IMG/VR virus record: IMGVR_UViG_3300037357_000283
Length of the DNA stretch: 64,000 bases
Source of the DNA: an uncultured virus (IMG/VR IMGVR_UViG_3300037357_000283)
Taxonomy: Duplodnaviria > Heunggongvirae > Uroviricota > Caudoviricetes
Strand: one strand, 5' to 3'
Under the pieces are notes generated by a model that ran no database searches, was not told the DNA's origin, and was given only the letters and a program-made list of their open reading frames with translations. The position numbers and the translations under genes were made by a program. This document shows positions 1 through 64,000 of the stretch, piece after piece; within the stretch, counting starts at the first letter, position 1, and every line of letters starts with the position of its first letter.

Positions 1-1
1 T

Positions 2-610
2 GCTGACACGAAGATGGCCTTCCCGAAGCTGACCAGCGTGGGCGGCTCCATCTACGCGAGCGGTGCTGACACGAAGACGGCCTTCCCGAAGCTGACCAGC
101 GTGGGCGGCTACATCGACGCGAGCGGCAACTGGAAACACGTCCGCACCAATGACCAATCCACCGCCTCAACCTGCCGAAAGAACATTTTCCAAGCGAACC
201 TCAAACTGGGCTATTACTACGTCGATGGCATCCTGGCTCGCTTGGTCAATCGCAAAGGGCGAGTCGCTCGCGTAATCATCTGCGGAAAGACCGCCGTGTC
301 TTACGTGGTTGATAATGGCAACGAAAAATATTCGCACGGAGAAACACTGAAAGCTGCCCGCGACGGACTGATCTACAAGCTCTCGTCGTGCGACACGACA
401 CCATTTGAACAATGGAAACGAGGAACATCGGTGACGTTGGCCGATGCGATCAAGGCGTATCGCGCAATCACTGGCGCTTGTGAAGCTGGCACTCGGCATT
501 TTTGCGAGAAAATCGGCAAGTTACCTGAATCGCTGACGATTGCGGACGCGATCAATATGACTCAGGGACAATACGGAGCGGATGCGTTCGCGAAGTTTTT
601 TTCGGCGTGA
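2..610 (+). CDS. Phage repeat protein, 5'-truncated (20-aa repeats AFPKLTSVGGxIxASGADTK)
   Basis: Frame is open from the window edge; 60-nt tandem repeat units at the N-terminus. Confidence 0.7.
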   Translation, partial: ADTKMAFPKLTSVGGSIYASGADTKTAFPKLTSVGGYIDASGNWKHVRTNDQSTASTCRKNIFQANLKLGYYYVDGILARLVNRKGRVARVIICGKTAVSYVVDNGNEKYSHGETLKAARDGLIYKLSSCDTTPFEQWKRGTSVTLADAIKAYRAITGACEAGTRHFCEKIGKLPESLTIADAINMTQGQYGADAFAKFFSA

Positions 611-950
611 GTTGGGAATTCGAACCAGGAACGTCCTCGCCCGCGGGGAAGTAGCGAAATTTAAGGAAGGATTAACCCATGCCGACCGAAACAGACGATC
701 CTCTGGCCTCCCTCCGCGAAATGCGGGAGGTGTCCGCAGCGGCGATCAGGGTCCATGATCGTGACGACAATGCAAGTCAGAATCTGAAAACAACCGCCGA
801 GCAGTTCGCCGGTGGAAAGCCTCGGGAGTCGGAAGCTCTGGCGGATGAGCGATCATCCGTGAAACTGCCGGCGATGAACGAGGAACTAAACGCCATCGAC
901 TCCGTGGGATAAATGGGTAAGTTTTAGAGAACGGTTTACTGGATTTAAGC

Positions 951-1850
951 ATGCGACTTTCTATCTTGATTTGTTCTTTGCAGCTGCGGGCGGCGCTTTT
1001 GGCGCGGCTGCGGGCCATTCTCGAACCGCAACAAGTTGCCGGGGTCGAGATGCTTATTGCGGTTGATAATGGCGAGCAGACAGTCGGGCATAAACGACAG
1101 GCGCTGCTGCAACAGGCGAAAGGCGCTTATGTATGCTTTATCGACGACGATGATTTGGTATCTGCGAATTATGTCGCTGGCCTGTTGGAAGCCGTGCAAA
1201 GCAGTCCTGATGTCGTGGCTATCGAGGGGAAGCGGGTTGAACCCTCGGGTGTGTCGCAGCGGATGCTGGTCGGGCCGGCGAAGGATCCGCGGGCCCTGGA
1301 AGATCCTTCCGTGTTGCGGCGTACGTTTAATCACCTTTGTCCGGTTCGACGCGAGTTGGCATTAACTGCTGGTTTTGCAGACATGGACTGTGGCGAGGAT
1401 TGCGATTACTCGGTCCGGCTGCAAAGGCTGGTTAAGCGCTGGGTTTATGCCGACCCCGCCCGGGTGCAATATTTTTACCGCTACGATCCAACACAGTCGG
1501 CAACTTTCTCGAATGCGATCTACGCTAACCGGTTTGGCACGAATTATTCGATGGAGTGGTCGGTATGGGTCGGCACGGGCGAGACAGTGAGTTGTGTCGT
1601 CGCGGGTAATCGTGTGGTAATGCCTGGACCAGGGAGATATGACCTAAGTGTCACGCACAACGGTAAAGAGTGCCGCATCAGCACTGAAAATGATCGCGCC
1701 GTGCGCGGGGAGAGTATTAATATCAGTGACCCGTTGCCCAGCCGGGTTGAGATTGTCGGGAACAATACCTGTATCCGTCTGATACGGGCAACGGTTGGCG
1801 GGCGACCGGTGGTTTTACGGCATAAGCGAGCGGCGCTGGCCGCGTTGTAA
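951..1850 (+). CDS. GT2-family glycosyltransferase
   Basis: LSILICS start, GAYVCFIDDDD DxD motif, GEDCDY motif. Confidence 0.8.
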   Translation: MRLSILICSLQLRAALLARLRAILEPQQVAGVEMLIAVDNGEQTVGHKRQALLQQAKGAYVCFIDDDDLVSANYVAGLLEAVQSSPDVVAIEGKRVEPSGVSQRMLVGPAKDPRALEDPSVLRRTFNHLCPVRRELALTAGFADMDCGEDCDYSVRLQRLVKRWVYADPARVQYFYRYDPTQSATFSNAIYANRFGTNYSMEWSVWVGTGETVSCVVAGNRVVMPGPGRYDLSVTHNGKECRISTENDRAVRGESINISDPLPSRVEIVGNNTCIRLIRATVGGRPVVLRHKRAALAAL

Positions 1851-1857
1851 AGTAAAT

Positions 1858-2739
1858 ATGTTGGCACCAACCGATAAATCAAACGACATTTGTCAGGTGA
1901 TCGTCACCCGCGCTTGCTCGTTGTTCACTTGTTCAAATTGCACGCAGCTTTTGCCGTACCGGCGCGACATCGTCCACATGAGTGTCGATGTTTTCCGGAA
2001 AGCACTGCGGTCTTTAGTTGGGTGGCATGGGGTCCGGGCCCTGTTCGGCGGTAATCCTGCGAATCATCCCAGGTTCGAGGATCTGTGTCAGATTATGACA
2101 GAAGAGGTGCCGGATCAGCGCCAGCGTGGTCTCTGGTGCAATAACGTGCTCCAACACGGTCAGATCATTCGCGACACTTTCTATCCACATGGGCGGTTCA
2201 ACATGAATGCTCATGCCGACGCAGCTGCTGCAGCTGAGATCGAGCGCTGGCTTCCTGGTAAATTGATCAAAGCCAGTCGTGATACTGCGGCTTGGCATTC
2301 ACCTGTGTTGTTGCATTACGCTGATTTTGGCATTGACTATCCCGCGTGGGTTGCTCTGCGCGAAAACTGCGATATCAATAAGAATTGGAGCAGCGCCATC
2401 GCCGAACGTGAGGGTAAGCCGTTTGCTTACTTTTGTGAGGTCGGTGCTTCTCTGGATGGCATCCGCAGCGAGAATCACGGTATCGAGGCCGTGCCCGGTT
2501 GGTGGAGGTTCAAGATGGCCCGCTTTGCCGGGCAAGTCAGTGGTTGTTGTGATCGCGGTTGCGGCGTGCCGCTCAAGCGGCAAGGGCATCTCGATCGCGA
2601 TGATACTTACGATGTTTCACCGTCTTTTGTTCCGCTGACCCGCCAGGGTAAAAAAATAAAGGTCGTTTTGCATGAGTCACTCGACGGCGCTGTCGTAACG
2701 GAAACGACTGACTACATGCGGTATCGATCAAAAAAATAA
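1858..2739 (+). CDS. Radical SAM-like Fe-S protein
   Basis: TRACSLFTCSNC (CX4CX2C variant), FGGNP motif, C-terminal Cys cluster; start set at ATG 1858. Confidence 0.65.
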   Translation: MLAPTDKSNDICQVIVTRACSLFTCSNCTQLLPYRRDIVHMSVDVFRKALRSLVGWHGVRALFGGNPANHPRFEDLCQIMTEEVPDQRQRGLWCNNVLQHGQIIRDTFYPHGRFNMNAHADAAAAAEIERWLPGKLIKASRDTAAWHSPVLLHYADFGIDYPAWVALRENCDINKNWSSAIAEREGKPFAYFCEVGASLDGIRSENHGIEAVPGWWRFKMARFAGQVSGCCDRGCGVPLKRQGHLDRDDTYDVSPSFVPLTRQGKKIKVVLHESLDGAVVTETTDYMRYRSKK

Positions 2740-2749
2740 AGAGGGTTGC

Positions 2750-3436
2750 ATGCAAAATCGGTTATCGGTGGTCATGCTTAATTGGTTGCGCCCGGACAAC
2801 GCTCGGCGCTTGACTTCCCTCTACGCCGCCATGCCCGAGGTTGGTGAGGTCGTTGTCTTCAATAATAACCCGACGGTTCCCTTTACCACCCAAGACCGCC
2901 GCATCCACATCTACAACACCAACTTTAATCCTGGGCTGCCGGCGCGTTTCGCCGCGGCGGGACTAGCCCGCAATGACTGGGTGCTCATTGTCGATGATGA
3001 TATCGAGCTCCCTGTGACCACCGTTGCCGGGCTAAAGAAAAAATATGAATTGGGCGAGTACGGGATGGTCGGCCTATTTGGCCGCCGGCCTGGGTCTGAT
3101 GGCAGTTACAATACTACTAATGTCTTTGGTCCGGTGCCGATCTTGATTACCCGTGCAGTGCTGACGACCCGGACCATTTGTGGTTCCGCCCTGGAGCACT
3201 CGGTGAATATGGCTGGGGCCTTAGGTGGGCAGCCCTTTGGTAATGGGGAGGATATTGTGCTCTCTTATACGGCGCTGGTCCGGACTAAGAGGCCTAACGG
3301 AGCTTTCCCACTGCCTTACCGGAACTGTGGCTACGACGACGTTCACGCCATCAGCGGCAAACCCGGACACGAAGCGCACCGCACCAAGGTTGTAGAGTGG
3401 TGCGAGCGGCATCTCCGGGGTCAAGTCTACCCCTAA
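2750..3436 (+). CDS. GT-A fold glycosyltransferase (GT2/GT64-like)
   Basis: EVVVFNNN, VLIVDDDI, NGEDI motifs. Confidence 0.7.
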   Translation: MQNRLSVVMLNWLRPDNARRLTSLYAAMPEVGEVVVFNNNPTVPFTTQDRRIHIYNTNFNPGLPARFAAAGLARNDWVLIVDDDIELPVTTVAGLKKKYELGEYGMVGLFGRRPGSDGSYNTTNVFGPVPILITRAVLTTRTICGSALEHSVNMAGALGGQPFGNGEDIVLSYTALVRTKRPNGAFPLPYRNCGYDDVHAISGKPGHEAHRTKVVEWCERHLRGQVYP

Positions 3437-3469
3437 ATAAAAGCCTGTTTTGTGGCATAATATATGAGG
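3432..3469 (+). promoter_or_regulatory. Conserved promoter-like motif CCTAAATAAAAG...CAYAATA.ATG.AGG (also 42270-42308, 47077-47115)
   Basis: Three related intergenic copies, each upstream of a gene or RNA cassette. Confidence 0.5.
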
Positions 3470-3503
3470 ACGGACTACCTATCCCAGGGTAATCTCCTTT
3501 GCT

Positions 3504-3618
3504 GGGCTTCATCAAGGCCCGATGTGTCCCTTACTGGGACATAACCAGCCGGATGGCTGGCCTTGCCTGTTTTTGGTGAGATACTCAGTGTCTCACCCCC
3601 ACGGGCACGGATTGATGG
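3504..3618 (+). ncRNA. sgRNA-like structured RNA cassette, copy 1
   Basis: One of 7 near-identical copies; compensatory CCAGCC/GGCTGG and GCCTGT/ACGGGC stems; ends GGATTGATGG. Confidence 0.75.
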
Positions 3619-3702
3619 GAGAACCCTACTCCGAGGTAAACAGGCACACGACTGGGTCGGCGAAAGCTGATTGGGTCGTTTTTTGCAGCACCTTAGCTGC
3701 TG

Positions 3703-3735
3703 CCAGCCAGGCGAACGTTCGTCTGGCTGGTTTTT
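3703..3735 (+). terminator. Intrinsic terminator
   Basis: CCAGCCAGGCGAA/TTCGTCTGGCTGG hairpin plus T5. Confidence 0.7.
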
Positions 3736-3772
3736 AATTTACGCCGCCAGTTGGCGGCAGAAGGTAGGTTTT

Positions 3773-4315
3773 ATGATGTTGGCTACAGAAATTGTGACGG
3801 CGGGCGAGCTCGAGCGTATGGGGGCGGATGAGTCTTTAGCGGAATGGGCCGCCGACAAGGCGGTGGCAGAGATCTGGGGAACCTGTACCCAGCCGGCTTG
3901 GATGTTGTGGTTGGGGGTTAAGTGGGGAATTGACCGGCGGGTAATGGTGCGGGCTGCGGCCCGTTGTGCCCGCACGGTGCTGAAATATGTGCCCGCGAGC
4001 GAGGCGCGGCCCGCCGCGGCCATAGAGATGGCGGAGCGGTGGGCGGAGCGGCGAGCGACTTACGCCGAGGTTGCGGCGGCGGCCAAGAACGCTGAAGCCG
4101 CGGAGGTCGGCGTCGAGGCAGCCGACTACGCCGCGGCGGCGGCCGCCGCGGCGGCATTGCTGGTTGACGGCGATGCTGACGTCGCTGCTCTCGCGGCAAC
4201 TTATGCTGCTTTGGCAGCACAAGTTGCTTCCGGCGCGACCGCGATGATGACAGCGGAGCGGGAGCTGGCCGACTTGGTGAGGCGATTAGTGCTGATGCCA
4301 CTCGTCGCCGCCTGA
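3773..4315 (+). CDS. Ala-rich protein with Imm5-like helical domain
   Basis: CARTVL...ARPAAAIEMAERWA pattern; start set at ATG 3773. Confidence 0.5.
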   Translation: MMLATEIVTAGELERMGADESLAEWAADKAVAEIWGTCTQPAWMLWLGVKWGIDRRVMVRAAARCARTVLKYVPASEARPAAAIEMAERWAERRATYAEVAAAAKNAEAAEVGVEAADYAAAAAAAAALLVDGDADVAALAATYAALAAQVASGATAMMTAERELADLVRRLVLMPLVAA

Positions 4316-4490
4316 GTGCTACTCTCCCCCAGCCGGCCAGCGACCGGCCGGGGATCAACCCTATCGCCTAACGGCGATTGGGTTGCTTCTGCAGCATTCC
4401 AACTGCTGCAAACCGGCCCGTGGATTGTTTCACCACAAAGTCCGCCACGCAATCCGAGAGTGGCGGCGACCCCTTCGACCCGGTCTGATC

Positions 4491-4525
4491 GGGGAGCCGG
4501 CCGCAAGGCCGGCTCCCCTTTCTTT
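4491..4525 (+). terminator. Intrinsic terminator
   Basis: GGGGAGCCGGCC-GCAA-GGCCGGCTCCCC plus T-rich tail. Confidence 0.7.
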
Positions 4526-4608
4526 AGTTATCAATTGGTGCGACAATATCCGGCGGCAGGTCCCTGGTCAGGTTGGCCCGGATCTTCGCCGCCCTTAAAG
4601 GAGCCCTC

Positions 4609-5025
4609 ATGCGTTGTCCGCAAATTTTCTTTTTGGTTCTTTTTGTTGGTCTGGCTTTTTTGTCCGCGGGTTGCAGCACCAATCTGGAGACGGCGGGCTT
4701 TGGCCCGACCGCGCTGGATGTCTGCAACCGGCATGATGCTTACGTCAATGCGGACAAAACACTGACACCGGCCGTCCAGACCGCCGATCTGGCGGAGAGC
4801 GTTTTTTTGCGTACGGAGATCAGCAGCAATACCTCCGTACCCGCAGCTACCGTGCAGACGCCGATCCTCGACGTCGCCAACCGCCAGGACGCCTACGTCA
4901 AGGCCGACGCTACGTTGACGCCCTTATATTACCGTATCGACCTGCGGGATACCGACCTCCTGCGGACGCTGCTCGGACAGCCGATCGTCAATGGGGCTTT
5001 GACCCAGTCGACGACAACGCCTTGA
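4609..5025 (+). CDS. Putative lipoprotein
   Basis: Signal peptide with LSAG-C lipobox; RBS AAGGAG; internal repeat DVxNRxDAYVxADxTLTP. Confidence 0.65.
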   Translation: MRCPQIFFLVLFVGLAFLSAGCSTNLETAGFGPTALDVCNRHDAYVNADKTLTPAVQTADLAESVFLRTEISSNTSVPAATVQTPILDVANRQDAYVKADATLTPLYYRIDLRDTDLLRTLLGQPIVNGALTQSTTTP

Positions 5026-5039
5026 CCCCTGGGCCTAAG

Positions 5040-5057
5040 TGTATTTCCAGAAATACA
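5040..5057. promoter_or_regulatory. Palindrome TGTATTT-N4-AAATACA, copy 1 of 7
   Basis: Identical arms at 7 intergenic sites upstream of genes. Confidence 0.7.
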
Positions 5058-5091
5058 AAGCTATTATTAACTCCAGACAGGGAACCTCATC

Positions 5092-5475
5092 ATGACCCAA
5101 GTAAACCCAATCACCCCATCGACACCGCCAGCCGTGACGCCGCTGATCTCCGTGAACGTACCCAGCGTCAACGCCCTGAAAAACGCCGCCGTAGCGGCGC
5201 TGGTCGCGGCACTCAATGGGATTGTCCAGGGCGCCGCCAGCGATATTCAGAATTTCGTTGAAGCGATTGTCCAGGATGCCATTGAAGCCGCTGCGGTCAA
5301 CGACACCGTGGCGCTGGCCAACCTCAACGACGAACGGACCATCCTGCAGGAGATTAACCGGGTCCGGGTTGCCGATAACGCGACGCAGGCGTTTACGGCG
5401 GTGACCGGCGTGCTGCTCAATTTCGTCGTACAGTTGATTACGACTGCAGCTGCGGCCAGCATTACCGCAGCTTAA
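5092..5475 (+). CDS. Hypothetical protein
   Basis: 127-aa ORF followed by a terminator-like hairpin. Confidence 0.65.
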   Translation: MTQVNPITPSTPPAVTPLISVNVPSVNALKNAAVAALVAALNGIVQGAASDIQNFVEAIVQDAIEAAAVNDTVALANLNDERTILQEINRVRVADNATQAFTAVTGVLLNFVVQLITTAAAASITAA

Positions 5476-5649
5476 ATTTTGTTCTTCTCCTCCCCACGCA
5501 GCCCCCGGGTCTACCCCTCCCGGGGGTTTTTCTTGCGCTTTAATTTGAAAATACGCTAGACAATTCGAGGTTTGTACGGGTAGAGTCGTGGCAGGTAGAG
5601 ATCAGATCCTCGCTGGAAATGTACTGGTCGATGCACGGAAGCGAATTAG

Positions 5650-5898
5650 ATGTCGATTTTGAATACCATCATGCAACGTTTTCGCCCGCCCAATCTCACT
5701 CCCTATCGACCGCACCAGCACGTGACGGTTCAGCAACTTCGTCGGCTTGGTTTCTATCTCCCGGAGAATCTTCCTGACCAGGCCTATGTCCGCCGCATCG
5801 CGGTGGGTTTGAATCCCACCGAGCGTTTGAATGACGGCACTGCCTCAGTTGGGCTGCAGGTGCTGGACTGTTTTTGTTGCCCAGTCGCGTGCGGCTGA
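5650..5898 (+). CDS. Hypothetical protein
   Basis: 82-aa ORF; CsrA-type site in leader. Confidence 0.5.
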   Translation: MSILNTIMQRFRPPNLTPYRPHQHVTVQQLRRLGFYLPENLPDQAYVRRIAVGLNPTERLNDGTASVGLQVLDCFCCPVACG

Positions 5899-5936
5899 GC
5901 TTGCGGGCGTACCCTAAACGGTATATCCTGCCGGGT

Positions 5937-6212
5937 ATGTTGAAATCACATCAGCCCTCGCGACAACCTCGTGACCGGAAACCCTCGTTCAGTCGCAAAG
6001 ACGCAATAGTCGCTCTGTCGCTGTTGGCTGCCGAGACCTATGAGGTCGCGGCGAAACGATTGGGATTAAATTTTGAGACTTACCGGGCAACCGTGAAGCG
6101 GCTTCGTATCAGGGTTAAGGCCGCTAATCGGGCTCGGCTATTGATGTGGGTTATCGCCAACCAGGCGAAACTTAAACCATTACTCAACCGGAAAGGTAGT
6201 TCTCGTGCTTAA
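5937..6212 (+). CDS. LuxR/GerE-like helix-turn-helix protein
   Basis: TYEVAAKRLGLNFETYRATVKRLRIRVKAANRARL; promoter-like 5901-5929 just upstream. Confidence 0.6.
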   Translation: MLKSHQPSRQPRDRKPSFSRKDAIVALSLLAAETYEVAAKRLGLNFETYRATVKRLRIRVKAANRARLLMWVIANQAKLKPLLNRKGSSRA

Positions 6213-6714
6213 GGAATCTGAACATATTTGTCCCCGGCTGGTCAGTAACAGCGGTGATTGGGATTGTTGCCAGAGGTTGATGGCCAATAGCATAAGCATC
6301 GAGGTTGCAGAGATTCGTGTCAGCGAGACTCCGGTTGAGTTTCCGGCAGTGCTGTTCTGTTTTCCGTTGGAGACCAAGGGATCGTTTCTGACGCTCTGGA
6401 TCTATCCCGCTGATGTTTTGCCCTTGCTGCAGGTCGCGGGTTATACGGTGAAGTCGCCGGAAGCCCAGGCGCCGGCTTCGGGCGGTCCGACACAGAACTC
6501 TTTTAATGAAGATGTTCGCGCGTCGTTGTTGACCACTCTGAGTATTCTGCTGGAAGCCAAGTTGGTAACGCGCGAAGCTTACGAACGAAAATTGATTGCC
6601 AACCGTGCCGTGGTCGATCGCTATACGCAGCGCGACCAGCAAGAGGTAGAGGCCCTGCTTAAGGCGGTACCCGAGTCGAGTATACTGGATCAGCTGCGCC
6701 CGCCCGAAGGGTAA
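6205..6714 (+). CDS. Hypothetical protein
   Basis: 169-aa ORF overlapping the previous stop. Confidence 0.55.
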   Translation: MLKESEHICPRLVSNSGDWDCCQRLMANSISIEVAEIRVSETPVEFPAVLFCFPLETKGSFLTLWIYPADVLPLLQVAGYTVKSPEAQAPASGGPTQNSFNEDVRASLLTTLSILLEAKLVTREAYERKLIANRAVVDRYTQRDQQEVEALLKAVPESSILDQLRPPEG

Positions 6715-6734
6715 AACTCAGGAAGGATTCTGTT

Positions 6735-6944
6735 ATGCAAAATTCTTTGGCGACGATCGCTTTTAATGCTGAGACGCTTAAAACGGGGCTGCTGATTGTC
6801 ATGGGACTGTATTACGCGCTGCCGGATTTTATCAGTCGAATGCGGCAGGCCATTAGGGGGCAACCGATTTCCCCACCGGCGCCGCTGCCTCCGCTCCAGG
6901 AAAAAACACTTGAGCAGAGGCAGCGCGAGAGCGACTCAGAATAG
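6735..6944 (+). CDS. Small membrane protein
   Basis: RBS AAGGA; one hydrophobic segment. Confidence 0.45.
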   Translation: MQNSLATIAFNAETLKTGLLIVMGLYYALPDFISRMRQAIRGQPISPPAPLPPLQEKTLEQRQRESDSE

Positions 6945-7151
6945 TTAGGCGGGTTGGGGGCGGGCAGCGTTGCGGCGGATCTCGTCGTAGACCTCGCGGC
7001 GATAGATCTTGATCGAGTTATCGGCGGTGAAGCCGAGGCGAACTTTGTCACCTCTTACGTCCACCAGGGAGATTCTGGCGATGATCTGGTCGGGGGCGCT
7101 GTCACTGACAATCACGATTTCTTCGTCGCGTTTGCGGGATAGAACCAACAT
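6945..7151 (-). CDS. csrA: Carbon storage regulator CsrA homolog
   Basis: MLVLSRKRDEEIVI...VRGDKVRLGFTA...IYRREVY is the CsrA signature; TTGACA-17-TATTAT promoter upstream. Confidence 0.9.
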   Translation of the reverse strand: MLVLSRKRDEEIVIVSDSAPDQIIARISLVDVRGDKVRLGFTADNSIKIYRREVYDEIRRNAARPQPA

Positions 7152-7266
7152 CGGAAATCCTTTCGTAAAACGTCGTCGTCGTCCATGAAGCGGTGGGATA
7201 ATATACCCGAAAGGGTAATATGTCAACGGAGTCGATTATGTTTTTGTTTGTTGTTATATTCTGTTC

Positions 7267-7950
7267 GTGCTTGTTGTTCCTCCGTTACCCCCGCGGGTTC
7301 CCGGTAACCGCATCGAGTGTTACCTGTTGCCCGACAATCGCCTGGCGGTGCGTAAGGTTACCTCGCCCGGTTACTCTCCCATGGTGCTGGCAGGAACTAT
7401 CCTGACAGATTTGGGACCGATCAGTACGTTTGTTTTACCGGGAACGCCAGAGACGGCTTGTCCGGTTAAATTACTGTTGCAGCAACAAGAGATCGTTGAG
7501 TACCGGCGACGCTTGCGCGCTGAGCTCCCGACGCCTAATTCGCGGCCCGGCGCCGGACCGCTGTACTACTTACTGCAGTGTGGTGCGATTACCACCAAGC
7601 ACCTCCAGCAACGCACGGGCTTGATAGTAAATGAAGTCATGGCCGATGACCTGCAACCGGCGCCGGCCGACGGGGGTTTGCTGGGAAGTATTCAGGCGAC
7701 GCTGCAGCGGACGCAAAGTAATCAAATAAGCCAAATAGACACAGAAACATACCGACGGCAGTTTGAAAATGATCCGCTGAGTGCGGAGCGCGACCGGCCG
7801 CGGGATAATGCGTCGATCGAGACACGGCGTGCTCGTCGTTTATCGCCTGCGCGAACACCACAGGTTACCCCGGAGAAATCTCCGGAAACCAGCGTAGTCA
7901 CCCAGCTGACGGTTCCCCACGAACGCCGACGTCGCAGCCTCGGGAAGTAG
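7267..7950 (+). CDS. Hypothetical protein
   Basis: 227-aa ORF. Confidence 0.5.
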   Translation: MLVVPPLPPRVPGNRIECYLLPDNRLAVRKVTSPGYSPMVLAGTILTDLGPISTFVLPGTPETACPVKLLLQQQEIVEYRRRLRAELPTPNSRPGAGPLYYLLQCGAITTKHLQQRTGLIVNEVMADDLQPAPADGGLLGSIQATLQRTQSNQISQIDTETYRRQFENDPLSAERDRPRDNASIETRRARRLSPARTPQVTPEKSPETSVVTQLTVPHERRRRSLGK

Positions 7951-7952
7951 TT

Positions 7953-7981
7953 TTGCAAAGTTACCCTTTCGGGTATATACT
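7953..7981 (+). promoter_or_regulatory. Sigma70-like promoter of nrdJ with palindromic spacer TACCC-TTTC-GGGTA
   Basis: TTGCAA-17-TATACT; same spacer in the csrA promoter. Confidence 0.65.
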
Positions 7982-8132
7982 ATACCTTCGATTTTGTTGC
8001 AGTAACTTAGTTGCTGCCGGGGTCGCCGCCGGATAAACTTGGCGGATTCGTTGCATTTACAGCGTTGAGGCAAGCGCTGGCAACGATCAGACACGGACGT
8101 CTATCGTCCGATTTTCATTTCCGGAGTTCCTT

Positions 8133-10442
8133 ATGCAGACGCAGACGGTTGAAGGTAATACGCGCGCTATCAAAGTTTTCAAGCGTTCGGGTGAGATCAC
8201 TGATTACAACCAGCAGAAAATTCGCCAGGCGGTTCGCCTGTGCCTGGTGGTCGGTTGCAACAAGCCGGACAACGCCGAAACGGGCAAGCTCGTTGCCCAC
8301 GTTGTCACCCGCGTCGAAAAGACGCTGCGACACAACAGCGGGGCCGCGACGGTCGAGCAGATTCAGGATCTGGTTGAGATGGTGTTGATGGCCCTGGGGG
8401 AACACGCTGCAGCCAGGGCCTACATTCTCTACCGCGAGGAACACCGGCAGCTGCGGGAAGAAACAGGGGCTGATATCGATCCGGCGACGCGGGCGAAGTA
8501 CGCTGAAGCGGTTGGTTATTTCCAGGGGAGTAATCCGACGTTGCAGATGACACAGGCGATGGATAAGTTTGCCCGTTATCGCGATGATCTCGGTGGGCCG
8601 GCGCGGCGGGAAGTCTGGCCCGAGACGGTGCATCGGGTGATGGACTGGTTCAAGTCTGAAACCAGTCTCCGTGGCCAAGCACTACCTCCGGTGACGTGGG
8701 AGTGGCTTGAGCAAGGGATGCTGATGCAGAAGTCGGCGCCGGCGATGCGGGTTGTGCAGTTGGCTGGGCCCGCGCTGAAGCGTTGTAACTCAGGTTGTTT
8801 CAATTGCAGCTATTTGGTAATGGACTCGCCGGAAGCAATGGCAGAGGACTTGTATTTGCTGATGAATGGGTGTGGTGTTGGCTTCAGTGTCGAGAATCGT
8901 GTGATCGATAAGTGGCCAAAGGTATCGCGTCAGAAAGGCGAAACCAAGACGATTGTAATTCCTGACACAACTGAAGGCTGGTGTGATACATTACGCGACA
9001 GCCTTCATCACTGGCTTGATGGTTACGATGTTATCCATGACGTCAGTTTACTTCGGCTTGAAGGCGCGCCGTTAAAAACCAAGGGCGGCTACAGCTCTGG
9101 CCCGGGGCCATTGCAGGATCTTCTTCGATTTGCACGATCCAAGATTTTGGCTAAGCAGGGCCAGTGCCTTACGTCGCTGGATGTACACGACATCACCTGC
9201 TTTGTTCACCGTATCGTACAGATGGGCGGTGTTCGCAGGGCCAGCGGTATATCACTATCTGATTTGAGTGATGTGTTGATGCGAGAATGTAAAGCTGGCA
9301 ATTTTTGGGCAGCCAACAGTCACCGTAATCAGGCTAATAATAGCGTGGCCTATATTACTAAACCGTCGATGGCTCAATTCATGACGGAGTGGACTTCACT
9401 AATCGTTAACGGTTCTGGCGAACGCGGGATATTCAATCGAGAGAGCGCGTTCGCCACGATGCCTGATCGCCGCCGGTCGCAGATGGCAGTCGAATCATAT
9501 AAACATATGGGTACAAATCCATGTGGCGAAGTGCATTTGACCGACAAAGAATTCTGCAACCTCTCTATGGGTGTCGTGCGGCCGCACGATTCAGTGCTGC
9601 AGTTGGAAGATAAAGTACGCCAAGCTGCGTACTGGGGCACGTTGCAATCCATGATGACTCGCTTCAATTATCTACGGCCTGAGTGGCAGCAGAATGCTGA
9701 GCGAGAACGATTACTTGGTGTCGACTTACTGGGGCACTTTGATCACCCGTTGATTGGCGCGCGTGCTGACAGCGGCCGTGGATATTTGCTACGGTCTCTT
9801 CGAGATATTGTTATCGAGACAAATGCGAAGGCAGCGCAGCAACTAGGGATAAACCCGTCCCTGGCTGCGACGTGTAACAAGCCGTCCGGTGACTCTAGTG
9901 TCTTCTATGACACTGCTGCTGGCTTCAAAGCGCACCACGGTAAACACTACATCCGGCGGCTTCGCTTCAAACCAAATAATCCAATCGCACGTTTGTTGAA
10001 GGACAGTGGTGTTCCCTGTCAGGTCGATTACGACAACAGTGGCTTGATGGTCTTCGATTTCCCCTGTCAGGCGCCGGCAGATAATCCTGTGCTGCTTGGC
10101 GATCAATCGGCTATCGAGCAGTTGGAGCACTGGAAAGACTTCAAGCTCAACTGGACTGAACATAATCCCTCGGTAAGTGTGTACGTTCGTGATGGTGAAT
10201 GGCTTAAGGTCGGGGCCTGGGTCTATGAGAACTGGGACATCGTCGGCGGCCTCAGCTTCTTTCCATTCAACAACACTATTTATCCGTTAGCTCCTTATCA
10301 GACTATCACCGCTGCCGAGTACGAGCAGCGTAAGGCTGCTTTCCCGACTATCGAGTGGGCTAAGCTGACGCGGTATGAGATTAAGGACATGACCGAGCTC
10401 AAACAGCACATGGCCTGTGCCGGTGGCGCTTGTGAGATTTGA
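8133..10442 (+). CDS. nrdJ: Class II (B12-dependent) ribonucleotide reductase with N-terminal ATP cone
   Basis: VFKRSG ATP cone, FNCSY, GCGVGFSVE, GGVRR, TNPCGE, KPSG, C-terminal CAGGACEI. Confidence 0.9.
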   Translation: MQTQTVEGNTRAIKVFKRSGEITDYNQQKIRQAVRLCLVVGCNKPDNAETGKLVAHVVTRVEKTLRHNSGAATVEQIQDLVEMVLMALGEHAAARAYILYREEHRQLREETGADIDPATRAKYAEAVGYFQGSNPTLQMTQAMDKFARYRDDLGGPARREVWPETVHRVMDWFKSETSLRGQALPPVTWEWLEQGMLMQKSAPAMRVVQLAGPALKRCNSGCFNCSYLVMDSPEAMAEDLYLLMNGCGVGFSVENRVIDKWPKVSRQKGETKTIVIPDTTEGWCDTLRDSLHHWLDGYDVIHDVSLLRLEGAPLKTKGGYSSGPGPLQDLLRFARSKILAKQGQCLTSLDVHDITCFVHRIVQMGGVRRASGISLSDLSDVLMRECKAGNFWAANSHRNQANNSVAYITKPSMAQFMTEWTSLIVNGSGERGIFNRESAFATMPDRRRSQMAVESYKHMGTNPCGEVHLTDKEFCNLSMGVVRPHDSVLQLEDKVRQAAYWGTLQSMMTRFNYLRPEWQQNAERERLLGVDLLGHFDHPLIGARADSGRGYLLRSLRDIVIETNAKAAQQLGINPSLAATCNKPSGDSSVFYDTAAGFKAHHGKHYIRRLRFKPNNPIARLLKDSGVPCQVDYDNSGLMVFDFPCQAPADNPVLLGDQSAIEQLEHWKDFKLNWTEHNPSVSVYVRDGEWLKVGAWVYENWDIVGGLSFFPFNNTIYPLAPYQTITAAEYEQRKAAFPTIEWAKLTRYEIKDMTELKQHMACAGGACEI

Positions 10443-10520
10443 ATGGCACGCGATGCTCAACGTGATGGCCTCGTCGCCCGATCTTGCAAAGATCTTTCGG
10501 ATCAAGTAAGTTTTGTTTTT

Positions 10521-10668
10521 GGGCTACATCAAGGCCCGATGTGTCTCCTACAGAGATATAACCAGCTGGATAGCTGGCTTTGCCCGCTTTTTGGTGAGAT
10601 ATTCAGTGTCTCACCCCTGCGGGCACGGATTGATGGGCTGTCTCACCCCTGCGGGCACGGATTGATGG
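10521..10668 (+). ncRNA. sgRNA-like cassette, copy 2, with extra 29-nt repeat (10640-10668)
   Basis: Scaffold 10521-10636, 3-nt gap, second repeat; TTGCAA-17-TAAGTT promoter at 10484-10512. Confidence 0.75.
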
Positions 10669-10716
10669 GATTGGGTAGCTGCTAGCCTGTGGCGGGCAAA
10701 TTAGTGGCCGCCGGAT

Positions 10717-10761
10717 AACCGCCGTTGACGTTGCCCTCAATGTCAACGGCGGTTTTGTTTT
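10717..10761 (+). terminator. Intrinsic terminator
   Basis: AACCGCCGTTGAC...GTCAACGGCGGTT plus T-rich tail. Confidence 0.7.
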
Positions 10762-10788
10762 GTGCTTTGTTGGTGTTATTCTCAGGAT

Positions 10789-11811
10789 ATGGCTGATCCT
10801 GCACCGATTATTGTGACTTGGCAGCAGATGCCGGAATTAATCGCCGGTCTGTATTCCAAGACCGCCGCGATCGCTGCCTGCGTCCAGCAGTCTTTGCGGG
10901 GGATTTACCTTGAACATCCTGCCGGGGTCTGGTATCACCCCCAACAACGCAAGCTGGGATTTGAATGGCATTTTGATTGTTATCCCGGTGATGCTGATTT
11001 ATGTAAGACGGCTGTAGAGGGGCTGGCTTCTTTCAGCGACGAGATACCCTCGTTTGCTGCTGGCTGGATCAAGCTCGCGGTTTCACCTCTGATTCACAGG
11101 GCTCTGCAGCTGGGTAACTTCATGCCGGGTACCTATCCGGGCGGGATTCCCAACCATCCTGGTCCGGTCGCCGGCATGTTGACCAGCGGGCTGGTCGGGG
11201 CCGGTCTTGGTTATGGTGCGGGGACGCTGCTGGAAGGGGCCCTCCCAGGTCACTGGGAACGCGGCCGGCTACGTAAGACGCTGGCGATGATGGGGGCTGC
11301 TCCAGGGATGTCGCTGGGGGCTTTGTGGGGTTTGAGCAACATGGGGCAAGGATTGAAGTTCAACGATAATTCTCTGTCACAACCGATTTCGCCAGTGGAT
11401 ACGGTCAATAAGGCCGCAGCTGCTTTTGACTTGGGTAAGATTGCCGCCGAAGAAGCTGATTCCTTCGACACCTATAACCGCGCTGATGCCGTGCCGACGG
11501 TGCCTGCTATTGATAGCCAACGGCTCAATCAGCTGCTCTGGGATAAAGGCGATCAGCAAATTGCCGGCACGACGCAGGCGGTGCTCGTTGCCGCGGGCCG
11601 GATGCCTGGAGGTTTGGGCGATCCTCGTTGGGTGACGCCGATGCAGATGGGTGAGCTGGCGGCTCGAATGGGGGCGGGTTGGCTCTCCGGGGCCTTGGTC
11701 GGTAAAGCGCTGGGCCTGATGACCGGGATGCCCGAGTCGACGCAGAATACGCTGGCTCAGGCTGGTATGATCACCGCTGTAGCCCGGACCCTGTTGCCAC
11801 ACCTGTTCTGA
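10789..11811 (+). CDS. Putative virion/head protein (Gly-rich hydrophobic segments, KxA motifs)
   Basis: Long ORF; start set at ATG 10789. Confidence 0.6.
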   Translation: MADPAPIIVTWQQMPELIAGLYSKTAAIAACVQQSLRGIYLEHPAGVWYHPQQRKLGFEWHFDCYPGDADLCKTAVEGLASFSDEIPSFAAGWIKLAVSPLIHRALQLGNFMPGTYPGGIPNHPGPVAGMLTSGLVGAGLGYGAGTLLEGALPGHWERGRLRKTLAMMGAAPGMSLGALWGLSNMGQGLKFNDNSLSQPISPVDTVNKAAAAFDLGKIAAEEADSFDTYNRADAVPTVPAIDSQRLNQLLWDKGDQQIAGTTQAVLVAAGRMPGGLGDPRWVTPMQMGELAARMGAGWLSGALVGKALGLMTGMPESTQNTLAQAGMITAVARTLLPHLF

Positions 11812-11831
11812 ACGGTAAAGTTTGGTTAAAG

Positions 11832-11849
11832 TGTATTTGTGGAAATACA
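11832..11849. promoter_or_regulatory. Palindrome TGTATTT-N4-AAATACA, copy 2
   Basis: Exact arms. Confidence 0.7.
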
Positions 11850-11890
11850 ACGGCAGAGGGATCTGCCGCGGTCGTTGCCAGGATGGTGTT

Positions 11891-12286
11891 ATGGTTTCAT
11901 TTCTTCAGACCGACGTCGTTACTTTCCGCGATCCGCTTTCGCGCAACGCGCAAACGTATCGCTGGTGGGCCGAACGCGGGCTCATTCATTCCGAGGTTGT
12001 CGAGACCGGTGATTACGCTTCTCACCTTGTCCGGGACATCTTGCTCCGGTTACGGTCGCTTCAAGACATGATTGGTAATACCCGTCGGCGGGGTATGGGT
12101 GGATTCCGCGCTGATGATGTTGAGAGTTACCAGCGTTATATCGAGAAGATGATCGATCTCTGTAAGAAAGCCCAGCTGCAGGGCCGGCCGGAGATCGCTG
12201 CTTCAGCTAAACAAGCTTCTGAAGCCTACAACGCCAGGAAAAGCAGCGTACTGATGACCAACAAATTGGCCGTTTGTACTTTTTAG
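11891..12286 (+). CDS. Hypothetical protein
   Basis: ORF; start set at ATG 11891. Confidence 0.6.
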   Translation: MVSFLQTDVVTFRDPLSRNAQTYRWWAERGLIHSEVVETGDYASHLVRDILLRLRSLQDMIGNTRRRGMGGFRADDVESYQRYIEKMIDLCKKAQLQGRPEIAASAKQASEAYNARKSSVLMTNKLAVCTF

Positions 12287-12296
12287 GAGCTCGGCC

Positions 12297-12725
12297 ATGA
12301 CGCACCGACAAGCCTTTAAGTTTGCCATGATTTCTCGCTGCATCGAAGCTGGGGCAACAACGCCGCGCGCAGCGCTCAATATGCTCAAGCAAGCAGCTGA
12401 TCCGATAAGCATGGCCCCGGCGATAGCCTTGGATGCCGCTGGTAAGTTGATTGACAGCGGGGGTAAGGCTTTGACGTTTGGCTGGGATACTTTAGCGGGT
12501 GTTGGCCGGACATTAGGGCCGTTGGCCCTGGCTGCACCGCCGGCGCTGGGCTACCTTGGCGGTCGCATGGCCGCGCGAATGGGTGACATCGGTGATGCTG
12601 ATATTCAAGAAACCAAGCAGAATGAATTGATTGCGGAATATCAACGTCAAGCAGCGCGTCTGCGCCGTGAAGGGCAGCTACGCAACTTTACACGTCCCGG
12701 GGTTCCGTCCCGGCCGTTGCTCTAA
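12297..12725 (+). CDS. Putative virion protein
   Basis: RBS AGGAG; KQAA motif; Gly/Ala hydrophobic stretch. Confidence 0.6.
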   Translation: MTHRQAFKFAMISRCIEAGATTPRAALNMLKQAADPISMAPAIALDAAGKLIDSGGKALTFGWDTLAGVGRTLGPLALAAPPALGYLGGRMAARMGDIGDADIQETKQNELIAEYQRQAARLRREGQLRNFTRPGVPSRPLL

Positions 12726-12737
12726 TTGGAGGCTCTG

Positions 12738-13115
12738 ATGGCTGCATCACCGTTGTTTCAATTCATGGGCCGCGACAGTGGCAACGGTCGCGGCGAGCTT
12801 CATTGGGGACGTGCTGATGAAGACAATGCCCCGTTTCGCGGCAGCCCATTACCGCCGATGCCCGATGAAGAGTATGAGAATCGCGCGGTGAAGGTCTATG
12901 ACTTCAACAACCGGACTTTTAACGTCAACGATCCTGATGACAACCGCGCTTATAGTGAGGTGATGCAGATGGTGACCAATGGCCGGGCCGTGCTTGTTGA
13001 TCGGCAGCGCAAAGAAGAATTTTTTGAGGGCCGGCTATGTGTTTGGATCTATCTCGAGTGGACCGTGCCGTACATGCAAGACGGTAAGCCTATGTTGTCT
13101 CAGGAGTTTACCTAA
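12738..13115 (+). CDS. Hypothetical protein
   Basis: RBS GGAGG; coupled to the next gene (TAATG). Confidence 0.6.
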   Translation: MAASPLFQFMGRDSGNGRGELHWGRADEDNAPFRGSPLPPMPDEEYENRAVKVYDFNNRTFNVNDPDDNRAYSEVMQMVTNGRAVLVDRQRKEEFFEGRLCVWIYLEWTVPYMQDGKPMLSQEFT

Positions 13116-14002
13116 TGAACATCAACCCATTTTTAATCGCAGCACCGTTTGCCAAGCAGGCGGCGCAGCCCGCTGATCCGCGTTTGACGGAGTTGGCTGG
13201 CCAGGGCCTCACCAATGTCCTGCAACTCGGTGCTGCCGGGTTGGGTATCGGTGCAGCGACGCGCGGCGCCATAGGGCTTCGCGATCTGTTTGCCCGTGCA
13301 CTGAATCCGGTGCAAAGCTCTTATCCGGCGGCCATGATGACTTCGCTGCCGTATCCGGTGCGCGACGATGATGAGGATCCCGATAATCCACGTAACAAGC
13401 AAAAGCGGGCTGCGTTCAATGGGCTCAAGGAGTGGCTCGGTGGTTTACACTACGGTAAACCTTGGGATGTAACCGATAAGACTGATTTTCCCTGGCTTTA
13501 TCCTGCGGCGGTTGCGGCAACTGCGGGCGGCGCTTATGCCGGCTATAAAGGAATTGACTCCGTGCTGCAGGCGCAGAAACAGAAACAGGAGGAAGAAGAA
13601 CTTGCCGGAGCCAAGAGTGATTTTGAGAAAGCCCTGCTGAGCAGTTACGGGCAGCCCAAGCAAGGGGAAGAAAAGACCGCCGGGGATGAACTCGGTGAAG
13701 TTCTGGATCATCTCTATGATGCTTGTACTACCAAGCAGGCAGAGTGGCCGGCGAGAGTGGGCAACTGGACGACCGGGCGTTATCTTGCCGGGGTTGGATT
13801 ACCTCTAGGCGCCTTGGGGGCTTATTGGGGCTACGAGCACGGCCAAGATGCCAGTAACCGCACCGTACTGGAGAAAGCCATGCGGCGCCGGCAACAGGCA
13901 GAGCTGTTAGCGCATCCCGCAGAAATGTACGCGGTGCCAACGCCGGTGCATGTGCCCAATGAAGTAGCCAGTGATGCGAGCAGCGATGATGAGGCCGCTT
14001 AA
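13115..14002 (+). CDS. Putative virion protein
   Basis: Multiple KxA motifs; Gly-zipper segments. Confidence 0.6.
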   Translation: MNINPFLIAAPFAKQAAQPADPRLTELAGQGLTNVLQLGAAGLGIGAATRGAIGLRDLFARALNPVQSSYPAAMMTSLPYPVRDDDEDPDNPRNKQKRAAFNGLKEWLGGLHYGKPWDVTDKTDFPWLYPAAVAATAGGAYAGYKGIDSVLQAQKQKQEEEELAGAKSDFEKALLSSYGQPKQGEEKTAGDELGEVLDHLYDACTTKQAEWPARVGNWTTGRYLAGVGLPLGALGAYWGYEHGQDASNRTVLEKAMRRRQQAELLAHPAEMYAVPTPVHVPNEVASDASSDDEAA

Positions 14003-14013
14003 CCGGACGATGG

Positions 14014-17000
14014 ATGCCCGCTACGAAATCTATTCTCGATCTCCCCGAGGCCGCCGACGGCGACGATGCTGTCCAGAGCATATTGCCCGGTACAACATCG
14101 GCACCGCCGCTAACGTTCCGGCGTTTTGATGACGTCGATGCCACCCGTAAGGCTATCTACGAGTCGACGTTCAACGCTGTGGCAACATTGCCGCCAATTT
14201 CCAATAAAACACACACGTTGCGTTTAGGGGATGTTCATTGGAAAGATAAGGGCGACTTCAGTAAAGCCCAGCGCAAGCAAGCGATTCTCGGTGGAGGTAG
14301 CTTAGAGCGGCGGATGATTGGGAACTGGGAGCTTCTGGATAATGCCAGTAATAAAGTGATTGGGCGCCGTCAGGTGGTTATCCGCGTGCCGCATCTCACC
14401 GATGCCGGGACGTTTGTTCGCAACGGCACTGAGTATGGTATCCGGCAGCAGCAGCGCATGCGGGCCGGTGTTTATGCACGGGTGAAAAATAACGGCGAAT
14501 ATGAGAGTTTTTTTAATGTGCTTGCGAACGGCCCCAGCCAACGCTATCAGCTCGATCCCGCCAAGGGTATCTTCAACGTCAACGTCAACCAAGCCAATAT
14601 TCCCTTGTTGCCGTTGCTTAAGCATCTTGGAGCTTCGCCTGACGAGATTAAAGCCGCTTGGGGAGATGAGCTGTACCAACGCAACGTTCAGAAGATCGGC
14701 AACGCCGACATTGACCAGCGGTTAGCGGAGAAGTTCATTCGCGGAGAAGCACCGACGGGCTTGGGATTTAGTCAGGCAATTAAAGACGCCTTTGGCAAGA
14801 TGACCCTGGATCCAATGGTTACCCAGCACACACTGGGTCGGCCTTTCAACAAGATCGACAAGGAGGTCATCCTGGCTGCGACCAAGAAGCTTCTGGCAGT
14901 CGGGCAAGGCAAAGAGCGGCCGGACGATCGCGATCATTTGGCTTTTCAACAGTTCGTAGGCCCCGAGGATATGCTCCGCGAGCGGATTACCAAGGATCGC
15001 GCGGGTGTTCGCCGCCAGCTGCTGTTTCGTTCTTCGCTTAAGGGGCATCTCGATAGCATGCCATCTAGCGCGATGCAGAACTACGTCGATTCACTGTTCA
15101 CCGAGAGTGGGCTGTCTTCTCCTTTGGAAGAAGTGAATATGCTGGAAATGCTCGACAAGAACACAGCGCTGACGCGGATGGGGGAAGGAGGAATTAGTTC
15201 TACAGACGCAATCCCGGCCGAGGCTCGCGCGGTTCAACCCAGTCACCTGGGATTTATAGATTCTTTACGCACTCCGGAAAATTTTCGTGCCGGGGTGGAT
15301 ACCTTTCTGGCCAGCAATGCTCGCAAAGGTTCTGATGGAAATATCTATGCTCCTTTCATAGATCCAAAGACGGGACAGAGCCGCATGCGTAATCCGCAGC
15401 AGCTGTTGGATGGGGTGATCAGTTGGCCGGCGGCCATGGTTTCAGCGCATAAGCGCGTGCCGGTGATGAAGAACGGGCGGATGATGTACGCTCTGAAGAC
15501 AGAAGTCACTGATCTGATGCCGCCAGCCGAGGGCACCTTCAGTCCTTTGAACAATTTAGTTCCCTTCAAAAGTTCACTCAAAGGCCAACGAGCGAGCATG
15601 GCGGCGCGCATGATCTCACAAGCGCTGCCGCTGGTTGGTGCTGAGACCCCACTGGTGCAGACCGGCGTTGCCGGCTCGCGGGGGACGCGTAGTTATGAAC
15701 AGGAGTACGGCAAGCACGCTGGAGCGATTTTTGCCTCGCGTGGTGGTCGTGTGTTATCCACCGAAGGCAACAACATTAAGGTCCGTTACGAGGATGGCCG
15801 CGAAGAAAACCTCGAGTTGCATAAGGATTTGACCCACAACAGAAAATCTGGACTGACACAGACGCCGCTGGTTGAGGCGGGGACCTATTTCAAGCCCGGC
15901 CAGGTGTTAGCCAAGAGCAATTACACCGATAACCAGGGACAGGTTGCCCTTGGGCTTAACGCGCGGGTCGCTTACATGCCGACTGGGACCAATTACGAGG
16001 ATGCGATTGATATCAGTGAATCGATGGCCAAACGCTTGAAGTCTGAACATTACTATCAACACCAGCTCGATGTTAACGACCACATACACCGCGGTCGTAA
16101 TAGTTATCTCTCTTTGTTCCCCGGTAAGTTCGATCACGCGACGATGGCCAAATTTGGTGAGACAGGAACCGTCAAACCCGGCACCGTGGTACAGTACGGC
16201 GATCCCCTGATCCTCGCTGCCGAAGAGAAAACCACAGGGGTCAATAAGATCTACAAGAAAGGTGCGCCGGCATTCAGTGACGCTTCATTGCTTTGGGAGC
16301 ACGAGGATCCTGGGGTTGTCACCGATGTCGTCGAGGGTAAAGATGGGCCGGTCGTCGTTGTCAAAACTTACCGGGCCGCCCAGGTCGGTGATAAGTTATC
16401 GGGTAGGCATGGGAACAAGGGCGTGATTGGTGCCATTACCCCGGACAGCCAGATGCCGCATACCCGCGAAGGGGTGCCTTTTGAAGTTTTGTTGAATCCT
16501 CTTGGTTTGGCCAGTCGCGTGAACCCTGCTCAGTGGGCCGAGGTCAAACTCGGGGCGATCGCTGCCAAACGCGGGCAACCGTTTCGCGAGGAAGATTTCG
16601 ATCCCAATGTCCCGGATCGAATTGCCTGGGTGCGTAATCTCGCCAAACAGCACGGCGTCCCTGACACCGAGAATGTCGTTGATCCAATGACTGGGGCGGA
16701 GGTTCCCAATATCTTCACGGGCATTATTCACATGCTCAAGCTGCATCATCTTGCCGAAGATAAGCTCCAGGGCCGGGGTGGGGGTTCCTATGATTCCAGT
16801 GGGGCTCCCGCTCGCGGCGGCTACGGGGGCAGTAAGCGCGTCGGCGGACTTGATTTGTCGGCTTTGTTGGCCGCCGGGGGCTATGCCAATCTCGCTGACT
16901 CCCACAATGTCCGTGGGCAGAAAAATGATGATTACTGGTTGGCTTTCATGCAGGGGCATACGCCACCCAAGCCGGGCGTGCCGATGGTTTACCAGAAGTT

Positions 17001-18453
17001 CGTCAACGAACTTAAAGCAGCCGGGATCAATGTGATCAAGAACGGCACGCAGTCGCATCTCATGGCCATGACCGATAAGGATGTCGATCGTTTAGCTGAA
17101 GGCCGCAACATCGAGAGCGGGGATACGGTCAACCGCGACGATAGCTTGTCACCGATCAAGGGTGGATTATTCGATCCCGGGATGACCGGGGGTCACCACG
17201 GGAAAAGATGGGCCGCGGTTCGTTTCGAAGAACCGATGCCTTCGCCGGTGATGGAAGACCCGATCCGCCGCGTCCTGGGCCTGAGCGCTAAAAAATTTGA
17301 AGCCGTACTTGCTGGCGAGGAGAAGCTCTCCAGTGGTAAAACGGGTCCGGCGGCGATTGTTCAAGCGCTTCGCGAGATCAACGTCGATCGCGAGCTCGAT
17401 ACAGCTCGCGGCAATATCGAAAGCGGTAGGCGGGGGGAGCGCGATGAGGCAATCCGCAAGCTCGGGTATCTTAAGAGCGCTAAGCGCCTGGGGATTCATC
17501 CCAAGGACTGGGTACTGAACCGGGCACCGGTATTGCCAACCCAGTTCCGTCCCATCAGCGTCATGACCGGGAGCGGTACACCCTTGGTCGCCGACGCGAA
17601 CTATCTCTATCGCGAGATGATTTTAGCCAATCAGAATCTCAGGACGATGAAGCAGCGCGTCGGCGAAGATGGGGTCGGGCAGGAGCGATTGGCTTTATAC
17701 AAGTCGTTCAAGGCGGTGACCGGACTTGGTGATCCCCTTTCCCAGAAAAGTCGCGATAAAAACGTTAAAGGACTCCTGCAAACTATCTTCGGTTCACGGG
17801 CCAAGATGTCGACTGTGCAGAGGAAGCTGCTAGGAACGACGGTAGATCATGTCGGGCGGGCGGTCATTGCTCCTGATCCGGATCTGGATATCGATCATGT
17901 TGGGTTGCCTGAGAGTGCCGCGTTTGATGTCTACCAGCGCTTTATCGTTCGTCGGCTTAAACGGAACGGTATGCCGGTGGCGCAAGCCTTGCAGGAGGTG
18001 AAAGATCACACCCCGCTGGCTCGTAAGATCATGTTGGAAGAATTTGCGCACCGGCCGGTGATCGTTAACCGGGCGCCCGTGCTGCATAAGTTTGGCATCA
18101 TGGCCCACTGGCCGGTCCTGGTGCCGGGTCACGTGATGAAGGTACCCCCATTAACAATGGCGGGTATGGGTAGTGACGCTGACGGCGATACGCAGAATTT
18201 CCATGTGCCAGTATCCGAGGAAGCGCGTATTGAAGCGATTGAACGGTTGTTACCCAGCCATCAGTTGACGTCACCGGCTGATCTCAAGCGGGCGATGTAT
18301 GTGCCTAGTCATGAATTTTTGGCCGGGCTTTTTAATTCGACTACAGCTAAGAGCAAGCACAAATATACTTTTGCCACGCTCAAGGATGCTGAAGCTGCTT
18401 GGGCCGCAGGAAAGTTGACAGCGGCGGACCAGGTGACGATCCTTCGCAAATAG
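14014..18453 (+). CDS. Multisubunit-type RNA polymerase: beta fused to the N-terminal/catalytic half of beta'
   Basis: Beta motifs (NYEDAI, GDKLSGRHGNKGVI, LLNPLGLASRVN) followed by beta' motifs (GGLFD, PVLPTQFRP, GRAVIAPDP, NRAPVLHKFGI, DADGD). Confidence 0.9.
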   Translation: MPATKSILDLPEAADGDDAVQSILPGTTSAPPLTFRRFDDVDATRKAIYESTFNAVATLPPISNKTHTLRLGDVHWKDKGDFSKAQRKQAILGGGSLERRMIGNWELLDNASNKVIGRRQVVIRVPHLTDAGTFVRNGTEYGIRQQQRMRAGVYARVKNNGEYESFFNVLANGPSQRYQLDPAKGIFNVNVNQANIPLLPLLKHLGASPDEIKAAWGDELYQRNVQKIGNADIDQRLAEKFIRGEAPTGLGFSQAIKDAFGKMTLDPMVTQHTLGRPFNKIDKEVILAATKKLLAVGQGKERPDDRDHLAFQQFVGPEDMLRERITKDRAGVRRQLLFRSSLKGHLDSMPSSAMQNYVDSLFTESGLSSPLEEVNMLEMLDKNTALTRMGEGGISSTDAIPAEARAVQPSHLGFIDSLRTPENFRAGVDTFLASNARKGSDGNIYAPFIDPKTGQSRMRNPQQLLDGVISWPAAMVSAHKRVPVMKNGRMMYALKTEVTDLMPPAEGTFSPLNNLVPFKSSLKGQRASMAARMISQALPLVGAETPLVQTGVAGSRGTRSYEQEYGKHAGAIFASRGGRVLSTEGNNIKVRYEDGREENLELHKDLTHNRKSGLTQTPLVEAGTYFKPGQVLAKSNYTDNQGQVALGLNARVAYMPTGTNYEDAIDISESMAKRLKSEHYYQHQLDVNDHIHRGRNSYLSLFPGKFDHATMAKFGETGTVKPGTVVQYGDPLILAAEEKTTGVNKIYKKGAPAFSDASLLWEHEDPGVVTDVVEGKDGPVVVVKTYRAAQVGDKLSGRHGNKGVIGAITPDSQMPHTREGVPFEVLLNPLGLASRVNPAQWAEVKLGAIAAKRGQPFREEDFDPNVPDRIAWVRNLAKQHGVPDTENVVDPMTGAEVPNIFTGIIHMLKLHHLAEDKLQGRGGGSYDSSGAPARGGYGGSKRVGGLDLSALLAAGGYANLADSHNVRGQKNDDYWLAFMQGHTPPKPGVPMVYQKFVNELKAAGINVIKNGTQSHLMAMTDKDVDRLAEGRNIESGDTVNRDDSLSPIKGGLFDPGMTGGHHGKRWAAVRFEEPMPSPVMEDPIRRVLGLSAKKFEAVLAGEEKLSSGKTGPAAIVQALREINVDRELDTARGNIESGRRGERDEAIRKLGYLKSAKRLGIHPKDWVLNRAPVLPTQFRPISVMTGSGTPLVADANYLYREMILANQNLRTMKQRVGEDGVGQERLALYKSFKAVTGLGDPLSQKSRDKNVKGLLQTIFGSRAKMSTVQRKLLGTTVDHVGRAVIAPDPDLDIDHVGLPESAAFDVYQRFIVRRLKRNGMPVAQALQEVKDHTPLARKIMLEEFAHRPVIVNRAPVLHKFGIMAHWPVLVPGHVMKVPPLTMAGMGSDADGDTQNFHVPVSEEARIEAIERLLPSHQLTSPADLKRAMYVPSHEFLAGLFNSTTAKSKHKYTFATLKDAEAAWAAGKLTAADQVTILRK

Positions 18454-19125
18454 TGACAGAACCACTTCTTGTTCGCAGCTATACCGGTGGACTGGCTAAT
18501 CGTCTGCTGTCGCTGGCAACGGTTAGCGTGATTGCCGCAGCGCGGCAGACAACGTGCGATTATCTCTGGTTGCCCGACGCGCATTGTCCGGGTGATTTTG
18601 CAGATGTTTTTGCCCCGTTAGCAACTTTAGGGCGTCAGATTGGTGCCGCAGAATGGGCCGAGCGCGTTACCACACCAGGGCGCCGCGATTGGTGGTATGG
18701 TAACTGGAATCACGCGACGTTAGCTGAGCGTGCCGCTGTTTTGAAAATTTCAACGCAGCGGCTCTATCGTCGCTGTGGTGTGATTTTTCGCCAGCTGCAG
18801 CCTGCGCCGAAAGTACGGAAACGACTTGAAATGTTTTCGCGGGAGTGGCGACCTGTTGGTGACTGCATTGGCGTGCATATTCGCCGGAGTGATTTGAATT
18901 TTTTGGATAAATCAGCAGCACAGCGAGATGTGCAATTGTTCAAACTTTTGGACGAATATGTTGCCGATGAACCTGATACCGGGTTTTTCGTTGCGACGGA
19001 CAATCCAGTTTCGCTGGAAGCGATGCAAAAGCGGTATAAAGCGCGTATTTTTTCTTTTTTGCCGGTATGGCAAAACGCAACCGCGCTTCGGCGTACTAGC
19101 TTGCTGGATGCCGGGGTTGATTTAT

Positions 19126-20464
19126 CAGGACTTCTGGGTTGAAAACCACGCCCTTTAGGGCGTCTTGACTTTTCTTACAAGGATAACTATATTCTTGTAA
19201 GTGAAAGCGAGATACACATTTCGGGTCTATCCGACTGGTCGCCAAGAGCGACAGCTTGCCAAAGAGTTTGGGTGCGCCAGGCACGCTTACAATTTCGCCT
19301 TGAACCTGCGAACGTCCAGCTTCAAAGACGGAATCACGATCAACTACAACGCCAGCAGCGCCGCGTGGACAAAACACCGAAACGATCCGACGTTTTCTTT
19401 CCTTAAAGAATCTTCCAGCGTTCCCCAGCAGCAGGCATTACGCCACCTTCAGACGGCGTTCAGCAACTTCTTTGCCAAGCGAACGCAGTATCCTAAGTTC
19501 CATTCCAAGCACGGGAAACAGAGTGCAACGTATACCGTCGCCGCGTTCGACTACGACGCCGCAAATAGGAATCTCAGCGTCGCCAAGATAGGTCGCCTCA
19601 ACGTCAAATGGAGCCGCGAGTTCACGAGTTCGCCAAGCACGATCACGATAACCAAGGATTGTGCCGGACGCTACTTCGTGAGTCTTTGCCTGGATGAACC
19701 AGCGAAGGCCGCACTTCCAAAGACGGGGAAGCAAGTCGGGATCGATCTTGGCATCGCGCGGCTGGCAACGCTCTCCACGGGCGAGAGAATAGCCAACCCG
19801 CGACACACGATGCGGCACGCTCGAAAGCTGACTCGATTGCAACGGGTTCTCTCCCGTCGCGTCAAGGGCAGCAATCGGTGGCGGCGTCAAAAGCTCCTGG
19901 TCGCAAAGCATCAGGCTCACATTGCCGATAGCCGCAAGGATTGTCTGAACAAGCTGACTACCGATCTTGTTCGACGGTTCGACGTGCTCGCCATCGAAGA
20001 CTTGAACGTGCGTGGCATGGTAAGGAACCATTGCCTTGCCAAGCACATTTCCTGTGCGAGCTTCGGCATGTTCCGTTCGATGCTGACATACAAGGCTGCG
20101 TGGTACGGGCGTGAACTGCGTGTTGCCGACAGGTTTTTCCCGAGTAGCAAGCGATGCTCCAACTGCGGCCACGTCCACGAAAAGATGCCGCTGGACGTGC
20201 GAGAGTTCACCTGTGAAGAATGTGGAACCGTTCACGACCGGGATGAAAACGCCGCCAAGAACATTTTGAAATTCGCGGGCGCAAGCTCGCTGTCTACCGC
20301 CGGACAGGCGGGAAGTAACGGACGTGGAGCGAGTTTAAGACCAAAGCGGGCTTCAGCCCGTTCTGGCAGTTCGCGTCGAAGCGTCAACCAACCTGCTCTG
20401 GCTCGTGGCACTTAGCATGGGCTACTCAGGAATCCCCGGCCTTTAGGCCGGTGGAGGATGTCAA
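19126..20464 (+). mobile_element. IS200/IS605-family (IS1341-like, no tnpA) element
   Basis: Inserted after TTTAT; subterminal hairpins ACGCCC-TTTA-GGGCGT and CCGGCC-TTTA-GGCCGG; ends TCAA; no target duplication. Confidence 0.85.
19201..20415 (+). CDS. tnpB: RNA-guided endonuclease TnpB
   Basis: FGCARHAYN, GIDLG, IEDLNV, PSSKRCSNCG zinc finger, DRDENAA; RuvC D/E/D intact. Confidence 0.95.
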   Translation: MKARYTFRVYPTGRQERQLAKEFGCARHAYNFALNLRTSSFKDGITINYNASSAAWTKHRNDPTFSFLKESSSVPQQQALRHLQTAFSNFFAKRTQYPKFHSKHGKQSATYTVAAFDYDAANRNLSVAKIGRLNVKWSREFTSSPSTITITKDCAGRYFVSLCLDEPAKAALPKTGKQVGIDLGIARLATLSTGERIANPRHTMRHARKLTRLQRVLSRRVKGSNRWRRQKLLVAKHQAHIADSRKDCLNKLTTDLVRRFDVLAIEDLNVRGMVRNHCLAKHISCASFGMFRSMLTYKAAWYGRELRVADRFFPSSKRCSNCGHVHEKMPLDVREFTCEECGTVHDRDENAAKNILKFAGASSLSTAGQAGSNGRGASLRPKRASARSGSSRRSVNQPALARGT

Positions 20465-20626
20465 TTGCGTTGGCATATTGCCGGCGGATTATCGGCACAC
20501 AGACATCAACTTTCAGTCAACTCGCTTCGCAGCTTCGGGACAGTCCGCTGGAGCAAGCGGAGGAGTGCTGATACACTGGGTGGCAGCACGGCTTGGATGC
20601 CAGTGGATTTCTAGCCAAGGATGGTC

Positions 20627-21352
20627 ATGTTTGAAGTGAATCCCCAGCTTTTTCAAATGGCCCAGCACGTAACCCGTGGCGGGTCGGTCAAAACGGCTTT
20701 CGTACCAGCGCAAGCTGGGGGTGGCGGTGATCCCTCAGGCGGGGCCGGTGGGCCGCCGCCAGATCCAAGCCAGATGGGCGGTGATCCTTCAGGCGGCGCT
20801 GGTGCCGGTGCCGGTGGACCCCCTCCGATGGCCGCATCTCCTTTTCCGCCCCCGGGTGGTGATCCCAGTGGTGGCGGAGGTGGCGGCATGGACCCGGGCG
20901 CTATTGCCCAGCAGGTCATTCAGATGCTGCAGGCTCAAGGGATCGGCGGTGGGCAGGGCGGGCAGGGCGGTGGCATGGAGCCGATCAAGCCCAAGATCGA
21001 CGTCAATGTGGCCATCGTGCAGATTCTTAAGATCCTGGCCAAGATTGCCGACGGGCTGGGGATTCCCATTCCTGCCAGTGACATGGTTGCGACCCAGGGT
21101 GATTTGACCAGCTTCGGTATGGCGCAACAGTCCGGGCAGGACATGCCGGCTTCTGCGCCACAACAGTCGGCGATCCCACCCATCGGCCCAATGCCAGGCG
21201 CTGGGCCGGGCATGGGCAAGACCAGCAGCGACCGCAAGCCGATGTATAATAACGGTGAACCGTTTGATGCTTCGATGGTCCGCTTGTCTAATATGGCTTC
21301 AGCGGGCAGTCAGCTGCTGCGGGCCATGAAGCTTCCGCCGCGGCAGAACTGA
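20627..21352 (+). CDS. Gly/Pro-rich low-complexity protein
   Basis: GGDPSGG repeats; KTA motif. Confidence 0.65.
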   Translation: MFEVNPQLFQMAQHVTRGGSVKTAFVPAQAGGGGDPSGGAGGPPPDPSQMGGDPSGGAGAGAGGPPPMAASPFPPPGGDPSGGGGGGMDPGAIAQQVIQMLQAQGIGGGQGGQGGGMEPIKPKIDVNVAIVQILKILAKIADGLGIPIPASDMVATQGDLTSFGMAQQSGQDMPASAPQQSAIPPIGPMPGAGPGMGKTSSDRKPMYNNGEPFDASMVRLSNMASAGSQLLRAMKLPPRQN

Positions 21353-21356
21353 CATC

Positions 21357-21632
21357 ATGTTCATTGAATTCATTGATCGAATTGGCGGGAAGTGCATCAA
21401 GCTGGAGGTCTCTCAGCTGCTGGTTCGCGATCGCAATGGAACACCCGTCTGCGTTGCTGGCCGTTACGGCGATGATGGTATGATCGTCGCCTCGGCGACC
21501 GATCCTGATTTTCAACAAGCGCTGCGCGCCTTTGGCTATGCCGGGGATGTTGAAGTAAAGTCAATTTCGCTTGAACCCTATGGGTTGCCGCGGGGAAGCC
21601 GGCGTTTGCCGGATACTGCGGCAGCCTACTAA
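21357..21632 (+). CDS. Hypothetical protein
   Basis: 91-aa ORF, tightly packed. Confidence 0.6.
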   Translation: MFIEFIDRIGGKCIKLEVSQLLVRDRNGTPVCVAGRYGDDGMIVASATDPDFQQALRAFGYAGDVEVKSISLEPYGLPRGSRRLPDTAAAY

Positions 21633-21650
21633 CCAACCTGGAGGTTTATT

Positions 21651-22334
21651 GTGGCTTTGGATCCTCAGACACCCGCGGTGAAGAAATACTACGCCAGTGA
21701 TGCGACGACGATTTACGGCAGCTCGACCGATCATGCGGTCTTTGTTGACGGCAAAGGAACGCCTGACGCCCCGGATTACTCATCGACGGTGTCGCAGTTG
21801 ACGCCGGCGCAGCGCAGTGACCCGGGATTGCCAGCGGTCCGTAAGTATTACGAGGAGCAGCAGGTCGTGTCCGTAACCGCGGCACCGGGGGCGGTTAAGA
21901 TGTCAGTGGTTGTGTTTAAGCTGACCCAGCCGGCTGAAGCCATTCCGACGGCGATGAAGGTCCGTGATCTTTTGCGAACCAATCAGCCGGTTGAAATCCA
22001 CGCGACTGAGGAGATCGCTGCGGCTATCGGGTTGTTTCTGCTTAACTGCGATATTCCGGCGGACAAGATTGCCAAGCAGGTGAAATTTATCCGTAGAGAG
22101 CCAGTGATGCCGGCAGGTAAACCACCACTGGTTACCTCGTCGGGGATTGAAATGCCGCAGAAGATGGGCCGTGACACCGCTCTTGAGTTGCAAGCGGAAA
22201 TTCCTAAGAACGGTTTTGCGGTCACGCCGCCGGCGCCGCCGGCTGGAATGTGTGTAGACGCGGTTGTACCGACAGCGATCAAGAATGCTGCTGAGATGTC
22301 GTCAGAGGACGCGATCGCTGACGAGACACCCTGA
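21651..22334 (+). CDS. Hypothetical protein
   Basis: RBS GGAGG, GTG start. Confidence 0.6.
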   Translation: MALDPQTPAVKKYYASDATTIYGSSTDHAVFVDGKGTPDAPDYSSTVSQLTPAQRSDPGLPAVRKYYEEQQVVSVTAAPGAVKMSVVVFKLTQPAEAIPTAMKVRDLLRTNQPVEIHATEEIAAAIGLFLLNCDIPADKIAKQVKFIRREPVMPAGKPPLVTSSGIEMPQKMGRDTALELQAEIPKNGFAVTPPAPPAGMCVDAVVPTAIKNAAEMSSEDAIADETP

Positions 22335-22344
22335 TCGCGGCAGG

Positions 22345-22362
22345 TGTATTTCCACAAATACA
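22345..22362. promoter_or_regulatory. Palindrome TGTATTT-N4-AAATACA, copy 3
   Basis: Directly before the RBS of the RNAP beta' C-half gene. Confidence 0.7.
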
Positions 22363-22375
22363 CCAAGGAGTTTTT

Positions 22376-25300
22376 TTGCTTTCCGGCACGATGGGCCAAC
22401 TCGCGATCCGCGACCGTTTGCCGGACGATCTCCAGCACTACGCCGACCGTCCGCTGGATAAGAAAGCCCTGGGTCAGCTCATGAGCGAGTTGGCCCAGCG
22501 CTATCCCGAGCAATACAAAGACACAGCCCAGTCTCTTTTAGACATTGGCCGGCGATCGGCCCGCGAAAGCGGTGGTATGAGCTTTGGCTTGGCCAGCCTG
22601 GCCCGTCCGGCGGGTGCCGTGGTATTGCGCCGGCAGGCTGAGGCCAAGCTCGGTAAACTCCTCGACGATGACTCGCTAAGTGACCAAGACCGTGAGGGGG
22701 AGATACTCAAGCTTGCTGCGGCGACCCAGCAGAAGATGCAGGACACGGTCTTCAACGAAAGTAAAGCCGCGGGCAACCCCCTGGCGATGCAGGTGGTCTC
22801 GGGGGCGCGGGGCAACAAGATGACGCTCAACAGTCTCCTCGGTGGAGACATGCTTTATACTGATCAGCATAACGAGCCAGTGCCGATTCCGGTTTTCAAC
22901 AGTTATTCCGAGGGGCTGACCCCGTGGCAGTATTTCGCTGGGGCCTACGGCACGCGCCGAGGAGTTCTTGATCTAAAGCTATCGACCGCCAAAGGCGGTT
23001 ATTTCTCAAAGTTGCTTAATAATGCCACGCACCGGTTGGTTGTCCGTGGCCTGGATGGCCCTGATCCCGCCCCGGGTGATGTCCGCGGCATGCCGGTGGA
23101 TACGGAAGACCCTGATAATGAGGGGTCTTTACTGGCACAGCCGGCTGGCAAATATCCCCGCAATACCCGGCTGACACCGGAGATGCTTACAGAGCTCAAG
23201 CGCGCGGGTAATGACCGGCTGCTGGTGCGGTCGGCTATTACAGGCGGTCCACGGGATGGGGGTCTCTGGGCTCGTGATGTTGGCCTTCGTGAAGACGGTA
23301 AACTCCCCGGTCGAGGCTCGTTACCGGGGATGGCGGGAGCTCAAGGAATAGGCGAGCCAATAACCCAGGCACTTATTTGTCTTGTTCGAGGCACGTTAGT
23401 GCGGATGGCGGATTGGACAACGCGACCGATTGAGAACATTCGTGTAGGAGATAAGGTTCTCGGCGCAGATCAATTTGGTCGTACTTTTTCTGTTCGGGTT
23501 GTTCGCCGGTACGACAACGGGTTGCGTGATTGTGTCCGTACAGAATTTAGAGTTGGATGCTCTACTGAGTTTATTGAGCTTCTTTCTACACCAGAACATA
23601 AAGTGCTAGCGGAAGTTCAGGTGTGGCCGTTCGATCAACTGTCGCGTACGGTCGGACAATTTGCTGTCGGATACCGCGCAAAAAATCCACGAACAAAATT
23701 CAAAGCTGAACGGTCCTGCGGATTTATAGCCACAGGTTGGCGTGAAGATCCTTTCGCGTTGTTATTAGGTTTGTTGCTCGGAGACGGATGTTTTACTGAA
23801 AGTGTCGGTGGTTGCCATCTGTCGTGTTTTGATCCGTCGTTAATTGACGAAATTTCTGAGTATCTTCGTGGCTTAAATCTGCGAGCACATTTGCTCGCCG
23901 GACAACGAGGGTATTACCGCATAAGTCAAATCGACGAAACATCGACACCACAGAATAAAAAGAGCGGGAAATTCTGCGGTAGTTATCGGAATCCAGCGAT
24001 GCAGATGTTGGATCGTTTTGGGTTACTCGGAAAATACGCGCATGAGAAGGAAATTCCGCGAGAAGTTTACAAATGGGGGAACGCATCTGTAGCTTCGCTG
24101 TTAGGCGGTTTATTCATTACAGACGGATCTGTATATGTGACTGAACAGAATCGAAAGTCCAGTGGATCGTGTCATGTTTGTTTTGGTTCAACGTCGAAGC
24201 GAATGCTTGAACAGGTCCGTGAATTACTGGATTGGCGTTTTGGTATTCACTCTACACCGGCAAACAAGCAAACTAAAGGACGAAAACACCCCTTCTACTC
24301 GACTACCATTACACACCCGCGATGCGTCGACAGTTTTCTACACGCTATTCCACTTTTTGGCTGTAAACGTCTTAGGTTGCCTGATTTGATTTCTAAACGC
24401 GAAGAAAATGCTGTACGGCGCAAATTGGTAAATCAGGATATGTTTTACCGCCGGGCACAAGAACCTATTGGGTTACTGCCTACCTTTGATCTTGAAGTTG
24501 ACCACCCGGATCACTTGTTTGTTCTCGCTAATGGGTTGATTGTCTCAAACAGCTCAAAGCACCAAGGTGGTGTTGCTAACTCAAATCGGACCATCGGTGG
24601 CTTTGATGCGATCAATCAACTGATCAATGTCTCGGACAACTTCAAAGGCAGCGCTACCCACAGTGAAGCTGACGGCATGATCGGGCGCATTCTCGATGCT
24701 CCTGCCGGAGGCAAGTACGTCATGATTGGCGGTAAGGAGCATTACGTTCCGGTGGGACTCGATCTCAAGGTAAAGACCGGCGACAACATTGAAGCCGGTG
24801 ATGTTATCAGCGAGGGGCTGCCCAATCCCGCCAACATCGTCAAGCACAAAGGGATTGGCGAGGGTCGGCGTTATTTTGTCGATACGTTTCGCCGGGCGAT
24901 GGACGATGCTGGCGTCAAGGGCCATCGCCGTAATATCGAGATGCTTTCCCGTGGGCTGATTGACCGGGTCCGGTTGACGGGAGAAATTGGAGATTATGCT
25001 CCCGACGATTTAGTGCCCTATCAAGAATTAGAGCACAACTACAAACCGCGCAAGGATGCCTTGGAGACCGATCTCGCGGGGGCGGCGGGCAAATACCTCG
25101 AGAAGCCAGTCCTGCATTACTCCGTTGGCACCAAGATACGTCCTTCGGTGATGAAGGATCTTCGGCAGTTCAAGGTCAACCAAGTTACGGTTCACGATAA
25201 CCCGCCGCCGTTTGAGGCTGAGATGGTTCGAGCGCCGGCACTGCTCCAGAGCGATCCGGACTGGTTAACTCAATCATTTGGGACCGGACTCAAGGGAAGC

Positions 25301-28153
25301 CTGCTGCGTTCGGTACATCGCGGGGCAGTCAGTGATGAGGCAGGGACCAGCTTTGTGCCGGCGCTGGCGCGGGGTACGGATTTTGGCTATGTCGGGCCAG
25401 TGCAGAAGATTGTGCCGCTGGACAAGGAAAGCGCCGATAAAATTGTTGGACAGCCGGCAACAGCACCAGCAGCACCACCAGCACCAGCAGCAGCACTAGC
25501 AGCACCAGCAGCACCAGCAGCACCAGCAGCACCAGCAGCAGCACCAGCAGCACCAGCAGCAGCACCAGCAGCGCCAGCAGCACTTGCTTCTTCGCTGCGA
25601 CACCCGATAACGAGGAAACCACCGACGACGCAGCCTGAGTTGTTGTACACCCCGCCGACGGCCCCGCCGACGGTCCTACCGGCGGTCCGTCACGCTGCGT
25701 TAAAGCTTCGAGACTGGTTGTTCCCCACCCCGCCGATGGACCCGACGGCCTACCCGCCCCCGCTATCGACGCCAGAAGTTTATCCGCCTGCACCAGCGGC
25801 AGGGACAACACGCATGGAAGCTCTGGGCCCGGAGATCGCGCATTATTACACAGGCACCGGTGGGCTTAATACAGCCATTCAGCACGCTCAGGCAGCCAGC
25901 AGCAGTGGGCATTATCCAACCCCGCATTTCACTGATTTGGATTACAGTCAAATCAATACGCAGCACCCGGTTACCTATAAAGCAAAGTTGCCTGGTGCTC
26001 TGGGTCTCACATATTCGCGGCCCGGGTTGAACCCTTTTTCGTCGATGGGATTCCTTCAATTAGCTCATACGGATATTGGGTTAGATAAGGACAAAAATAC
26101 GGGGTATTCCTTGAATCAGCAGGTGCAAAAGGTCAGAGAACACGAACTAACGCACGGTTGGCAGTCTTTGTCGTCTCCTGATATGTTGGACGCACGCATA
26201 TCGCGTGATCCATTGGGTGATACAGCACAATGGCTGAATAAGGTAAAGGCAAATCCAACTTCTGTGCTGAATTATTCAGAATGGGGTAATAATTTGACGG
26301 GTCAATATTTGACCAATCCGTCGGAGATTGATCCGCGTTTGGCAGCGTTCAAGCGTGAGTGGGCGAGGCAGAACAACGAATTGTTGGATACACCGCGCAA
26401 AGGAGTTAATGCTTTTTTGCATCCATCACCTTTTCATTACTTAGGTACAAATGATGATGCGGAACAGGGCCAAGACCTGTGGCGTGGCTATCAAGGGCAG
26501 CCGGCAGTCCAACAAGAGTTGATCAATCGCCTGATGAAAGTAGTGCAAAACCCTACGCAGGATTACCCGGGAGCAATAGCTAAAGAGGGAGAAGCCCCAC
26601 CTGATGTCACTATCGATCGACCAGCGGGGACCGTGAAAACTTGGCGCACATCTGCTGGTCCGGTGCAAAAGGTTTATCCGCTTGATAATGGTTACTTCAA
26701 CGGAATAACCAATCCACAGGATGGTGAAGGTGCTGATGTTTTTGTCGGGTCGGGAAATTTGCACGGCCGGTTCATGAAAGGAAAGACAGTTGGAACGGCC
26801 TGGCAACCCGATGAGCACAAGTGGTATCTTGGTCTAACCAAAGACGAGAAAAAGATGCTGTTCGATTGGTACAACGCGGATACGCCCAAACTGTTGCGGC
26901 AGCACAAGACACTGCCCGACGAGGCAGCGCTGCGTAAGGATGTTGCCCGCTTCTGTAAAGCCGCCGAGACTCCCACGGAGATGAATCCACCAGAGCTGCC
27001 CAAACCGCCCGATGCCCCCGAGATGTCCGAGGCTCCAGCGCCGCCAACCCAGACGCAGCCCAGCCTCTTAAACCGCGTCGCCCATATTCCCATCAACATC
27101 GCCGAGCACCCTCTGAGCCTTGACCCGGGCAACGCTCCCAAGAGTCTGGCTTCCGCCGGCTTGCTCGGCGTACAAAGTGCCCGGATCGCTAATGCTGGTC
27201 TGCGGCAGTTTGCCCGCCTGCCCGGCGTCAGTTCGCTACCCGGCGCCGGTGCTTTTGCGGAAGCGGCCCCCTGGCTGCATTCAGCACAGAAAGTGTTGCT
27301 GCCGAGTATTTCTTCGGGGATGACGATTCCAACCGGCACTGGCGCAGGTTTTAACGTCGGGCGTGCTTTGAGCGGTGCTGATAGTTTCGTGCAGCCAGTA
27401 TTAACCGCGGGCGGTGAAGCGCTAGGGTTACCCTCCTGGGGCATGCGAGCGCTGCGCGCGATCAGACCGGGTGGAGTCATTAGTGGTCTTGGGGCTGGGT
27501 TAGCTGGTCAAACCGTGCTGGATACCGGGCTCGGCGCCGCGAATGCAGCTTACCAGGGCGGCTGGCATCCCGAAGACCCGCGGAACTGGTTGACGGGTGG
27601 TTTTGATGTTGGGTCAGGTTATAACAAGATCACCGATAACCTGCTCCGGCCTGATGCGAGGACGAGCATGAGCTTTGACCCAATTACCCAAGGGTTGGCT
27701 CTGGGTAAGGGCATGGCCCGGACCAGCCGGGTTGATCCCAGCTTCTGGAAAGGGCCACTGGGTGATAGTGCCTTACCATCGCAGCAGTCACCAGAACAAG
27801 TAGCCCAAACTACAGCGCGGTTGAATCAAAGGCAGAATCCGTTGCAGGATTTCCAGTGGAAAGCCAATCCCGATGGTCGATCTGTTCTGGTAGACAAACA
27901 GACGGGGGTTGGCTTCCGGCCTAATCTCCTTGACTTTAATAGAAGGTTCGCCAGTCCGGGTGATGATCAAGGCAGGAGCATGAGTGCGGATATTCTGCGG
28001 CGGATGGCACAGCAGCGCCCCGACGAGTTCGCCCAGATGACAGACGACCCACGCTATGCTGCGTATAAGGCCAACGGGGTCGCCCCGCCGGCTGATGTTG
28101 TCCAGCAACAAGCGGCGCGACAGGCACAACTTAAGCAGCAGTTCGGTCTTTAA
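22376..28153 (+). CDS. RNA polymerase beta' C-terminal half with intein and long multidomain extension
   Basis: SGARG, bridge helix EGLTPWQYF...GTRRGVLD...STAKGGY, trigger loop AQGIGEP...KHQGG; later HELTH and pyrophosphatase-like GY...DGEGADVFV motifs. Confidence 0.85.
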   Translation: MLSGTMGQLAIRDRLPDDLQHYADRPLDKKALGQLMSELAQRYPEQYKDTAQSLLDIGRRSARESGGMSFGLASLARPAGAVVLRRQAEAKLGKLLDDDSLSDQDREGEILKLAAATQQKMQDTVFNESKAAGNPLAMQVVSGARGNKMTLNSLLGGDMLYTDQHNEPVPIPVFNSYSEGLTPWQYFAGAYGTRRGVLDLKLSTAKGGYFSKLLNNATHRLVVRGLDGPDPAPGDVRGMPVDTEDPDNEGSLLAQPAGKYPRNTRLTPEMLTELKRAGNDRLLVRSAITGGPRDGGLWARDVGLREDGKLPGRGSLPGMAGAQGIGEPITQALICLVRGTLVRMADWTTRPIENIRVGDKVLGADQFGRTFSVRVVRRYDNGLRDCVRTEFRVGCSTEFIELLSTPEHKVLAEVQVWPFDQLSRTVGQFAVGYRAKNPRTKFKAERSCGFIATGWREDPFALLLGLLLGDGCFTESVGGCHLSCFDPSLIDEISEYLRGLNLRAHLLAGQRGYYRISQIDETSTPQNKKSGKFCGSYRNPAMQMLDRFGLLGKYAHEKEIPREVYKWGNASVASLLGGLFITDGSVYVTEQNRKSSGSCHVCFGSTSKRMLEQVRELLDWRFGIHSTPANKQTKGRKHPFYSTTITHPRCVDSFLHAIPLFGCKRLRLPDLISKREENAVRRKLVNQDMFYRRAQEPIGLLPTFDLEVDHPDHLFVLANGLIVSNSSKHQGGVANSNRTIGGFDAINQLINVSDNFKGSATHSEADGMIGRILDAPAGGKYVMIGGKEHYVPVGLDLKVKTGDNIEAGDVISEGLPNPANIVKHKGIGEGRRYFVDTFRRAMDDAGVKGHRRNIEMLSRGLIDRVRLTGEIGDYAPDDLVPYQELEHNYKPRKDALETDLAGAAGKYLEKPVLHYSVGTKIRPSVMKDLRQFKVNQVTVHDNPPPFEAEMVRAPALLQSDPDWLTQSFGTGLKGSLLRSVHRGAVSDEAGTSFVPALARGTDFGYVGPVQKIVPLDKESADKIVGQPATAPAAPPAPAAALAAPAAPAAPAAPAAAPAAPAAAPAAPAALASSLRHPITRKPPTTQPELLYTPPTAPPTVLPAVRHAALKLRDWLFPTPPMDPTAYPPPLSTPEVYPPAPAAGTTRMEALGPEIAHYYTGTGGLNTAIQHAQAASSSGHYPTPHFTDLDYSQINTQHPVTYKAKLPGALGLTYSRPGLNPFSSMGFLQLAHTDIGLDKDKNTGYSLNQQVQKVREHELTHGWQSLSSPDMLDARISRDPLGDTAQWLNKVKANPTSVLNYSEWGNNLTGQYLTNPSEIDPRLAAFKREWARQNNELLDTPRKGVNAFLHPSPFHYLGTNDDAEQGQDLWRGYQGQPAVQQELINRLMKVVQNPTQDYPGAIAKEGEAPPDVTIDRPAGTVKTWRTSAGPVQKVYPLDNGYFNGITNPQDGEGADVFVGSGNLHGRFMKGKTVGTAWQPDEHKWYLGLTKDEKKMLFDWYNADTPKLLRQHKTLPDEAALRKDVARFCKAAETPTEMNPPELPKPPDAPEMSEAPAPPTQTQPSLLNRVAHIPINIAEHPLSLDPGNAPKSLASAGLLGVQSARIANAGLRQFARLPGVSSLPGAGAFAEAAPWLHSAQKVLLPSISSGMTIPTGTGAGFNVGRALSGADSFVQPVLTAGGEALGLPSWGMRALRAIRPGGVISGLGAGLAGQTVLDTGLGAANAAYQGGWHPEDPRNWLTGGFDVGSGYNKITDNLLRPDARTSMSFDPITQGLALGKGMARTSRVDPSFWKGPLGDSALPSQQSPEQVAQTTARLNQRQNPLQDFQWKANPDGRSVLVDKQTGVGFRPNLLDFNRRFASPGDDQGRSMSADILRRMAQQRPDEFAQMTDDPRYAAYKANGVAPPADVVQQQAARQAQLKQQFGL
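23378..24550 (+). mobile_element. Intein (391 aa) with LAGLIDADG homing endonuclease
   Basis: Starts CLVRGT, TPEHK block B, LLGLLLGDG and LLGGLFITDG motifs, ends FVLANGLIVSN followed by Ser; AT-richer than flanks. Confidence 0.9.
25459..25582 (+). repeat. GCACCAGCA-type microsatellite encoding a Pro/Ala linker
   Basis: Visible tandem 9-12 nt units. Confidence 0.9.
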
Positions 28154-28245
28154 CATTGGTTCTTTGGCAGCTAACTGTTAATATCGGAGAAGCTAGCGAG
28201 CGCTGCTACGGATAGCGGCGCAGTCCCCACGGATGGACGGACATT

Positions 28246-30798
28246 ATGCCCACGACTCAACGCTCTCGCGCTTCCAGTATTCAAAAGGTCGCCAACGCCC
28301 TGGGGTATTATTGGGCCAGTGAGTATCCGGCAACCGAATTGCGCGCGCTGTGTCGAGCTTGGCGCGGCGGGACCGTCAAGGTCGCAGATCTTGGTGGTGA
28401 CAACGAGAGTGGCTTTGAACAAGCCTTTTCGGCTTTGGCTTATTCTTATCTTCGCGATTCTGCCCCGCGTCTACTTCCCTACATCATCGGCTTTCAGCTG
28501 ATCGACCGCAACGAAGACAATACCAAAGCGGCTGGTGTCTTTGGCTTCAAAATCGGTAAGCAGTGGCTCTACGCCCCGGTCTTTTTCATCAACAACGATC
28601 TTAAGGGCCACGAACTCCTGTACGTCAAGAACCAGGATCTCTTTGTCCCGATGAAAGAGAACTGGATCAATTATCTCCTTAGCCGCAAGCCGCAGATGCT
28701 CGGGGAGACTTCGCCTCGCGATGCTTTTCAGCTGGGCGGCTTGGCCCCCAATGTCGAGCGACTGGCCTACCCGCCGTCGAATTCCAAGTTTGGCGCTGAT
28801 ATGCAGGAGTGGGCCAGGGAGATCATGCCGATGGTTGCCGCCCTGGCAACCAAGGAAGCCCGCTTCCTCTGGCCCGATCGCCCGCGCGGCGAGAAGTTCG
28901 ACCTTGATAAACTAATCACGTCGCCCAACGTCGCGATCAAGCTGGCGTCAGCGTTGCCCGACTTCGAGACGTTCCTCGGTAGCGACTGGCGTCTGGCCCG
29001 CACCGCCTATGCCTGGTCGCAGCGTTATCCCGGTATTAAGTTGGCTTTGGATAGGTTCTACGGGCCGGATCTGTTTAGTCGTATCGGCTTGGATCTTGAG
29101 ACGCAAGCAGCTAGCATCCTGCCGCGGGAGTCGCGGCCAGCAGACTGGACCAAAGCCGCCGCGGATTCCATTCTGCCTGTTTCCCTGATGGAGAAGAAAG
29201 CCGTCAGCAGCGACAAGATCCACATCATCACCCGTCCCGAGCTGACGTTGACCCGTAATGTCTCGCTCAATGATGCTGATAAGAGTCATATTGTCAGTCA
29301 CGGCTATCTGGTCAAAGATGAGCGGACCGGCGACGAAATCAGCATGGTCTATAACACGCAGCATGAGATGCGTTTGCTTACACCGGATCAGACGGGAATC
29401 TATGAGGTTCTCGAGGCACCGGGTGATTTCAGCCGGATGCTGGTGATTACCGCGCCGATCAGTAATGCCGGCCCTATGAGCTTTTCAACCGTCATCCGTT
29501 TGGACGATGGCGATAAGACGTGGCTTAATGGCCCGCTGGGGGCGATTAATGCCCGACCGCGCGAGGAAACTGAGGATACTTTTGAGAAGTATTTCGCCGC
29601 GCTGCCGGAGAAAGAGACTCTGGAAGAAGGCGCGACCTACGTCGCGGTAACCTGCAGGGGCGGAGGCACGGTTCCGTTTGAAGTTCGTAAACACATTGCC
29701 AAGGAACACCTCGACACCTACAAGGTCGATTTCCTGACTTCGGCGGCTTCCCGGGGTTCTAAGTTGTGGCAGCCGTTGACCAGTAACACCAGAGGCAACT
29801 TTGACAATTATGTTTCAACGTATGACGCCACATTGATCCGCGGCGACCGCCCTGACACGCGGCTGATGTCGCTTAACGGTGAGCTTCACGTTCCGGCCGA
29901 GGCTCGTTTTATCAAGATCAAGGCACCGTCCAAACCCAAGAAAGATGTCGCGGGCCACCTTGGCGAGGGCTGTTGCGGCGAGTGCGGTTCTGAGCTCAAG
30001 CCGATTGTCCCTGGTGACCTGGCAATGATCCAGATGCTCTTTACCGAGAAGACCGCGTCACTGCGCCTGACCGGAGATGAGCATGAAGTAACGATCGATT
30101 CCAAGGCGGGTTCAGACCGGTTTAGTTACGGACAGGCCTTGTTTAACCTGATTCGGGTCCACGGTGTCACCGAACCAGCGGCGCATGAGATGCTCAAGAC
30201 CGCCCAAGTTCGGCATCTTGGAGGCGAGACCGCTGGTTACCGCATCAAATACGCCGACAACTATCCGTTGCAGCAATCGGCGCCGACGGCGCCCGCATTC
30301 CCGGCGCCGATTTATGGGACTGAGCCTATTGGTTATCGTTCGGTGGCTTCGATTTATCCCCAGCAGGAAACGCTACCGGTGCCGGCTTTGGACAGTAGCC
30401 GGACGGATCCACGGATTTACGATCCGTTCTTAAACATCACGCCCGATACGCAATCGCTGGGTTTTGCCCAGCAAGCCGCGGTTTCGGGACAGAAGGAAGT
30501 CTTCGATACGTCGATGATGGCCAATCTCTTGAAAACCGTGCAGCATGAAGATCACATCGACAAGGATCTCGGCGAGTTCATGAAGGCAATGAACGCGCGG
30601 GGCCGTTTGCTGTTGACGTTTTACTGGCACGGCGAGGCGATGGAAGATCGCTACAGCCGCGCCGTGATTGCTGATATCGTTGATGCTTTGCGTAATGTCT
30701 TTGAGAGCGAGGGAGACCTCATTCTCCAGCTCCGGCAGAACAGTGGCGCCGATGTCGACGATCTCAAGAGCCAGTTGTCGCGAACAGCGGAAGCATGA
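28246..30798 (+). CDS. Large putative head/virion protein
   Basis: 850 aa, many KxA motifs, located in the head cluster. Confidence 0.6.
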   Translation: MPTTQRSRASSIQKVANALGYYWASEYPATELRALCRAWRGGTVKVADLGGDNESGFEQAFSALAYSYLRDSAPRLLPYIIGFQLIDRNEDNTKAAGVFGFKIGKQWLYAPVFFINNDLKGHELLYVKNQDLFVPMKENWINYLLSRKPQMLGETSPRDAFQLGGLAPNVERLAYPPSNSKFGADMQEWAREIMPMVAALATKEARFLWPDRPRGEKFDLDKLITSPNVAIKLASALPDFETFLGSDWRLARTAYAWSQRYPGIKLALDRFYGPDLFSRIGLDLETQAASILPRESRPADWTKAAADSILPVSLMEKKAVSSDKIHIITRPELTLTRNVSLNDADKSHIVSHGYLVKDERTGDEISMVYNTQHEMRLLTPDQTGIYEVLEAPGDFSRMLVITAPISNAGPMSFSTVIRLDDGDKTWLNGPLGAINARPREETEDTFEKYFAALPEKETLEEGATYVAVTCRGGGTVPFEVRKHIAKEHLDTYKVDFLTSAASRGSKLWQPLTSNTRGNFDNYVSTYDATLIRGDRPDTRLMSLNGELHVPAEARFIKIKAPSKPKKDVAGHLGEGCCGECGSELKPIVPGDLAMIQMLFTEKTASLRLTGDEHEVTIDSKAGSDRFSYGQALFNLIRVHGVTEPAAHEMLKTAQVRHLGGETAGYRIKYADNYPLQQSAPTAPAFPAPIYGTEPIGYRSVASIYPQQETLPVPALDSSRTDPRIYDPFLNITPDTQSLGFAQQAAVSGQKEVFDTSMMANLLKTVQHEDHIDKDLGEFMKAMNARGRLLLTFYWHGEAMEDRYSRAVIADIVDALRNVFESEGDLILQLRQNSGADVDDLKSQLSRTAEA

Positions 30799-30808
30799 TT
30801 TGGATAGG

Positions 30809-30826
30809 TGTATTTCCGGAAATACA
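30809..30826. promoter_or_regulatory. Palindrome TGTATTT-N4-AAATACA, copy 4
   Basis: Exact arms. Confidence 0.7.
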
Positions 30827-30845
30827 CCCCGGATTTGGAGCAATT

Positions 30846-31445
30846 ATGGCCCCCTGGGAATCGAATAATACGTTTACGACGACCGAAGCAGCGCAGATCG
30901 TTGCCTTGCCGTGCCCTGGTCGTTGTACGATCGATCGCGTAATTATCGTGCGACTCGACACTGGCGCAATCGATTTTACGTTCTTCAGTCGGGCTTTTAC
31001 CAACACGCCGATGCCGTGCTGGATCACCCGGGATCCGCTGACGGGTAATTGCGCCGTTAAGTGTCAGGGAATTTTTCAGGTCAAGGGTGGAGACCTGGTA
31101 ACAATTACTGGCTCCAGTGGCAGCGCTTATGCCGCGGCGCAGCGAGTTGTAACGGTGAAGCAGGACGATCAAAGTTTTGTTACCGGTACCGCTTGGACGG
31201 TCGACAGCGTTGGTACGATTCAGTTGACGATTCCGGCCAGCGAGCAATCGCTCTATCAGGCTTTTGATGAAATGACTGGCACCGATACGCTGACCACCCT
31301 GTTTACCCCGGGGGTTATTTACATCAACAGTGATCCCCAGGGTTTTATCCAGAATGTCGGCATTCCCCAGCGAATTTATGCCTTGGTTGCCAATGCGGGT
31401 CAGTACCGGGTTGCCATCAAGAGCCGTGGGCCCGACCTGATTTGA
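30846..31445 (+). CDS. Putative beta-rich virion protein
   Basis: RBS GGAG, ATG 30846; Thr/Val-rich. Confidence 0.55.
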   Translation: MAPWESNNTFTTTEAAQIVALPCPGRCTIDRVIIVRLDTGAIDFTFFSRAFTNTPMPCWITRDPLTGNCAVKCQGIFQVKGGDLVTITGSSGSAYAAAQRVVTVKQDDQSFVTGTAWTVDSVGTIQLTIPASEQSLYQAFDEMTGTDTLTTLFTPGVIYINSDPQGFIQNVGIPQRIYALVANAGQYRVAIKSRGPDLI

Positions 31446-31451
31446 TCGGTT

Positions 31452-32525
31452 TTGCAGAAGGATTTATCTGTGAGACAGTTACTCGACTATGCGCCGTGGA
31501 ATCCTTTTCGACCGCCGAACTGGCGGCACGAACGTGTCATGGAATTAACCGCGCGGCGCGATCCGGGAAGTCCTGGTCGCTGTACGCAACATGACGATGT
31601 TTACGTCAAGGGATTGCGGCGGTTTATCCTTCGCTATGAGAATTATTCTCCAGAGCAGCGACATCGTCTGGGCTGGGAGAACCCCGGGCTTTACATCGCT
31701 TATCAGCTTTACAATCGCCGCAATACCGACAGCCAGTACCTTACGCGAATGGTTGAAGCGCGAATCCTCGCCCGACAGTCTGATGCCGATATTGCCAAAG
31801 AACATACGCTGCATCCCGAGGCAGTTTCCTGGTATCACGCGCTGTATTTCGATGTTCGGCCCCGTTTGAAATCCTTGGACTGGATCATTAATCATGTACT
31901 GTTTCCGGCTTATTCAGCGGACATGCCCGGCGACGCGCAGCAAGCAGAGAGGCAGCGGAATAACCAGACTCCGTTGCCGCGGCCGATCTCTTTGCCGATG
32001 TTTGATTGCACTAGCAAGTTTTTCGCTTACTTTGGTGGGCACCTTTTGCTCGATTTCATTCTAACCGGGTTTCAGCGGGAGTCGCGCGTCACGATTCGCG
32101 AGCAGTGTACCGACTATCTCGACGCGCAAACGCAGTCGCGCATTATTCAACGATCCGCTGAATCAGCGCAGACTTTTGCGGTAACCCAGGACAACGTCAT
32201 GGCGTTGTTTGCGGTTCATCAGCGGATTTCCGATAGTCGCCGGCAGAGTCGCCAGCAGATCGGAGCCCGTGACGGACTGATGCTTAATATTCAAACCATG
32301 CTGGAACAACTGCCTTTCGCCGTTGGCGATGCCGGAGCGCTGCAGGCCAAGGGAACCGCCTTGGAGAAATATGATGCTGGCGCCGCGGAGCTAAGCAGTG
32401 ATGAGATGCTCAAGGTGATGAGTGGTCCTGCGCCTGTTACAATCGAGGGCGTAGATTTATTGACGTTGCCACAACCTTCATCAGGTGAGCCGATGATCGT
32501 TGAAGCAGAGAACCCGAACCCGTAG
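31452..32525 (+). CDS. Hypothetical protein
   Basis: 357-aa ORF; start uncertain. Confidence 0.6.
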   Translation: MQKDLSVRQLLDYAPWNPFRPPNWRHERVMELTARRDPGSPGRCTQHDDVYVKGLRRFILRYENYSPEQRHRLGWENPGLYIAYQLYNRRNTDSQYLTRMVEARILARQSDADIAKEHTLHPEAVSWYHALYFDVRPRLKSLDWIINHVLFPAYSADMPGDAQQAERQRNNQTPLPRPISLPMFDCTSKFFAYFGGHLLLDFILTGFQRESRVTIREQCTDYLDAQTQSRIIQRSAESAQTFAVTQDNVMALFAVHQRISDSRRQSRQQIGARDGLMLNIQTMLEQLPFAVGDAGALQAKGTALEKYDAGAAELSSDEMLKVMSGPAPVTIEGVDLLTLPQPSSGEPMIVEAENPNP

Positions 32526-32533
32526 GTGTCACT

Positions 32534-34264
32534 ATGCCCGATGTGCTCAGCAAGGACGCAGAGCAGAAAATCATTACCGCCGTCAAGACCGCCATGGAGC
32601 TGGTCGACGACAAAGGTATGGTTCCCGATACCGCTATGGCTAAAATGGCCCGAGACTGCGGTTGGGGATCAGATATGATTGAATTTGCTGGCCGGGCTTA
32701 TAACACGGCGCGACAGGCAGCGCAGCGGCGGAGCAGTGATGAGGTTCTGGAGAAGTTTGCGACTTTTCCGCTGGTAAATCCCACCGCGGTGGTTGCCTCG
32801 GTTTTTCCCACCAAGGAAGCCGTGATCAAGACCGCTATGGCGATTCCCCTACCGGCCGCGGTTCTTCCAAATTTTCCTCGTTGGAACCAGCACCGGGCGC
32901 CGAATTTTTCGATCAAAATCGCCATGGCGCCGGTCAACCCGCCAGCATCACGGCCAACGGTCACGCAGACTTTCAATCAGTTCGATCGCTTCCGCGCTGA
33001 GGCGGGCGAGGCACGCCGCAAAGCCGCTGCAGCCCAGGACCGGTTAATCAACCAAGTCGGTGATCTCGAGGAGTATTTTCTCAAATACGCGGGCGATCGC
33101 CTTCCTTTTTCGCATGTTGAGATGGCGGCAACGGTTTATCACGGCGACGCGGTCAAGCCATTGTTGGAGCACGTCTACCGACAATGCCGGTTGAAAGAGG
33201 CCCGCTATAACCCAGCCAAGCCGCCTCTGACGGAGTATGTGGCAGGTGACCGGCCGTACACCTTGATTGCTGCTTGTGTCAAAACTGCGGCTGCAGTCGC
33301 CGATAATCGCGAGAGCGAGAAAACAGCGGTTGACCGCATGGAAGCTTATGCGATTAACGATCTGGCCCCGTTGGTTGCCGTGCCCAAGATCATCAAGGGG
33401 GCTGCGGACTCGATCATCCCCGATCCCGATAAGAAGTTCTGGGATCGCGACAGCGTTCGCGCGTTTCTACCACCCCTGCCGCGTGAAGTGATCAAGCAAG
33501 CGGCGGCCATTGAACCGTCTGCCTGGTCGCTGTTGGATGGGATCGACAAACAAGCGGGTGCCGAGGGTGGGGCCATGGCCGTTGGCGGCACGTTGCTGGC
33601 AGATAAATTGATGAGCCGGGACCCGGGTGGCGATGATCGGGTGAGCAACGCTTACCGGGAACTGGCCGACCCGCTGCATCAGTCGCAGCTGCAACAGATC
33701 CGCACTCAGGCGATGCTGGCTGATCTCATGAACGATGAAGTGATCGGGGACGGTAACCACAGCCCGGATGAGATTGCCCACGCTTTTAACGAGATCAGTC
33801 AGCTCGCTCCGCGCGCGGCGCAGAACCCGCTGGCGATTCGCGGCATGCTGCGGCGTTATCTCGAGCAGAATGGTAACATCGAAAATACCGAGATTCAGCA
33901 AATGGCGGGGACCGACCAAGCGCTTAAAGGGTTGCAAACGCCCCTGCCTGAACATCTTTCAGCGGTGCCGGCGCCGTCGGGTAATGCTCCGGTGCTGCCG
34001 TTTAATCCTTCGGACTTCTCCCCGACCCAAACTGTCGGTGGGCTGTATTCTTCTCTTCCCAAGCCTTCGGATCTGACTTCGGCGGTTTCCGGTGGGCTAT
34101 CGGCGGTTTCCGGTGGGCTATCGGCGGTGGCTGGTGGTCTAGGTCTAAAGGGGTCTAAAGAGAAGTGGCTCAAAGGCTCAAAGGGAAGTGACGGTAAGCA
34201 AGCAGCCAGCGTCAGTATTCTGGATCAAAGCATGGAGGATGCCGGTGACATCGCGCTCTTTTGA
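32534..34264 (+). CDS. Putative head protein
   Basis: 576 aa, about 12 KxA motifs, SAVSGGL tandem repeat. Confidence 0.6.
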   Translation: MPDVLSKDAEQKIITAVKTAMELVDDKGMVPDTAMAKMARDCGWGSDMIEFAGRAYNTARQAAQRRSSDEVLEKFATFPLVNPTAVVASVFPTKEAVIKTAMAIPLPAAVLPNFPRWNQHRAPNFSIKIAMAPVNPPASRPTVTQTFNQFDRFRAEAGEARRKAAAAQDRLINQVGDLEEYFLKYAGDRLPFSHVEMAATVYHGDAVKPLLEHVYRQCRLKEARYNPAKPPLTEYVAGDRPYTLIAACVKTAAAVADNRESEKTAVDRMEAYAINDLAPLVAVPKIIKGAADSIIPDPDKKFWDRDSVRAFLPPLPREVIKQAAAIEPSAWSLLDGIDKQAGAEGGAMAVGGTLLADKLMSRDPGGDDRVSNAYRELADPLHQSQLQQIRTQAMLADLMNDEVIGDGNHSPDEIAHAFNEISQLAPRAAQNPLAIRGMLRRYLEQNGNIENTEIQQMAGTDQALKGLQTPLPEHLSAVPAPSGNAPVLPFNPSDFSPTQTVGGLYSSLPKPSDLTSAVSGGLSAVSGGLSAVAGGLGLKGSKEKWLKGSKGSDGKQAASVSILDQSMEDAGDIALF

Positions 34265-35261
34265 TTTTTCCAAACTGACGGTGAAACAAGCGGCGATGAT
34301 TCTCACTGCCAAGGCGGCGGCGCAAGCGCACAAAGCTGCTGGTTTTGATTGGCACAGCCTGACGTCTTCACCTGAGTTACAGAATGCCGGCATCGCCGGG
34401 TTGGCGGGGGGTGGCCTGGGCGCTTTGGCAGGCGAGATGAACGTCGGACCCGATGGTAAGCGGCACCCGTGGCAGGGGGCATTGACGGGGGCGCTGGCTG
34501 GAGCTGGATTAGGCGGCGGGTTGACGGCCTTGTCGCGCTACGGCGGAGCTGCTGGGGACACGTTAAAGCCGGGTAAGCTGAACAGTGGCGATGATCCTGC
34601 GACGGTCGCCACAGTTCAGGCTGTAGAGGCAGCTAATGCTCGGGCTCGGGCTGCGGCGGGTAACGCGAGTGGGGGGCCGTTGGATGCCATGTTGAACCAC
34701 CCCGTTAGGGTATCTGTAATAGGCGCTGGTGCGGGTAGTTTACTGAAGGGTTTCGCAAATACAGCACCTAAGCTACAAAAATATCGAACCTTCGCCAGGC
34801 AGCAAGCCCTGCGGAAAGCTGTATTGCCGTATAACGAAGCTGCGGTACGTGCGGTACCTAGGCATATTACGAATTTAAAAGATTTGGGATTTGAGCCTTG
34901 GGAACCAACGCCGACTCCTGATGTGCTTAACGCGCGTATGGCCACTATGGCCAAATCACGTACAGACATAGCTGGTGGGCGAAAGATGGTACCTGTGGGC
35001 GATACGTTACCGTCGCCGGGCGATCCAGACCCGTGGCAGCGTATTGGTTTTGCTGCGATGCCTGATGAAGTGTTGGATGCGCCCTCAAGAATGCCCGAGG
35101 GGTTTATTTCCGGGGCGGCCGGGGGCGGTGTTATAGCGGGGGGGCTCGTGGGACTTACCGAAATATTTAAGAGACTGCGCCAGACTCAGGCGGAGGCCGC
35201 TAATGTACCACAAGCGCAATGGGATGCTATTAAAAATAATCCCCTGTACCACGTGCCGTAA
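34245..35261 (+). CDS. Putative virion protein with Gly-zipper segments
   Basis: GGAGG RBS before GTG 34245. Confidence 0.55.
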   Translation: MTSRSFDFSKLTVKQAAMILTAKAAAQAHKAAGFDWHSLTSSPELQNAGIAGLAGGGLGALAGEMNVGPDGKRHPWQGALTGALAGAGLGGGLTALSRYGGAAGDTLKPGKLNSGDDPATVATVQAVEAANARARAAAGNASGGPLDAMLNHPVRVSVIGAGAGSLLKGFANTAPKLQKYRTFARQQALRKAVLPYNEAAVRAVPRHITNLKDLGFEPWEPTPTPDVLNARMATMAKSRTDIAGGRKMVPVGDTLPSPGDPDPWQRIGFAAMPDEVLDAPSRMPEGFISGAAGGGVIAGGLVGLTEIFKRLRQTQAEAANVPQAQWDAIKNNPLYHVP

Positions 35262-35278
35262 ACAGAAGGGCTACCGCG

Positions 35279-36760
35279 ATGGCTGACACAGGCATGACCA
35301 AACTCATCGATCCGGCCGGCTGGGACTTTGATCGTCCTATCATGGTCTCGGTGAAGATCTCCAGCCGCGGGTTGATCGGCAACGATCGCAACGACTTCAT
35401 CAAGGTCGCCGGGCACGTGTTCCTCGATGCCATCGACAACCTCAAGGTTGCCGAGGACGAAATTCCGGTACACATGGTAGCGATGGGTTCGACGGAATAT
35501 TTCGGCGCCAACCGAAATGGAGATGGTTGGAAAGAGGCAATGCTGCGCCGCTGTCATCCGACTTTCGTGAAGTACGCCAAGCCTTTTCGCGACCACAAAA
35601 ATGATGCGGATAAGGATCCTTATTTCGGCGTCGTCAAGCTTTCGGCCTATAACGACGACATGCACCGCGTCGAACTCTTCGAGGTGCTTAACGCCACGGA
35701 AAAAGCTGCGGCGCGCAACGGCGGCCAAGTCGCCGATCGCGAGATTGCCAAGCTGGATAAGCAGGGCGAGTACGGCGTCTCTATGGCGGCCCGAGTTCCG
35801 TGCGATTGTTGTTCAAGTTGTGGTAACATAGCACCGACCCGCAAACAGTATTGCGACGAGCACACCTGCATCGGCCCCCACGGCGAGAAGCGCGGCGGCT
35901 GCAAGAAAAACCTTACCAAGGTCAGCGCTGACGGCCACGTACTTCACGTGGATAATCCCGAAGGCACTTTCTTTGACATCTCTCACGTTGGCCGGCCCGC
36001 TGATCGTGAAGCTTACGCTGTTCGTGCCGGTTACATGAACAAGGCCGCCAGCGATGAGATTATCTCTTCCGCTGAACTCGCTGAGGCGCTTGGGGTTACC
36101 ACGCCGCCGGGGGTTTTGGCGTCCATTGCCAGCGAGGGTTTCTTCCATTTGCCCGAGCACGTTATTGGGCAGCAGAAACTCGCTTACGCTTTGGCTGATT
36201 TGGAAATTGCTGACGGTGTGGATGGAGCAGCAGCGCTGAGTTTATCTCCCAGAGTTCGCGCCAAGTTCGCGACGGATCAACTTACCGGTTACGCCGACCG
36301 CGCTGCGGTGACCAACGCCCTGGCCGGCGAAGGTGTGATTATGCCCCTGGAAGCATTTGCCCTTTGGACCAATAAATCCGCGGAGCTGGAAAGTGCTCGG
36401 CGACAATTGCCCGAATTGTTTACGCAATTAATTGGGACGCAGGGTTACGTGCTCGCTGAGGCCAATCCCTTCTTCCCGGTCCGCGACGTCAAAGTCGCGA
36501 CCGCGGTTGCAGCGAAATCGGCAGCGGACTGGTCCCTGCTTTTGCCGGCGGTTCTCGAGCGCTCGATGCTTGCGACGCTTCGCGGGGTTACTTCTCCAGA
36601 ACTTCAAGCGACGGTCAAAATCGCCGCCGCATCACGCGGGTTGTGTGCCCTGGCTCGTGACTATGCGCTGTATCAATTGGCGTCGCTTTATAAAATCGCC
36701 GCTGACGGGCATGATCTTAATTTGACAGCGCGCCTGTGTGTGCGACAGAATAAGATCTGA
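35279..36760 (+). CDS. Putative prohead maturation protease with Zn-ribbon insertion
   Basis: NRNGD, conserved His (FRDHKN), GVSM followed by CxxCG, FFDISxVxRPAD; lies before scaffold and capsid genes. Confidence 0.65.
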   Translation: MADTGMTKLIDPAGWDFDRPIMVSVKISSRGLIGNDRNDFIKVAGHVFLDAIDNLKVAEDEIPVHMVAMGSTEYFGANRNGDGWKEAMLRRCHPTFVKYAKPFRDHKNDADKDPYFGVVKLSAYNDDMHRVELFEVLNATEKAAARNGGQVADREIAKLDKQGEYGVSMAARVPCDCCSSCGNIAPTRKQYCDEHTCIGPHGEKRGGCKKNLTKVSADGHVLHVDNPEGTFFDISHVGRPADREAYAVRAGYMNKAASDEIISSAELAEALGVTTPPGVLASIASEGFFHLPEHVIGQQKLAYALADLEIADGVDGAAALSLSPRVRAKFATDQLTGYADRAAVTNALAGEGVIMPLEAFALWTNKSAELESARRQLPELFTQLIGTQGYVLAEANPFFPVRDVKVATAVAAKSAADWSLLLPAVLERSMLATLRGVTSPELQATVKIAAASRGLCALARDYALYQLASLYKIAADGHDLNLTARLCVRQNKI

Positions 36761-36796
36761 AACACACGGCACGATGCCGTTATAACGGAGTCAAGG

Positions 36797-38188
36797 ATGG
36801 CCACGAATACTCAAGTGCTCGGAAAGATCGAAGACTTCATCGCTTCGGTCCGTCCCCCTACTACCAAGCTTGCCAAAGTGCTCAGTGAGCCCGGCAGCCT
36901 TGGTGGTGAAACCCAACTGCCGGTTAACGATGTCGAAGATCATCTTCAGCCTGAGCACACCGGTGCTCGTGCAGCTGAAAATGAAAAAGACGTCAAAAAA
37001 GAGCTAGGTAAACCCTCGGTTGATGCGACACCGGAAGCCAAGGCCGCGGGTAGCGTCGGTAAGCCGGGGACGGCAACCAGTGATATTGTCAACGCCGGCA
37101 CACTGAAAGTGACCCCGACGGGTGAAGATCCCGAGCACGAAACCGCCAGCACCAAGCCCGGTAAGACAGACCCCGGTTCAACTCATCCCGCTCGCGCTGA
37201 CAACAAAGAGCTCGGCGGCGGCAAATATGCCTCGATGACTACGGAGCAGCTCCTGAACGCCTACAAGGAAGCCGCCGATGGTTTGTGCGCGGGCATTCTT
37301 AACGGGGTTGTCTCCAAGCAAGCAACTGCTTTGCCGGGGGCCGCAACCTTACCGGGGGCTTCAACTCTGCCGGCGACACCACCTGTGGCGGTTGCAACGG
37401 CTCCGGTATCACCCAAAATCGCTGCTCAGATCGGTTGGGACGTTGCGGCGATCCTCAACGGAACGCTGACGAAAGAGGGGGCTGATGCCATGGTGGCACA
37501 GAACCTCGAAAATATCATCAAGGGAGCCGAAGACGACGCCGATCGCGTTGCCGACTTCTATTCCGGTTTTTTCGTCCAAGGGGCTCCGCTGAACAAGGCC
37601 GGTGAATTTCCGCCTGGTGACGGTGGTAGCCCCAGCCACGCTGAGCATCATCACGCTTCCGCGGCTGGTGGTGATGACGGAATCAGTGGCGGCAGCGCCA
37701 GCGGTGGCGGCGCCGGTGGCGGTGCTGGCGGCGATGAACAAGTCATGGCCGAGATCGCCCAGATCTGTCAGCAGCTTGGCGTGACGCCCGAAGAGTTCCT
37801 CCAGGCGCTACAGGGCGGTGGCGCTGGTGCCGGTCCTGGCGGTCCTGGCGGGCCTCCTGGCCCCGGTGATGCCTCGGGTGGTCCTGGCGCTTTGCCGCCT
37901 GGCGGACCAGCCGGTGGGCCTCCTGGTATCGATCCCTCGGCTTTAGCCGGCCTTGGCGGCCCTGGTGGCCCCGGTGGTGGCCCTGGTGGTCCGCCTCCCG
38001 GTATGCCTCCCGGTATGCCTCCCGGTATGCCTCCCGGTATGCCTCCCGGTGGCCCACCTCCGGGCATGACCGCAACGGCCAGTGATCAGGCGCTGCAGAA
38101 GAAGCTCAGCCGCGATGAGGTTGTTAACTTCATCGCCGAGATCGCCAGTCGCTCCCGGGCTAAACAGGCCGCGGTAGTCAGGAAGTAG
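36797..38188 (+). CDS. Putative scaffolding/core protein
   Basis: Acidic and disordered, Gly/Pro tracts, follows the protease. Confidence 0.55.
   Translation: MATNTQVLGKIEDFIASVRPPTTKLAKVLSEPGSLGGETQLPVNDVEDHLQPEHTGARAAENEKDVKKELGKPSVDATPEAKAAGSVGKPGTATSDIVNAGTLKVTPTGEDPEHETASTKPGKTDPGSTHPARADNKELGGGKYASMTTEQLLNAYKEAADGLCAGILNGVVSKQATALPGAATLPGASTLPATPPVAVATAPVSPKIAAQIGWDVAAILNGTLTKEGADAMVAQNLENIIKGAEDDADRVADFYSGFFVQGAPLNKAGEFPPGDGGSPSHAEHHHASAAGGDDGISGGSASGGGAGGGAGGDEQVMAEIAQICQQLGVTPEEFLQALQGGGAGAGPGGPGGPPGPGDASGGPGALPPGGPAGGPPGIDPSALAGLGGPGGPGGGPGGPPPGMPPGMPPGMPPGMPPGGPPPGMTATASDQALQKKLSRDEVVNFIAEIASRSRAKQAAVVRK
37994..38050 (+). repeat. 12-nt tandem repeat CCTCCCGGTATG (PPGM)
   Basis: About 4.75 perfect units. 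Confidence 0.9.
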
Positions 38189-38191
38189 AAG

Positions 38192-38209
38192 TGTATTTGT
38201 ACAAATACA
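38192..38209. promoter_or_regulatory. Palindrome TGTATTT-N4-AAATACA, copy 5
   Basis: Exact arms. Confidence 0.7.
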
Positions 38210-38252
38210 CGCGTCAGGATTCGGGGTCGCCCGATCGAACAAGGAAGTTCCA

Positions 38253-38693
38253 ATGAACGAAAACATTATGGTTCCGGCAGATCGGGTTCTCGATCTTGTC
38301 CAGCTTACCAGTGAAATCAGCAAGCGCGCCGCGGATATGCTCGGCCAGCAAAGGACAACGACTGCCAAGGTTGCTTCGCTCCGTCCGCAGGTTCTCGACG
38401 CCATGCTCAAGAGTGGCGCCGTTACCCCGAACCAAGCGACCGCTGCAGACCGGGCTTTGTCCGATCACGGCAGTGCTTTGGCGCTGCTCAAAAACGCTTG
38501 CATCGAGATTGGCAAGCAGAAGCAGGCCAAGAGCGCGCAGGACAACGGATCGCTCGGCCAGCCGGAAGGCGGGACTGCGCTGACCAAGTCGGCCAGCGCT
38601 GGATCGTACCGCTTCGTTGGTCAGGAGACCGGTCAGCGAACCAATGCAGACCGTGTTTTCTTTGAACGCTTGAACATCGCTGTTCCAGAATGA
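38253..38693 (+). CDS. Small scaffold-like head protein
   Basis: Helical, dense in KxA motifs. Confidence 0.55.
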   Translation: MNENIMVPADRVLDLVQLTSEISKRAADMLGQQRTTTAKVASLRPQVLDAMLKSGAVTPNQATAADRALSDHGSALALLKNACIEIGKQKQAKSAQDNGSLGQPEGGTALTKSASAGSYRFVGQETGQRTNADRVFFERLNIAVPE

Positions 38694-38780
38694 GTGTCGT
38701 GATATACCAGTGAACCGGAGTAATCCGGCGCCTTTCGCCGGGGCTTAACGACAGCGGCGGTTTCTAACTGAGGAATTAAT

Positions 38781-39347
38781 ATGAGCACCCTTGTCCGAAT
38801 GACCACGCAGACCCTCAATGCCAAGTACGGCTGGCCGAATCCGTATGCGGTGGAGTTCTGGGCCCAGCTTGACGCAACGAGTTCGGTCAATCCGCTGCCG
38901 CCGGGCTCGGTGGTCCACTTGACTCCCAGCGGTACGTTTCTGCCGGGTGTCGGTAACGCGGCGGTCTTCCCGCTGATTACCTTCCTCGCCAGCAATGATC
39001 CGACGGTCACTGCCTCGGGTGGTGGCAACCCCGCGACCGATGCGGGGGCTTATGTCGGTACCAGTTCCAGCGGCAACATCATGGCCTTGCCGGTCAATGG
39101 CGCCTACGAGTTGGTTTCGACCAATGTCGATTTGGTGAACTATACCAGCTATCCGCCTAACACGCCGCTGACTTCGCCGACAACGTTGGCGTCTGGGGTT
39201 TACCCCGGGACGATTACGCAAGGCACCATTGGAGTCAACACCATCATCGGCATAACTTCGCGCGGGCTGGTCGACAACGGTTACAGCTATGGCGGCGGGA
39301 CCGCGACCATGGCAATCGCTTTCTGGCCCTGGTGGATCCCTGGCTGA
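38781..39347 (+). CDS. Putative capsid decoration/cement protein
   Basis: Thr/Gly/Pro-rich, immediately before the MCP; RBS GAGGA. Confidence 0.5.
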   Translation: MSTLVRMTTQTLNAKYGWPNPYAVEFWAQLDATSSVNPLPPGSVVHLTPSGTFLPGVGNAAVFPLITFLASNDPTVTASGGGNPATDAGAYVGTSSSGNIMALPVNGAYELVSTNVDLVNYTSYPPNTPLTSPTTLASGVYPGTITQGTIGVNTIIGITSRGLVDNGYSYGGGTATMAIAFWPWWIPG

Positions 39348-39425
39348 ACCTAATCCCGCGGTGTCGCGGATTTAGGCCAGTGACACAGACACGATGTCTG
39401 TTTAACAACGTAACGGAGTACATCT

Positions 39426-40370
39426 ATGCCGTCCGGTATCACAACCCAGGAGGAATCGAAGCTCCTGAATTCCACTTTCTTCGAGAAACTCGGCAGCCGC
39501 GACTATAACCAGGTCAAGGAAGCCGAGGACGCAGCCACGGATTTCACGCGAACGACCATGCGTGAAGATGGGTTTTATCGGCGCATCCTGCCGATGATGC
39601 CCATAACCAACGATAAGCTCAGTCGGATGACCTATACCGACAAGCCGATCGTTGTGGTCGATAAGGAACCCGGCAGTCCGGCGGCGATGAGCGTGCCGTT
39701 TGCCACGCTTCCGACCAACCTTTACATCGAAGGCGACCGCTATGAGGTTACCTTTGATCGTATCCTCACGCCGCGCTTCACCAAGGATGTTGATGAACTG
39801 CGGACCTGGCAGATGGATATCCGCCAGGTGCTGTCGGACAACAGCATCAAGGATATGTTGGCCGAGGAAGACAGCAAGTTTCTTTTAGCGGTCAACACCG
39901 GGCTGGTGGGTCAGGGCGCAATTTGCCCGACCAGCGGCGTCGCGCAATGGCAGGCGATCAGCGGCGGCATTACCCGCGATACGCTGTGGGATGGTTTGAA
40001 GATCATGCCCAGTACGCCGTCGAATCTCGAAGTGCATACGATCTTGATCAACAACATCACGATCAAGGATGTGTGCAAGTTCGGGCGCGACGAAATGGGC
40101 GGCGATCTCAGCCAGGAGATCATGCGGAACGGCTGGACTTATACCGAGTTCATGGGCAAGACTTGGGTCATCACCATCAAGAAGCAGCTCGTGCCTACGG
40201 GGACGATGTACTACTTCGGTGACCCGAAGTTTATCGGGAAGAGTTACTCCCTTGAGGAAACGGTGTTATACGTAAAACGCGATCATTTCATGATCGAGTT
40301 TTTCGCCTACGAGACCATCGGCGGAGCTTTGGGCCATTTGAACGCTATAGCCCGTTCCGATTATGTCTGA
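39426..40370 (+). CDS. Probable major capsid protein
   Basis: 314 aa; MREDGFYRRIL and MLAEEDSKFL patterns; position after protease, scaffold and cement genes. Confidence 0.7.
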   Translation: MPSGITTQEESKLLNSTFFEKLGSRDYNQVKEAEDAATDFTRTTMREDGFYRRILPMMPITNDKLSRMTYTDKPIVVVDKEPGSPAAMSVPFATLPTNLYIEGDRYEVTFDRILTPRFTKDVDELRTWQMDIRQVLSDNSIKDMLAEEDSKFLLAVNTGLVGQGAICPTSGVAQWQAISGGITRDTLWDGLKIMPSTPSNLEVHTILINNITIKDVCKFGRDEMGGDLSQEIMRNGWTYTEFMGKTWVITIKKQLVPTGTMYYFGDPKFIGKSYSLEETVLYVKRDHFMIEFFAYETIGGALGHLNAIARSDYV

Positions 40371-40443
40371 TTGACTTCAATTAGCCTATCGCATATAAAG
40401 TGAGCCGCCAACTTTGGCGGCTCACTTTGTTTTAGGAGATTTA

Positions 40444-41682
40444 ATGACCAAGACTCCTCGCGAATATGCTCAAGAACGTAATGCAAGAGGTTTGTGTTGT
40501 TCATGCGGTAATCAACATCTACCCGATAAAAGTCGATGCGCTGAGTGTGATGCGAAAGCTAAAGAAAAGTACAGATTAAAGAGAGGCCCGAAAAAAGTCG
40601 TCGAACGTTCAATACGTAAAGAACAGCTCGCTGCAGCCTCGAAGCGTTATTACGAAAATAAAAAGGCTCAAGGACTTTGTCCGACCGCTGGTTGTCATTT
40701 GCCAGCATCTGCAGATTCTATTTACTGTATGTTTCACCTTGAACAGCAACGAACACGTCAGACTCTAAAAGCAGCAGTGAAAGCTGTAGAGAAAACGAAA
40801 GAGATAAAGCAGCAGATTGAGGTCAGGCGATCTGCCGGGCTTTGCGTTGATTGTGAATCAACGGATCTGTTTAATAAATTACGTTGTCGTAATTGCGAGG
40901 CTAACTGGTTGGTTAGGGAGAATAATCTCACGCGATACGCCGCACGGTTGCGAGTTGGATTATGTCAACAATGTGACGCTGTTGTATCCGAGGGGCAAAA
41001 ATATTGTGAGGTTTGCACAGGTAAAGCTACCGAAAGACGCGAGCAACGTGCTGCTGCCGGTTTATGTGTTGTCTGTGGAACAATTCCACCTGCAGCAGGC
41101 AGACGACTTTGTCAGAGGTGTCTCGATCGCGTTAAAGAAGTCTACCGTGAACGGCAGGCCCAGGGGCTATGCGCTCAGTGTGGTAATACCGCAGTTGTAC
41201 ATGGTAACTCGCGATTCCTATGTGAATCTTGCTGCGTTCTTAGCCGTGCGCGTTATCGTAAACGTCACGCTGCGGCTCGCCGGCAGATCCTTGATGCCTA
41301 CGGTAATAAATGTGCCTGTTGTGGCGATCCACGAGAGTGGGGATTACAACTTGACCACGTAAACAATGACGGCAACGTGCATCGGCGACTTCTGGCGGGG
41401 GTTAACAAAAGTTCCGTTACTTATCGTGTATATTCGCAGGTGATTCGCGAGGGTTTTCCCAAGGACAAGTATCAGCTTCTTTGTAGCCAGTGCAACACCG
41501 GCAAAGCCCGTAACAACGGTGTCTGCCCTCACGTCCACGAACGTGCCGTTCTCGGTGGCCGCCTTGCCGTCACCCCTGAAGACTTCGCCGCCGTTGCCGC
41601 CGCTCTTGCCGCTTTGGAGCTCACCGGCGCCCCCGAAGACTTCGCCGGCGCCGTCCCTCCTGTTGCATCTCCCGTCTCCTAA
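40444..41682 (+). CDS. HNH endonuclease with tandem CxxC zinc-finger repeats
   Basis: CACCG...LQLDHVNNDG...LCSQCN; many upstream Cys pairs; AT-richer DNA; RBS AGGAG. Confidence 0.75.
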   Translation: MTKTPREYAQERNARGLCCSCGNQHLPDKSRCAECDAKAKEKYRLKRGPKKVVERSIRKEQLAAASKRYYENKKAQGLCPTAGCHLPASADSIYCMFHLEQQRTRQTLKAAVKAVEKTKEIKQQIEVRRSAGLCVDCESTDLFNKLRCRNCEANWLVRENNLTRYAARLRVGLCQQCDAVVSEGQKYCEVCTGKATERREQRAAAGLCVVCGTIPPAAGRRLCQRCLDRVKEVYRERQAQGLCAQCGNTAVVHGNSRFLCESCCVLSRARYRKRHAAARRQILDAYGNKCACCGDPREWGLQLDHVNNDGNVHRRLLAGVNKSSVTYRVYSQVIREGFPKDKYQLLCSQCNTGKARNNGVCPHVHERAVLGGRLAVTPEDFAAVAAALAALELTGAPEDFAGAVPPVASPVS

Positions 41683-41759
41683 CCGTTATACTCCACACCT
41701 TGGCACGTTCGGTACATCCTTACGTGCATGGCCGACGTGCTCCTACTTCTGGAATCCCT

Positions 41760-41918
41760 ATGGACAAATCACTTTTATTCTGGCTCGTATACGTCATTTC
41801 CGTCATCGTTACCGTGTTTTTGGGCTGGCCGCTCAACCGGACGAGTGGGCAATGGCTGGTAATTCTCCTGCTCCTCGGGATTCTCGGCTGGGGTGTGTTC
41901 GGGCCCGTGGTCAGGTGA
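41760..41918 (+). CDS. Small two-TM membrane protein
   Basis: 52 aa, two hydrophobic helices. Confidence 0.6.
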   Translation: MDKSLLFWLVYVISVIVTVFLGWPLNRTSGQWLVILLLLGILGWGVFGPVVR

Positions 41919-41932
41919 TTTGAAAAGTTTTT

Positions 41933-42109
41933 GGGCTACATCAAGGCCCGATGTGTCCCTTACCGGGACATAACCAGCTGGATAGCTGGCCTTGCCTGCT
42001 TTTTGGTGAGATACGTAGTGTCTCACCCCTGCAGGCACGGATTGATGGTGGTTGATCAACAGGCCGGTGATCAGCAGCCCGTCGCGCCCCTGCGGGTACG
42101 GATTGATGG
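41933..42109 (+). CRISPR. sgRNA-like cassette, copy 3, with repeat-32 nt spacer-repeat mini-array
   Basis: Scaffold to 42048, spacer 42049-42080, degenerate repeat 42081-42109. Confidence 0.65.
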
Positions 42110-42150
42110 TCCTGTTGCATCTCCCGTCTTCTAACCGTTATACTTCATCT

Positions 42151-42239
42151 GGTGGCCATCCATGGACGGTGGCCAAGTCACGGATGACGCCCAATCACGG
42201 ATGATGCGAAGCCGGCCCTATGCCCTGGGGCCGGCTTTT
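42151..42239 (+). ncRNA. CsrB/Rsm-like small RNA (three CANGGANG hairpins)
   Basis: TTGCAT-18-TATACT promoter; CATGGACG and CACGGATG x2 in stem-loops; terminator 42209-42239. Confidence 0.6.
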
Positions 42240-42256
42240 GTATTTCCACAAATACA
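42239..42256. promoter_or_regulatory. Palindrome TGTATTT-N4-AAATACA, copy 6
   Basis: Exact arms. Confidence 0.7.
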
Positions 42257-42361
42257 CCCTATGCGCCTGCCTAAATAAAAGACCGTTTTGCGTCACAATA
42301 GATGTAGGCCATCGTAGCTCTGCGTAGAGCTGGTGACCTGTTTTTAACCTGGAGAACAGCT

Positions 42362-43036
42362 ATGGAAGACACGAATAAGAATACCGGCGGCCGGAACACC
42401 GGCATCCAGAACACTGGCCACTGGAACGCCGGCAGCTGGAACACCGGCAGCCGGAACACCGGCGACTGGAACACCGGCGGCCGGAACACCGGCAGCCGGA
42501 ACACCGGCGACTGGAACACCGGCAGCCAGAACACCGGCTACCAGAACACCGGCGACTGGAACACCGGCGACCATAACACCGGCGACCAGAACACCGGCGA
42601 CTGGAACACCGGCGACCAGAACGCTGGCTTTTTCTGCACGGAAACTCCGTCGCTGAGTTTCTTCGATAAGCCAACTAATTTGACATGGGAGCAGGCAATT
42701 GAGCTGATACCTTATGTCGAATTGTCCATCGGCGCGGTATTTATCCATAGTGACGCCATGACGGATAAAGAGAAGCTCGCGCACCCAGAACATGAAGTCA
42801 TTGGTGGGTACCTGAAGAACTACAACTTAAAACTTCAGGAAGCCTTCCCGTTGGCGTGGAAGAAAATGTCGGATGAAGAAAAGGCCAAGTGGCTGGCGCT
42901 GCCTAATTTCAACGCCGAGAAGTTCCTGAAATGCACCGGTGTCGACGTCCGGCCGCAGAGCAAACCCAAGATAGCGACAGCCAAGGTGCGGTTGTCGGAT
43001 GGTACCGTGGTAGAGGGTGAGGTCGTGGCAGACTGA
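42362..43036 (+). CDS. NTGxx pentapeptide-repeat protein, paralog A
   Basis: 15-nt tandem units; near-identical to 47167-47790. Confidence 0.8.
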   Translation: MEDTNKNTGGRNTGIQNTGHWNAGSWNTGSRNTGDWNTGGRNTGSRNTGDWNTGSQNTGYQNTGDWNTGDHNTGDQNTGDWNTGDQNAGFFCTETPSLSFFDKPTNLTWEQAIELIPYVELSIGAVFIHSDAMTDKEKLAHPEHEVIGGYLKNYNLKLQEAFPLAWKKMSDEEKAKWLALPNFNAEKFLKCTGVDVRPQSKPKIATAKVRLSDGTVVEGEVVAD

Positions 43037-43092
43037 TCAAACTAAAGCCGCCAGCTCTACGTGGGGCTGGCGGCTTTTTACTTGGAGAACCG

Positions 43093-43566
43093 ATGACAAA
43101 TATTCAGTACAAGATTGGTGATGCCACTTTTCCTGATTCGCGCGGGAATAAGATCATCGTCCATGTTTGTAACGACGCTGGTGGTTGGGGGCGTGGTTTT
43201 GTTTTAGCGATTTCAAAACGGTGGCCTCAACCCGAAATGGCCTACCGCCGGTGGTACCGGGAACGGGAGCAAAATAGTTTTTGTCTCGGTGCGGTGCAAT
43301 TCGCTCGGGTTGAATCAGATATTTGGGTAGCCAACATGATCGGGCAGCATGGATTGGCGCGCGAAGCGGATAGGCCACCGATCCGATATGAAGCGGTCGA
43401 GGCTGCGTTGCTACAAGTTGCCGAGAAGGGAATTGAGCTTGCGGCGACCATTCATATGCCGCGGATCGGCTGCGGACTGGCAGGGGGAAAGTGGGGAAAA
43501 ATCGAGCCGATTATCTTGCGTACGTTGTGTGCTAAGGGTGTTGATGTGTCGGTCTACGATCTCTAA
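43093..43566 (+). CDS. Macro domain protein (ADP-ribose hydrolase-like)
   Basis: GDAT, HVCNDAGGWGRGF, MPRIGCGLAGG. Confidence 0.85.
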   Translation: MTNIQYKIGDATFPDSRGNKIIVHVCNDAGGWGRGFVLAISKRWPQPEMAYRRWYREREQNSFCLGAVQFARVESDIWVANMIGQHGLAREADRPPIRYEAVEAALLQVAEKGIELAATIHMPRIGCGLAGGKWGKIEPIILRTLCAKGVDVSVYDL

Positions 43567-43584
43567 CTCAGGAAAGGAAACAGC

Positions 43585-43908
43585 ATGTCTACAACAACTG
43601 CCAGCGATCCGCTGGTTCATTCGCGCTGGGAGCAGATGAAACTTTCCGGCGAGTGCATTTACTTTGCGATTGATAGCGCCTGGGTTTTCCTGGCAGCACC
43701 GGGCGGGCCGAGTGGCCGGGTTTATTTCGATAAACAACGTCCCGTAATAGAGAGAAATCTCTATCACGTGGATCGGCTTTGCGCTGGTGTCTGGCATCAC
43801 ATGTGCTGGGTCAGCGCCGACAACAAAAAGAGTTGTCAGGCACTTATTGCGGTGGTTAAAGAGGATTTCGGCGCCATCGAGCGCCAGATCCGCATTACTG
43901 TCGCGTAA
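43585..43908 (+). CDS. Hypothetical protein
   Basis: RBS AGGA. Confidence 0.55.
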   Translation: MSTTTASDPLVHSRWEQMKLSGECIYFAIDSAWVFLAAPGGPSGRVYFDKQRPVIERNLYHVDRLCAGVWHHMCWVSADNKKSCQALIAVVKEDFGAIERQIRITVA

Positions 43909-43926
43909 ATTTCACTTGGAGAATCT

Positions 43927-44619
43927 ATGGATCTGATCAAGCAAATCAATGAAAACATCGGCGACGTCGCTGATGATATTCTCGAAGAAGTTATGGAGCT
44001 CGTGGATCTCGTGCAATGTCGGTGCCTGCACGAAAAAGATTTGATCGATTTGACCGACGCGATAACAGCGTACAGGACGTCGATGGACATTGAAATGCTG
44101 TCCTTGAACATGGATTTGCAGGATTTCGATGAACGCATTTCCGCTGAAGTCATGCGCCGGCGCAACGCAGCTTATCGGGTTCAAGTCGCTTCGATGGGTG
44201 AGAAATCCGAGGCTACGCTGACCGGCGAGCAACCAGTCGACGCCGCGAAGATTCGTGAAGCAAAGTTCCAGCGCCGGCTGGCCTCGGTGGTGAAACTTGT
44301 AGGTCTTAACACATCCGAGATTATTATTCTTCGGGAGTTGGAGTTATTGTGGCAGGCTCGGCCTCAAGATGCTCAGGCGCGGTTGGACATTTATAAGCTC
44401 ACAATCATCGATTACCGCGAGACTCCCGACGGTAAACCGATACAGCAGAAAATCCACCGGGAGGCGATTGTTCGGGCGGCGGATCCTGTGCAGGCACGCA
44501 GGCTGCTTAGTTCTCAAGATCATCTGTACGCGGCCCTCTGGGACGATATTTACGGAATCGATTGCCGGTTGCTGGCCGCCGCAGTAGACGGCGAGGCTGA
44601 AGTTTTATCGCTCAAATAA
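43927..44619 (+). CDS. Hypothetical protein
   Basis: RBS GGAG; acidic helical N-terminus. Confidence 0.6.
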   Translation: MDLIKQINENIGDVADDILEEVMELVDLVQCRCLHEKDLIDLTDAITAYRTSMDIEMLSLNMDLQDFDERISAEVMRRRNAAYRVQVASMGEKSEATLTGEQPVDAAKIREAKFQRRLASVVKLVGLNTSEIIILRELELLWQARPQDAQARLDIYKLTIIDYRETPDGKPIQQKIHREAIVRAADPVQARRLLSSQDHLYAALWDDIYGIDCRLLAAAVDGEAEVLSLK

Positions 44620-44731
44620 GGGCTTTTCTTCTGGCTGATGGATTTGCCACCGAAGCCGCGTAGAAGGTATACTAAAAACCTTAGCCGCCTGGTGGCAATA
44701 ACGCCGCTGGACCGTAGAACAGGACTACACA

Positions 44732-45127
44732 ATGCCCAACGCTTCACCGCAAATTCCACAGCTGCCTGATCCCAAGACCGCTTACGACCATCTGTTTCAG
44801 ACGGTCCACAGTGGTGCATTCTTCAATCGCCTTGCCCAGCGCGGCATCAACGTGACCTCGCCCAAGCAAGCTGCGGACGCCCTGGCAACCGCCGAGCAGC
44901 TACGTAGTTTGGAAGGTGATCCCCGCTTCAAAGCAGCTAACGATAGTGACCCCTTTGCCCAAGCCAGGGCGGCTTTGGATAAGATGGTTGGCGGACCGGC
45001 ACCCGAGCAGAGTCGCAAGCAGGCGGCGGTGCAGTTGATGAATGACGCAGACATCTACAACAGCATTCTCAGCCTCAAGAGCGCTGAGGCGGCCCGTATC
45101 GCGCAGCAGTTGCAGCCGGTGGCCTGA
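44732..45127 (+). CDS. Putative head protein (KxA-rich)
   Basis: Five KxA motifs; TTGCCA...TATACT promoter upstream. Confidence 0.6.
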   Translation: MPNASPQIPQLPDPKTAYDHLFQTVHSGAFFNRLAQRGINVTSPKQAADALATAEQLRSLEGDPRFKAANDSDPFAQARAALDKMVGGPAPEQSRKQAAVQLMNDADIYNSILSLKSAEAARIAQQLQPVA

Positions 45128-45140
45128 GGTTAATGTTTTT

Positions 45141-45300
45141 GGGCTGCATCAAGGCCCGATGTGTCTCCTACAGAGACATAACCAGCTGGATAGCTGGCCT
45201 TGCCCGTTTTTGGTGAGATACGTAGTGTCTCACCCTCGTGGGCACGGATTGATGGTTCTTTATATACGGTCGTCTTGCCCCTGTGGGCACGGATTGATGG
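45141..45300 (+). CRISPR. sgRNA-like cassette, copy 4, with repeat-16 nt spacer-repeat mini-array
   Basis: Repeat 45227-45255, spacer 45256-45271, repeat 45272-45300. Confidence 0.7.
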
Positions 45301-45326
45301 GCCGGAGTTTTAACTAGGAAATTCTG

Positions 45327-45671
45327 ATGAAAAGTTCACTATATACGGTCGTGCAAAACACATCGGGCGTTGCCATGCGATTTGGGTTTCTGCCGCCACA
45401 TGGACAACTATTGACTCCCGGACAACTGTTCACCGTATTTGGTGACCTCCGTTCGGCGATTATGCGTGGTGCGCGGAACACCAGCCGGCGCGATCATAGT
45501 GCCCTGATTGCTGCTTTGGAGTCGGGGAAGCTGACGATCATCCACACGCCGTCACCGATCATGCGGGATCTGTTCTCTGGTCAGCCCAAGCTCATTCAGC
45601 TGTATAATGGCACACTGAGTCTGGTCAACCCTGGCTGGACAACCAGCACCGAGACCAGCATTCCGGCTTGA
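45327..45671 (+). CDS. Hypothetical (putative virion) protein
   Basis: 114-aa ORF; its 5' end matches the adjacent spacer. Confidence 0.65.
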   Translation: MKSSLYTVVQNTSGVAMRFGFLPPHGQLLTPGQLFTVFGDLRSAIMRGARNTSRRDHSALIAALESGKLTIIHTPSPIMRDLFSGQPKLIQLYNGTLSLVNPGWTTSTETSIPA

Positions 45672-45798
45672 CCGCGCCGGCAACAACTCACGAGCGGCCG
45701 GTGTTTTTGCGTTTTCCACCGGCATTGTTTTCCCCGCACCCGGCTGTCGTCGCCGGGTGCGTTTTTTATTTGCTTTCGTTTGTTGGTAAGCTGCTGGC

Positions 45799-47067
45799 AT
45801 GTCACCAATAATTTCGGCTTTTACGCCGTGTCACGATACCCGCTGGTTGCTGGAAACCTGGCACGGCCTGCAGGTACAGAACTATCCCGACAAGGAATGG
45901 GTCATCCTGCTTAACGGCGCCGCGGTCGATCAAGAGATCCCCGCGGTCATTCGACAGTGTCCCTGGGTGAAGATCTTCACCGCGGCGTCAAGCCCGCCAA
46001 TAACCGGCAGCAGTATTGGGGCTTTGAAGAAAACAACCGTTGCCTGCTGCCAGGGCGATATTTATCTGGAACTCGATGCGGATGACGTTCTTGTTCCGGG
46101 GGCCCTGCCAGCGGTTGCCCGGGCCGCTGCCGAAGGCGGGGAGTTCATCTACAGTGATGCGGCTTGTTTTAATATCAAACCCGGGGGGCAGATTGAGAGC
46201 TGGGCCTACCCAGCCCGCACCGGCTGGGCCGAATACCCTGTGAAAGTTTATGGGCACACGCTTCGGGCTACGGCCTGTTTTCCTGTGACACCGCGCGTGC
46301 TCTGCGAGATTTACTGGGCTCCCGATCATCTCCGGGCCTGGACGCGGGAAGCTTACGAGAAGGTCGGCGGGCACGATGCCAAGCTGGCTGTTGGCGATGA
46401 TCACGACCTTATCTGCCGAACCTACATCGCCGGCCGGAAGTTTCGCCATACCGGCGGTTGTCACTATCTCTACCGTTGGCACGGCAACAATACAGTACCG
46501 AAGCGAGCGGAGATGATTAAAAAAATCCAGACAGCCAATCGGGTGAAGTATCTCGACGGTTTGATTAACTACTGGACCGCCGATCTCGGGCAAGCGCCGT
46601 TGATTCTGCACGTCGAAGCCGCCGCGGGTCGCTGGCGGCCCGCAGCACCCGGTGACCTTCTTGGGCGAACCGGACTGGCGGCTATCTCAGCGGAGAACCT
46701 TCTACAGTTCTGTGCGGGGCCCGATATCCCTGAATTTTTCAATGCCGCCTGGGATGCCTTGTTGCCGGGGGGTTATCTCTCGGTCTCTGTCCCGGTGGGC
46801 CGCTGGGCTGATCAGCACCCCCTGCACCGGACCCGGTTTAATCCCAACAGCTTTCTCTATTACACGGAGCCGGCGTTTGCGGTACAAATCCCGAACCTAC
46901 GCTGCCGGTTTGATCTGATTCAGTCCCGGGTGTTTTTCCCGTCAACAGCAGCCAAGCGGCTGCGGATGCCTGTACTTCAGGTTCATCTGGCAGCGCTGAA
47001 GGGCCAACGCTGGCCGCGAAGCCATTGGCCGCATCAACCGTGGCCCGTCGCGGCGGGTGGTATTTGA
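45799..47067 (+). CDS. GT2 glycosyltransferase fused to a methyltransferase-like C-terminal domain
   Basis: ELDADD, GDDHDL; C-terminal LLPGGYLSVSVP...HPLH. Confidence 0.75.
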   Translation: MSPIISAFTPCHDTRWLLETWHGLQVQNYPDKEWVILLNGAAVDQEIPAVIRQCPWVKIFTAASSPPITGSSIGALKKTTVACCQGDIYLELDADDVLVPGALPAVARAAAEGGEFIYSDAACFNIKPGGQIESWAYPARTGWAEYPVKVYGHTLRATACFPVTPRVLCEIYWAPDHLRAWTREAYEKVGGHDAKLAVGDDHDLICRTYIAGRKFRHTGGCHYLYRWHGNNTVPKRAEMIKKIQTANRVKYLDGLINYWTADLGQAPLILHVEAAAGRWRPAAPGDLLGRTGLAAISAENLLQFCAGPDIPEFFNAAWDALLPGGYLSVSVPVGRWADQHPLHRTRFNPNSFLYYTEPAFAVQIPNLRCRFDLIQSRVFFPSTAAKRLRMPVLQVHLAALKGQRWPRSHWPHQPWPVAAGGI

Positions 47068-47166
47068 TCTCTAATCCCTAAATAAAAGACCGTTTTGCGT
47101 CACAATAGATGTAGGCCATTGTAGCTCTGCGTAGAGCTGGTGACCTGTTTTTAACCTGGAGAACAG

Positions 47167-47790
47167 ATGGAAGACACGAATAAGAACACCGGCTACGGGG
47201 ACACCGGCAGCGGGAACACCGGCAGCTGGAACACCGGCAGCCGGAACACCGGCAGTTGGAACACCGGCCGCCAGAACACCGGCAGCCAGAACACCGGCCA
47301 CAGGAACACCGGCAGCAGCAACACCGGCGACAGGAACACCGGCAGCTGGAACACCGGCAGTTGGAACACCGGCAGCTGGAACACCGGGTTTTTCTGCACA
47401 GAAACTCCTTCGCCGAGCTTCTTCGATAAGCCAACTAATTTGACATGGGAGCAGGCAATTGAGCTGATACCTTATGTCGAATTGACCGTCGGCGCGGTAT
47501 TCGTCTTAAGTTATGAGATGACGGATAACGAGAAGCTCGCGCACCCAGAACACGCAACCATCGGCGGCTATCTGAAGAACTACAACTTAAAACTTCAGGA
47601 GGCCTTCCCGCTGGCTTGGCAGAAAATGTCGGATGAGAAAAAGGCCAAGTGGCTGTCGCTGCCCAACTTCGACGCCGAGAAATTCCTAAAGTGTACCGGC
47701 GTCGACGTCCGGCCGCAGAGCAAACCCAAGATGGCCAGGGTGCGGTTGCCGGATGGCACCGTGGCAGAGTGCGAGGTCGTAGCGGACTGA
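47167..47790 (+). CDS. NTGxx pentapeptide-repeat protein, paralog B
   Basis: Duplicate of 42362-43036 with fewer repeats. Confidence 0.8.
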   Translation: MEDTNKNTGYGDTGSGNTGSWNTGSRNTGSWNTGRQNTGSQNTGHRNTGSSNTGDRNTGSWNTGSWNTGSWNTGFFCTETPSPSFFDKPTNLTWEQAIELIPYVELTVGAVFVLSYEMTDNEKLAHPEHATIGGYLKNYNLKLQEAFPLAWQKMSDEKKAKWLSLPNFDAEKFLKCTGVDVRPQSKPKMARVRLPDGTVAECEVVAD

Positions 47791-47853
47791 TCAAACTAAA
47801 GCCGCCAGCCCTACGTGGGGCTGGCGGCGGAAGAAATAAGGGTGATTTTTACT

Positions 47854-47969
47854 GGGCTACATCAAGGCCCGATGTGTTCCTTACCGGGACATAACCGGCT
47901 GGATAGCTGGCCTTGCCTGCTTTTTGGTGAGATATTCAGTATCTCACCCCTGCGGGCACGGATTGATGG
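47854..47969 (+). ncRNA. sgRNA-like cassette, copy 5
   Basis: Full scaffold ending GGATTGATGG. Confidence 0.75.
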
Positions 47970-48082
47970 GCTTCGCAGTCAAGCTGAGTTTTTGTGTCGA
48001 ATTGAGCGTTCTTCTATACCTCGCGGCGGCTAAATCGGAGCCACCACGGGGTTTCTTGTTTTCCGATACTTGGAGGTGCTAA

Positions 48083-48541
48083 ATGTTTAGCACAGTGTTT
48101 GCGTTTTGTCGTGATTTGTTCGGGCTACTTGTCCGGACGGCTCTGGCGATTGTCGGAGTTGTGGCGATTCTCTTTATGGCGGGCACTCTGGTTATGTGCG
48201 CAAGTACGTTTTTTCTGCGTGCATTTACTTTTTCGTTCGCCGCCGTGCCGTGGCCGTTGGTCAGTTTGGGTAGTATCTTGATCGGAGTTGGCTGGGCAGT
48301 TGGGCTAAGTACCCGCCAACAGACGATTCATTTGGGCGCGGGCCGCTTGGTCCATTTTATGGATCGATTGCTGAATCCTCGCCGCTACTACCGGGTTGAC
48401 CAGATTTGGCGACTGTATTACGAGGAACGCATCAAGCAGTTTCGGCGGCAACCACAACCACGGCCGCAACCACAAATAAATGTAGACGCCGATGCCGATG
48501 ATCGCGCAACTGCTGAGGAGAGTATCGGTCGCCGTATTTAA
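48083..48541 (+). CDS. Membrane protein
   Basis: RBS GGAGG; two hydrophobic segments. Confidence 0.6.
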   Translation: MFSTVFAFCRDLFGLLVRTALAIVGVVAILFMAGTLVMCASTFFLRAFTFSFAAVPWPLVSLGSILIGVGWAVGLSTRQQTIHLGAGRLVHFMDRLLNPRRYYRVDQIWRLYYEERIKQFRRQPQPRPQPQINVDADADDRATAEESIGRRI

Positions 48542-48668
48542 TCGCTTGTGTTCTCCAAGGAGGGGCGGGTGTCCATTCTGGCCCCGCCCCTTTTTTATTT
48601 GCTGTAGGGATTTTCCTACAAACCGCGGAGCCTGCGGCGGTGCTTATCGCAGGCATTAGGGAGTTGGC

Positions 48669-48884
48669 ATGTCCTCTGGTAAAAAGCAGCAGCGTGATGA
48701 TTTTACAATTTGTGGTACACCAACCCGGGCGGAAGTTTTCGTCCGTGGGCGACGCGTAGCGGTCTGTTGTCCTCCGCCAACCGGAGCGATCAAAAGCCCG
48801 TTGATGCGGGAGTTCTTTGAGCAGCTGTATGGGGGTGGACGCGACGTTAGAAAACTAGCTCACCGGGTCGCCAGTAGCGACTGA
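48669..48884 (+). CDS. Hypothetical protein
   Basis: RBS GGGAG; followed by a hairpin. Confidence 0.5.
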   Translation: MSSGKKQQRDDFTICGTPTRAEVFVRGRRVAVCCPPPTGAIKSPLMREFFEQLYGGGRDVRKLAHRVASSD

Positions 48885-48941
48885 TTGTTAAGGGTGCGAA
48901 CGCAGTTGCGTTCGCACCCTTTGTTTTAACACTGGAGAAGC

Positions 48942-49496
48942 ATGAAAAGTACACCAGGGCAACGTTGGCAGGTTCTGTTGGGGGCGTTATTCGTACTGAC
49001 GGATCGCGGGATTCGACAGCTTCGCAATGGACTACAAGACCAGCGCGAGTATTTGGTTAAGCGGAAGTGCGATGTCCAGATGCACTTGTATAATCTCGAG
49101 ACGATTCGTCTCGATGCTTTGGATCTCGAGAAAGAGGTGCTGGCGGCGCGGCAGTTCAAGTTCATTTTTTTAGCGGAACTCAAAGTTCTGCTGGAGGAAA
49201 CGATTAAGGAATGCCAACAGATTCCGCTTAAAAGCGGGAAAATGCTGAATTATCTCTGTCAGCGATATCTCTTGGATATTGCCAAGCTGAAGGCACCGGC
49301 GACAGCAACGGATGTTCCAGCGGCAGTAGAAATTCCATCAATCCGTGCCCGCAGGGGTGAGACACTGAGTATCTCACAAAAAGCAGGCAAGGCCAGCTAT
49401 CCAGCTGGTTATGTCCCGGTAAGGGACACATCGGGCCTTGATGTAGCCCAAGAACAAAACTTATCTGATCCGCAAGATCTTTGCAAGATCGGGTGA
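48942..49496 (+). CDS. Hypothetical protein; 3' part reads through antisense cassette copy 6
   Basis: RBS GGAG. Confidence 0.5.
   Translation: MKSTPGQRWQVLLGALFVLTDRGIRQLRNGLQDQREYLVKRKCDVQMHLYNLETIRLDALDLEKEVLAARQFKFIFLAELKVLLEETIKECQQIPLKSGKMLNYLCQRYLLDIAKLKAPATATDVPAAVEIPSIRARRGETLSISQKAGKASYPAGYVPVRDTSGLDVAQEQNLSDPQDLCKIG
49335..49449 (-). ncRNA. sgRNA-like cassette, copy 6
   Basis: Reverse-complement copy with the same TTGCAA-17-TAAGTT promoter as copy 2. Confidence 0.75.
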
Positions 49497-49586
49497 CAAG
49501 GCCAGCGCATTTTCGAACGTAAAATCCATCGATTGCTACAACGGGTGGCTCGTGGAAGACAAATAACAGCCTAAAAGGAACACTCC

Positions 49587-49775
49587 ATGACAAACGGCGA
49601 ATTGATTGACCGGCTTCTCAAGCTCAACAGACCAACCGGTCAAGCGTTAGTGGAAATCACCGAGCCATACGACGACGATGCACAGACGCTGGTTGAACCA
49701 ATCCAGAGCCTGCGCATCGACGAGAAAACTGGCAACATCATCCTCAGTGCCGTCTCTCATTTTACCACACACTGA
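49587..49775 (+). CDS. Hypothetical protein
   Basis: RBS AAGGA. Confidence 0.5.
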   Translation: MTNGELIDRLLKLNRPTGQALVEITEPYDDDAQTLVEPIQSLRIDEKTGNIILSAVSHFTTH

Positions 49776-49844
49776 CACTGTGAGGATTAGAACTACGAGC
49801 GAACCTACGGCTTATATCCACTCGTCACTAACTAGGAGAACGCT

Positions 49845-50273
49845 GTGGCTGATTATAAAACACTGCTCGATATGCGAAATACGTGCCGGGCTGTTAGCGC
49901 CGGCACCACTCAATGGGGGGCCGACGAACATACCAAAATCAAATGGCTGGCCGGTCAACTTTCTATCCTCGCCGGGCACCTGGCCGATCAAATGATTCCA
50001 GTATCTCCGCAGCCTCCGCAACCGCCCGCAGACGACGACCATGTTGCCAAAGGCTGCATTTCGTTTGCAAGCACGCCACCAACGTATACGGGGAATGATT
50101 CCCTGCAAAACCTATGGCCCCTGCTCGCCGATGCACTACGCTCGATGGACCGTCAAGCCTGGATGGGGCGATTGTGGGCCATCGTTAATCAGGCTCACTC
50201 ATCTGGCTTTTCCGAAGGGATGATTAGCGCCCAAAAGGCAGACGACGAGGCCCGGCCAGGAGACATCCAATAA
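49845..50273 (+). CDS. Hypothetical protein
   Basis: RBS AGGAG, GTG start. Confidence 0.55.
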   Translation: MADYKTLLDMRNTCRAVSAGTTQWGADEHTKIKWLAGQLSILAGHLADQMIPVSPQPPQPPADDDHVAKGCISFASTPPTYTGNDSLQNLWPLLADALRSMDRQAWMGRLWAIVNQAHSSGFSEGMISAQKADDEARPGDIQ

Positions 50274-50311
50274 CCAGCAAATTCGACAAGCACCAACTTA
50301 AGGAGAACTCT

Positions 50312-51549
50312 GTAAACGACCGTCGCCTTAAAGGCGATGGCTTTCAAGATCAAGATGTGTAGCTGAAACCACAACATCCCGTCGAGATTCGCAGTGGTTT
50401 ACAACACCGCCGCCTGCGATATTCAGCGCGCCGACGACATCGGCATGCATCGTACCGCAGGTTGTGCATCGAAATACGTCCCCACTCCGCGTGCCGCGCT
50501 CGCCGCACTTCGGACAGGTTTGGGACGTGTAGGCCGGATTGACGAACTCCACGGCGATTCCGGCGCGAGTGGCCTTGTAGGAAATAAAGGTTTGCAACTG
50601 GCCGAAGGACCAGCCCGACATCATCCGGTTCATGTGGCGATTCCTGATCTTGCATCGTTGACGGATATGGACGAGCTGTTCCAGGCGGATGATACCGCTG
50701 TGTGCCTTAACCGCCTCGCCGACGATGTGTTTGCTCAGGACGTGATTTTCATGATGAATGCGTCGATTCTCATAGCCGGACAGCCGGCGAAGAACCCGCT
50801 TGGCTCCAGCCGTTCCCTTGCTCTGCAAGCTGGCGCGGATGCGAGCCCGATCCTCCTTGAACTTTCGTCGCCGTTGGCCGTCATACAAAGTGCCATGGCT
50901 GGTGGCTGCGGTGTTTCTGATACCAAGATCGACGCCCATTGGCGGCCCGGTGACAGGCTCGGCGTCGGCATCCTCGACAACGATATGCGCAAACCATTGT
51001 GGACCCTTGCGAACAATCGTCGCCGCCGTAGGTTTCTTGCCGGCCAAGGCACGGCGTTGAAAATCTCCAAGCACAAGCGGAACATGGATGCGACCACCCA
51101 TGACGGTGAGCGAAACGGTTTCATCTTTCTCCCGATAATCGAAAATTCGCGCGTCGTAATCAATACTGCTTGGCCGAAACGCGACAGGATTTTGCTTCCG
51201 CTTCTTCGCGGCGGTCATCGCGCCGGCAACGCGGCGAACAGCACGGACGGCAAGGTTCGCGGACAGCTTGAACCGCTCGCGGATCATTCCGTAAGCCAAG
51301 TGGTGGAGTTTGATGTTGTTCGAGACGTTAGCAGGAACAGCAATCGCCAGTGTGGCATTGCAGGCATCGGCAAACGCCGTAGCCGTGGCCGACAGTTGCG
51401 CCGCCATTGTTGGCGTCGGGGCCATCTTGCAGCAAATAGTCCGCTTGCTCATAGTGAATATTGTATCACTACTGAAATGGCGAGTAAACCACGAAAGGCC
51501 GCTGCTTCCTCTGTCGCCTGAAGGCAACAGTCTCCGCAGCGGGAATTTT
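50312..51549 (-). mobile_element. IS200/IS605-family element (no tnpA)
   Basis: Terminal hairpins around tnpB; ends defined by identity with the mini-copy at 52210-52256. Confidence 0.8.
50328..51452 (-). CDS. tnpB: RNA-guided endonuclease TnpB
   Basis: GVDLG, LEQL, YTSQTCPKCG, HADVVGALNI; RuvC D/E/D intact. Confidence 0.9.
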   Translation of the reverse strand: MSKRTICCKMAPTPTMAAQLSATATAFADACNATLAIAVPANVSNNIKLHHLAYGMIRERFKLSANLAVRAVRRVAGAMTAAKKRKQNPVAFRPSSIDYDARIFDYREKDETVSLTVMGGRIHVPLVLGDFQRRALAGKKPTAATIVRKGPQWFAHIVVEDADAEPVTGPPMGVDLGIRNTAATSHGTLYDGQRRRKFKEDRARIRASLQSKGTAGAKRVLRRLSGYENRRIHHENHVLSKHIVGEAVKAHSGIIRLEQLVHIRQRCKIRNRHMNRMMSGWSFGQLQTFISYKATRAGIAVEFVNPAYTSQTCPKCGERGTRSGDVFRCTTCGTMHADVVGALNIAGGGVVNHCESRRDVVVSATHLDLESHRL

Positions 51550-51735
51550 ATGACTTCAATGTGGGTGATCTAGCCAACGAGGACCTGACCCCCATCAACA
51601 AATGCCTTGGCATGACCGGCATCTACATCGAAGCAGTGAACACATTCAGCATGGATACACCCGAGTCAGCTTGGGTGTTCGATACCGTGCTCGCTGACCG
51701 TGATGCGATCACTGCGAAATAGAAAGGAATCAATC

Positions 51736-52260
51736 GTGAAACAAACTATCAAACTTATTGTGCTGGACGGGGGCTCCTCACAAATCATCCGCTACTGCAA
51801 AAACCACTTCGGCCCGACCGATAAGCGTAATCGCGTTGAAGACATGCGAAAGCTAGTTGCCAACCGCAACAATGGCATTACCGAGTGGATCAATGATTAT
51901 GACATGATGCTCTCCCTCTTGGCTGTGTTGCGTGAAGTGGAGAAACTGCCCATCGAAAGCCACACGATGAGCTACTTCATGTCGGTCATCCTTTTCGGCG
52001 GTCAATATGGCCGCCCCATCCTGTCCGAGAAATATAAGGGGGCATTCCCGCATTTCGTCGATGCGGTGTACGACATCCTCGCGAGCCTCCAGATCCGACA
52101 GCCCATTCCCGACACCAATGAACTGCAAGATTTGATCGTGCTGGCCCCGCTCGATGAAGAGCTTGGCAAGGCGCTGGGGTTCGATCCTGCGATAGGAGCC
52201 ACATGCAAGGTAAACGACCGTCGCCTGAAGGCAACAGTCTCCGCAGCGGGAATTTTATGA
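51736..52260 (+). CDS. Hypothetical protein
   Basis: RBS AAGGA, GTG start; C-terminus supplied by the mini-IS. Confidence 0.55.
   Translation: MKQTIKLIVLDGGSSQIIRYCKNHFGPTDKRNRVEDMRKLVANRNNGITEWINDYDMMLSLLAVLREVEKLPIESHTMSYFMSVILFGGQYGRPILSEKYKGAFPHFVDAVYDILASLQIRQPIPDTNELQDLIVLAPLDEELGKALGFDPAIGATCKVNDRRLKATVSAAGIL
52210..52256 (-). mobile_element. 47-bp mini-IS (fused right and left ends of the 50312-51549 element)
   Basis: GTAAACGACCGTCGCCT joined to GAAGGCAACAGTCTCCGCAGCGGGAATTTT. Confidence 0.8.
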
Positions 52261-52757
52261 TCATTCCGTACGAACTGACCGACCAATGCGACCAACCCAA
52301 CGACAAGCCCACACTGCCGATCAAGATCGTCGGCAACGGCGGCCAGATCCTCATCGGATTTCAAGGGTACGGTGAGCATGGCGCGGATGTCGAACACGCT
52401 ACCCCGGTTCTGATTGAAGTGTGGGACGGCAAGCTCCGCGTCATCATCTGGTCTGACGTAAACCAGGAAGACCCGACACACACGATAGAGCTGGAGGCAG
52501 CGAGAGAGAACAACCGTCAGAACCTCGATTGGGCCGAGACACACTCTGCCGCTGCAAAGAAGCTCGTGGAAGAAAATATTTGGAATAGTTATTGGCTGTT
52601 TCCGCGTAGCGATTGGCAGTACGAGACTGCCAATGGTGATACCAGCCTCGGCTACTGGAACTGGGTTGACAACCAGATTGAAAGCCATTCCACAGATTCG
52701 ATTGAAGATCGGAGTGATCTCGAATCCCGTATGGAGACGTTCTCCGAGAACGAATAA
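52257..52757 (+). CDS. Hypothetical protein
   Basis: ORF; alternative start at 52203. Confidence 0.6.
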   Translation: MIIPYELTDQCDQPNDKPTLPIKIVGNGGQILIGFQGYGEHGADVEHATPVLIEVWDGKLRVIIWSDVNQEDPTHTIELEAARENNRQNLDWAETHSAAAKKLVEENIWNSYWLFPRSDWQYETANGDTSLGYWNWVDNQIESHSTDSIEDRSDLESRMETFSENE

Positions 52758-52774
52758 CCCGAAGTTGTGTTTTT

Positions 52775-52890
52775 GGGCTACATCAAGGCCCGATGTGTCT
52801 CCTACAGAGACATAACCAGCTGGATAGCTGGCTTTGCCTGCTTTTTGGCGAGATATTCAGTGTCTCACCCCTGCGGGCGTGGATTGATGG
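52775..52890 (+). ncRNA. sgRNA-like cassette, copy 7
   Basis: Full scaffold followed by a hairpin and T-tract. Confidence 0.75.
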
Positions 52891-52953
52891 AAAACCCGGG
52901 TCGCCCCCGGTTTTCTTTAGCGGTTAGCCGTCTGCTACAATGGACGCAGCGAT

Positions 52954-53898
52954 GTGATTGAACCTGGAGCGCCATTGGAACTCGACGTTATTGAACCCGG
53001 CATTTCCGTCAACCGCGATGGTTGCCGGATCCTCAGCCATATCAGCGCCTTCGTCGCAACTGAGGGTGTGCCCTCGGTCCTGCAATTCACCTTTCGCGAG
53101 CGACAGGGCAATCCCCTGGATTTGACCAGCCCAATTGCCGGTGATCTTGCCGGTGGGGACAGCATGGTTAGCCTTACCCTGGACACTCCACCTGATGACA
53201 CGGTGCTGTTGGCGATTCGCGAAGCGACGCTGCACATGAATCAGGGTATCCCGTTGCTGGTTGCTGGAACGTTCATCGATCGCAGCAGTGGCGTTGTCCA
53301 GGCTGGACTTCCTGCGCCTATTTATTCGCAGAGTGGGCTATACACTCTGAGCTGGGGTTATTCCCGCGACGGGAAGATTCGTGTTGCCCGCGATGCCCTG
53401 CTCAGTGTCGAGCGCTCTTTGTTTGGTTTTACGGCTCCTGGGGCGTTTCCCCACGGCACGGGCGCCCCAACCATTGCCGAGCTGCGTAATCAGCTGATCG
53501 ACAGTGATCGCGCGGATAATCTTTTGCTTAATGACGTCGAGTTCAGTGATGAACAGATTCTTTTCGCCTTACTTCGCCCGTTACAGGACTTCGAATCGGC
53601 GCCGCCGCCGATCAGTCAGCATTTTGATACGCGGAATTTTCCTTGGCGCAATGAGTGGCTCGATGCTGCCGCGGGATATCTCCTGCGCTCGGCGGCGGAC
53701 AATTACCGGCGTAACCGTTTAGCTATCGTTGGTGGCGGTAAACAGTTGGATGTCTTCAACCGCGAGCCCGAATACATGAAGGCGGCGCAGATGCGGATAC
53801 AGGAATGGAAGTCTTTTGTCGTCGGTAAGAAAGTGCAGCTAAACGCCGCAGCGTGTTTCGGCTCATTTGGTGTTGGTGGCTACGGAGGACGCTGGTGA
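52954..53898 (+). CDS. Putative head-tail adaptor/neck protein
   Basis: Position; ELR...D...NLLL...EFSDEQI helical domain. Confidence 0.5.
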   Translation: MIEPGAPLELDVIEPGISVNRDGCRILSHISAFVATEGVPSVLQFTFRERQGNPLDLTSPIAGDLAGGDSMVSLTLDTPPDDTVLLAIREATLHMNQGIPLLVAGTFIDRSSGVVQAGLPAPIYSQSGLYTLSWGYSRDGKIRVARDALLSVERSLFGFTAPGAFPHGTGAPTIAELRNQLIDSDRADNLLLNDVEFSDEQILFALLRPLQDFESAPPPISQHFDTRNFPWRNEWLDAAAGYLLRSAADNYRRNRLAIVGGGKQLDVFNREPEYMKAAQMRIQEWKSFVVGKKVQLNAAACFGSFGVGGYGGRW

Positions 53899-54776
53899 GC
53901 GACCTTTCAACGTCAGCGTGCCGTCCCTGCCCTGCGGCATGTGAGAGTGTTTTTGCGCGGGTGGTGATTTCTTATCTATTGGGCGGTCAGGGGAGCACGG
54001 TAGCCTGGACGTTGCAACCAAGTTTCACGCTCCCCCGGCCGTATGAATTTACGTTGCAAGTCAGTCAGGCAAACAACCCCAACGCGGATGATTGGGAGCC
54101 GGTTGGGCTGCCCGTTGAAAATGTGTTCACAGCGGTTGATCCAGTACAGCGCTTGTTCGGACTTAATCGCTGGTTGTTCTACCGCGTTAAGCTGGTTGCC
54201 GACGGGCAGACATTTTACTCTGATCCAACCGGACTGGAAGGAACGCTAAGCCGCTGGGATTGGAATCAAGCGCGAATGGCTATGCGGCAAGAGATTATTG
54301 CCATGAAAAATGGTGATGGTGAGCTGGGTTATCTACTCAAACGGCGGATCGCCGGCCCGCGCTGCCCGCGCTGTACGGATTCCCTGACTGGTGATGTAAC
54401 TGATGGCCGCTGCCCGATCTGTTCTGGTACGGGTTTCACCTGTGGCTATTTCTTCCCGATTGCCTGCGTCTGGGCGGACATTTCACCTAAAGCCCGTCAC
54501 CTGACGCTGGACCCCAACCGCGGCACGGTGGGTGACACGGTAGTTTCGGCGCGAATCCTTAATCCCTGGATGCTTTCGGAAGAGGATATCTTTGTCAGTA
54601 AGGTGTCTGATGACCGTTATTATATTCACCGTGTGGCTGACACTTATACGTTTCGTGGTGTTCCCATCGCTGCCAATGTTGAGCTGCGACTGGCTCCGGT
54701 CAGTGACTGTGCTTATACCTTCGTGATTCCCGAGCAGGCGTTGACACCGCTGGCAATGGCTACGATGTTGAGGTAA
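53895..54776 (+). CDS. Putative neck/head-closure protein with Zn finger
   Basis: CPRC...CPICSGTGF; position. Confidence 0.5.
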   Translation: MSDLSTSACRPCPAACESVFARVVISYLLGGQGSTVAWTLQPSFTLPRPYEFTLQVSQANNPNADDWEPVGLPVENVFTAVDPVQRLFGLNRWLFYRVKLVADGQTFYSDPTGLEGTLSRWDWNQARMAMRQEIIAMKNGDGELGYLLKRRIAGPRCPRCTDSLTGDVTDGRCPICSGTGFTCGYFFPIACVWADISPKARHLTLDPNRGTVGDTVVSARILNPWMLSEEDIFVSKVSDDRYYIHRVADTYTFRGVPIAANVELRLAPVSDCAYTFVIPEQALTPLAMATMLR

Positions 54777-54978
54777 CGATGTCTGAAGCGCCAACCCGCG
54801 ATCGACCCGAGAAACCCGACAAGCGCGATCCGCCTGTGGGGTTGCCCAAAGTGTCGCTGTTTCCGACTAAGAGTCTGTTCGCCAAGGGGCCTGCGCCAGA
54901 CGAGATCTTTACCAATTTGTTCGGCCGGCCGCCCAGCCCGACCAACGGGCGCAGCGGCGTAACCCCGAATCGTTGAAT

Positions 54979-54996
54979 TGTATTTCCGGAAATACA
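54979..54996. promoter_or_regulatory. Palindrome TGTATTT-N4-AAATACA, copy 7
   Basis: Exact arms. Confidence 0.7.
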
Positions 54997-54997
54997 A

Positions 54998-55687
54998 ATG
55001 CACGATACGCCGGAAAATACTGATTGGTGCCCCCCGACCCCGACGCCTCCGCCGGCACAGGAGCGCAAGCAGGACATCCTCTGTCCAGACTCGGCAATTG
55101 CCCATATCGGGATGAATCCTTTTCGGCTCACTGGCCTCCTGCGGCGAATTCTTACGGCGAAATTCACCGATCCCAAGAACATCGAGACGCCAGTTCTCCG
55201 TCAGCTCATTTGGAAGGATGACCCTTCGACAGGTATATTGATTGAGAGCGTTAATCGTTGGGATATGGCCCTGGCAAACAAACGACCGGCTTTGCTGATT
55301 AAGCGGAATGGTTACAAGAATTTCCGTTTCACTATCGGGGACCGGATCGGAATGGACAGTAAAACGAATGATCAGTTTGCTACCGCCTGGCTCGGCTCGC
55401 ATCAGGTTCTTTGTATTGGGCAGACCGGGGCCATGGCGGAGCTGCTAGCCAGTGAGGTCCAACGAGAGTTAACCCAGATCGCCCCGGCCGTACTTAAGGC
55501 CGTTAACCGGGGAAATTCGATTCTGGACCGGATGCAGGTCACTGGCGTCGAAGAAACCGCCATTGTTGCCGAGCAGACCGAGAATTTTGCAGTACCGGTT
55601 ACGATCGGGTTTGCGTATCAGGAAACTTGGTCCTTGAATCCACGGGCGCTGCCCTTTACCGGGACGATTTTCGAGATTTACGTATGA
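54998..55687 (+). CDS. Putative tail completion/terminator protein
   Basis: Directly upstream of the sheath gene; KRPALLIKR. Confidence 0.5.
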   Translation: MHDTPENTDWCPPTPTPPPAQERKQDILCPDSAIAHIGMNPFRLTGLLRRILTAKFTDPKNIETPVLRQLIWKDDPSTGILIESVNRWDMALANKRPALLIKRNGYKNFRFTIGDRIGMDSKTNDQFATAWLGSHQVLCIGQTGAMAELLASEVQRELTQIAPAVLKAVNRGNSILDRMQVTGVEETAIVAEQTENFAVPVTIGFAYQETWSLNPRALPFTGTIFEIYV

Positions 55688-55825
55688 AGGCGAAAATATC
55701 CATGAGTCTGGACGTAGACTTTGGTCGGGAGCGGGCAGTAAGACGCCATCAGGCGCGGCCCGCGTTGCGGAATCGTCCGCTGTGACCGCCGAATCCCACG
55801 GCCTTTAGCCGTGGGAGTGCGTCAA
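55682..55825 (+). mobile_element. Orphan TnpB omega/reRNA-like right end
   Basis: GAATCCCACGGC-CTTTA-GCCGTGGGAG...GTCAA resembles the right end at 20430-20464; no tnpB. Confidence 0.7.
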
Positions 55826-55875
55826 GTGTAGCCTGCACGAGGCAGGTCAGATAACGCGAAGTACGGAGATTTTTT

Positions 55876-58710
55876 ATGTCCCAATACACTGTTCCTTCTG
55901 TTAACATCAGCCAAGACTTTCAGGAATCCCCCAACGTTGCAGCGCCTACTCTGAGCGCTTACGTCTGCGGCGGAGTCGTGCAAGCGATTCGTTTCGCTGA
56001 GCCAACTGAGCAGCCTTTGGGTGCCTTGGGTGCTTACAACCCGGATGTTCCAACCAGTTACGTCTGGCCCAATCGACAGGCAGGCGGCCTGGTTGATCCA
56101 ACCTCGGTCCAGCTGTGGGTGAATAACGCCATCCTCAACTATTACAGCGGGGCCGGCGCCGGGGTTAAAGTCATCAATGGCCTCAACAAGATCCGTATCG
56201 GGGCACTAAATCTTGCGACCAATGGAAGCTTTACCCGTAACGCTGTTTTTGGCGATCGCGATGTCGCCCCCGGTGATGTCGTGCAGGCGACTTTTGCGAC
56301 CTCCCCGCCGGTAACCGTATGGAGCACGGTGCAGAGCCTCCTTGGCGATGCCGTGGCTTCAGCGCTCGGCACAACCACTAAAGATAGCGGCAATAACGCG
56401 ACGACCGCCGCGGCGACTTCCTTCGGGCAGACGAGTGGTCCGATCAATGCGGTTGAAATTGCCTCCGCTTCGGCGACGGCGTACAACCCGTATCTGACCG
56501 GACGGGGTCATGAGACCTACACGATCATCGTGACCAGTTCCTCAATGAACGGGAATTTTCCTCTCGCCCGTCTGCAGGTCATCTCGGCGTCAGGGCTCGA
56601 TAACCAAGCTAGTGTTACGCCAGCAGCCCACGGCTCTCCAACGGCTATCGGTACGCTAGGGGCGACCGTAACTTTCACCGCTGGTCGCGGTTCGGGATAT
56701 TCCCTGGATGCCACCGAGGAAGGGCTCAGTCCCGATGATCTGCTCGCTGGGCAGACTTTCACGCTTACCGTAACCGCGACTTTCACCGCAATTGCGGCGC
56801 CAACAGTCAGTGGAACTTATACAGGTACGGATAGCACGACTTATATCGTTACTGTGTCCAAAGGAAACAAGTACGCGACTGCCCCGGCACAGATCACGGT
56901 GACGACCATTGATGGTTCAGATATCAGTGGTCCGACCAACGTTACCGCAGCGGCAACGCCCGTAGTGATTGGTAATTTTGGCGTCAGTATTACTTTTGCC
57001 GGCCTGGGTTTGGCTTTGGGGGATCGCTTTTATGTGCCTGTGACGGCGGCAGGCACAGGCCAGTTGCGGACCTTGGTGCTCGGCAACACGATTCCGTCGT
57101 CCATCCCTGATGGAACGGTGGCCGACATCTCGTTGTATATTCTTGAACCAACGGCACAGATCAATATCGATCGCCTGGAAGCGCCGCCTCTGACCAATTA
57201 CGCGAGCAGCACTACGCAGATCACAGTCCCGACCGGGGTTACTTTGTATACTCCCAGCTGGACGGTCGATGGGATTCCTGAACCATTGCCGCTGGCTAGT
57301 GGTCCCGGCTATGGCAATTTGTTTGTTCAATACACCGCCTGGTTGCCTAACGTCTCGGGAACGGTCAGCACGCCCGCGGATCTGGCTAATCTCCCTGGGC
57401 CACTTGATCCGATTAACCCTCTTAAGTGGGCTTTGGCGCAGGCCCTGACCAACTCCAACGGTGTGCCGGTTTACTATCAAAGCGTCACCGATCCAACGAA
57501 TGTCGATGATTGGCAGGCTGTGCTCAGTATTCTGGAGACCACGGATGGCCCCTACGGCCTTGTACCGTTGACGCACAACACGACCGTACTCGATCTGTTT
57601 GAAGCTTATATCAACACAGAGTCTTCATCCGCCAACAACCGCTGGTGTGTTTTGTGGGCTTCGTTATCTGGCTTGCCTACCGTGCCGATTGTCTCTGCCG
57701 GTAGTACGGTGCCGGGCTATCTCGCGGCAACGACCAGCGACGGTAACGTGGCTCTGGCTACGGTCGTTAATAATCCCAACGAAGTCGGCACGAATTACAC
57801 GATGGTGACAGTGACCTCCGGGAACGCCGTGTTTACCACCAACAACGTGCAGGCCGGGGATATTCTGCGCATCAATTTTACGACCGACGGTTTTGGTGAT
57901 GTTGGCTACTCTGAATATGTCGTTGATTCGGTGCTGACGCAGGAAACCCTTATTCTGCTGGCTGGCCCGGCTGCGGCCATTAATGTCGCCAGCAAGATCG
58001 AAGTCTGGCGGAATCTCTCGGCCGACGCTGAAGCCGCTGCCATCGGGCAGGTCGCTGCCGCTTATGCTAATCGCCGTGTCCGTGCCGTCTGGCCCGATAC
58101 GATCAATACCGGGACAACGGTCATGGATGGTTTCCATCTCTGCGCTGCTCTGGCGGGGCTTCGCTCGGGTGTCTTGCCGCAGCAAGGTCTTACCCGCGTG
58201 CCGGTACAGGGCTTCACGTCGGTTCCGCGGACAACGCAGCACTTTAACCGGTCGCAGTTGGACGTGATGGCCGGTAGTGGGGTCTGGATTGTCACCCAGA
58301 ACGCGGCGGGAACGATCTACAACCGCCACGCGGTAACCACCGGGCCTTATTCGGATATCAACCAGCGCGAGGAAATGGTTACCAGCAACGTTGACAGCAT
58401 TTGTCAGCAGCTTCTGGAGCTGTTTAACCCTTATATTGGGTTGACCAACGTCACGGCCAATCTGATCGGCGTATTGCGGTTGGATATCCTAGCCCTCAGT
58501 GCGGTATTGACCAACGCCAGCACGACGCCGTTGCTGGGTGGGCAATTGACCAGTGATATCGTTATCTTGAGCCTGCAGCAGAGCCCGCTGCAGGCGGATC
58601 ACATTCAGTTCAGCGCCCAATTACCGCTGCCGGCGCCTTTCAATAACGCAGACGTCGATCTATTAATCAGTACCCAGCTGAACACGACGGCGACAGTTGC
58701 AGCGACGTAA
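55876..58710 (+). CDS. Tail sheath protein
   Basis: 944 aa; YTVPSVNISQ start, CAALAGLR and C-terminal PAPFNNADV; precedes the tube gene. Confidence 0.8.
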   Translation: MSQYTVPSVNISQDFQESPNVAAPTLSAYVCGGVVQAIRFAEPTEQPLGALGAYNPDVPTSYVWPNRQAGGLVDPTSVQLWVNNAILNYYSGAGAGVKVINGLNKIRIGALNLATNGSFTRNAVFGDRDVAPGDVVQATFATSPPVTVWSTVQSLLGDAVASALGTTTKDSGNNATTAAATSFGQTSGPINAVEIASASATAYNPYLTGRGHETYTIIVTSSSMNGNFPLARLQVISASGLDNQASVTPAAHGSPTAIGTLGATVTFTAGRGSGYSLDATEEGLSPDDLLAGQTFTLTVTATFTAIAAPTVSGTYTGTDSTTYIVTVSKGNKYATAPAQITVTTIDGSDISGPTNVTAAATPVVIGNFGVSITFAGLGLALGDRFYVPVTAAGTGQLRTLVLGNTIPSSIPDGTVADISLYILEPTAQINIDRLEAPPLTNYASSTTQITVPTGVTLYTPSWTVDGIPEPLPLASGPGYGNLFVQYTAWLPNVSGTVSTPADLANLPGPLDPINPLKWALAQALTNSNGVPVYYQSVTDPTNVDDWQAVLSILETTDGPYGLVPLTHNTTVLDLFEAYINTESSSANNRWCVLWASLSGLPTVPIVSAGSTVPGYLAATTSDGNVALATVVNNPNEVGTNYTMVTVTSGNAVFTTNNVQAGDILRINFTTDGFGDVGYSEYVVDSVLTQETLILLAGPAAAINVASKIEVWRNLSADAEAAAIGQVAAAYANRRVRAVWPDTINTGTTVMDGFHLCAALAGLRSGVLPQQGLTRVPVQGFTSVPRTTQHFNRSQLDVMAGSGVWIVTQNAAGTIYNRHAVTTGPYSDINQREEMVTSNVDSICQQLLELFNPYIGLTNVTANLIGVLRLDILALSAVLTNASTTPLLGGQLTSDIVILSLQQSPLQADHIQFSAQLPLPAPFNNADVDLLISTQLNTTATVAAT

Positions 58711-58834
58711 TTTGTAGTGGGATATCGCCGGCGTTCGAGCGATATCTTAACTGCGGGATCAGAATCGAACGCGCGATGGCCGTTTTGTTGGAATTTAACC
58801 ACGATCAGAATAGCGGACAGGAGGTCCGCAAGTC

Positions 58835-59380
58835 ATGGCAACCGACATTTTCTCACGCGATACCAGTGTTTTAGGCGGAGTCTTTACGTCTGATCGTGCC
58901 AAATTGTTCTTTGGCTCCGGCCTGGGGATCGGACAAATAGTACAGCAGATGCAGGTCTCGTACAGTCAAAGCGTTACCCGACTGTACGAGGTTGGTTCGA
59001 ACTACATCTACTACGTCGGTGGCCGCACACAGGGGCAGATGGCGATCTCCAGAGTCATTGGCCCTGCCGGCACAATGATTGCTTTCTACCAGACCTTTGG
59101 CGACGTCTGTAACGCCAAGAACAACATCATCAACATGCAGCTTGCCGAGACGGATTGTTCCCAGGGGGGTGCCACCGGTACGAACAACTTCGACCTGGCT
59201 AATTGCGTGGTCACCGTCGTTGGCTTCGCCGTGCAGAGCCAGGACATGATGATCAGCGAAAGTACGACCCTGATGTTTAGTTCGCTGTCGGTTACGGTTA
59301 CCGGCAACGGCACTGTAACGGCTGCGCCGGTCGGTGGCGCTGGAACCGCCAACAGCGCGTTCCAGACCGCTGCAGCTTAA
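58835..59380 (+). CDS. Tail tube protein
   Basis: 181 aa, after the sheath; RLYEVGS pattern. Confidence 0.7.
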   Translation: MATDIFSRDTSVLGGVFTSDRAKLFFGSGLGIGQIVQQMQVSYSQSVTRLYEVGSNYIYYVGGRTQGQMAISRVIGPAGTMIAFYQTFGDVCNAKNNIINMQLAETDCSQGGATGTNNFDLANCVVTVVGFAVQSQDMMISESTTLMFSSLSVTVTGNGTVTAAPVGGAGTANSAFQTAAA

Positions 59381-59418
59381 TTTGCCGGTTGTTAATCTTC
59401 ACGGCATGATGGGCCACC

Positions 59419-62124
59419 ATGGCCGACAATAATAATGATTTCACGGTTGTTCGCGATGGTCGTATTGATGATGTCGTAGAACACGTCCACGCTAGTGACC
59501 GCCTGGGACAAAGCCGTAATGCCCCGGTAAGCGATACTTCCCGGGGCATCGCCGCAGAAACCGGTCACGCTTCTTTCGGTAATCGTCTGCTGACTGGCCA
59601 CATTGTCTTTGCCTTGCCCAATCTCAACTGGTATCGCGTGCAGATGGACGGCACCGGGGCAGTCATTCCTTGTTTCTCTTTGATCGAATGTGGCGGAACG
59701 CCACTGGGTCCGCGCCCGACCGGTACGACTCCGCCACGGACCAGTGTTGTTATTCATCTCGACCCCGTGCGCCAGCAGGGCATGATTATCGGCATCATCC
59801 CGCCCCTGCTGGCCGATATGTATGCTGCAGCGCCCGATGTCATTCACCAAGCCTCCGGCGCCGGCCTCAGCCGCGAGAAGGTCTATAACGCGGTCTTCAC
59901 TCAGTTTCGCGAAGGAGGGACCCAGCACCGCGGAGCTAATCGACCCCTTGATTCCACCAGTCTCGAGTGGGGTCGCATCTGTGAAACGGGAACGATGATT
60001 CATCTCGATCCGTTTCTGATTACGTTGCGGGTTAACGAACTTTGCGGGCTCTGGTTGCATTATCATGACGATTTTCTGCGTATGGCCGCGTGGAATCACG
60101 ACTGTTTCACGGCGACGCACAGCTTGGCGATTCGGCACGATGAGGGTGAAAACCACCTGATCGAAGAGCATTACGTTTATCCGTGGGAAGGCTCGGGGTT
60201 GTACGGTGCGCCGGGGACAAACCTTACAACGGCGTTCGACCCGAAAGAGGTTCAATACAGCGGAGAAAAAAGCTACGTTGATTTGCCCGATGGCGCTGAA
60301 GATCTTAAGCCGATTCCGCGTTACACACGCTACGGGGGTTATCTTGGCCAGGGTGAACACCAACTGGTCAGCGTACCGGGTAAATCTAGTGGCCAGCGTA
60401 AAGCCAGCGATGATCCAACCCAATCTCCCGATATCGGAGTCTTCGAGGAGTTTACCGGACTCGATGGCACGCACGCGGTGCGATCAGCCAAACAACTCAT
60501 CCGGATGAAGTATTCCCTGATTCCGGTTCCCTTTCAGAAGTTGCCTCCGGAGGACCCGACCGGAGATGACGCGACAACGAATAACTATCGTTTCAGTAGT
60601 CAGTTTGGGCACGGTCCGCCGCACAAGGTCAGTGACATCAAGATCACGGCGCCGACCGATGCCCGTCAGCTTCTCCGCGCCGCGGGGATTCTTGATTTCC
60701 TGGCTTATGCTTTTAATTGGCAGGGGCTGCATCCCTTCTATTACCACACCAAAGATTTCGCGGTTATTGATGAGAGCAAGCTGGCCGGGGCTACAGCGCT
60801 TGGGCCAGCGCAGGAGAAGTTAAACTTTCAGACGCTGACAAGTCAATCCAATCTCCCCGACGCGACGGCGCAATCGATTAATGTCGATCAACGTTACGGC
60901 GCGGTTACCTATACCCAACGTATCAGTTACGACGTCATGGCAGAAGACGGCAGCTTGATTCGCGGCGACGGTAGTGGTTGCGAAGAGCTGATGATCGGGG
61001 GAACGACCAAGTACACCATGCCTGGTGATTTTGTGGTTCAAGCGGGGCGGCGAATTATCCTCATGGCTGATGACATCATTTTTCGCTCCAGGAAGTCTGT
61101 TGATATCAGCGGAGGCACCGGCGATGTGCATATTAAAGCCGAGAAGAACTTGCAGCTGTTGTCAAACAGCGGTGGCGTTCTGGTGCAGAGCAATACACCT
61201 TTTGCCGGGCAATACACCAGCGCCGGCGGCGCAGCGCTGGTCGGCGAAAATGTCATCAGCGGGGGTATTGTTTTTAAGAGCCCCTCGGTGATCAGCTGGG
61301 CATCCCAGATCTATTTGCGAACTGGCGGTGGGCCTTTTAGTAATGGAAACATCACCATCGACGCTGGTGCCGGTAATGGTGATGTTGTGACTAAGGCAGA
61401 CACGCGCGTCGATTTCTTGGTTGATGGAAGCTACCTCTACATTGGCAATCTTGGCGCGCCTACCAAGACAACGCATATTTTTTCAGGTGGTGGTGTTGTT
61501 CTGGATGCCGAGACCGTTATCAATGGCGAGACTGTGATCCTGGGTAATATTGCCCAGCAGGGATACATGGAGAACACCGCTGGATTTGGTTCTGCCGTTG
61601 CCCAGGTTACGGGTGGGCTTATCGGGCAGATTCTGGACATCAATGGGTTTACTGCGGCTTTGCAGTCTGAGCTGTCGGGGGTCAATGGAACTAATAAAAC
61701 TGGTGACACGGCCGCAACGCAGATGATCACCAACCAGTTTTATAAAGCTGGGCAGGCGGGAAACTCGGCGGTAATTACCGCCGCTGGATTCAGCTTCCGC
61801 GATGATGCACTCGGATCGCAGTACGGTACGGCGAATTTCGTCATGATCGAGCCGCGCTGGCAGGCTATGGTTCGGATGAACATGGCCAGCGGTGGAATTC
61901 CCTGGAGTGAGCCTGCGGTTCATTACCAGAACCTTGAGTTGCTGCCTTACCCCGGCAATAAAGCGTGGAATGGGCCGACCTTGCTGCAGCTTTCATCGCT
62001 GCAGATGTTTGACATCCAGGGCTTTGCCAAGGATCGCGCCAGTGCCATTTATGCATCACCAGCGCTGGGCGCGGCCAACCCCGTGACACCTGCGGGTAAT
62101 TTCCTTACACTGGCGAACGCATAA
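59419..62124 (+). CDS. Putative baseplate hub/spike (VgrG/gp5-like) protein
   Basis: OB-fold-like N-terminus and beta-helix-like stretch; position. Confidence 0.55.
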   Translation: MADNNNDFTVVRDGRIDDVVEHVHASDRLGQSRNAPVSDTSRGIAAETGHASFGNRLLTGHIVFALPNLNWYRVQMDGTGAVIPCFSLIECGGTPLGPRPTGTTPPRTSVVIHLDPVRQQGMIIGIIPPLLADMYAAAPDVIHQASGAGLSREKVYNAVFTQFREGGTQHRGANRPLDSTSLEWGRICETGTMIHLDPFLITLRVNELCGLWLHYHDDFLRMAAWNHDCFTATHSLAIRHDEGENHLIEEHYVYPWEGSGLYGAPGTNLTTAFDPKEVQYSGEKSYVDLPDGAEDLKPIPRYTRYGGYLGQGEHQLVSVPGKSSGQRKASDDPTQSPDIGVFEEFTGLDGTHAVRSAKQLIRMKYSLIPVPFQKLPPEDPTGDDATTNNYRFSSQFGHGPPHKVSDIKITAPTDARQLLRAAGILDFLAYAFNWQGLHPFYYHTKDFAVIDESKLAGATALGPAQEKLNFQTLTSQSNLPDATAQSINVDQRYGAVTYTQRISYDVMAEDGSLIRGDGSGCEELMIGGTTKYTMPGDFVVQAGRRIILMADDIIFRSRKSVDISGGTGDVHIKAEKNLQLLSNSGGVLVQSNTPFAGQYTSAGGAALVGENVISGGIVFKSPSVISWASQIYLRTGGGPFSNGNITIDAGAGNGDVVTKADTRVDFLVDGSYLYIGNLGAPTKTTHIFSGGGVVLDAETVINGETVILGNIAQQGYMENTAGFGSAVAQVTGGLIGQILDINGFTAALQSELSGVNGTNKTGDTAATQMITNQFYKAGQAGNSAVITAAGFSFRDDALGSQYGTANFVMIEPRWQAMVRMNMASGGIPWSEPAVHYQNLELLPYPGNKAWNGPTLLQLSSLQMFDIQGFAKDRASAIYASPALGAANPVTPAGNFLTLANA

Positions 62125-62154
62125 TCCAAATCGGCTTTAACACGGAGGTTTTCG

Positions 62155-63231
62155 GTGCCGTCTATTAAACTCAATCGTGCTCCGGTTGCTCCCCCGGTCG
62201 GATATCCGCTGCAGTCCAGCTTGCCGCTTCCGCTTGCTGAAACCAATGAAGCACAGCGGCGGGCATTACCCCTGACCGCTGGTGTTGTTTATCAGCGCGA
62301 GGGTGGAGCTATGTTACCGGTGGCTAATCCGCCGCCAGAAACCGCAGATACGGTCGTTGCGATGCAGCAAGACGTCGCGGCGGGACGATCTATTCTTCCC
62401 GTACCGCTGAACACGCCCAAGGTTAAGCTGACTCCGGTGGATATCGGACAATTGAATGCCAGTCAGCAACGGAAATATCAGGAAGCGATTCATAGTGCAG
62501 TGGTTCCAGCGGCAGCCGCGCCGGTTATGCAACCGGCGCCTGTACCACAGTCCGCTCCTGTGCCACCATCGCGACCAATATCCGATGTTGCCCAGAAAGT
62601 GCTTACAGCAGAGAAATTCGATATCCCAACCGAAGAACCTGCGAGCCAGACGCCCGCAGCAATTGCGGCCGCGTCGGGGCTTAGCACGCTGACCCACTGT
62701 CCGCGTTGCCGGCATGATCTCAGTGCAGCTTTTCCCACCGAACCGACGCGCGAAGAAAAGCTTCTTTTTAAGGCAACGATGATGCTGGGGGACAATCAGC
62801 CATTCACCAAAATGTATTCCCGCATGAAGGGGGAAATGCAGATTACGTTCCGGTCTTTGACGGTCCAGGAAATTGACGCTTGTTTTGCTCAAGCGCAGAA
62901 AGATCTCGATGCTGGCCGGGCGACCAACATCATGGAGAAGATTGAGCGGATTCGCCGTTATCATACGTTTCTGCAGTTGCGCCGGCTCAAGACCACAATG
63001 AAGGACATCGCATTGCCTGCGGGTCTTGCGGGCTTCAATCACAATGCCGAGAAAGCCAACGACGTTTGGGAGACCACAACCGCCGAGCCGCTGTTGGAAG
63101 TCGAGAAGTACATTCTCGACGAGGTTCTGGCGACGGCGCCACTGGCCCGTATCGTGCAGGCCAGCTGGGACGAATTCAATCTGCTTTGTTCCAAGCTGGA
63201 AGCGATGGCCGCCGAGCCGGATTTTTGGTAG
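62155..63231 (+). CDS. Putative tail assembly chaperone (G-like)
   Basis: Ends at a slippery site ahead of the tape measure gene. Confidence 0.55.
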   Translation: MPSIKLNRAPVAPPVGYPLQSSLPLPLAETNEAQRRALPLTAGVVYQREGGAMLPVANPPPETADTVVAMQQDVAAGRSILPVPLNTPKVKLTPVDIGQLNASQQRKYQEAIHSAVVPAAAAPVMQPAPVPQSAPVPPSRPISDVAQKVLTAEKFDIPTEEPASQTPAAIAAASGLSTLTHCPRCRHDLSAAFPTEPTREEKLLFKATMMLGDNQPFTKMYSRMKGEMQITFRSLTVQEIDACFAQAQKDLDAGRATNIMEKIERIRRYHTFLQLRRLKTTMKDIALPAGLAGFNHNAEKANDVWETTTAEPLLEVEKYILDEVLATAPLARIVQASWDEFNLLCSKLEAMAAEPDFW

Positions 63232-63713
63232 GCGACCGGACGGCCGCCCTGATGGATCGGGCGGTGATGACCGGTCGCCTGGATTTCCGCAAAGCGCGTT
63301 GGGAAGATCCTGCCTGGATGCGTTACTACAACAGCGTCATGGCATTGCTGGAGAAAGAGACGCTGCAGGAAGCAACCGCGGCAGCGTATCCATTTCATCT
63401 CCTGCTTTCTCATCTTAAGAAGGATTTCCAGCCAGCGCAAGAGGGTTACTTCGATCTGATCGGTTATCTGCGCCCCTGGGAGGGTGAGAGTTTCAAGGCC
63501 CGCAAGCGCAACGAACTTCGCGATAGCCGGGAACTTTACAAGGCAACCTTCGGCGTTGATCCTGCTTCGCCGGAGTTCAAAGCCTTCGAAGCGGTGCAGA
63601 TTCGCCGCTGGCTGGCAGGTGAATTCAATAAAGTGGACGCTGCAGCAGACAACGAACACAAGATTCTCCAGCAGCGGCGAAATTGGAAGGGCAAGCCTCA
63701 GCGGCGACAATAG
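63219..63713 (+). CDS. -1 frameshift extension of the tail chaperone (T-like)
   Basis: Overlapping -1 frame, GGATTTT heptamer, downstream stem-loop. Confidence 0.55.
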   Translation, partial: GFLVGDRTAALMDRAVMTGRLDFRKARWEDPAWMRYYNSVMALLEKETLQEATAAAYPFHLLLSHLKKDFQPAQEGYFDLIGYLRPWEGESFKARKRNELRDSRELYKATFGVDPASPEFKAFEAVQIRRWLAGEFNKVDAAADNEHKILQQRRNWKGKPQRRQ

Positions 63714-63722
63714 AAAGTCACG

Positions 63723-64000
63723 ATGTCTTATCCAGATCCATACGGCGCAAGTGTAGTACAGCAAGTGCCATTATCCCTGCTGCCTCAGCTAAGCTGGGCA
63801 AATGGGAATCCCTATACCCCATTCGGCGGCATGGAGGGATTACTACCACCCGGTACTAATCCGGGTGTTGGCATGATGGCGATGATGGCGCAGAGCGCTG
63901 GGATGAGCCAAGCCGGACTATTCGCGGGAGGTCTTGGCGGCGGCAATATAGCCCAAATGATGGAAAGCCAGCAGACCTTCCGGTCCCAGATGGCTTTGCA
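63723..64000 (+). CDS. Probable tape measure protein, 3'-truncated
   Basis: Open to the window end; Gly/Ala/Met-rich; follows the chaperone pair. Confidence 0.45.
   Translation, partial: MSYPDPYGASVVQQVPLSLLPQLSWANGNPYTPFGGMEGLLPPGTNPGVGMMAMMAQSAGMSQAGLFAGGLGGGNIAQMMESQQTFRSQMAL

Follow-up and report, generated by a model that had tools for sequence, protein, structure and literature searches.

Seven copies of a structured element in the window

The DNA analysed here (hereafter the window) is a 64-kb stretch of the genome of a phage from peat, a genome of roughly 200 kb in all. The window contains seven copies of a ~115-nt element (mean column identity 93%), each of which ends in a 29-nt repeat, together with two IS (insertion sequence) copies carrying tnpB genes (Table 1). 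Searching with the repeat gave ten occurrences at three or fewer mismatches, compared with none in 100 shuffles, and loosening the search to eight mismatches returned the identical ten sites. Seven of these formed the 3′ end of a full element and the remaining three were solo repeats. The seven copies and their coordinates had been listed in an earlier note made from the sequence, and were all borne out by the repeat search, by the alignment and by covariance scoring; the observation was thus real but incomplete, as the three solo repeats and the two TnpB genes had been missed. The covariance model, which the earlier note had proposed, was trained on the same seven copies that it then recovered from the window at 137–150 bits each, the next best match being 18.6 bits, and no further full copy was found in the window.

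Table 1 Features of the window
Feature	Position	Strand	Description	Score (bits)
Element copy 1	3504-3618	+	tracr-like 5′ module, 8-nt loop, 29-nt repeat	138.8
Element copy 2	10521-10636	+		144.6
Element copy 3	41933-42048	+		149.8
Element copy 4	45141-45255	+		137
Element copy 5	47854-47969	+	inside accessory block 2	142.6
Element copy 6	49335-49449	-	~880 nt downstream of TnpB2, same strand	142.6
Element copy 7	52775-52890	+		141.6
Mini-array, copy 2	10521-10668	+	3-nt gap; solo repeat 10640-10668, identical to first repeat
Mini-array, copy 3	41933-42109	+	32-nt spacer 42049-42080; solo repeat 42081-42109
Mini-array, copy 4	45141-45300	+	16-nt spacer 45256-45271; solo repeat 45272-45300
TnpB1 IS, ISDra2-like	19143-20466 (boundaries approximate)	+	ORF 19201-20415; own left-end and right-end hairpins
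TnpB2 IS	50312-51650	-	ORF 50328-51527; own right end ...GGCGACGGTCGTTTAC
Spacer near-match	45335-45352	+	codons 3-9 of core gene 45327-45671
35-nt duplicate	42110-42144	+	directly after last repeat of copy 3; 97% identical to 41658-41692
Upstream partner of 35-nt duplication	41658-41692	+	last 8 codons and stop of HNH gene, ORF 40414-41682
52-nt upstream module	10466-10517	+	second instance 49453-49504, before the 49449(-) copy; 90% identity (blastn, window)

Six of the seven copies lie on the same strand, 49449(-) being the only inverted one, and five lie within or border lineage-specific accessory blocks. These blocks also encode a DarG-like macrodomain protein (E 2e-8) and two pentapeptide-repeat proteins. 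The 3′ boundary of the element was sharp, with GATGG as the last conserved bases in 7/7 copies, as claimed before. The 5′ boundary was gradual, conservation being lost over ~6 nt (GTTTTT before GGGC), and the 5′ flank was loosely conserved (TTTTT, TTACT, TTGCT, TTCTT) and partly within hairpin 1. A MITE was considered and rejected: inverted words are limited to CATCAA and TTGATG, which begin 6 nt in from the 5′ end and are thus not terminal, and flank duplications were present at two of the seven copies only and did not bracket the element itself.

Fold and strand of the element

The element has a topology of four stems and a putative six-base pseudoknot strand adjoining the variable 3′ flank. 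Its predicted fold had a minimum free energy of −59.4 kcal/mol (z = −6.1), and none of 200 shuffles was equally stable. Across the seven copies 99.1% of the pair cells were paired, a value as high as which was seen in one of 500 shuffles, with slid controls at 30–41%; for helices 5 and 6, which make up the anti-repeat:repeat duplex of 19 pairs, the figure was 98.6–100%.

The fold of the minus strand was weaker (−52.6 kcal/mol). A G-U pair was present in at least one copy at 12 of the 46 pairs and would become C-A on the minus strand, and the one-sided variation seen at nine pairs likewise kept pairing on the plus strand and gave C-A when read from the minus strand; the element therefore reads as a plus-strand RNA. 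Variant letters in further copies from the metagenomes, mapped manually, were either at loop positions or were A>G changes facing U and C>T changes facing G, with column 79 as the sole exception. This strand evidence excludes the layout of a Cas9-type viral sgRNA (vsgRNA), which needs the minus strand.

Both sides changed at only two of the 46 pairs. Covariation had been put forward for three stems, and in two of them it held up: pair 30-38 (GTGTCCC/GGGACAT compared with GTGTCTC/GAGACAT) is CG in four copies and UA in three, and pair 51-56 (CCAGCT/AGCTGG compared with CCAGCC/GGCTGG) is UA in six copies and CG in one. The third (GCCTGC/GCGGGC compared with GCCTGT/ACGGGC) is plausible only, as it hinges on the placement of a 1-nt gap in that stem of copy 3504. 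The proposed CATCAA/TTGATG pseudoknot is possible, the two strands being complementary and invariant in 7/7 copies, an invariance that leaves all six pairs without covariation support. The guide-like layout that had been read into the element is indeed shared with TnpB omega-RNA and tracr-dependent Cas12 guides as described in PMC10097598.

Solo repeats form mini-arrays

Copies 2, 3 and 4 are mini-arrays, because a second 29-nt repeat follows after 3, 32 and 16 nt respectively. The repeat pair at 10521 is a perfect 32-nt tandem duplication, and the other two solo repeats have diverged by six substitutions, of which five retain pairing with the anti-repeat through G-U. Contigs from the same peat samples carry repeat–spacer–repeat units with the element's 29-nt repeat, at a depth of 9–14 compared with 7.6–12 for the phage flanks; among the repeat-to-repeat inserts listed, most were 26–33 nt and three were 12–18 nt, so spacer lengths are irregular in the samples as well as in the window. 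Thus the crRNA-like half is found alone with fixed ends, three times in the window and also in arrays of the source metagenomes. No long array with this repeat was seen in the window, which has the three two-repeat units, or in the sample contigs. Each of the seven tracr-like modules is joined to a repeat of its own, no free tracr that could serve the solo repeats was seen, and four of the seven element loci have no spacer at all.

Could the loci simply be seven orphan CRISPR loci, tracr-independent, with the 86-nt conserved part as a leader folding onto the first repeat? Leader–repeat hairpins have been described for other CRISPR types (PMC13187072), and in 3/3 mini-arrays the first repeat is preceded by the conserved part. 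However, where the guide follows the repeat on its 3′ side, a hairpin formed by the leader would obstruct the newest spacer. The 86-nt part is moreover G+C-rich and under RNA-structure constraint, in which it differs from the usual CRISPR leader, and the four loci that have no spacer also argue against this explanation, which we consider very improbable.

Flanks and guide positions

Most of the 3′ flanks were plain neighbouring DNA, and copy 7 (52775) was flanked on its 3′ side by a terminator-like hairpin (52896-52910) with a run of T after it; to call the flanks a repertoire of guides, as the earlier note did, was therefore too strong. Copy 3504 has a promoter-like motif at 3433-3462, 40 nt upstream of the element, and two terminator-like hairpins downstream as read from the sequence. 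In the relative G001, 23 nt separate the two core genes between which copy 45141 is inserted. The 16-nt spacer of this copy plus the following GT was identical at 16 of 18 positions to codons of the next core gene (Table 1), and both mismatches were synonymous, which argues for real targeting. Five sample spacers gave no match in the window. As the two self-matches have no 5′ motif in common (GTCCC and AAAAG), no TAM/PAM could be read.

Local duplications were also seen. The 52-nt module, which precedes two copies only, comprises a hairpin (GATCTTGCAAAGATC) and the terminal part of a micro-ORF (...SPDLAKIFRIK-stop), and a six-frame search placed the SPDLAKIFRIK peptide at two places only. Together with the 35-nt duplication (41658 and 42110), this shared module shows local recombination, as would be expected if the element were a structured repeat unrelated to RNA-guided nucleases, for example one that acts in mRNA processing or stability or in regulation, or a hot spot of recombination that shuffles accessory gene cassettes, with the extra 29-nt copies as slippage products. 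The tandem duplication at 10521 and the position of the copies, intergenic, co-oriented with genes and at accessory-block edges, fit such a repeat, as does the lack of an effector in the 64-kb window (see below). It would nevertheless leave unexplained the repeat–spacer–repeat units of the samples with their 26–33-nt inserts, the solo-repeat changes that preserve pairing through G-U, and the match in topology to omega-RNA as described in PMC10097598. We therefore regard this origin as improbable.

Resident TnpB genes and the search for an effector and relatives

No effector adjoining any of the seven copies was found within the 64-kb window. Scans with Pfam, NCBIfam and PADLOC, which covered 57 and 51 ORFs of the 77 called ORFs of at least 50 aa, detected no cas12 in the window, with or without cas1/cas2, and gave the two IS TnpBs as the only RuvC-type effector candidates. 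A trans-acting TnpB/Cas12-like protein had been inferred in the earlier note, with a gene next to a copy as the thing to look for; in the window domain scans, no RuvC protein was linked to any copy. TnpB1 matched 8h1j (E 8e-56). The TnpB2 IS was missing from a variant contig in two runs (joint 50311->51651), and a 51-nt mini-derivative consisting of its left end and right end lies at 52210-52260. Both TnpBs were rejected as partners of the element, since each belongs to an ordinary IS that has a right end of its own, and the element model had no match at the 3′ end of either tnpB. The element was likewise rejected as a tnpB 3′-end (right-end) RNA, as 0/7 copies abut a tnpB and the nearest is ~880 nt away. 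Three large unknown ORFs were rejected as effector candidates, since they are core phage genes.

The presence of an active IS of this kind, with an empty-site variant and a mini-derivative for TnpB2, raises the question of whether the element is itself a selfish, omega-RNA-only one, that is, a non-autonomous IS200/IS605-type derivative that kept the right end (the reRNA scaffold) and a short left end, its copies being spread and retained by TnpA and TnpB in trans and its 3′ flank acting as guide against the empty site. The sharp 3′ boundary with the flank in guide position, the 93% identity of copies amid unrelated flanks, the insertion of copy 45141 relative to G001 and the orientation common to 6/7 copies are all consistent with this. 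On the other hand, no Y1 transposase was found in the 64-kb window, the 5′ flank is only loosely conserved and partly inside hairpin 1, and no empty site of the element was present among the 15 joints listed. Transposition of this type also does not yield solo 29-nt repeats with fixed ends or 26–33-nt spacers. A selfish origin is thus quite unlikely.

Assignment to a known RNA family, a check named in the earlier note, was not supported, as Rfam gave no match at or above the gathering threshold in the window, with chance-level rows only, at E values up to 10, on 41900-42130. The element had no match in the phage and plasmid collections, IMG/VR, the JGI metagenomes or 185,579 species genomes. 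Neither the element nor TnpB-type genes were found in any of five related ~200-kb phages, so that within this clade both occur in this window only. No host array with the repeat was detected among one genome each of 185,579 species (exact 23-mer, 0 matches), and a looser scan of the species genomes gave 121 loci, in none of which the repeat was present within eight mismatches except for one chance row.

These searches bear on a decoy (RNA anti-CRISPR) function, in which the elements would mimic the tracrRNA:crRNA duplex of the host's tracr-dependent type V system and thereby titrate or mis-program its effector, the 3′ flank being irrelevant. If true, they would be the type V counterpart of the Cas9-sequestering vsgRNAs and the solitary-repeat Racrs, which are its precedents: vsgRNAs act on Cas9 (bioRxiv 10.64898/2026.06.01.729453) and Racrs lie near acr genes (PMC10651486), according to those accounts. 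The high copy number, guide positions that are arbitrary or filled by a terminator, the five copies in or bordering accessory blocks with DarG-like macrodomain and pentapeptide-repeat proteins, and an effector not found in the 64-kb window would all suit a decoy. The species genomes searched, however, hold no host array with the repeat, the array contigs are at phage depth and not at a separate one, and the 16-nt spacer, which differs from a phage gene by synonymous changes, favours real targeting. Furthermore, the known vsgRNAs, as the preprint describes them, carry a 5′ guide in the Cas9 layout that is excluded here by strand. Taken together, we judge a decoy function possible but rather unlikely.

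A proposed trans-used single guide that seeds mini-arrays

The explanation that we prefer, and to which we give about an even chance, is that the elements are natural single guides that work in trans and seed mini-arrays, with phage competition, homing or the hijacking of a host effector as their purpose. Each element would be transcribed from the plus strand as a natural single-guide RNA, mostly together with the surrounding genes, and copy 3504 possibly from its own promoter-like motif. In the predicted RNA, a tracr-like 5′ module of three hairpins and a terminal anti-repeat (CCTTGCCTGC-U5-GGTGAGAT) would be connected by the 8-nt loop to the crRNA-like repeat, the last bases of which (UUGAUG) may pair with the hairpin 1 loop in a pseudoknot beside the variable 3′ flank, which would occupy the guide position. 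As the effector that would read these RNAs in trans we infer a RuvC-type protein of the TnpB/Cas12 lineage, other than the two resident IS-borne TnpBs and encoded either elsewhere in the phage genome or by the host. Behind three copies the crRNA-like half has been duplicated alone, which gives the mini-arrays, and at least one mini-array spacer seems directed against a different allele of a core phage gene. The likely use is therefore to compete with related phages or to home into them, with the loading or diversion of a host effector as a close second. In favour of this explanation are the seven copies with their strong plus-strand fold, the G-U and metagenome variants that point to that strand, the topology in common with omega-RNA, the solo repeats and sample arrays, the pairing kept in the solo repeats, the spacer match to codons 3-9, the insertion of copy 45141, and the restriction of both the element and TnpB-type genes to this window among the clade members compared. 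Against it count the lack of an effector beside any copy in the ORFs scanned, the missing free tracr, the irregular spacer lengths, the terminator hairpin in one guide position, the lack of a common 5′ motif at the self-matches, the invariant pseudoknot strands, the small number of pairs changed on both sides, the failure to find a relative of the element in the collections searched, and the five sample spacers with no match in the window. The element may also, as the earlier note suggested, be an evolutionary intermediate between reRNA and CRISPR.

Comparison with known guide systems

Racr solitary repeats, including those of type V-A, adjoin acr genes in the account of PMC10651486, and viral mini-arrays have spacers directed mostly at related viruses (PMC11656645). 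Like these units, the present ones are phage repeats without cas genes, single or in one-spacer arrays. In contrast, the element carries an anti-repeat/tracr-like module, and its repeat is absent from all collections searched, whereas the Racr and mini-array repeats equal a known host repeat.

The vsgRNAs, phage-encoded RNAs that sequester Cas9 (bioRxiv 10.64898/2026.06.01.729453), are likewise compact natural fusions of crRNA-like and tracr-like parts. Those described there are ~90 nt, of type II only and in the Cas9 layout (guide 5′, tracr hairpins 3′), whereas the element has the type V layout by strand evidence and many copies per genome.

With the type V tracr:crRNA pairs of Cas12f, Cas12n and TranC (for the TranC concept, see PMC13565253) the element shares a structured tracr with an anti-repeat at its 3′ end, a repeat that does not fold on itself, a guide 3′ of the repeat and the presence of repeat–spacer units. 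It differs in that tracr and repeat are fused in all copies and dispersed instead of at one locus, in its irregular spacer lengths and in that no cas gene was seen in the window; its repeat is 29 nt compared with the 32–38 nt given for TranC clades. TnpB-sized TranC nucleases with arrays are reported to occur in phages (bioRxiv 10.64898/2026.03.27.714800).

Unlike TnpB omega-RNA, the element is not found at the 3′ end of tnpB in any copy, it has no sequence similarity to either resident TnpB right end, and its crRNA-like half is 29 nt, compared with about 16–20 nt, and is found duplicated by itself, too, as the repeats of arrays. In other respects the resemblance is considerable. According to PMC10097598, the omega-RNA of ISDra2 has a 116-nt scaffold with four stems and is called a 'natural sgRNA'; its pseudoknot joins the bases just 5′ of the guide to a region ~100 nt upstream, and this guide–pseudoknot–stem layout is conserved in Cas12 guides. 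The element has a scaffold of about the same length with four stems and, possibly, a pseudoknot near the guide position, and, like omega-RNA, it joins a tracr-like half to a crRNA-like half via a small loop and ends at a sharp 3′ boundary with the guide position 3′ of it.

Copies and boundaries of the element

A 29-nt word (GTCTCACCCCTGCGGGCACGGATTGATGG) occurs ten times in the window at three or fewer mismatches and not once in 100 shuffles, and loosening the threshold to eight mismatches adds no further occurrence. Seven of the ten terminate a structured module of ~115 nt (the element), whose copies are named by their starts: 3504, 10521, 41933, 45141, 47854, 49449 (−) and 52775. These copies share 93% column identity, and a covariance model built from them recovered exactly the seven at 137–150 bits, with the next hit at 18.6 bits. 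Conservation stops at GATGG in all seven, and at the 5′ end it declines over approximately six bases (GTTTTT preceding GGGC), two of which were assigned to hairpin 1 by RNAalifold. The other three occurrences are solo repeats, i.e. extra 29-nt repeats directly behind full elements, and the letters between the two repeats form the spacer of a mini-array. The earlier note had described the seven copies and overlooked the solo repeats; its observation is confirmed and extended. Two element copies are preceded by micro-ORFs with similar ends, which may be all that remains of the C-terminal end of a gene formerly ahead of the element.

Features of the element and of its surroundings in the window
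Feature	Position (nt)	Strand	Details
Hairpin 1 of element			GGGC...GCCC, loop UACAUCAAG
Hairpins 2 and 3 of element			after hairpin 1
Long interrupted helix			CCUUGCCUGC-U5-GGUGAGAU paired with the 29-nt repeat across an 8-nt loop
Element tail			AUUGAUGG, unpaired
Solo repeat of copy 10521	10640–10668		3 nt past first repeat
Solo repeat of copy 41933	42081–42109		32 nt past first repeat
Solo repeat of copy 45141	45272–45300		16 nt past first repeat
Micro-ORF	10453–10509		ends ...SPDLAKIFRIK*, 12 nt upstream of element copy
Micro-ORF	49461–49529	−	ends ...SPDLAKILRIR*, 12 nt upstream of element copy
TnpB1 gene	19201–20415		
TnpB1 IS	19143–20466		ISDra2-like, no TnpA; left-end hairpin CACGCCCTTTAGGGCGT
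TnpB2 gene	50328–51527	−	
TnpB2 IS	50312–51650	−	own left-end and right-end hairpins
Mini-derivative of TnpB2 IS	52210–52260		51 nt; 41 nt of left end joined to right-end tail
Pentapeptide-repeat genes	42362–43036, 47167–47790		paralogous, ~86% DNA identity over 3′ ends
DarG-like macrodomain gene	43093–43566		
Promoter-like 30-nt motif	3433–3462, 42271–42300, 47078–47107		CTAAATAAAAGMCYGTTTTGYGKCAYAATA
18-nt palindrome	5040, 11832, 22345, 30809, 38192, 42239, 54979		TGTATTTCC..GAAATACA

Fold, pairing and strand

Copy 41933 folded at −59.4 kcal/mol (z = −6.1), a value equalled by none of 200 shuffles. In the alignment of the seven copies, 99.1% of 319 cells were paired, the six-base CAUCAA/UUGAUG pseudoknot included; this level was reached by one of 500 column shuffles, and sliding the partners by 1–3 columns lowered it to 30–41%. 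The close similarity of the copies leaves little covariation. Double-sided changes were found in two pairs, 30–38 (CG in four copies, UA in three) and 51–56 (UA in six, CG in one), and one-sided changes with pairing kept in nine; C–A cells occur in two pairs, and the pseudoknot is invariant across the seven copies.

G–U pairing is found in one or more copies at twelve pairs and in every copy at three of these. Read from the other strand, the twelve would be C–A, and the fold of that strand is weaker (−52.6). The G–U pairs and the weaker opposite-strand fold thus indicate that the constraint acts on the + strand, either as RNA or as single-stranded nucleic acid. A Cas9-style layout, which would lie on the − strand, was ruled out by the strand evidence, and an integron attC site was rejected since the element does not form a single long imperfect palindrome. 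Further metagenome copies, placed by manual column arithmetic, had A>G opposite U at columns 81 and 85, C>T opposite G at columns 41, 71 and 86, T or C opposite G at column 69 and G>A opposite U at column 70; their remaining variant letters fell at loop positions, with column 79 as the sole exception.

Mini-arrays and copies in peat samples

Compared with the consensus, the solo repeat at 42081 carries T4G, A6G and C17T, and that at 45272 carries C5T, A6G and C12T. Five of these six substitutions retain a G–U pair with the anti-repeat, the part of the element that pairs with the 29-nt repeat, as would be expected were RNA pairing with the anti-repeat required of solo repeats. The elements could also be read as leaders of a tracr-independent CRISPR, which we hold to be highly improbable.

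The stretch is contained in four peat DNA runs, whose contigs were compared over 41000–53500; no RNA sequencing run containing it was among the runs listed. Summed contig depth, which is not equivalent to copy number, was 41–174 over the element bins compared with ~8–12 alongside, and peaked at 653 at one anti-repeat position, from at least 13 contigs. This comparison shows that the peat samples contain many more element copies than seven. Repeat–insert–repeat contigs were also present: among the inserts listed, most were 26–33 nt and three were 12–18 nt, and among the contigs listed the depth was 9–14, similar to that of the phage flanks. Because the units begin at the identical first base of the 29-mer, they are defined repeats and not random truncations.

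Searches for relatives

Rfam gave no hits in the window at gathering scores, only chance rows in E-value mode on 41900–42130 and nothing useful on both tnpB 3′ ends. No match was found by a 15 kb megablast against the phage collection or by the covariance model in five related phage records, and blastn of the element returned a 24-nt chance match only in phages and nothing in plasmids. An exact 18-mer of the invariant core had no match in IMG/VR, where a 16-mer of the repeat met 14 loci, none of them matched by the covariance model. A gapped element pattern met four loci in JGI metagenomes, all unrelated on inspection, and a 23-mer of the repeat had no match in the genomes of 185,579 species. 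A two-repeat pattern met at least 121 species-genome loci and 14 IMG/VR loci, and those seen were tandem or other repeats. We found no mention of four sub-strings of the repeat in the literature. An unrelated structured repeat is a further reading, which we consider quite improbable.

Genomic setting

Among the genes of the window are those for a fused RNA polymerase β/β′, with an intein in its next piece, for a ribonucleotide reductase and for an HK97-type capsid protein. Relatives of the polymerase, at 38–59% identity, are found in IMG/VR records of 190–205 kb, including a complete one that has terminal repeats, and it is therefore fair to take the phage to be roughly 200 kb. Gene order is common to the window and two related ~200-kb phage records, G001 and G002, in which blocks 41761–44619 and 47167–52961 are without homologues. 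Copies 41933 and 52775 lie at the edges of these two blocks, and copies 47854 and 49449 within the second. Two core genes separated by 23 nt in G001 stand 199 nt apart in the window, with copy 45141 and its mini-array in the gap, which identifies these as an insertion; this copy is presumably transcribed together with its two neighbouring genes. Such an insertion could also mark a selfish mobile element consisting of omega-RNA only, a reading that we regard as improbable.

The promoter-like motif precedes both pentapeptide-repeat genes and, by 40 nt, copy 3504. The pentapeptide-repeat and DarG-like macrodomain genes lie in the lineage-specific accessory blocks and may be counter-defence genes. 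The palindrome has seven intergenic sites compared with 0.04 expected by chance, mostly shortly ahead of gene starts, and may act as an operator or serve the phage polymerase as a promoter element. The 1925-residue RNA polymerase β′-like ORF (22376–28153) contains an intein (Hint and LAGLIDADG_3 hits, residues ~335–660) that carries a LAGLIDADG homing endonuclease.

Candidate effectors

Two TnpB genes, both IS-borne, are present in the window. TnpB1 aligned over its full length with ISDra2 TnpB (8h1j; E 8e-56), and the D-E-D motifs are kept in TnpB1 (read by eye) and TnpB2. The right end of the TnpB1 IS (...CCCCGGCCTTTAGGCCGGTGGAGGATGTCAAT) shares 95% identity with IS ends from two plasmids; this IS lies between the pieces of the multisubunit RNA polymerase genes of the phage, directly past the stop codon of ORF 18399–19142. 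In two runs a variant contig passes over the TnpB2 IS (joint 50311→51651), showing that an empty-site allele exists, and a mini-derivative of this IS lies nearby.

The element covariance model had no match at either TnpB right end, none of the seven copies abuts tnpB, and the window ORFs scanned yielded no further Cas-like protein. The earlier note had proposed a distributed guide repertoire for a trans-acting TnpB/Cas12-like protein: its link to such a protein was not borne out, and its guide-RNA interpretation holds for RNA architecture, strand and CRISPR-like repeat behaviour, with the protein link and targeting only inferred. The TnpB-type zinc-ribbon domain and the element were both absent from all five related phage records, so that both are lineage-specific arrivals; their co-occurrence in this lineage is a weak association.

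Three large ORFs of no assigned function were rejected as effectors, being conserved in four to five of the five relatives that lack the element; they had no PDB sequence match. ORF 40414–41682 was also rejected as effector, since by its motifs, without a family hit, it reads as an HNH endonuclease: approximately seven zinc-ribbon repeats (CxxC...CxxC modules) precede an HNH-like motif (LDHVNNDGNVH...CSQCN). This ORF probably encodes a free-standing homing endonuclease, and is present in G002 and absent from the searched part of G001.

Spacers and flanking sequences

Of the 18 positions made up by the 16-nt spacer of copy 45141 and the next two bases, 16 agree with 45335–45352, codons 3–9 of the core gene that comes next, and both mismatches are synonymous in the core-gene frame (TCA/TCT and CTA/TTA). 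A spacer from, or aimed at, another allele would show this pattern, with the resident allele spared; given two mismatches, the match is no more than suggestive. The peat-run contigs showed no co-occurring strain carrying the matching allele, and the spacer plus GT had no exact match in IMG/VR. The first 22 nt of the 32-nt spacer likewise had no exact match there; 16 of its first 18 nt match a G002 core gene (~0.09 chance hits expected by our own arithmetic), which is no more than a weak lead. Five spacers from sample contigs had no match in the window at three or fewer mismatches, and the two self-matches shared no 5′ motif.

The 35 nt past the last repeat of the 41933 array duplicate 41658–41692, the 3′ end of the HNH endonuclease gene, at 97%. 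Between the duplicates lie a 52-codon ORF, read as a two-helix membrane protein, element 41933 and its array. This duplication is just as likely to stem from homing or recombination at the HNH gene as from a guide-related cause.

Interpretation and comparison with known systems

We favour the reading that the elements are natural single guides used in trans, which seed mini-arrays for competition, homing or hijack, and judge its chances to be evenly balanced. We think it unlikely that the elements serve purely as decoys for a type V system of the host. It is also doubtful that the element is a living intermediate between transposon reRNA and CRISPR locus, caught splitting into tracr and crRNA. 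An omega-RNA would then have departed its tnpB and spread in a jumbo phage as RNA-guided homing or competition cassettes, its 29-nt crRNA-like half already duplicating with spacers while each tracr-like half keeps its repeat attached. Should an effector come to light, the element would offer a natural scaffold of compact size (~115 nt), a test case for array beginnings and a possible new route of phage competition or host-immunity disarming; if none exists, it is an abundant, strongly structured phage RNA family without a relative in Rfam or the collections searched.

PMC10097598 describes the ISDra2 omega-RNA as a 116-nt scaffold of four stems, in which bases just 5′ of the 16-nt guide form a pseudoknot with a region ~100 nt upstream and a tetraloop joins crRNA-like and tracr-like parts, and terms it a 'natural sgRNA'; it also proposes that type V tracr/crRNA pairs derive from a split TnpB omega-RNA, as does the TranC work. 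The element has a like layout and size, but differs in lying away from any tnpB, in being multi-copy and in having a crRNA-like half of 29 nt that is also found alone in arrays. TranC comprises TnpB-sized nucleases with arrays and split reRNA, one of caudovirus origin (bioRxiv 10.64898/2026.03.27.714800; PMC13565253); phages encode their own single guides against Cas9, so far described only for Cas9 (bioRxiv 10.64898/2026.06.01.729453); and Racrs (solitary repeats) and viral mini-arrays are without a tracr-like part (PMC10651486; PMC11656645). The element is not filed under the ISDra2 omega-RNA, TranC, Cas9-type viral guides or Racrs and viral mini-arrays. It may work like, or share the build of, a single guide of the type V or omega kind, and to these systems it would add a natural single guide of type V layout, in many copies, unlinked to an effector and with its crRNA-like half already in arrays.

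Follow-up and report, generated by a model that had tools for sequence, protein, structure and literature searches.

Analysis of the window (the whole 64,000-nt stretch of DNA considered here) reveals seven dispersed copies of a folded RNA module of about 117 nt, in which a conserved 88-nt leader pairs with a 29-nt unit that resembles a type I-C CRISPR repeat. In three of the copies a further unit follows, and the unit-spacer-unit loci are read here as true mini-arrays built on a CRISPR-like repeat. The explanation we prefer, held at about even confidence, is that modules and mini-arrays together are orphan leader-repeat CRISPR modules that use type I Cas machinery in trans; it draws its support from the units, the modules, the covarying fold, the likeness to type I-C repeats, the regular spacing of 31-32 nt in metagenome contigs, and the diverged terminal units. 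The analysis suggests that the phage feeds guide or decoy RNAs into CRISPR machinery encoded elsewhere.

The window has a GC content of 55.7%, with every long ORF on the + strand, and family scans identified glycosyltransferases in addition to the genes listed in Table 1. The closest phage relatives of the RNA polymerase are only ~30% identical to it, the tail sheath is common to 14 IMG/VR contigs (~64-235 kb) at 41-53% identity, and words from the window are present in peat metagenome runs (a share of 0.93 in run X1 and 0.44 in run X2). The tail sheath, the distance of the phage relatives, and the presence in peat runs therefore identify the window as part of a large, poorly sampled peat myovirus.

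The unit starts with GTC and finishes with GATGG (its end also being written GGATTGATGG). A pattern for its 23-nt core (CCCCTGCGGGCACGGATTGATGG), allowed up to three mismatches, occurs at 10 places in the window and at none in 100 shuffles; 10 copies of the 29-nt unit stand against an expectation of 0 by chance. A repeat finder returned six copies of a ~129-nt element and nine copies of its final 31 nt, and a covariance model (R1) built from six module copies found seven ~117-nt modules in the window (E 1e-27 to 1e-29), the 3′ end of each being one unit. The remaining three units stand downstream of the first units of copies 2, 3, and 4, and these have no leader. Second units running from GTC to GATGG after 3, 32, and 16 nt had been predicted for these copies, and the same coordinates were recovered here; the predicted exactness of the unit boundaries was also upheld, with metagenome contigs breaking at 42048 and 42020 as well. 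Copy 7, on the minus strand, falls outside the copy numbering of the original prediction. Four of the seven modules carry one unit alone, as lone repeats outside an array. In two of the three arrays the second unit departs from the first at 4 of 29 positions, as is seen in old terminal repeats, and in copies 3 and 4 the changes coincide exactly with the positions at which the first unit is paired to the leader. A coding reading of the module was rejected on single-base indels among the copies and on the differing frames of the overlapping ORFs. Rfam gave no match at gathering level over the whole window and only chance-level rows around the locus at E values up to 10.

Table 1. Positions of the modules, units, and neighboring features in the window
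Feature	Coordinates	Strand	Basis and remarks
Module copy 1, solitary unit	3503-3618	+	R1
Ribonucleotide reductase	8133-10442	+	Family scan
Module copy 2	10520-10636	+	R1
Copy-2 second unit	10640-10668	+	Same sequence as first unit; 3-nt gap (GCT)
RNA polymerase beta/beta′ fused gene	14014-18453	+	Family scan; 1479-aa ORF comprising beta and the N-terminal part of beta′
TnpB gene	19201-20415	+	Family scan; 404 aa
Second beta′ part with LAGLIDADG intein	22376-28153	+	Remainder of beta′, 4 kb downstream of the fused gene; 1925-aa ORF, Hint/LAGLIDADG
38-nt direct repeat, first copy	41658-41695	+	End of HNH gene; TTGCAT-N18-TATACT, promoter-like
52-aa two-helix membrane ORF	41760-41918	+	Predicted
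Module copy 3	41932-42048	+	R1, 143 bits, E 1e-29; 88-nt structured leader and first unit 42020-42048
Copy-3 spacer, 32 nt	42049-42080	+	
Copy-3 second unit	42081-42109	+	GTCGCGCC... variant; 8 nt left free by its own hairpin
38-nt direct repeat, second copy	42110-42147	+	Begins one base after unit 2, in spacer position
Pentapeptide-repeat paralogs, two	42362-43036 and 47167-47790	+	Upstream and downstream flanks in common
Macro-domain protein	43093-43566	+	Matches DarG (PADLOC, 2e-8); also PHROG 'phosphatase' family
Module copy 4	45140-45255	+	R1
Copy-4 inter-unit stretch, 16 nt	45256-45271	+	
Copy-4 second unit	45272-45300	+	GTCTTGCC... variant; own hairpin -9.6 kcal/mol
Module copy 5, solitary unit	47853-47969	+	R1
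Module copy 7	49335-49450	-	R1; within + ORF 48942-49496
Module copy 6, solitary unit	52774-52890	+	R1
Tail sheath	55876-58710	+	944-aa protein that clusters with phage tail sheaths

The module is a structured RNA. RNAalifold and pair counts over the seven copies give five helices: three simple hairpins, followed by a long two-part helix that joins the anti-repeat to the first unit. In this helix CCUUGCCUGC and GGUGAGAUAC are the partners of the two unit halves, and there is a U5/CCU internal loop. Standard pairs fill 99.6% of 271 pair cells, three pairs are altered on both sides, and the covariation score was reached by none of 500 shuffles; controls in which the partner strand was slid were 26-45% paired. 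The two anti-repeat helices (9 and 10 pairs) are kept at 100% and 98.6%, and the first contains a pair altered on both sides. Conservation extends to each of the three upstream hairpins, and in two of these it includes compensatory changes. The variants seen most often among the metagenome copies, at 41958-41966 and 41997, are the same compensatory changes. Because the G-U pairs fit the + strand only, this is the strand of the RNA. The long helix stops 8 nt short of the end of the unit, and AUUGAUGG is left single-stranded.

The capacity of the unit to pair with the anti-repeat, as predicted earlier, is confirmed by the energies: in the module at 41932 the duplex reaches -28.7 kcal/mol with unit 1 and -21.2 kcal/mol with unit 2. 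Across the copies, duplexes of first unit and anti-repeat lie between -25 and -29 kcal/mol, and those of the second units of copies 3 and 4 at about -21. First units fold weakly when alone (-3 to -6 kcal/mol); the own hairpins of the second units of copies 3 and 4 amount to -7.6 and -9.6 kcal/mol, and those of their first units to -3.1 and -5.9 kcal/mol. The leader RNA thus pairs with the first repeat, in the manner of leader-repeat hairpins, and less well with the second units of copies 3 and 4; its anti-repeat is complementary to the repeat, in the manner of tracrRNAs and single guides.

Contigs from four peat metagenome runs were compared with positions 40400-42360 of the window, with joint sides of 21-32 nt and a likeness threshold of 85%, at which some of the joints may belong to other organisms. 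Three runs, each from a different study, yielded contigs that run from unit 1 through the spacer and unit 2 into the flank, and the array at 41933-42109 is not an assembly artifact: record 7 of X1, a run that may be the source sample, covers 41984-42299 without a difference, record 14 of X2 covers 41979-42299 with 4 differences, and record 30 of X4 covers 42029-42248 with 0 differences. Many contigs depart from the reference exactly at 41927-41932, 42048, and 42080, which confirms the boundaries of module and unit. Summed contig depth over the module is 663-754 in X1, against ~9 for the flanks, and 100-136 in X2, against ~3; depth is not copy number, and the module is clearly far more frequent in the source samples than any single locus.

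The original prediction had described nascent arrays, in which only the repeat part of a scaffold was duplicated and irregular spacers pointed to recombination rather than adaptation. The data lead to a different description. Two 29-nt units with fixed boundaries stand at each of three loci in the window, which places them among direct-repeat arrays (at least two repeats of 23-50 nt). One of the three window spacers, that of copy 3, has the regular length of 32 nt, the others having 3 and 16 nt. Among the contig joints listed there are at least 10 distinct unit-to-unit spacers, and seven of 10 have 31-32 nt (six of 32 nt and one of 31-32, with the others at 26, 18, and 9 nt); nine further entries exist. 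Unique spacers that are mostly 32 nt long, between repeats of 29 nt, are what characterizes integrase-built CRISPR arrays, and in view of the contig joints and the diverged second units we take these loci to be true mini-arrays with a CRISPR-like repeat. In one contig of X4 a distance of 32 nt separates two units, and the next 253 nt contain no third one. The depths of one joint (10.4, 3.2, and 2.3 in X1, X2, and X4) are close to those of the phage flanks (9.2, 3.2, and 2.9), which fits a location in the same genome without proving it. For copy 3, recombination with a longer array is possible.

Targets of the spacers were sought in the window and in phage records. A 13/18 match of spacer 3 to the small gene upstream, which had been remarked on earlier, is no better than chance: the copy-3 spacer reaches at most 20/32 anywhere in the window, and the maxima over 20 shuffles were 19-21. 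The same spacer has no significant match in phage records (best E 0.3) or in the loci examined, its 20-mer has no match in IMG/VR viral contigs, and none of eight spacers taken from contigs is matched in the window with three or fewer mismatches.

The kinship of the unit was assessed with a strict degenerate pattern (19 fixed bases) scanned against one genome each for 185,579 species. Six matches were obtained, five of them unrelated and outside arrays; the sixth is a CRISPR array in a Clostridiales MAG (locus L029), with a consensus that differs from the unit. This sole array adjoins genes for Cas3c, Cas5c, Cas8c, Cas7c, Cas4c, and Cas1c, several of them split, in agreement with the earlier suggestion that the unit resembles GTC...GGATTGAAAC repeats of type I-C. 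Only 1, 5, and 28 of 1000 shuffles did better than the phage units when these were aligned to another copy of the Clostridiales array, a comparison that is partly circular because the array was found by a pattern derived from the unit. With type I-C repeats the phage unit has three elements in common, a 5′ GTC.C.CCCC, GGG in the center, and GGATTGA, and these agree in order and strand. It differs in its length (29 nt against 30-33, about 32), in its end (GATGG against AAT/AAC, GAAAC), and in that the stem halves of the phage first units do not pair together. The ~32-nt length, own stem-loop, and GGATTGAAAC/T 3′ end of an I-C repeat are thus lacking, and judged by its sequence the unit is best called type I-C-like, not a canonical I-C repeat. 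No array of the exact unit was found in the 185,579 species genomes by the strict 19-base scan or in IMG/VR.

Genes for a Cas partner were sought in the window and among relatives. PADLOC recognized no Cas protein among the 67 window ORFs other than TnpB (as Cas12f-like), its other matches being a macro domain, a weak restriction-enzyme match, and an intein; the reported absence of cas1 and cas2 therefore stands for the window, which is all that the claim covers. Genes after copy 6 have no sequence matches in the PDB and include the tail sheath, not Cascade. A Cas-like identity had been considered for them and was rejected, the 944-aa protein belonging to the tail sheath group. Five of the 14 sheath-related records (three of them complete) are without Cas1 and Cas7c, and in these five R1 finds no module, its sole match having E 0.33 and 15 bits. 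Nothing similar emerged when four 22-kb loci of related phages were scanned for repeats, and phage records searched with blastn and megablast contained no match. For an 18-mer of the leader there is no match in viral contigs, and of its five matches in metagenome contigs R1 confirms none; a 16-mer of the unit matches 14 viral loci, again with none confirmed by R1, and the degenerate unit pattern has no match in viral contigs. Since no cas gene lies in the window and neither Cas1 nor Cas7c was found in the five relatives, the Cas partner, if there is one, belongs to the host or is encoded elsewhere in the phage genome.

If the modules are orphan leader-repeat CRISPR modules, the 29-nt units would be CRISPR repeats of a type I-C-like kind, and the two-part anti-repeat of the 88-nt leader would fold onto the first repeat, whose last 8 nt would stay unpaired. 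Extra units would be ordinary downstream repeats, not recent duplicates of one part of a guide scaffold, and would have been acquired when spacers were integrated in the CRISPR manner or when the modules recombined with longer arrays that share the repeat. The modules may be transcribed behind phage genes or from promoters of their own, and type I Cas proteins, supplied by the host or encoded by the phage outside the window, would cut the RNA near the hairpin base, ~8 nt before the end of the unit. The product would be a crRNA-like RNA, with the 32-nt spacer as its putative guide in copy 3 and flanking sequence in that role in solitary copies. Several points count against this reading. A first repeat folded into the leader helix is expected to hinder recognition of the Cas5/Cas6 type, and the three conserved hairpins bear more likeness to a scaffold for protein binding than to an ordinary leader. 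Four of the seven copies have no spacer, and two of the three window arrays have gaps of 3 and 16 nt. The unit itself has a GATGG end, a length of 29 nt, and a weak hairpin of its own, and the strict 19-base scan found an array of the exact unit in no genome.

A smaller but real possibility is that the modules are RNA anti-CRISPRs (Racr-like decoys), in which solitary modules made in bulk would soak up repeat-binding Cas proteins of the host and the few mini-arrays would be by-products of recombination with arrays. Solitary units in four of seven copies would suit such a role, as would the multi-copy state of the module in the samples, seen in its depth in X1 and X2. Terminator hairpins lie downstream of copy 1 (after ~29 nt) and of copy 6 (5 nt past the unit), the latter arrangement being in keeping with a decoy. 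Copies 3-7 are located in an accessory region with a macro-domain protein (DarG-like, 2e-8) and pentapeptide proteins; the macro-domain protein is a candidate counter-defense enzyme that would remove ADP-ribose. Viral solitary repeats, one of them of type I-C, are proven inhibitors according to the report on Racr (PMC10651486), and the lone phage repeats described there resemble those seen here, some of them standing behind promoter-like sequence and in a candidate anti-defense region. The mimicry of a host repeat that defines Racr is missing, however, with no identical or near-identical repeat found by the strict scan of the 185,579 species genomes, and here the unit, a close copy of no repeat found, is masked within a 117-nt structure. 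The own hairpin of the first unit gives way to pairing with the leader, and regular 32-nt spacers at phage-like depth suggest use as arrays. The module also occurs in at least seven copies per 64 kb, against one or few in the known cases as far as that account goes.

Viral CRISPR mini-arrays are the other known form of phage-borne repeats. According to a review (PMC11656645) they hold one or two spacers and are without cas genes, their repeats are identical to those of the host, and their spacers match related viruses. Copy 3, with its canonical 32-nt spacer and diverged terminal repeat, is comparable to the one-spacer repeat-spacer-repeat form in phages with no cas gene nearby. The present loci differ from these in that no host array or target was found and in that the arrays are attached to a conserved, folded 88-nt leader in dispersed copies.

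We regard as doubtful a bolder construction, in which the 117-nt module would be a self-contained single-guide gene, spread across a jumbo phage genome as numerous copies, some of which grow arrays by the addition of repeat-spacer units, or in which the copies with a guide position matching adjacent phage DNA would be phage-borne, Cas-dependent switches for small toxic genes. The single-guide version would have a tracr-like scaffold permanently fused to a class 1-looking repeat and served by an effector yet to be seen; were it true, the module would be a living intermediate between fixed guides of the omega-RNA type and CRISPR arrays.

It is unlikely that the module is a natural single-guide RNA, with tracrRNA-like hairpins and an anti-repeat fused to a crRNA repeat and with a 3′ guide for a Cas12-like or TnpB-like nuclease, which was the frame of the original prediction. 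In type V single guides the order is structured 5′ part, anti-repeat, loop, repeat, and 3′ guide, as in the module, and in type V tracrRNAs and single guides and in TnpB omega RNA alike a structured 5′ part and an anti-repeat pairing with the repeat are followed by variable sequence. The strong, co-varying pairing in cis (-25 to -29 kcal/mol), the conservation of the three upstream hairpins, and the presence of a TnpB/Cas12f-like gene in the window point in the same direction. Repeat and spacer lengths of 29 and 32 nt are class 1-like, however, and the nuclease fails to appear. The TnpB gene belongs to a TnpB-only insertion sequence (19140-20470; OrfB_IS605 with Cas12f1-like TNB and HTH domains, 404 aa), set among genes between the two RNA polymerase genes. 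The element has a hairpin-bearing, promoter-like left end after TTGAC and a conserved-looking 3′ region ending in TCAAT, and it is an ordinary insertion sequence with its own RNA end. R1 has no match at this 3′ region, and as candidates for the omega RNA of TnpB the nearest modules are ~8.5 kb (copy 2, whose array ends at 10668) and ~21.5 kb (copy 3) away. The only nearby candidate for a cognate class 2 nuclease is this TnpB, which has its own IS ends, and no other RuvC or HNH guide-nuclease candidate was found among the 67 ORFs. The claim that the module is the scaffold of a class 2 or TnpB-like effector accordingly finds no effector in the window. Copy 6 has no room for a guide, and an Rfam match is wanting. 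Type V guides and omega RNAs are thus unlike the module in three respects: a cognate nuclease is absent from the window, TnpB has an RNA end of its own, and the sizes are class 1-like.

The flanks of the copies bear on a further possibility. The 38-nt direct repeats on either side of copy 3 are identical at 36 of 38 positions (95%), and the first of them takes in the last 25 nt of the 422-aa HNH-like gene (40414-41682); the 414-nt block between them (41696-42109) contains copy 3 and the 52-aa membrane ORF, a 92%-like version of which occurs in a different upstream context in record 3 of X1. The 32 nt that follow unit 2 of copy 3 match 41658-41689 at 31 of 32 positions, a stretch 65 nt ahead of the membrane ORF. 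In copy 4, 14 of the 16 nt between the units agree with 45335-45350, within the 5′ end of the following gene (at 45327), the next best match in the window being 11/16. Copies 2 and 7 have ~45 nt of upstream flank in common, with a TTGCAA-N17-TAAGTT motif, and copy 1 is preceded at ~40 nt by a promoter-like motif that also stands ahead of both pentapeptide genes. The flanks lend themselves to two readings, as scars left by cassette shuffling or as guides directed at promoters nearby.

The latter reading, which we consider improbable, has the modules make regulatory crRNA-like RNAs of the CreA/CreR/Cracr kind, whose guides match promoters or starts of genes nearby and would lead a Cas complex to repress neighbors such as the 52-aa membrane protein. 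The match of the copy-3 sequence to the promoter-like 41658-41689 and that of the copy-4 gap to a gene start are what it would predict. Short pseudo-spacers matching promoters define such RNAs in a preprint (10.1101/2024.10.29.618823), whose mini-arrays, short or odd spacers, and guides matching a nearby promoter or gene start are similar to what is seen here. The 5′ flanks of the two targets (CCC and AAG) nevertheless have no PAM in common, the homology at copy 3 extends over 38 nt and so exceeds a spacer, like a recombination scar, copy 2 has no such match, and plain duplication accounts for both cases. Unlike the RNAs of the preprint, those considered here match adjacent DNA of the phage itself, no PAM is shared, and the matches may be scars left by recombination. 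Least probable of all, and very unlikely in our view, is a non-CRISPR function as a mobile or recombination-prone structured cassette (terminator, RNA stabilizer, or shuffling site) descended from a repeat, for although the copies lie at gene ends, often right after a T-run, with one inverted within an ORF, and although flanks are duplicated over 38 and 16 nt and the small ORF with its module recurs in a second context, such a cassette leaves unexplained the unit-32 nt-unit joints with unique spacers and exact 29-nt boundaries.

The pairing of leader and repeat has a parallel in the leader-repeat hairpins of types II-A and VI (PMC13187072), in which RNA just 5′ of the array likewise pairs with the first repeat only. 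In these systems the guide precedes the repeat, the repeats measure 36 nt, and the hairpin serves to block an extraneous crRNA; the phage repeat differs in its class 1-like look and the phage leader in its three further conserved hairpins. Among the papers listed by full-text literature searches, none describes a dispersed leader-plus-repeat module like this one, and a class 1-looking repeat with a pairing, co-varying 88-nt leader scattered over a phage genome is combined in none of the systems compared.

Lone repeats and mini-arrays in phages are known, usually as a bare repeat copied from the host; here the repeat is welded to a conserved 88-nt fold. Also distinctive are the at least seven copies over 64 kb, the far higher frequency in the source metagenomes, and the occurrence of some regular 32-nt spacers without a cas gene in the window. 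If the modules feed Cas proteins in trans, they would represent a new viral layout of guides or decoys, with one promoter-proximal folded leader per guide, and a natural test, outside types II and VI, of the control of crRNA production by leader-repeat pairing. If a dedicated effector exists instead, the architecture of the guide would be new.

Several other features of the window were recorded. The + ORF 48942-49496 reads through the inverted copy 7, and its final ~50 codons are probably the reverse complement of the module, which suggests an insertion into the 3′ end of the gene. The flank common to copies 2 and 7 (CCCGATCTTGCAAAGATCTT.CGGATCA..TAAGTTTTGTT; 10470-10519 and 49451-49500 on the minus strand) may be a longer form of the module or a promoter of its own. 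A promoter-like motif (CCTAAATAAAAG..GTTTTG.G.CA.AATA.ATG) is located at 3431-3466, 42269-42359, and 47076-47166, and its two copies at the pentapeptide genes are 99% identical over 90 nt. The protein encoded at 40414-41682 (422 aa) contains ~7 zinc-ribbon modules of the form GLC..C and, at its C terminus, an HNH-like motif (DHVNNDGNVH), with no Pfam HNH match at E 0.01; two 422-aa ORFs considered as paralogs were rejected as such on comparison. An ARAGORN tRNA-Arg on the minus strand (42450-42536), inside the first pentapeptide gene, is probably a false call in 15-nt repeats. Coding tandem repeats have periods of 63 nt (1-126), 21 nt (34079-34141), and 12 nt (37988-38050), the last encoding a Gly-Met-Pro-Pro run within a 463-aa protein. 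Finally, the palindrome TGTATTTnnnnAAATACA is present in seven copies (5040, 11832, 22345, 30809, 38192, 42239, and 54979), mostly 10-50 nt ahead of gene starts and often right behind a terminator, and is a candidate phage promoter or operator.

Follow-up and report, generated by a model that had tools for sequence, protein, structure and literature searches.

A repeated CRISPR-type RNA element in a large soil phage and a short spacer closely resembling the adjacent core gene

The window, i.e. the whole 64-kb stretch of DNA from an uncultured phage analysed here, was found to carry seven dispersed units that each contain a structured RNA element ending in a CRISPR-like repeat. The unit at 45136–45300 is best filed as a CRISPR-type mini-array, without cas genes in the window and with a new repeat and leader family. 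In this unit, the sequence between two repeats is a near-copy of the start of the gene that follows, and the two differences between them are silent. The best reading, which is put forward tentatively, is that this spacer is an anti-sibling guide, which would recognise the allele of the gene carried by close relatives and spare the carrier.

The interval between the stop codon of the gene at 44732–45127 and the ATG at 45327 contains the conserved element, its repeat (repeat 1), an insert, a second repeat (repeat 2) and 26 nt with a ribosome-binding site. The features of this unit and of the adjacent gene are:

45136–45225 (+): leader of the structured RNA element (hairpins H1–H3, plus the 5' arm of H4 that forms a helix with repeat 1); covariance model hit 45136–45255 at 135 bits, consensus fold, and single-sequence fold with z = -4.5
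45226–45255 (+): repeat 1, 30 nt, ending in GGATTGATGG; 3' arm of H4 and an 8-nt single-stranded tail
45256–45270 (+): spacer, 15 nt; near-copy of codons 3–8 of the next gene with 2 silent differences
45271–45300 (+): repeat 2, the terminal repeat; 30 nt with 5 differences from repeat 1, which are confined to the first 12 nt
45327–45671 (+): adjacent gene, 114 aa, of no family; a core gene by the capsid gene in 5 of 5 related phages
45334–45352 (+): protospacer-like site inside the gene; 17 of 19 identical to 45255–45273 and preceded by AAAAG

The insert between the repeats reads TTCTTTATATACGGT(C), and the length of the spacer depends on the definition of the repeat, a 30-nt repeat leaving 15 nt and a 29-nt repeat leaving 16 nt (to 45271). 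The initial annotation had described a 16-nt spacer that matches the next gene at 14 of 16 positions, with two synonymous mismatches (Ser, Leu) at guide positions 4–5 and AAAAG as the 5' flank of the matching site. Direct reading of the bases and codons bears this out, as the sequence sits between the repeats at 45226–45255 and 45271–45300, TTCTTTATATACGGTC (45256–45271) and TTCACTATATACGGTC (45335–45350) are identical at 14 of 16 positions, the mismatches at 45338 and 45339 correspond to spacer positions 4 and 5, and AAAAG occupies 45330–45334. The gene opens ATG AAA AGT TCA CTA TAT ACG GTC GTG, and the spacer and gene differ in TCT/TCA (Ser) and TTA/CTA (Leu), which are adjacent and both silent. 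The match is longer than the 16 nt first noticed, extending over the 19-mer 45255–45273 with 2 mismatches and 13 contiguous exact bases, and 45334–45352 is the only other match of this 19-mer in the 64 kb at up to 3 mismatches (shuffles, 0/100). The match starts exactly where repeat 1 ends, with the mismatches proximal to the repeat and the 13-nt exact run forming the distal end of the spacer, and the spacer lies 79 nt from its target. The unit has no terminator-like hairpin before gene 45327 and runs straight into it.

Of all possible changes to the 16 nt, silent ones number 15 of 48 for single changes, 91 of 1080 for pairs and 3 of 135 for adjacent pairs. The silence of both mismatches is moderately unusual, short of decisive, and, together with their adjacency, it suggests that the spacer and gene versions diverged in a coding copy. 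The 15 homologues of gene 45327, none more than 54% identical, all start with the conserved motif C-L-Y-S-T-V, which in this phage reads S-L-Y-T-V-V; in-frame translation of the spacer gives these six residues as well. As the spacer shares these lineage-specific residues, its source would be gene 45327 or the allele of a very close relative, not the known relatives. The Leu codon is CTT in 5 of 5 relatives, so the CTA of the gene looks to have retained the likely older first base and the TTA of the spacer looks derived, a weak indication since the relatives are distant.

The allele with TCT TTA envisaged in the initial annotation was found neither in the DNA of five IMG/VR relatives, where the best match of the spacer was 13 of 16 and lay elsewhere in the locus, nor among 5.8 billion protein clusters, where the closest homologue of gene 45327 is 54% identical, nor in the contigs of four peat metagenome runs, in which no variant at 45338/45339 was listed.

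The 18-nt repeat core would be expected 0.10 times in the window but occurs 10 times, so the ten post-repeat sequences counted initially were correct, and in seven of these places it closes a 121-nt element (94% conserved) on the 3' side. Repeat 1 of each unit is the 3' arm of this structured element, and a covariance model built from the seven copies recovered exactly these 7 in the window and nothing weaker. The sister units are:

3499–3618 (+): single repeat, located with the covariance model
10516–10668 (+): element and a second, identical repeat after only 2 nt
41928–42109 (+): element, 31-nt spacer (42049–42079) and terminal repeat (42080–42109)
47849–47969 (+): single repeat; terminator-like hairpin at 48037–48055
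49335–49454 (-): single repeat; sole minus-strand copy
52770–52890 (+): single repeat; terminator-like hairpin at 52896–52910 directly after it, just before the core gene at 52954

A second repeat is present in three of the seven units, after 2, 31 and 15 nt, and the remaining four have a single repeat, with terminator-like hairpins following several of the units. By eye, both of the second repeats that have diverged carry the same changes at positions 1 and 7.

The consensus fold consists of three 5' hairpins and a long fourth helix, in which the leader pairs with almost the whole first repeat and AUUGAUGG remains single-stranded. Pairing was found in 98.9% of 277 cells and falls to 25–44% when the partners are slid. 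Two pairs have changed on both sides and nine on one side, all still forming G-U or Watson-Crick pairs on the plus strand, and the observed covariation score was reached by only 3 of 500 shuffles. The G-U pattern identifies the plus strand as the RNA strand, and the variable sequence therefore lies 3' of the repeat. A protein-coding role was rejected, as two frames are open but 1-nt indels occur in three of the seven copies. Rfam 15 gave no match at gathering scores across the whole window and none at E up to 10 for 45050–45400. No sigma-70-like promoter was called at the five units within 41500–53200, and the phage carries its own polymerase.

Four peat metagenome runs contain the window, with 0.93 of sampled words present in the best run and no RNA run among those listed, and contigs from these runs (not reads) were aligned to 40500–54000. 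In run X1, bins containing the element have 4–16 times the depth of flanking bins, e.g. 161.8 versus about 10. The joints at elements comprise at least 28 strings, and 11 of the 12 that were listed lie between a repeat end and a repeat start. The listed inserts are 12–40 letters long, most being 26–37 (12, 14 and 18 nt also occur), at a depth of 8–14 compared with 8–12 for the phage, and they are repeat-spacer-repeat junctions absent from the window. As the repeat flanks many inserts of ~30 nt in the same samples, it is used in CRISPR fashion. The extra arrays may belong to the rest of this phage, its kin or a host, which contigs cannot separate, and none of six inter-repeat peat inserts matched the window at up to 3 mismatches. 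A strict CRISPR array has regular repeats with unique spacers of near-constant length; the inserts inside the window measure 2, 15 and 31 nt, and the spacer of 15–16 nt is half the usual length among the listed inserts with the same repeat.

The window has phage features, including an HK97-type capsid gene, ribonucleotide reductase, two TnpB genes and two multisubunit RNA polymerase genes, one with an intein. Five IMG/VR phages encode a capsid protein 60–62% identical to that of the window, and two of these, of 195 and 226 kb, have a rating of complete. The distance from the capsid gene to gene 45327 is 4.96 kb here versus 0.55 kb in the relative G004, and from gene 45327 to the next shared gene it is 7.3 kb versus 3.4 kb. 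Five of the seven elements sit in these two lineage-specific islands between core genes, and the units at 45136 and 52770 directly precede the next core genes. A blastn search of 45100–45700 against GenBank phages gave no match.

Pfam, PHROGs, PADLOC and NCBIfam scans identified no cas gene or other effector in the 64-kb window, and the large ORFs of unassigned family, which look structural, had no Cas12-like features or family matches. The sole RNA-guided nuclease genes in the window are two TnpB genes (19201–20415 and 50328–51527). The covariance model found no copy of the element at the 3' end of either tnpB gene and no likeness was seen there by eye; none of the seven copies thus has the overlap with a tnpB 3' end and transposon right end that marks a TnpB omega RNA or an IS200/IS605 element. 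The element has in common with TnpB omega RNA (PMC8612924) a scaffold of ~120 nt followed by a 3' guide of ~16 nt, and one of the two tnpB genes in the window is insertion-polymorphic. However, the element adjoins neither tnpB 3' end, its extra repeats and ~30-nt inserts are CRISPR-like and not IS-like, and no shared TAM was found.

The leader 18-mer was absent from IMG/VR, and JGI metagenome contigs contained it five times, in each case by chance and without the element. Core patterns with two repeats or with one likewise gave 0 hits in either IMG/VR or the GTDB representatives scanned. A three-fold ATTGATGG pattern was present at no fewer than 122 loci, i.e. at least that number, in GTDB representatives, and the closest repeat among the 121 examined differs at 11 of 29 positions. 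One array located beside genes for a 789-aa Cas12-like protein, Cas4 and Cas1 was set aside as a different family, as its repeat continues past GATGG; the zinc-finger region of TnpB is all that corresponds to this Cas12 in the window. Scans of five related phage records and 11 array loci with the covariance model were negative, and the repeat is also absent from the five relatives. Since no collection searched contained a match to the repeat and leader, they may be read by a kind of effector not yet described.

The available part of the report of Medvedeva et al. 2019 (PMC6858448) describes virus-borne mini-arrays with spacers against closely related viruses, in which the orthologous site of the carrier is point-mutated or deleted and the targets lie near the array, as well as a separate survey in which spacers target adjacent genes of related viruses. 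A review (PMC11656645) concurs on the role of viral mini-arrays in interviral conflict. The stretch 45226–45300 has the composition by which a mini-array is recognised, namely 2–3 direct repeats and 1–2 spacers in a viral genome with no adjacent cas genes, and the associated cas genes of a strict CRISPR array are absent from the 64-kb window. So far as those mini-arrays are described in that part of the report (PMC6858448), the likeness extends to one or two spacers with a leader, an intergenic location, no nearby cas genes, a close target and point differences at the carrier's own site. Here, in contrast, a structured leader RNA of 90 nt forms a helix with the first repeat, seven units are dispersed over 64 kb, the spacer is only 15–16 nt and the carrier is a large tailed phage, whereas there it is an archaeal portoglobovirus. 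By definition, such mini-arrays also have repeats and a leader like those of the host's CRISPR arrays, and here no array with this repeat core was found in the GTDB representatives scanned.

Under the anti-sibling reading, RNA from the 45136–45300 unit would be taken up by an RNA-guided effector whose gene lies either in another part of the phage genome or in the host. The effector would recognise the allele of very close relatives, and the two mismatches by the repeat-proximal end would spare the carrier's own allele. The outcome would be interviral competition, as for virus-borne mini-arrays. That the unit is transcribed and processed, that an effector with a given PAM side reads it, that the matching allele exists and that cleavage takes place are all inferred here. 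The location of silent, adjacent and repeat-proximal mismatches in a conserved core-gene motif favours anti-sibling targeting over simple decay. The anti-sibling guide proposed in the initial annotation thus retains the near-copy of the neighbour, the self site with two silent differences and the layout shared with the mini-arrays described in the available text of PMC6858448, but confidence in it is modest because the spacer is short and neither a spacer-matching allele nor an effector was found.

If this reading is correct, a large soil phage would join small archaeal viruses and prophages in the use of mini-arrays by one virus against another, and this would represent natural allele-specific targeting between near-identical genomes. 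The combination of a structured leader that pairs with the first repeat, many dispersed units and a guide that differs only silently from an essential gene of the carrier is unusual. It also provides a concrete case for asking why the targets of viral mini-arrays adjoin the arrays, with local spacer uptake and homing-like spread as the two candidates. A nearby source of the spacer is plausible, as protospacer hot spots around arrays are documented (PMC5737086).

The same hot spots for nearby self spacers (PMC5737086) are consistent with a reading that is unlikely but has a real claim, in which the insert is an inert scar, i.e. the remnant of a self-derived spacer or of a local rearrangement that was neutralised by truncation and mutation and is now functionless. 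The spacer is 15–16 nt, against mostly 26–37 nt among the listed inserts, another unit has just 2 nt between its repeats, and the target allele was not found in the relatives or protein clusters searched. A further sequence match that likewise begins at a repeat end also favours a scar:

41658–41695 (+): end of an HNH endonuclease gene (last 8 codons, stop codon and 13 nt); upstream copy of a 38-nt duplication
42110–42147 (+): sequence directly after the terminal repeat of the 41928 unit; 36 of 38 identical to 41658–41695

This duplication scores 33 against a shuffled null maximum of 13, starts exactly at the repeat end, and brackets a 52-codon gene and the array; one of its two differences replaces Ser by Phe in the final codon. 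It has the look of a scar left by insertion or recombination, and it indicates that not every post-repeat match is a guide-target pair, some being rearrangement scars. However, if the 45256 insert were such a scar, changes in a non-coding copy would be silent only by coincidence (3/135 for adjacent pairs, 91/1080 for any pair), and this unit retains an intact leader, an intact repeat 1 and, in repeat 2, 18 intact nt at the end.

It is rather improbable, though less so than the readings that follow, that the units produce decoy or hijacker RNAs of the Racr or Cracr type, in which solitary repeats or crRNA-like RNAs titrate or redirect host Cas proteins and the near-self spacer is incidental. 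Phage solitary repeats act as RNA anti-CRISPRs in a dose-dependent manner (Camara-Wilpert et al. 2023, PMC10651486), and the depth of the element bins at 4–16 times that of flanking bins is consistent with dose-dependent inhibition. As in that report, four of the seven units here are lone CRISPR-like repeats away from cas genes that appear to be independent small transcription units, several with terminator-like hairpins after them; here, however, a conserved, structured extension fused to its 5' side masks the repeat, and the 45136–45300 unit has a spacer. Phage crRNA-like RNAs with short spacers redirect host Cas proteins, and the available part of the Cracr report (bioRxiv 10.1101/2024.10.29.618823) likewise describes short or partly matching spacers in phage-borne array-like units. 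There, they target host cas or toxin promoters, whereas here the sole match is the phage's neighbouring gene, mismatched proximally to the repeat, and the seed-including complementarity that marks CreR and Cracr RNAs is absent since mismatches 4–5 adjoin the repeat.

Promoter-driven solitary repeats of like build, with their own internal hairpin, were found in five IMG/VR phage contigs that are apparently interrelated. The window repeat shares with them TGTCTCACCC, GGG and GGATTGA, letters that were imposed by the search pattern except for the leading T, and this likeness makes them a candidate for kinship only, a lead and not proof. The shared build is presumably typical of subtype I-C repeats. 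A decoy role is further disfavoured by the pairing of nearly all of the first repeat with its own leader, as such leader-repeat hairpins mask the first repeat and block Cas binding in type VI arrays, according to the available part of Migur et al. 2026 (PMC13187072). That work concerns Cas13, whereas here the leader has three further hairpins and the structure is multiplied across the genome. A decoy would also leave the unique, silently recoded copy of the neighbouring gene unexplained.

Improbable, and speculative, is an RNA-guided homing cassette, as also proposed initially, in which a cut beside the cassette in co-infecting relatives would be repaired by copying the cassette and the immune allele. 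Each dispersed unit would then be a self-propagating cassette with a guide against the adjoining sequence of sibling phages, i.e. a programmable homing element, which we regard as equally improbable; if true, it would account for the published but unexplained proximity of viral mini-array targets to their arrays. The target lies just 79 nt from the spacer, and elements border the lineage-specific islands that separate core genes. The scaffold-then-guide order is like that of TnpB guide RNAs, IS200/IS605 elements are linked to TnpB-guided homing, and the contig carries a TnpB insertion sequence whose presence varies within these peat samples. The cutting of an essential gene of a co-infecting relative would also give exclusion and co-conversion, as for phage homing endonucleases and the jumbo-phage intron endonuclease in the available parts of those reports (PMC2330249, PMC11620839); those systems are protein-guided, and cutting here is hypothetical. 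No paper uniting viral mini-arrays with phage homing was among the best 10 of 72 literature matches, though the idea may still be in print.

Against homing, no contig that skips an element was found among the matches listed in the four peat runs, and no nuclease is linked to the element. The initial annotation suggested deriving a shared TAM from the ten post-repeat sequences; none was found, the two clear matches having unlike 5' flanks (AAAAG at the 45334 site, GTCCC at the 41658 copy), and the other eight, the spacer 42049–42079 included, have no significant match in the window. The first 20 nt of the 42110 copy are identical to the resident 41658 copy, so that as a guide it would target the carrier itself, which would be cut. 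Given the different flank and this self-match, a single TAM-dependent nuclease with self-immunity cannot explain both matches.

It is very unlikely that the short spacer directs a non-cutting effector to bind at the start of gene 45327 and tune its expression, as crRNA-like RNAs, CreR and TldR might suggest. In favour, the guide is short, 13 contiguous bases match the resident gene start, and the unit and the gene, with no terminator-like hairpin between them, would share a transcript. Against, a guide 3' of the repeat would have its mismatches at positions 4–5, at which 5'-PAM effectors are known to require pairing, and, being mRNA-sense, it would be unable to pair with the mRNA.

At 47970, the sequence that follows the repeat is similar to the upstream gene (26 of 35 positions in one comparison, 16 of 18 in another), at a level not above window-wide shuffles and as a hint only.

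The TnpB gene nearest the sole minus-strand copy of the 121-nt structured RNA element is carried by an insertion sequence, as follows.

50328-51527, minus strand: tnpB, in the insertion sequence spanning 50312-51650

This insertion sequence was present in some contigs and exactly missing from others assembled from the same peat metagenome runs. Position 50311 was joined straight to 51651 in a 629-nt contig of one run (X1), and an identical joint was found in a second (X2). The presence or absence of 50312-51650 is an insertion polymorphism of the insertion sequence inside one phage population. A second tnpB gene (19201-20415) is of the canonical IS200/IS605 type, encodes a protein of 404 aa that scored 364 bits to NF038281, and is located between the multisubunit RNA polymerase genes of the phage.

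An intein interrupts the RNA polymerase beta-prime-like gene (22376-28153) and includes both a LAGLIDADG endonuclease and a Hint domain. Immediately 3' of the capsid gene, 40414-41682 encodes a protein of 422 aa in which numerous CxxC zinc-ribbon modules occur together with an HNH-like motif at the C-terminus. This protein is likely to be a free-standing homing endonuclease. A homologue of this protein was found in the IMG/VR relative L129; no match was found in the relative L130.

A 38-nt direct duplication (41658-41695 and 42110-42147; 36 of 38 positions identical) encloses a 52-codon membrane-like gene and a mini-array, comprising an element, a spacer and a second repeat. It may have arisen by Campbell-type insertion, or may be a target duplication or a recombination scar. 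A module of ~800 nt, made up of a promoter-like region, a pentapeptide-repeat gene and a terminator, is also present twice (42270-43074 and 47077-47828; 86-99% identity), with one copy located 3' of a mini-array and the other 5' of an element. The tRNA-Arg predicted by ARAGORN at 42450-42536 (minus strand) lies within the repetitive stretch of the pentapeptide-repeat gene and is probably spurious.

To the left of the element at 41928, the flanking sequence (41919-41931, TGATTTGAAAAGTT) resembles that at 45325-45336 (TGATGAAAAGTT), immediately left of the protospacer-like site, and the 9-mer TGAAAAGTT is common to both. This likeness may be due to chance, or may be a remnant left when elements exchanged flanks. 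For two of the seven elements the shared sequence extends ~58 nt further upstream (10458-10515, and 49455-49512 on the minus strand), over a stretch that includes a GATCTT-GCA-AAGATC hairpin and a promoter-like pair, TTGCAA-17 nt-TAAGTT. The sole minus-strand element (49335-49454) is embedded in a plus-strand ORF of 184 codons (48942-49496), towards its 3' end; the end of this ORF is probably not native.

A 21-nt hairpin motif, TGTATTT-4 nt-AAATACA, was found in six intergenic copies that may be phage terminators or promoters.

5037, 11829, 22342, 30806, 38189 and 54976: copies of the 21-nt hairpin motif

CRISPR-like loci were also found in other genomes. In a Phycisphaerales MAG (L048), an array with a 36-nt repeat near 10001-10150, beside Cas4 and Cas1, adjoins a gene for a 789-aa Cas12-like protein (10699-13065, minus strand) that fell below every subtype cut-off in NCBIfam. 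Five IMG/VR phage contigs (L141-L145), apparently related to each other, each carry a solitary CRISPR-like repeat at position about 6001 or 2246-2802. The repeat is immediately 3' of a promoter, TTGACA-17 nt-TATACT, with ~18 nt separating it from a downstream terminator, the textbook layout of a solitary repeat unit.
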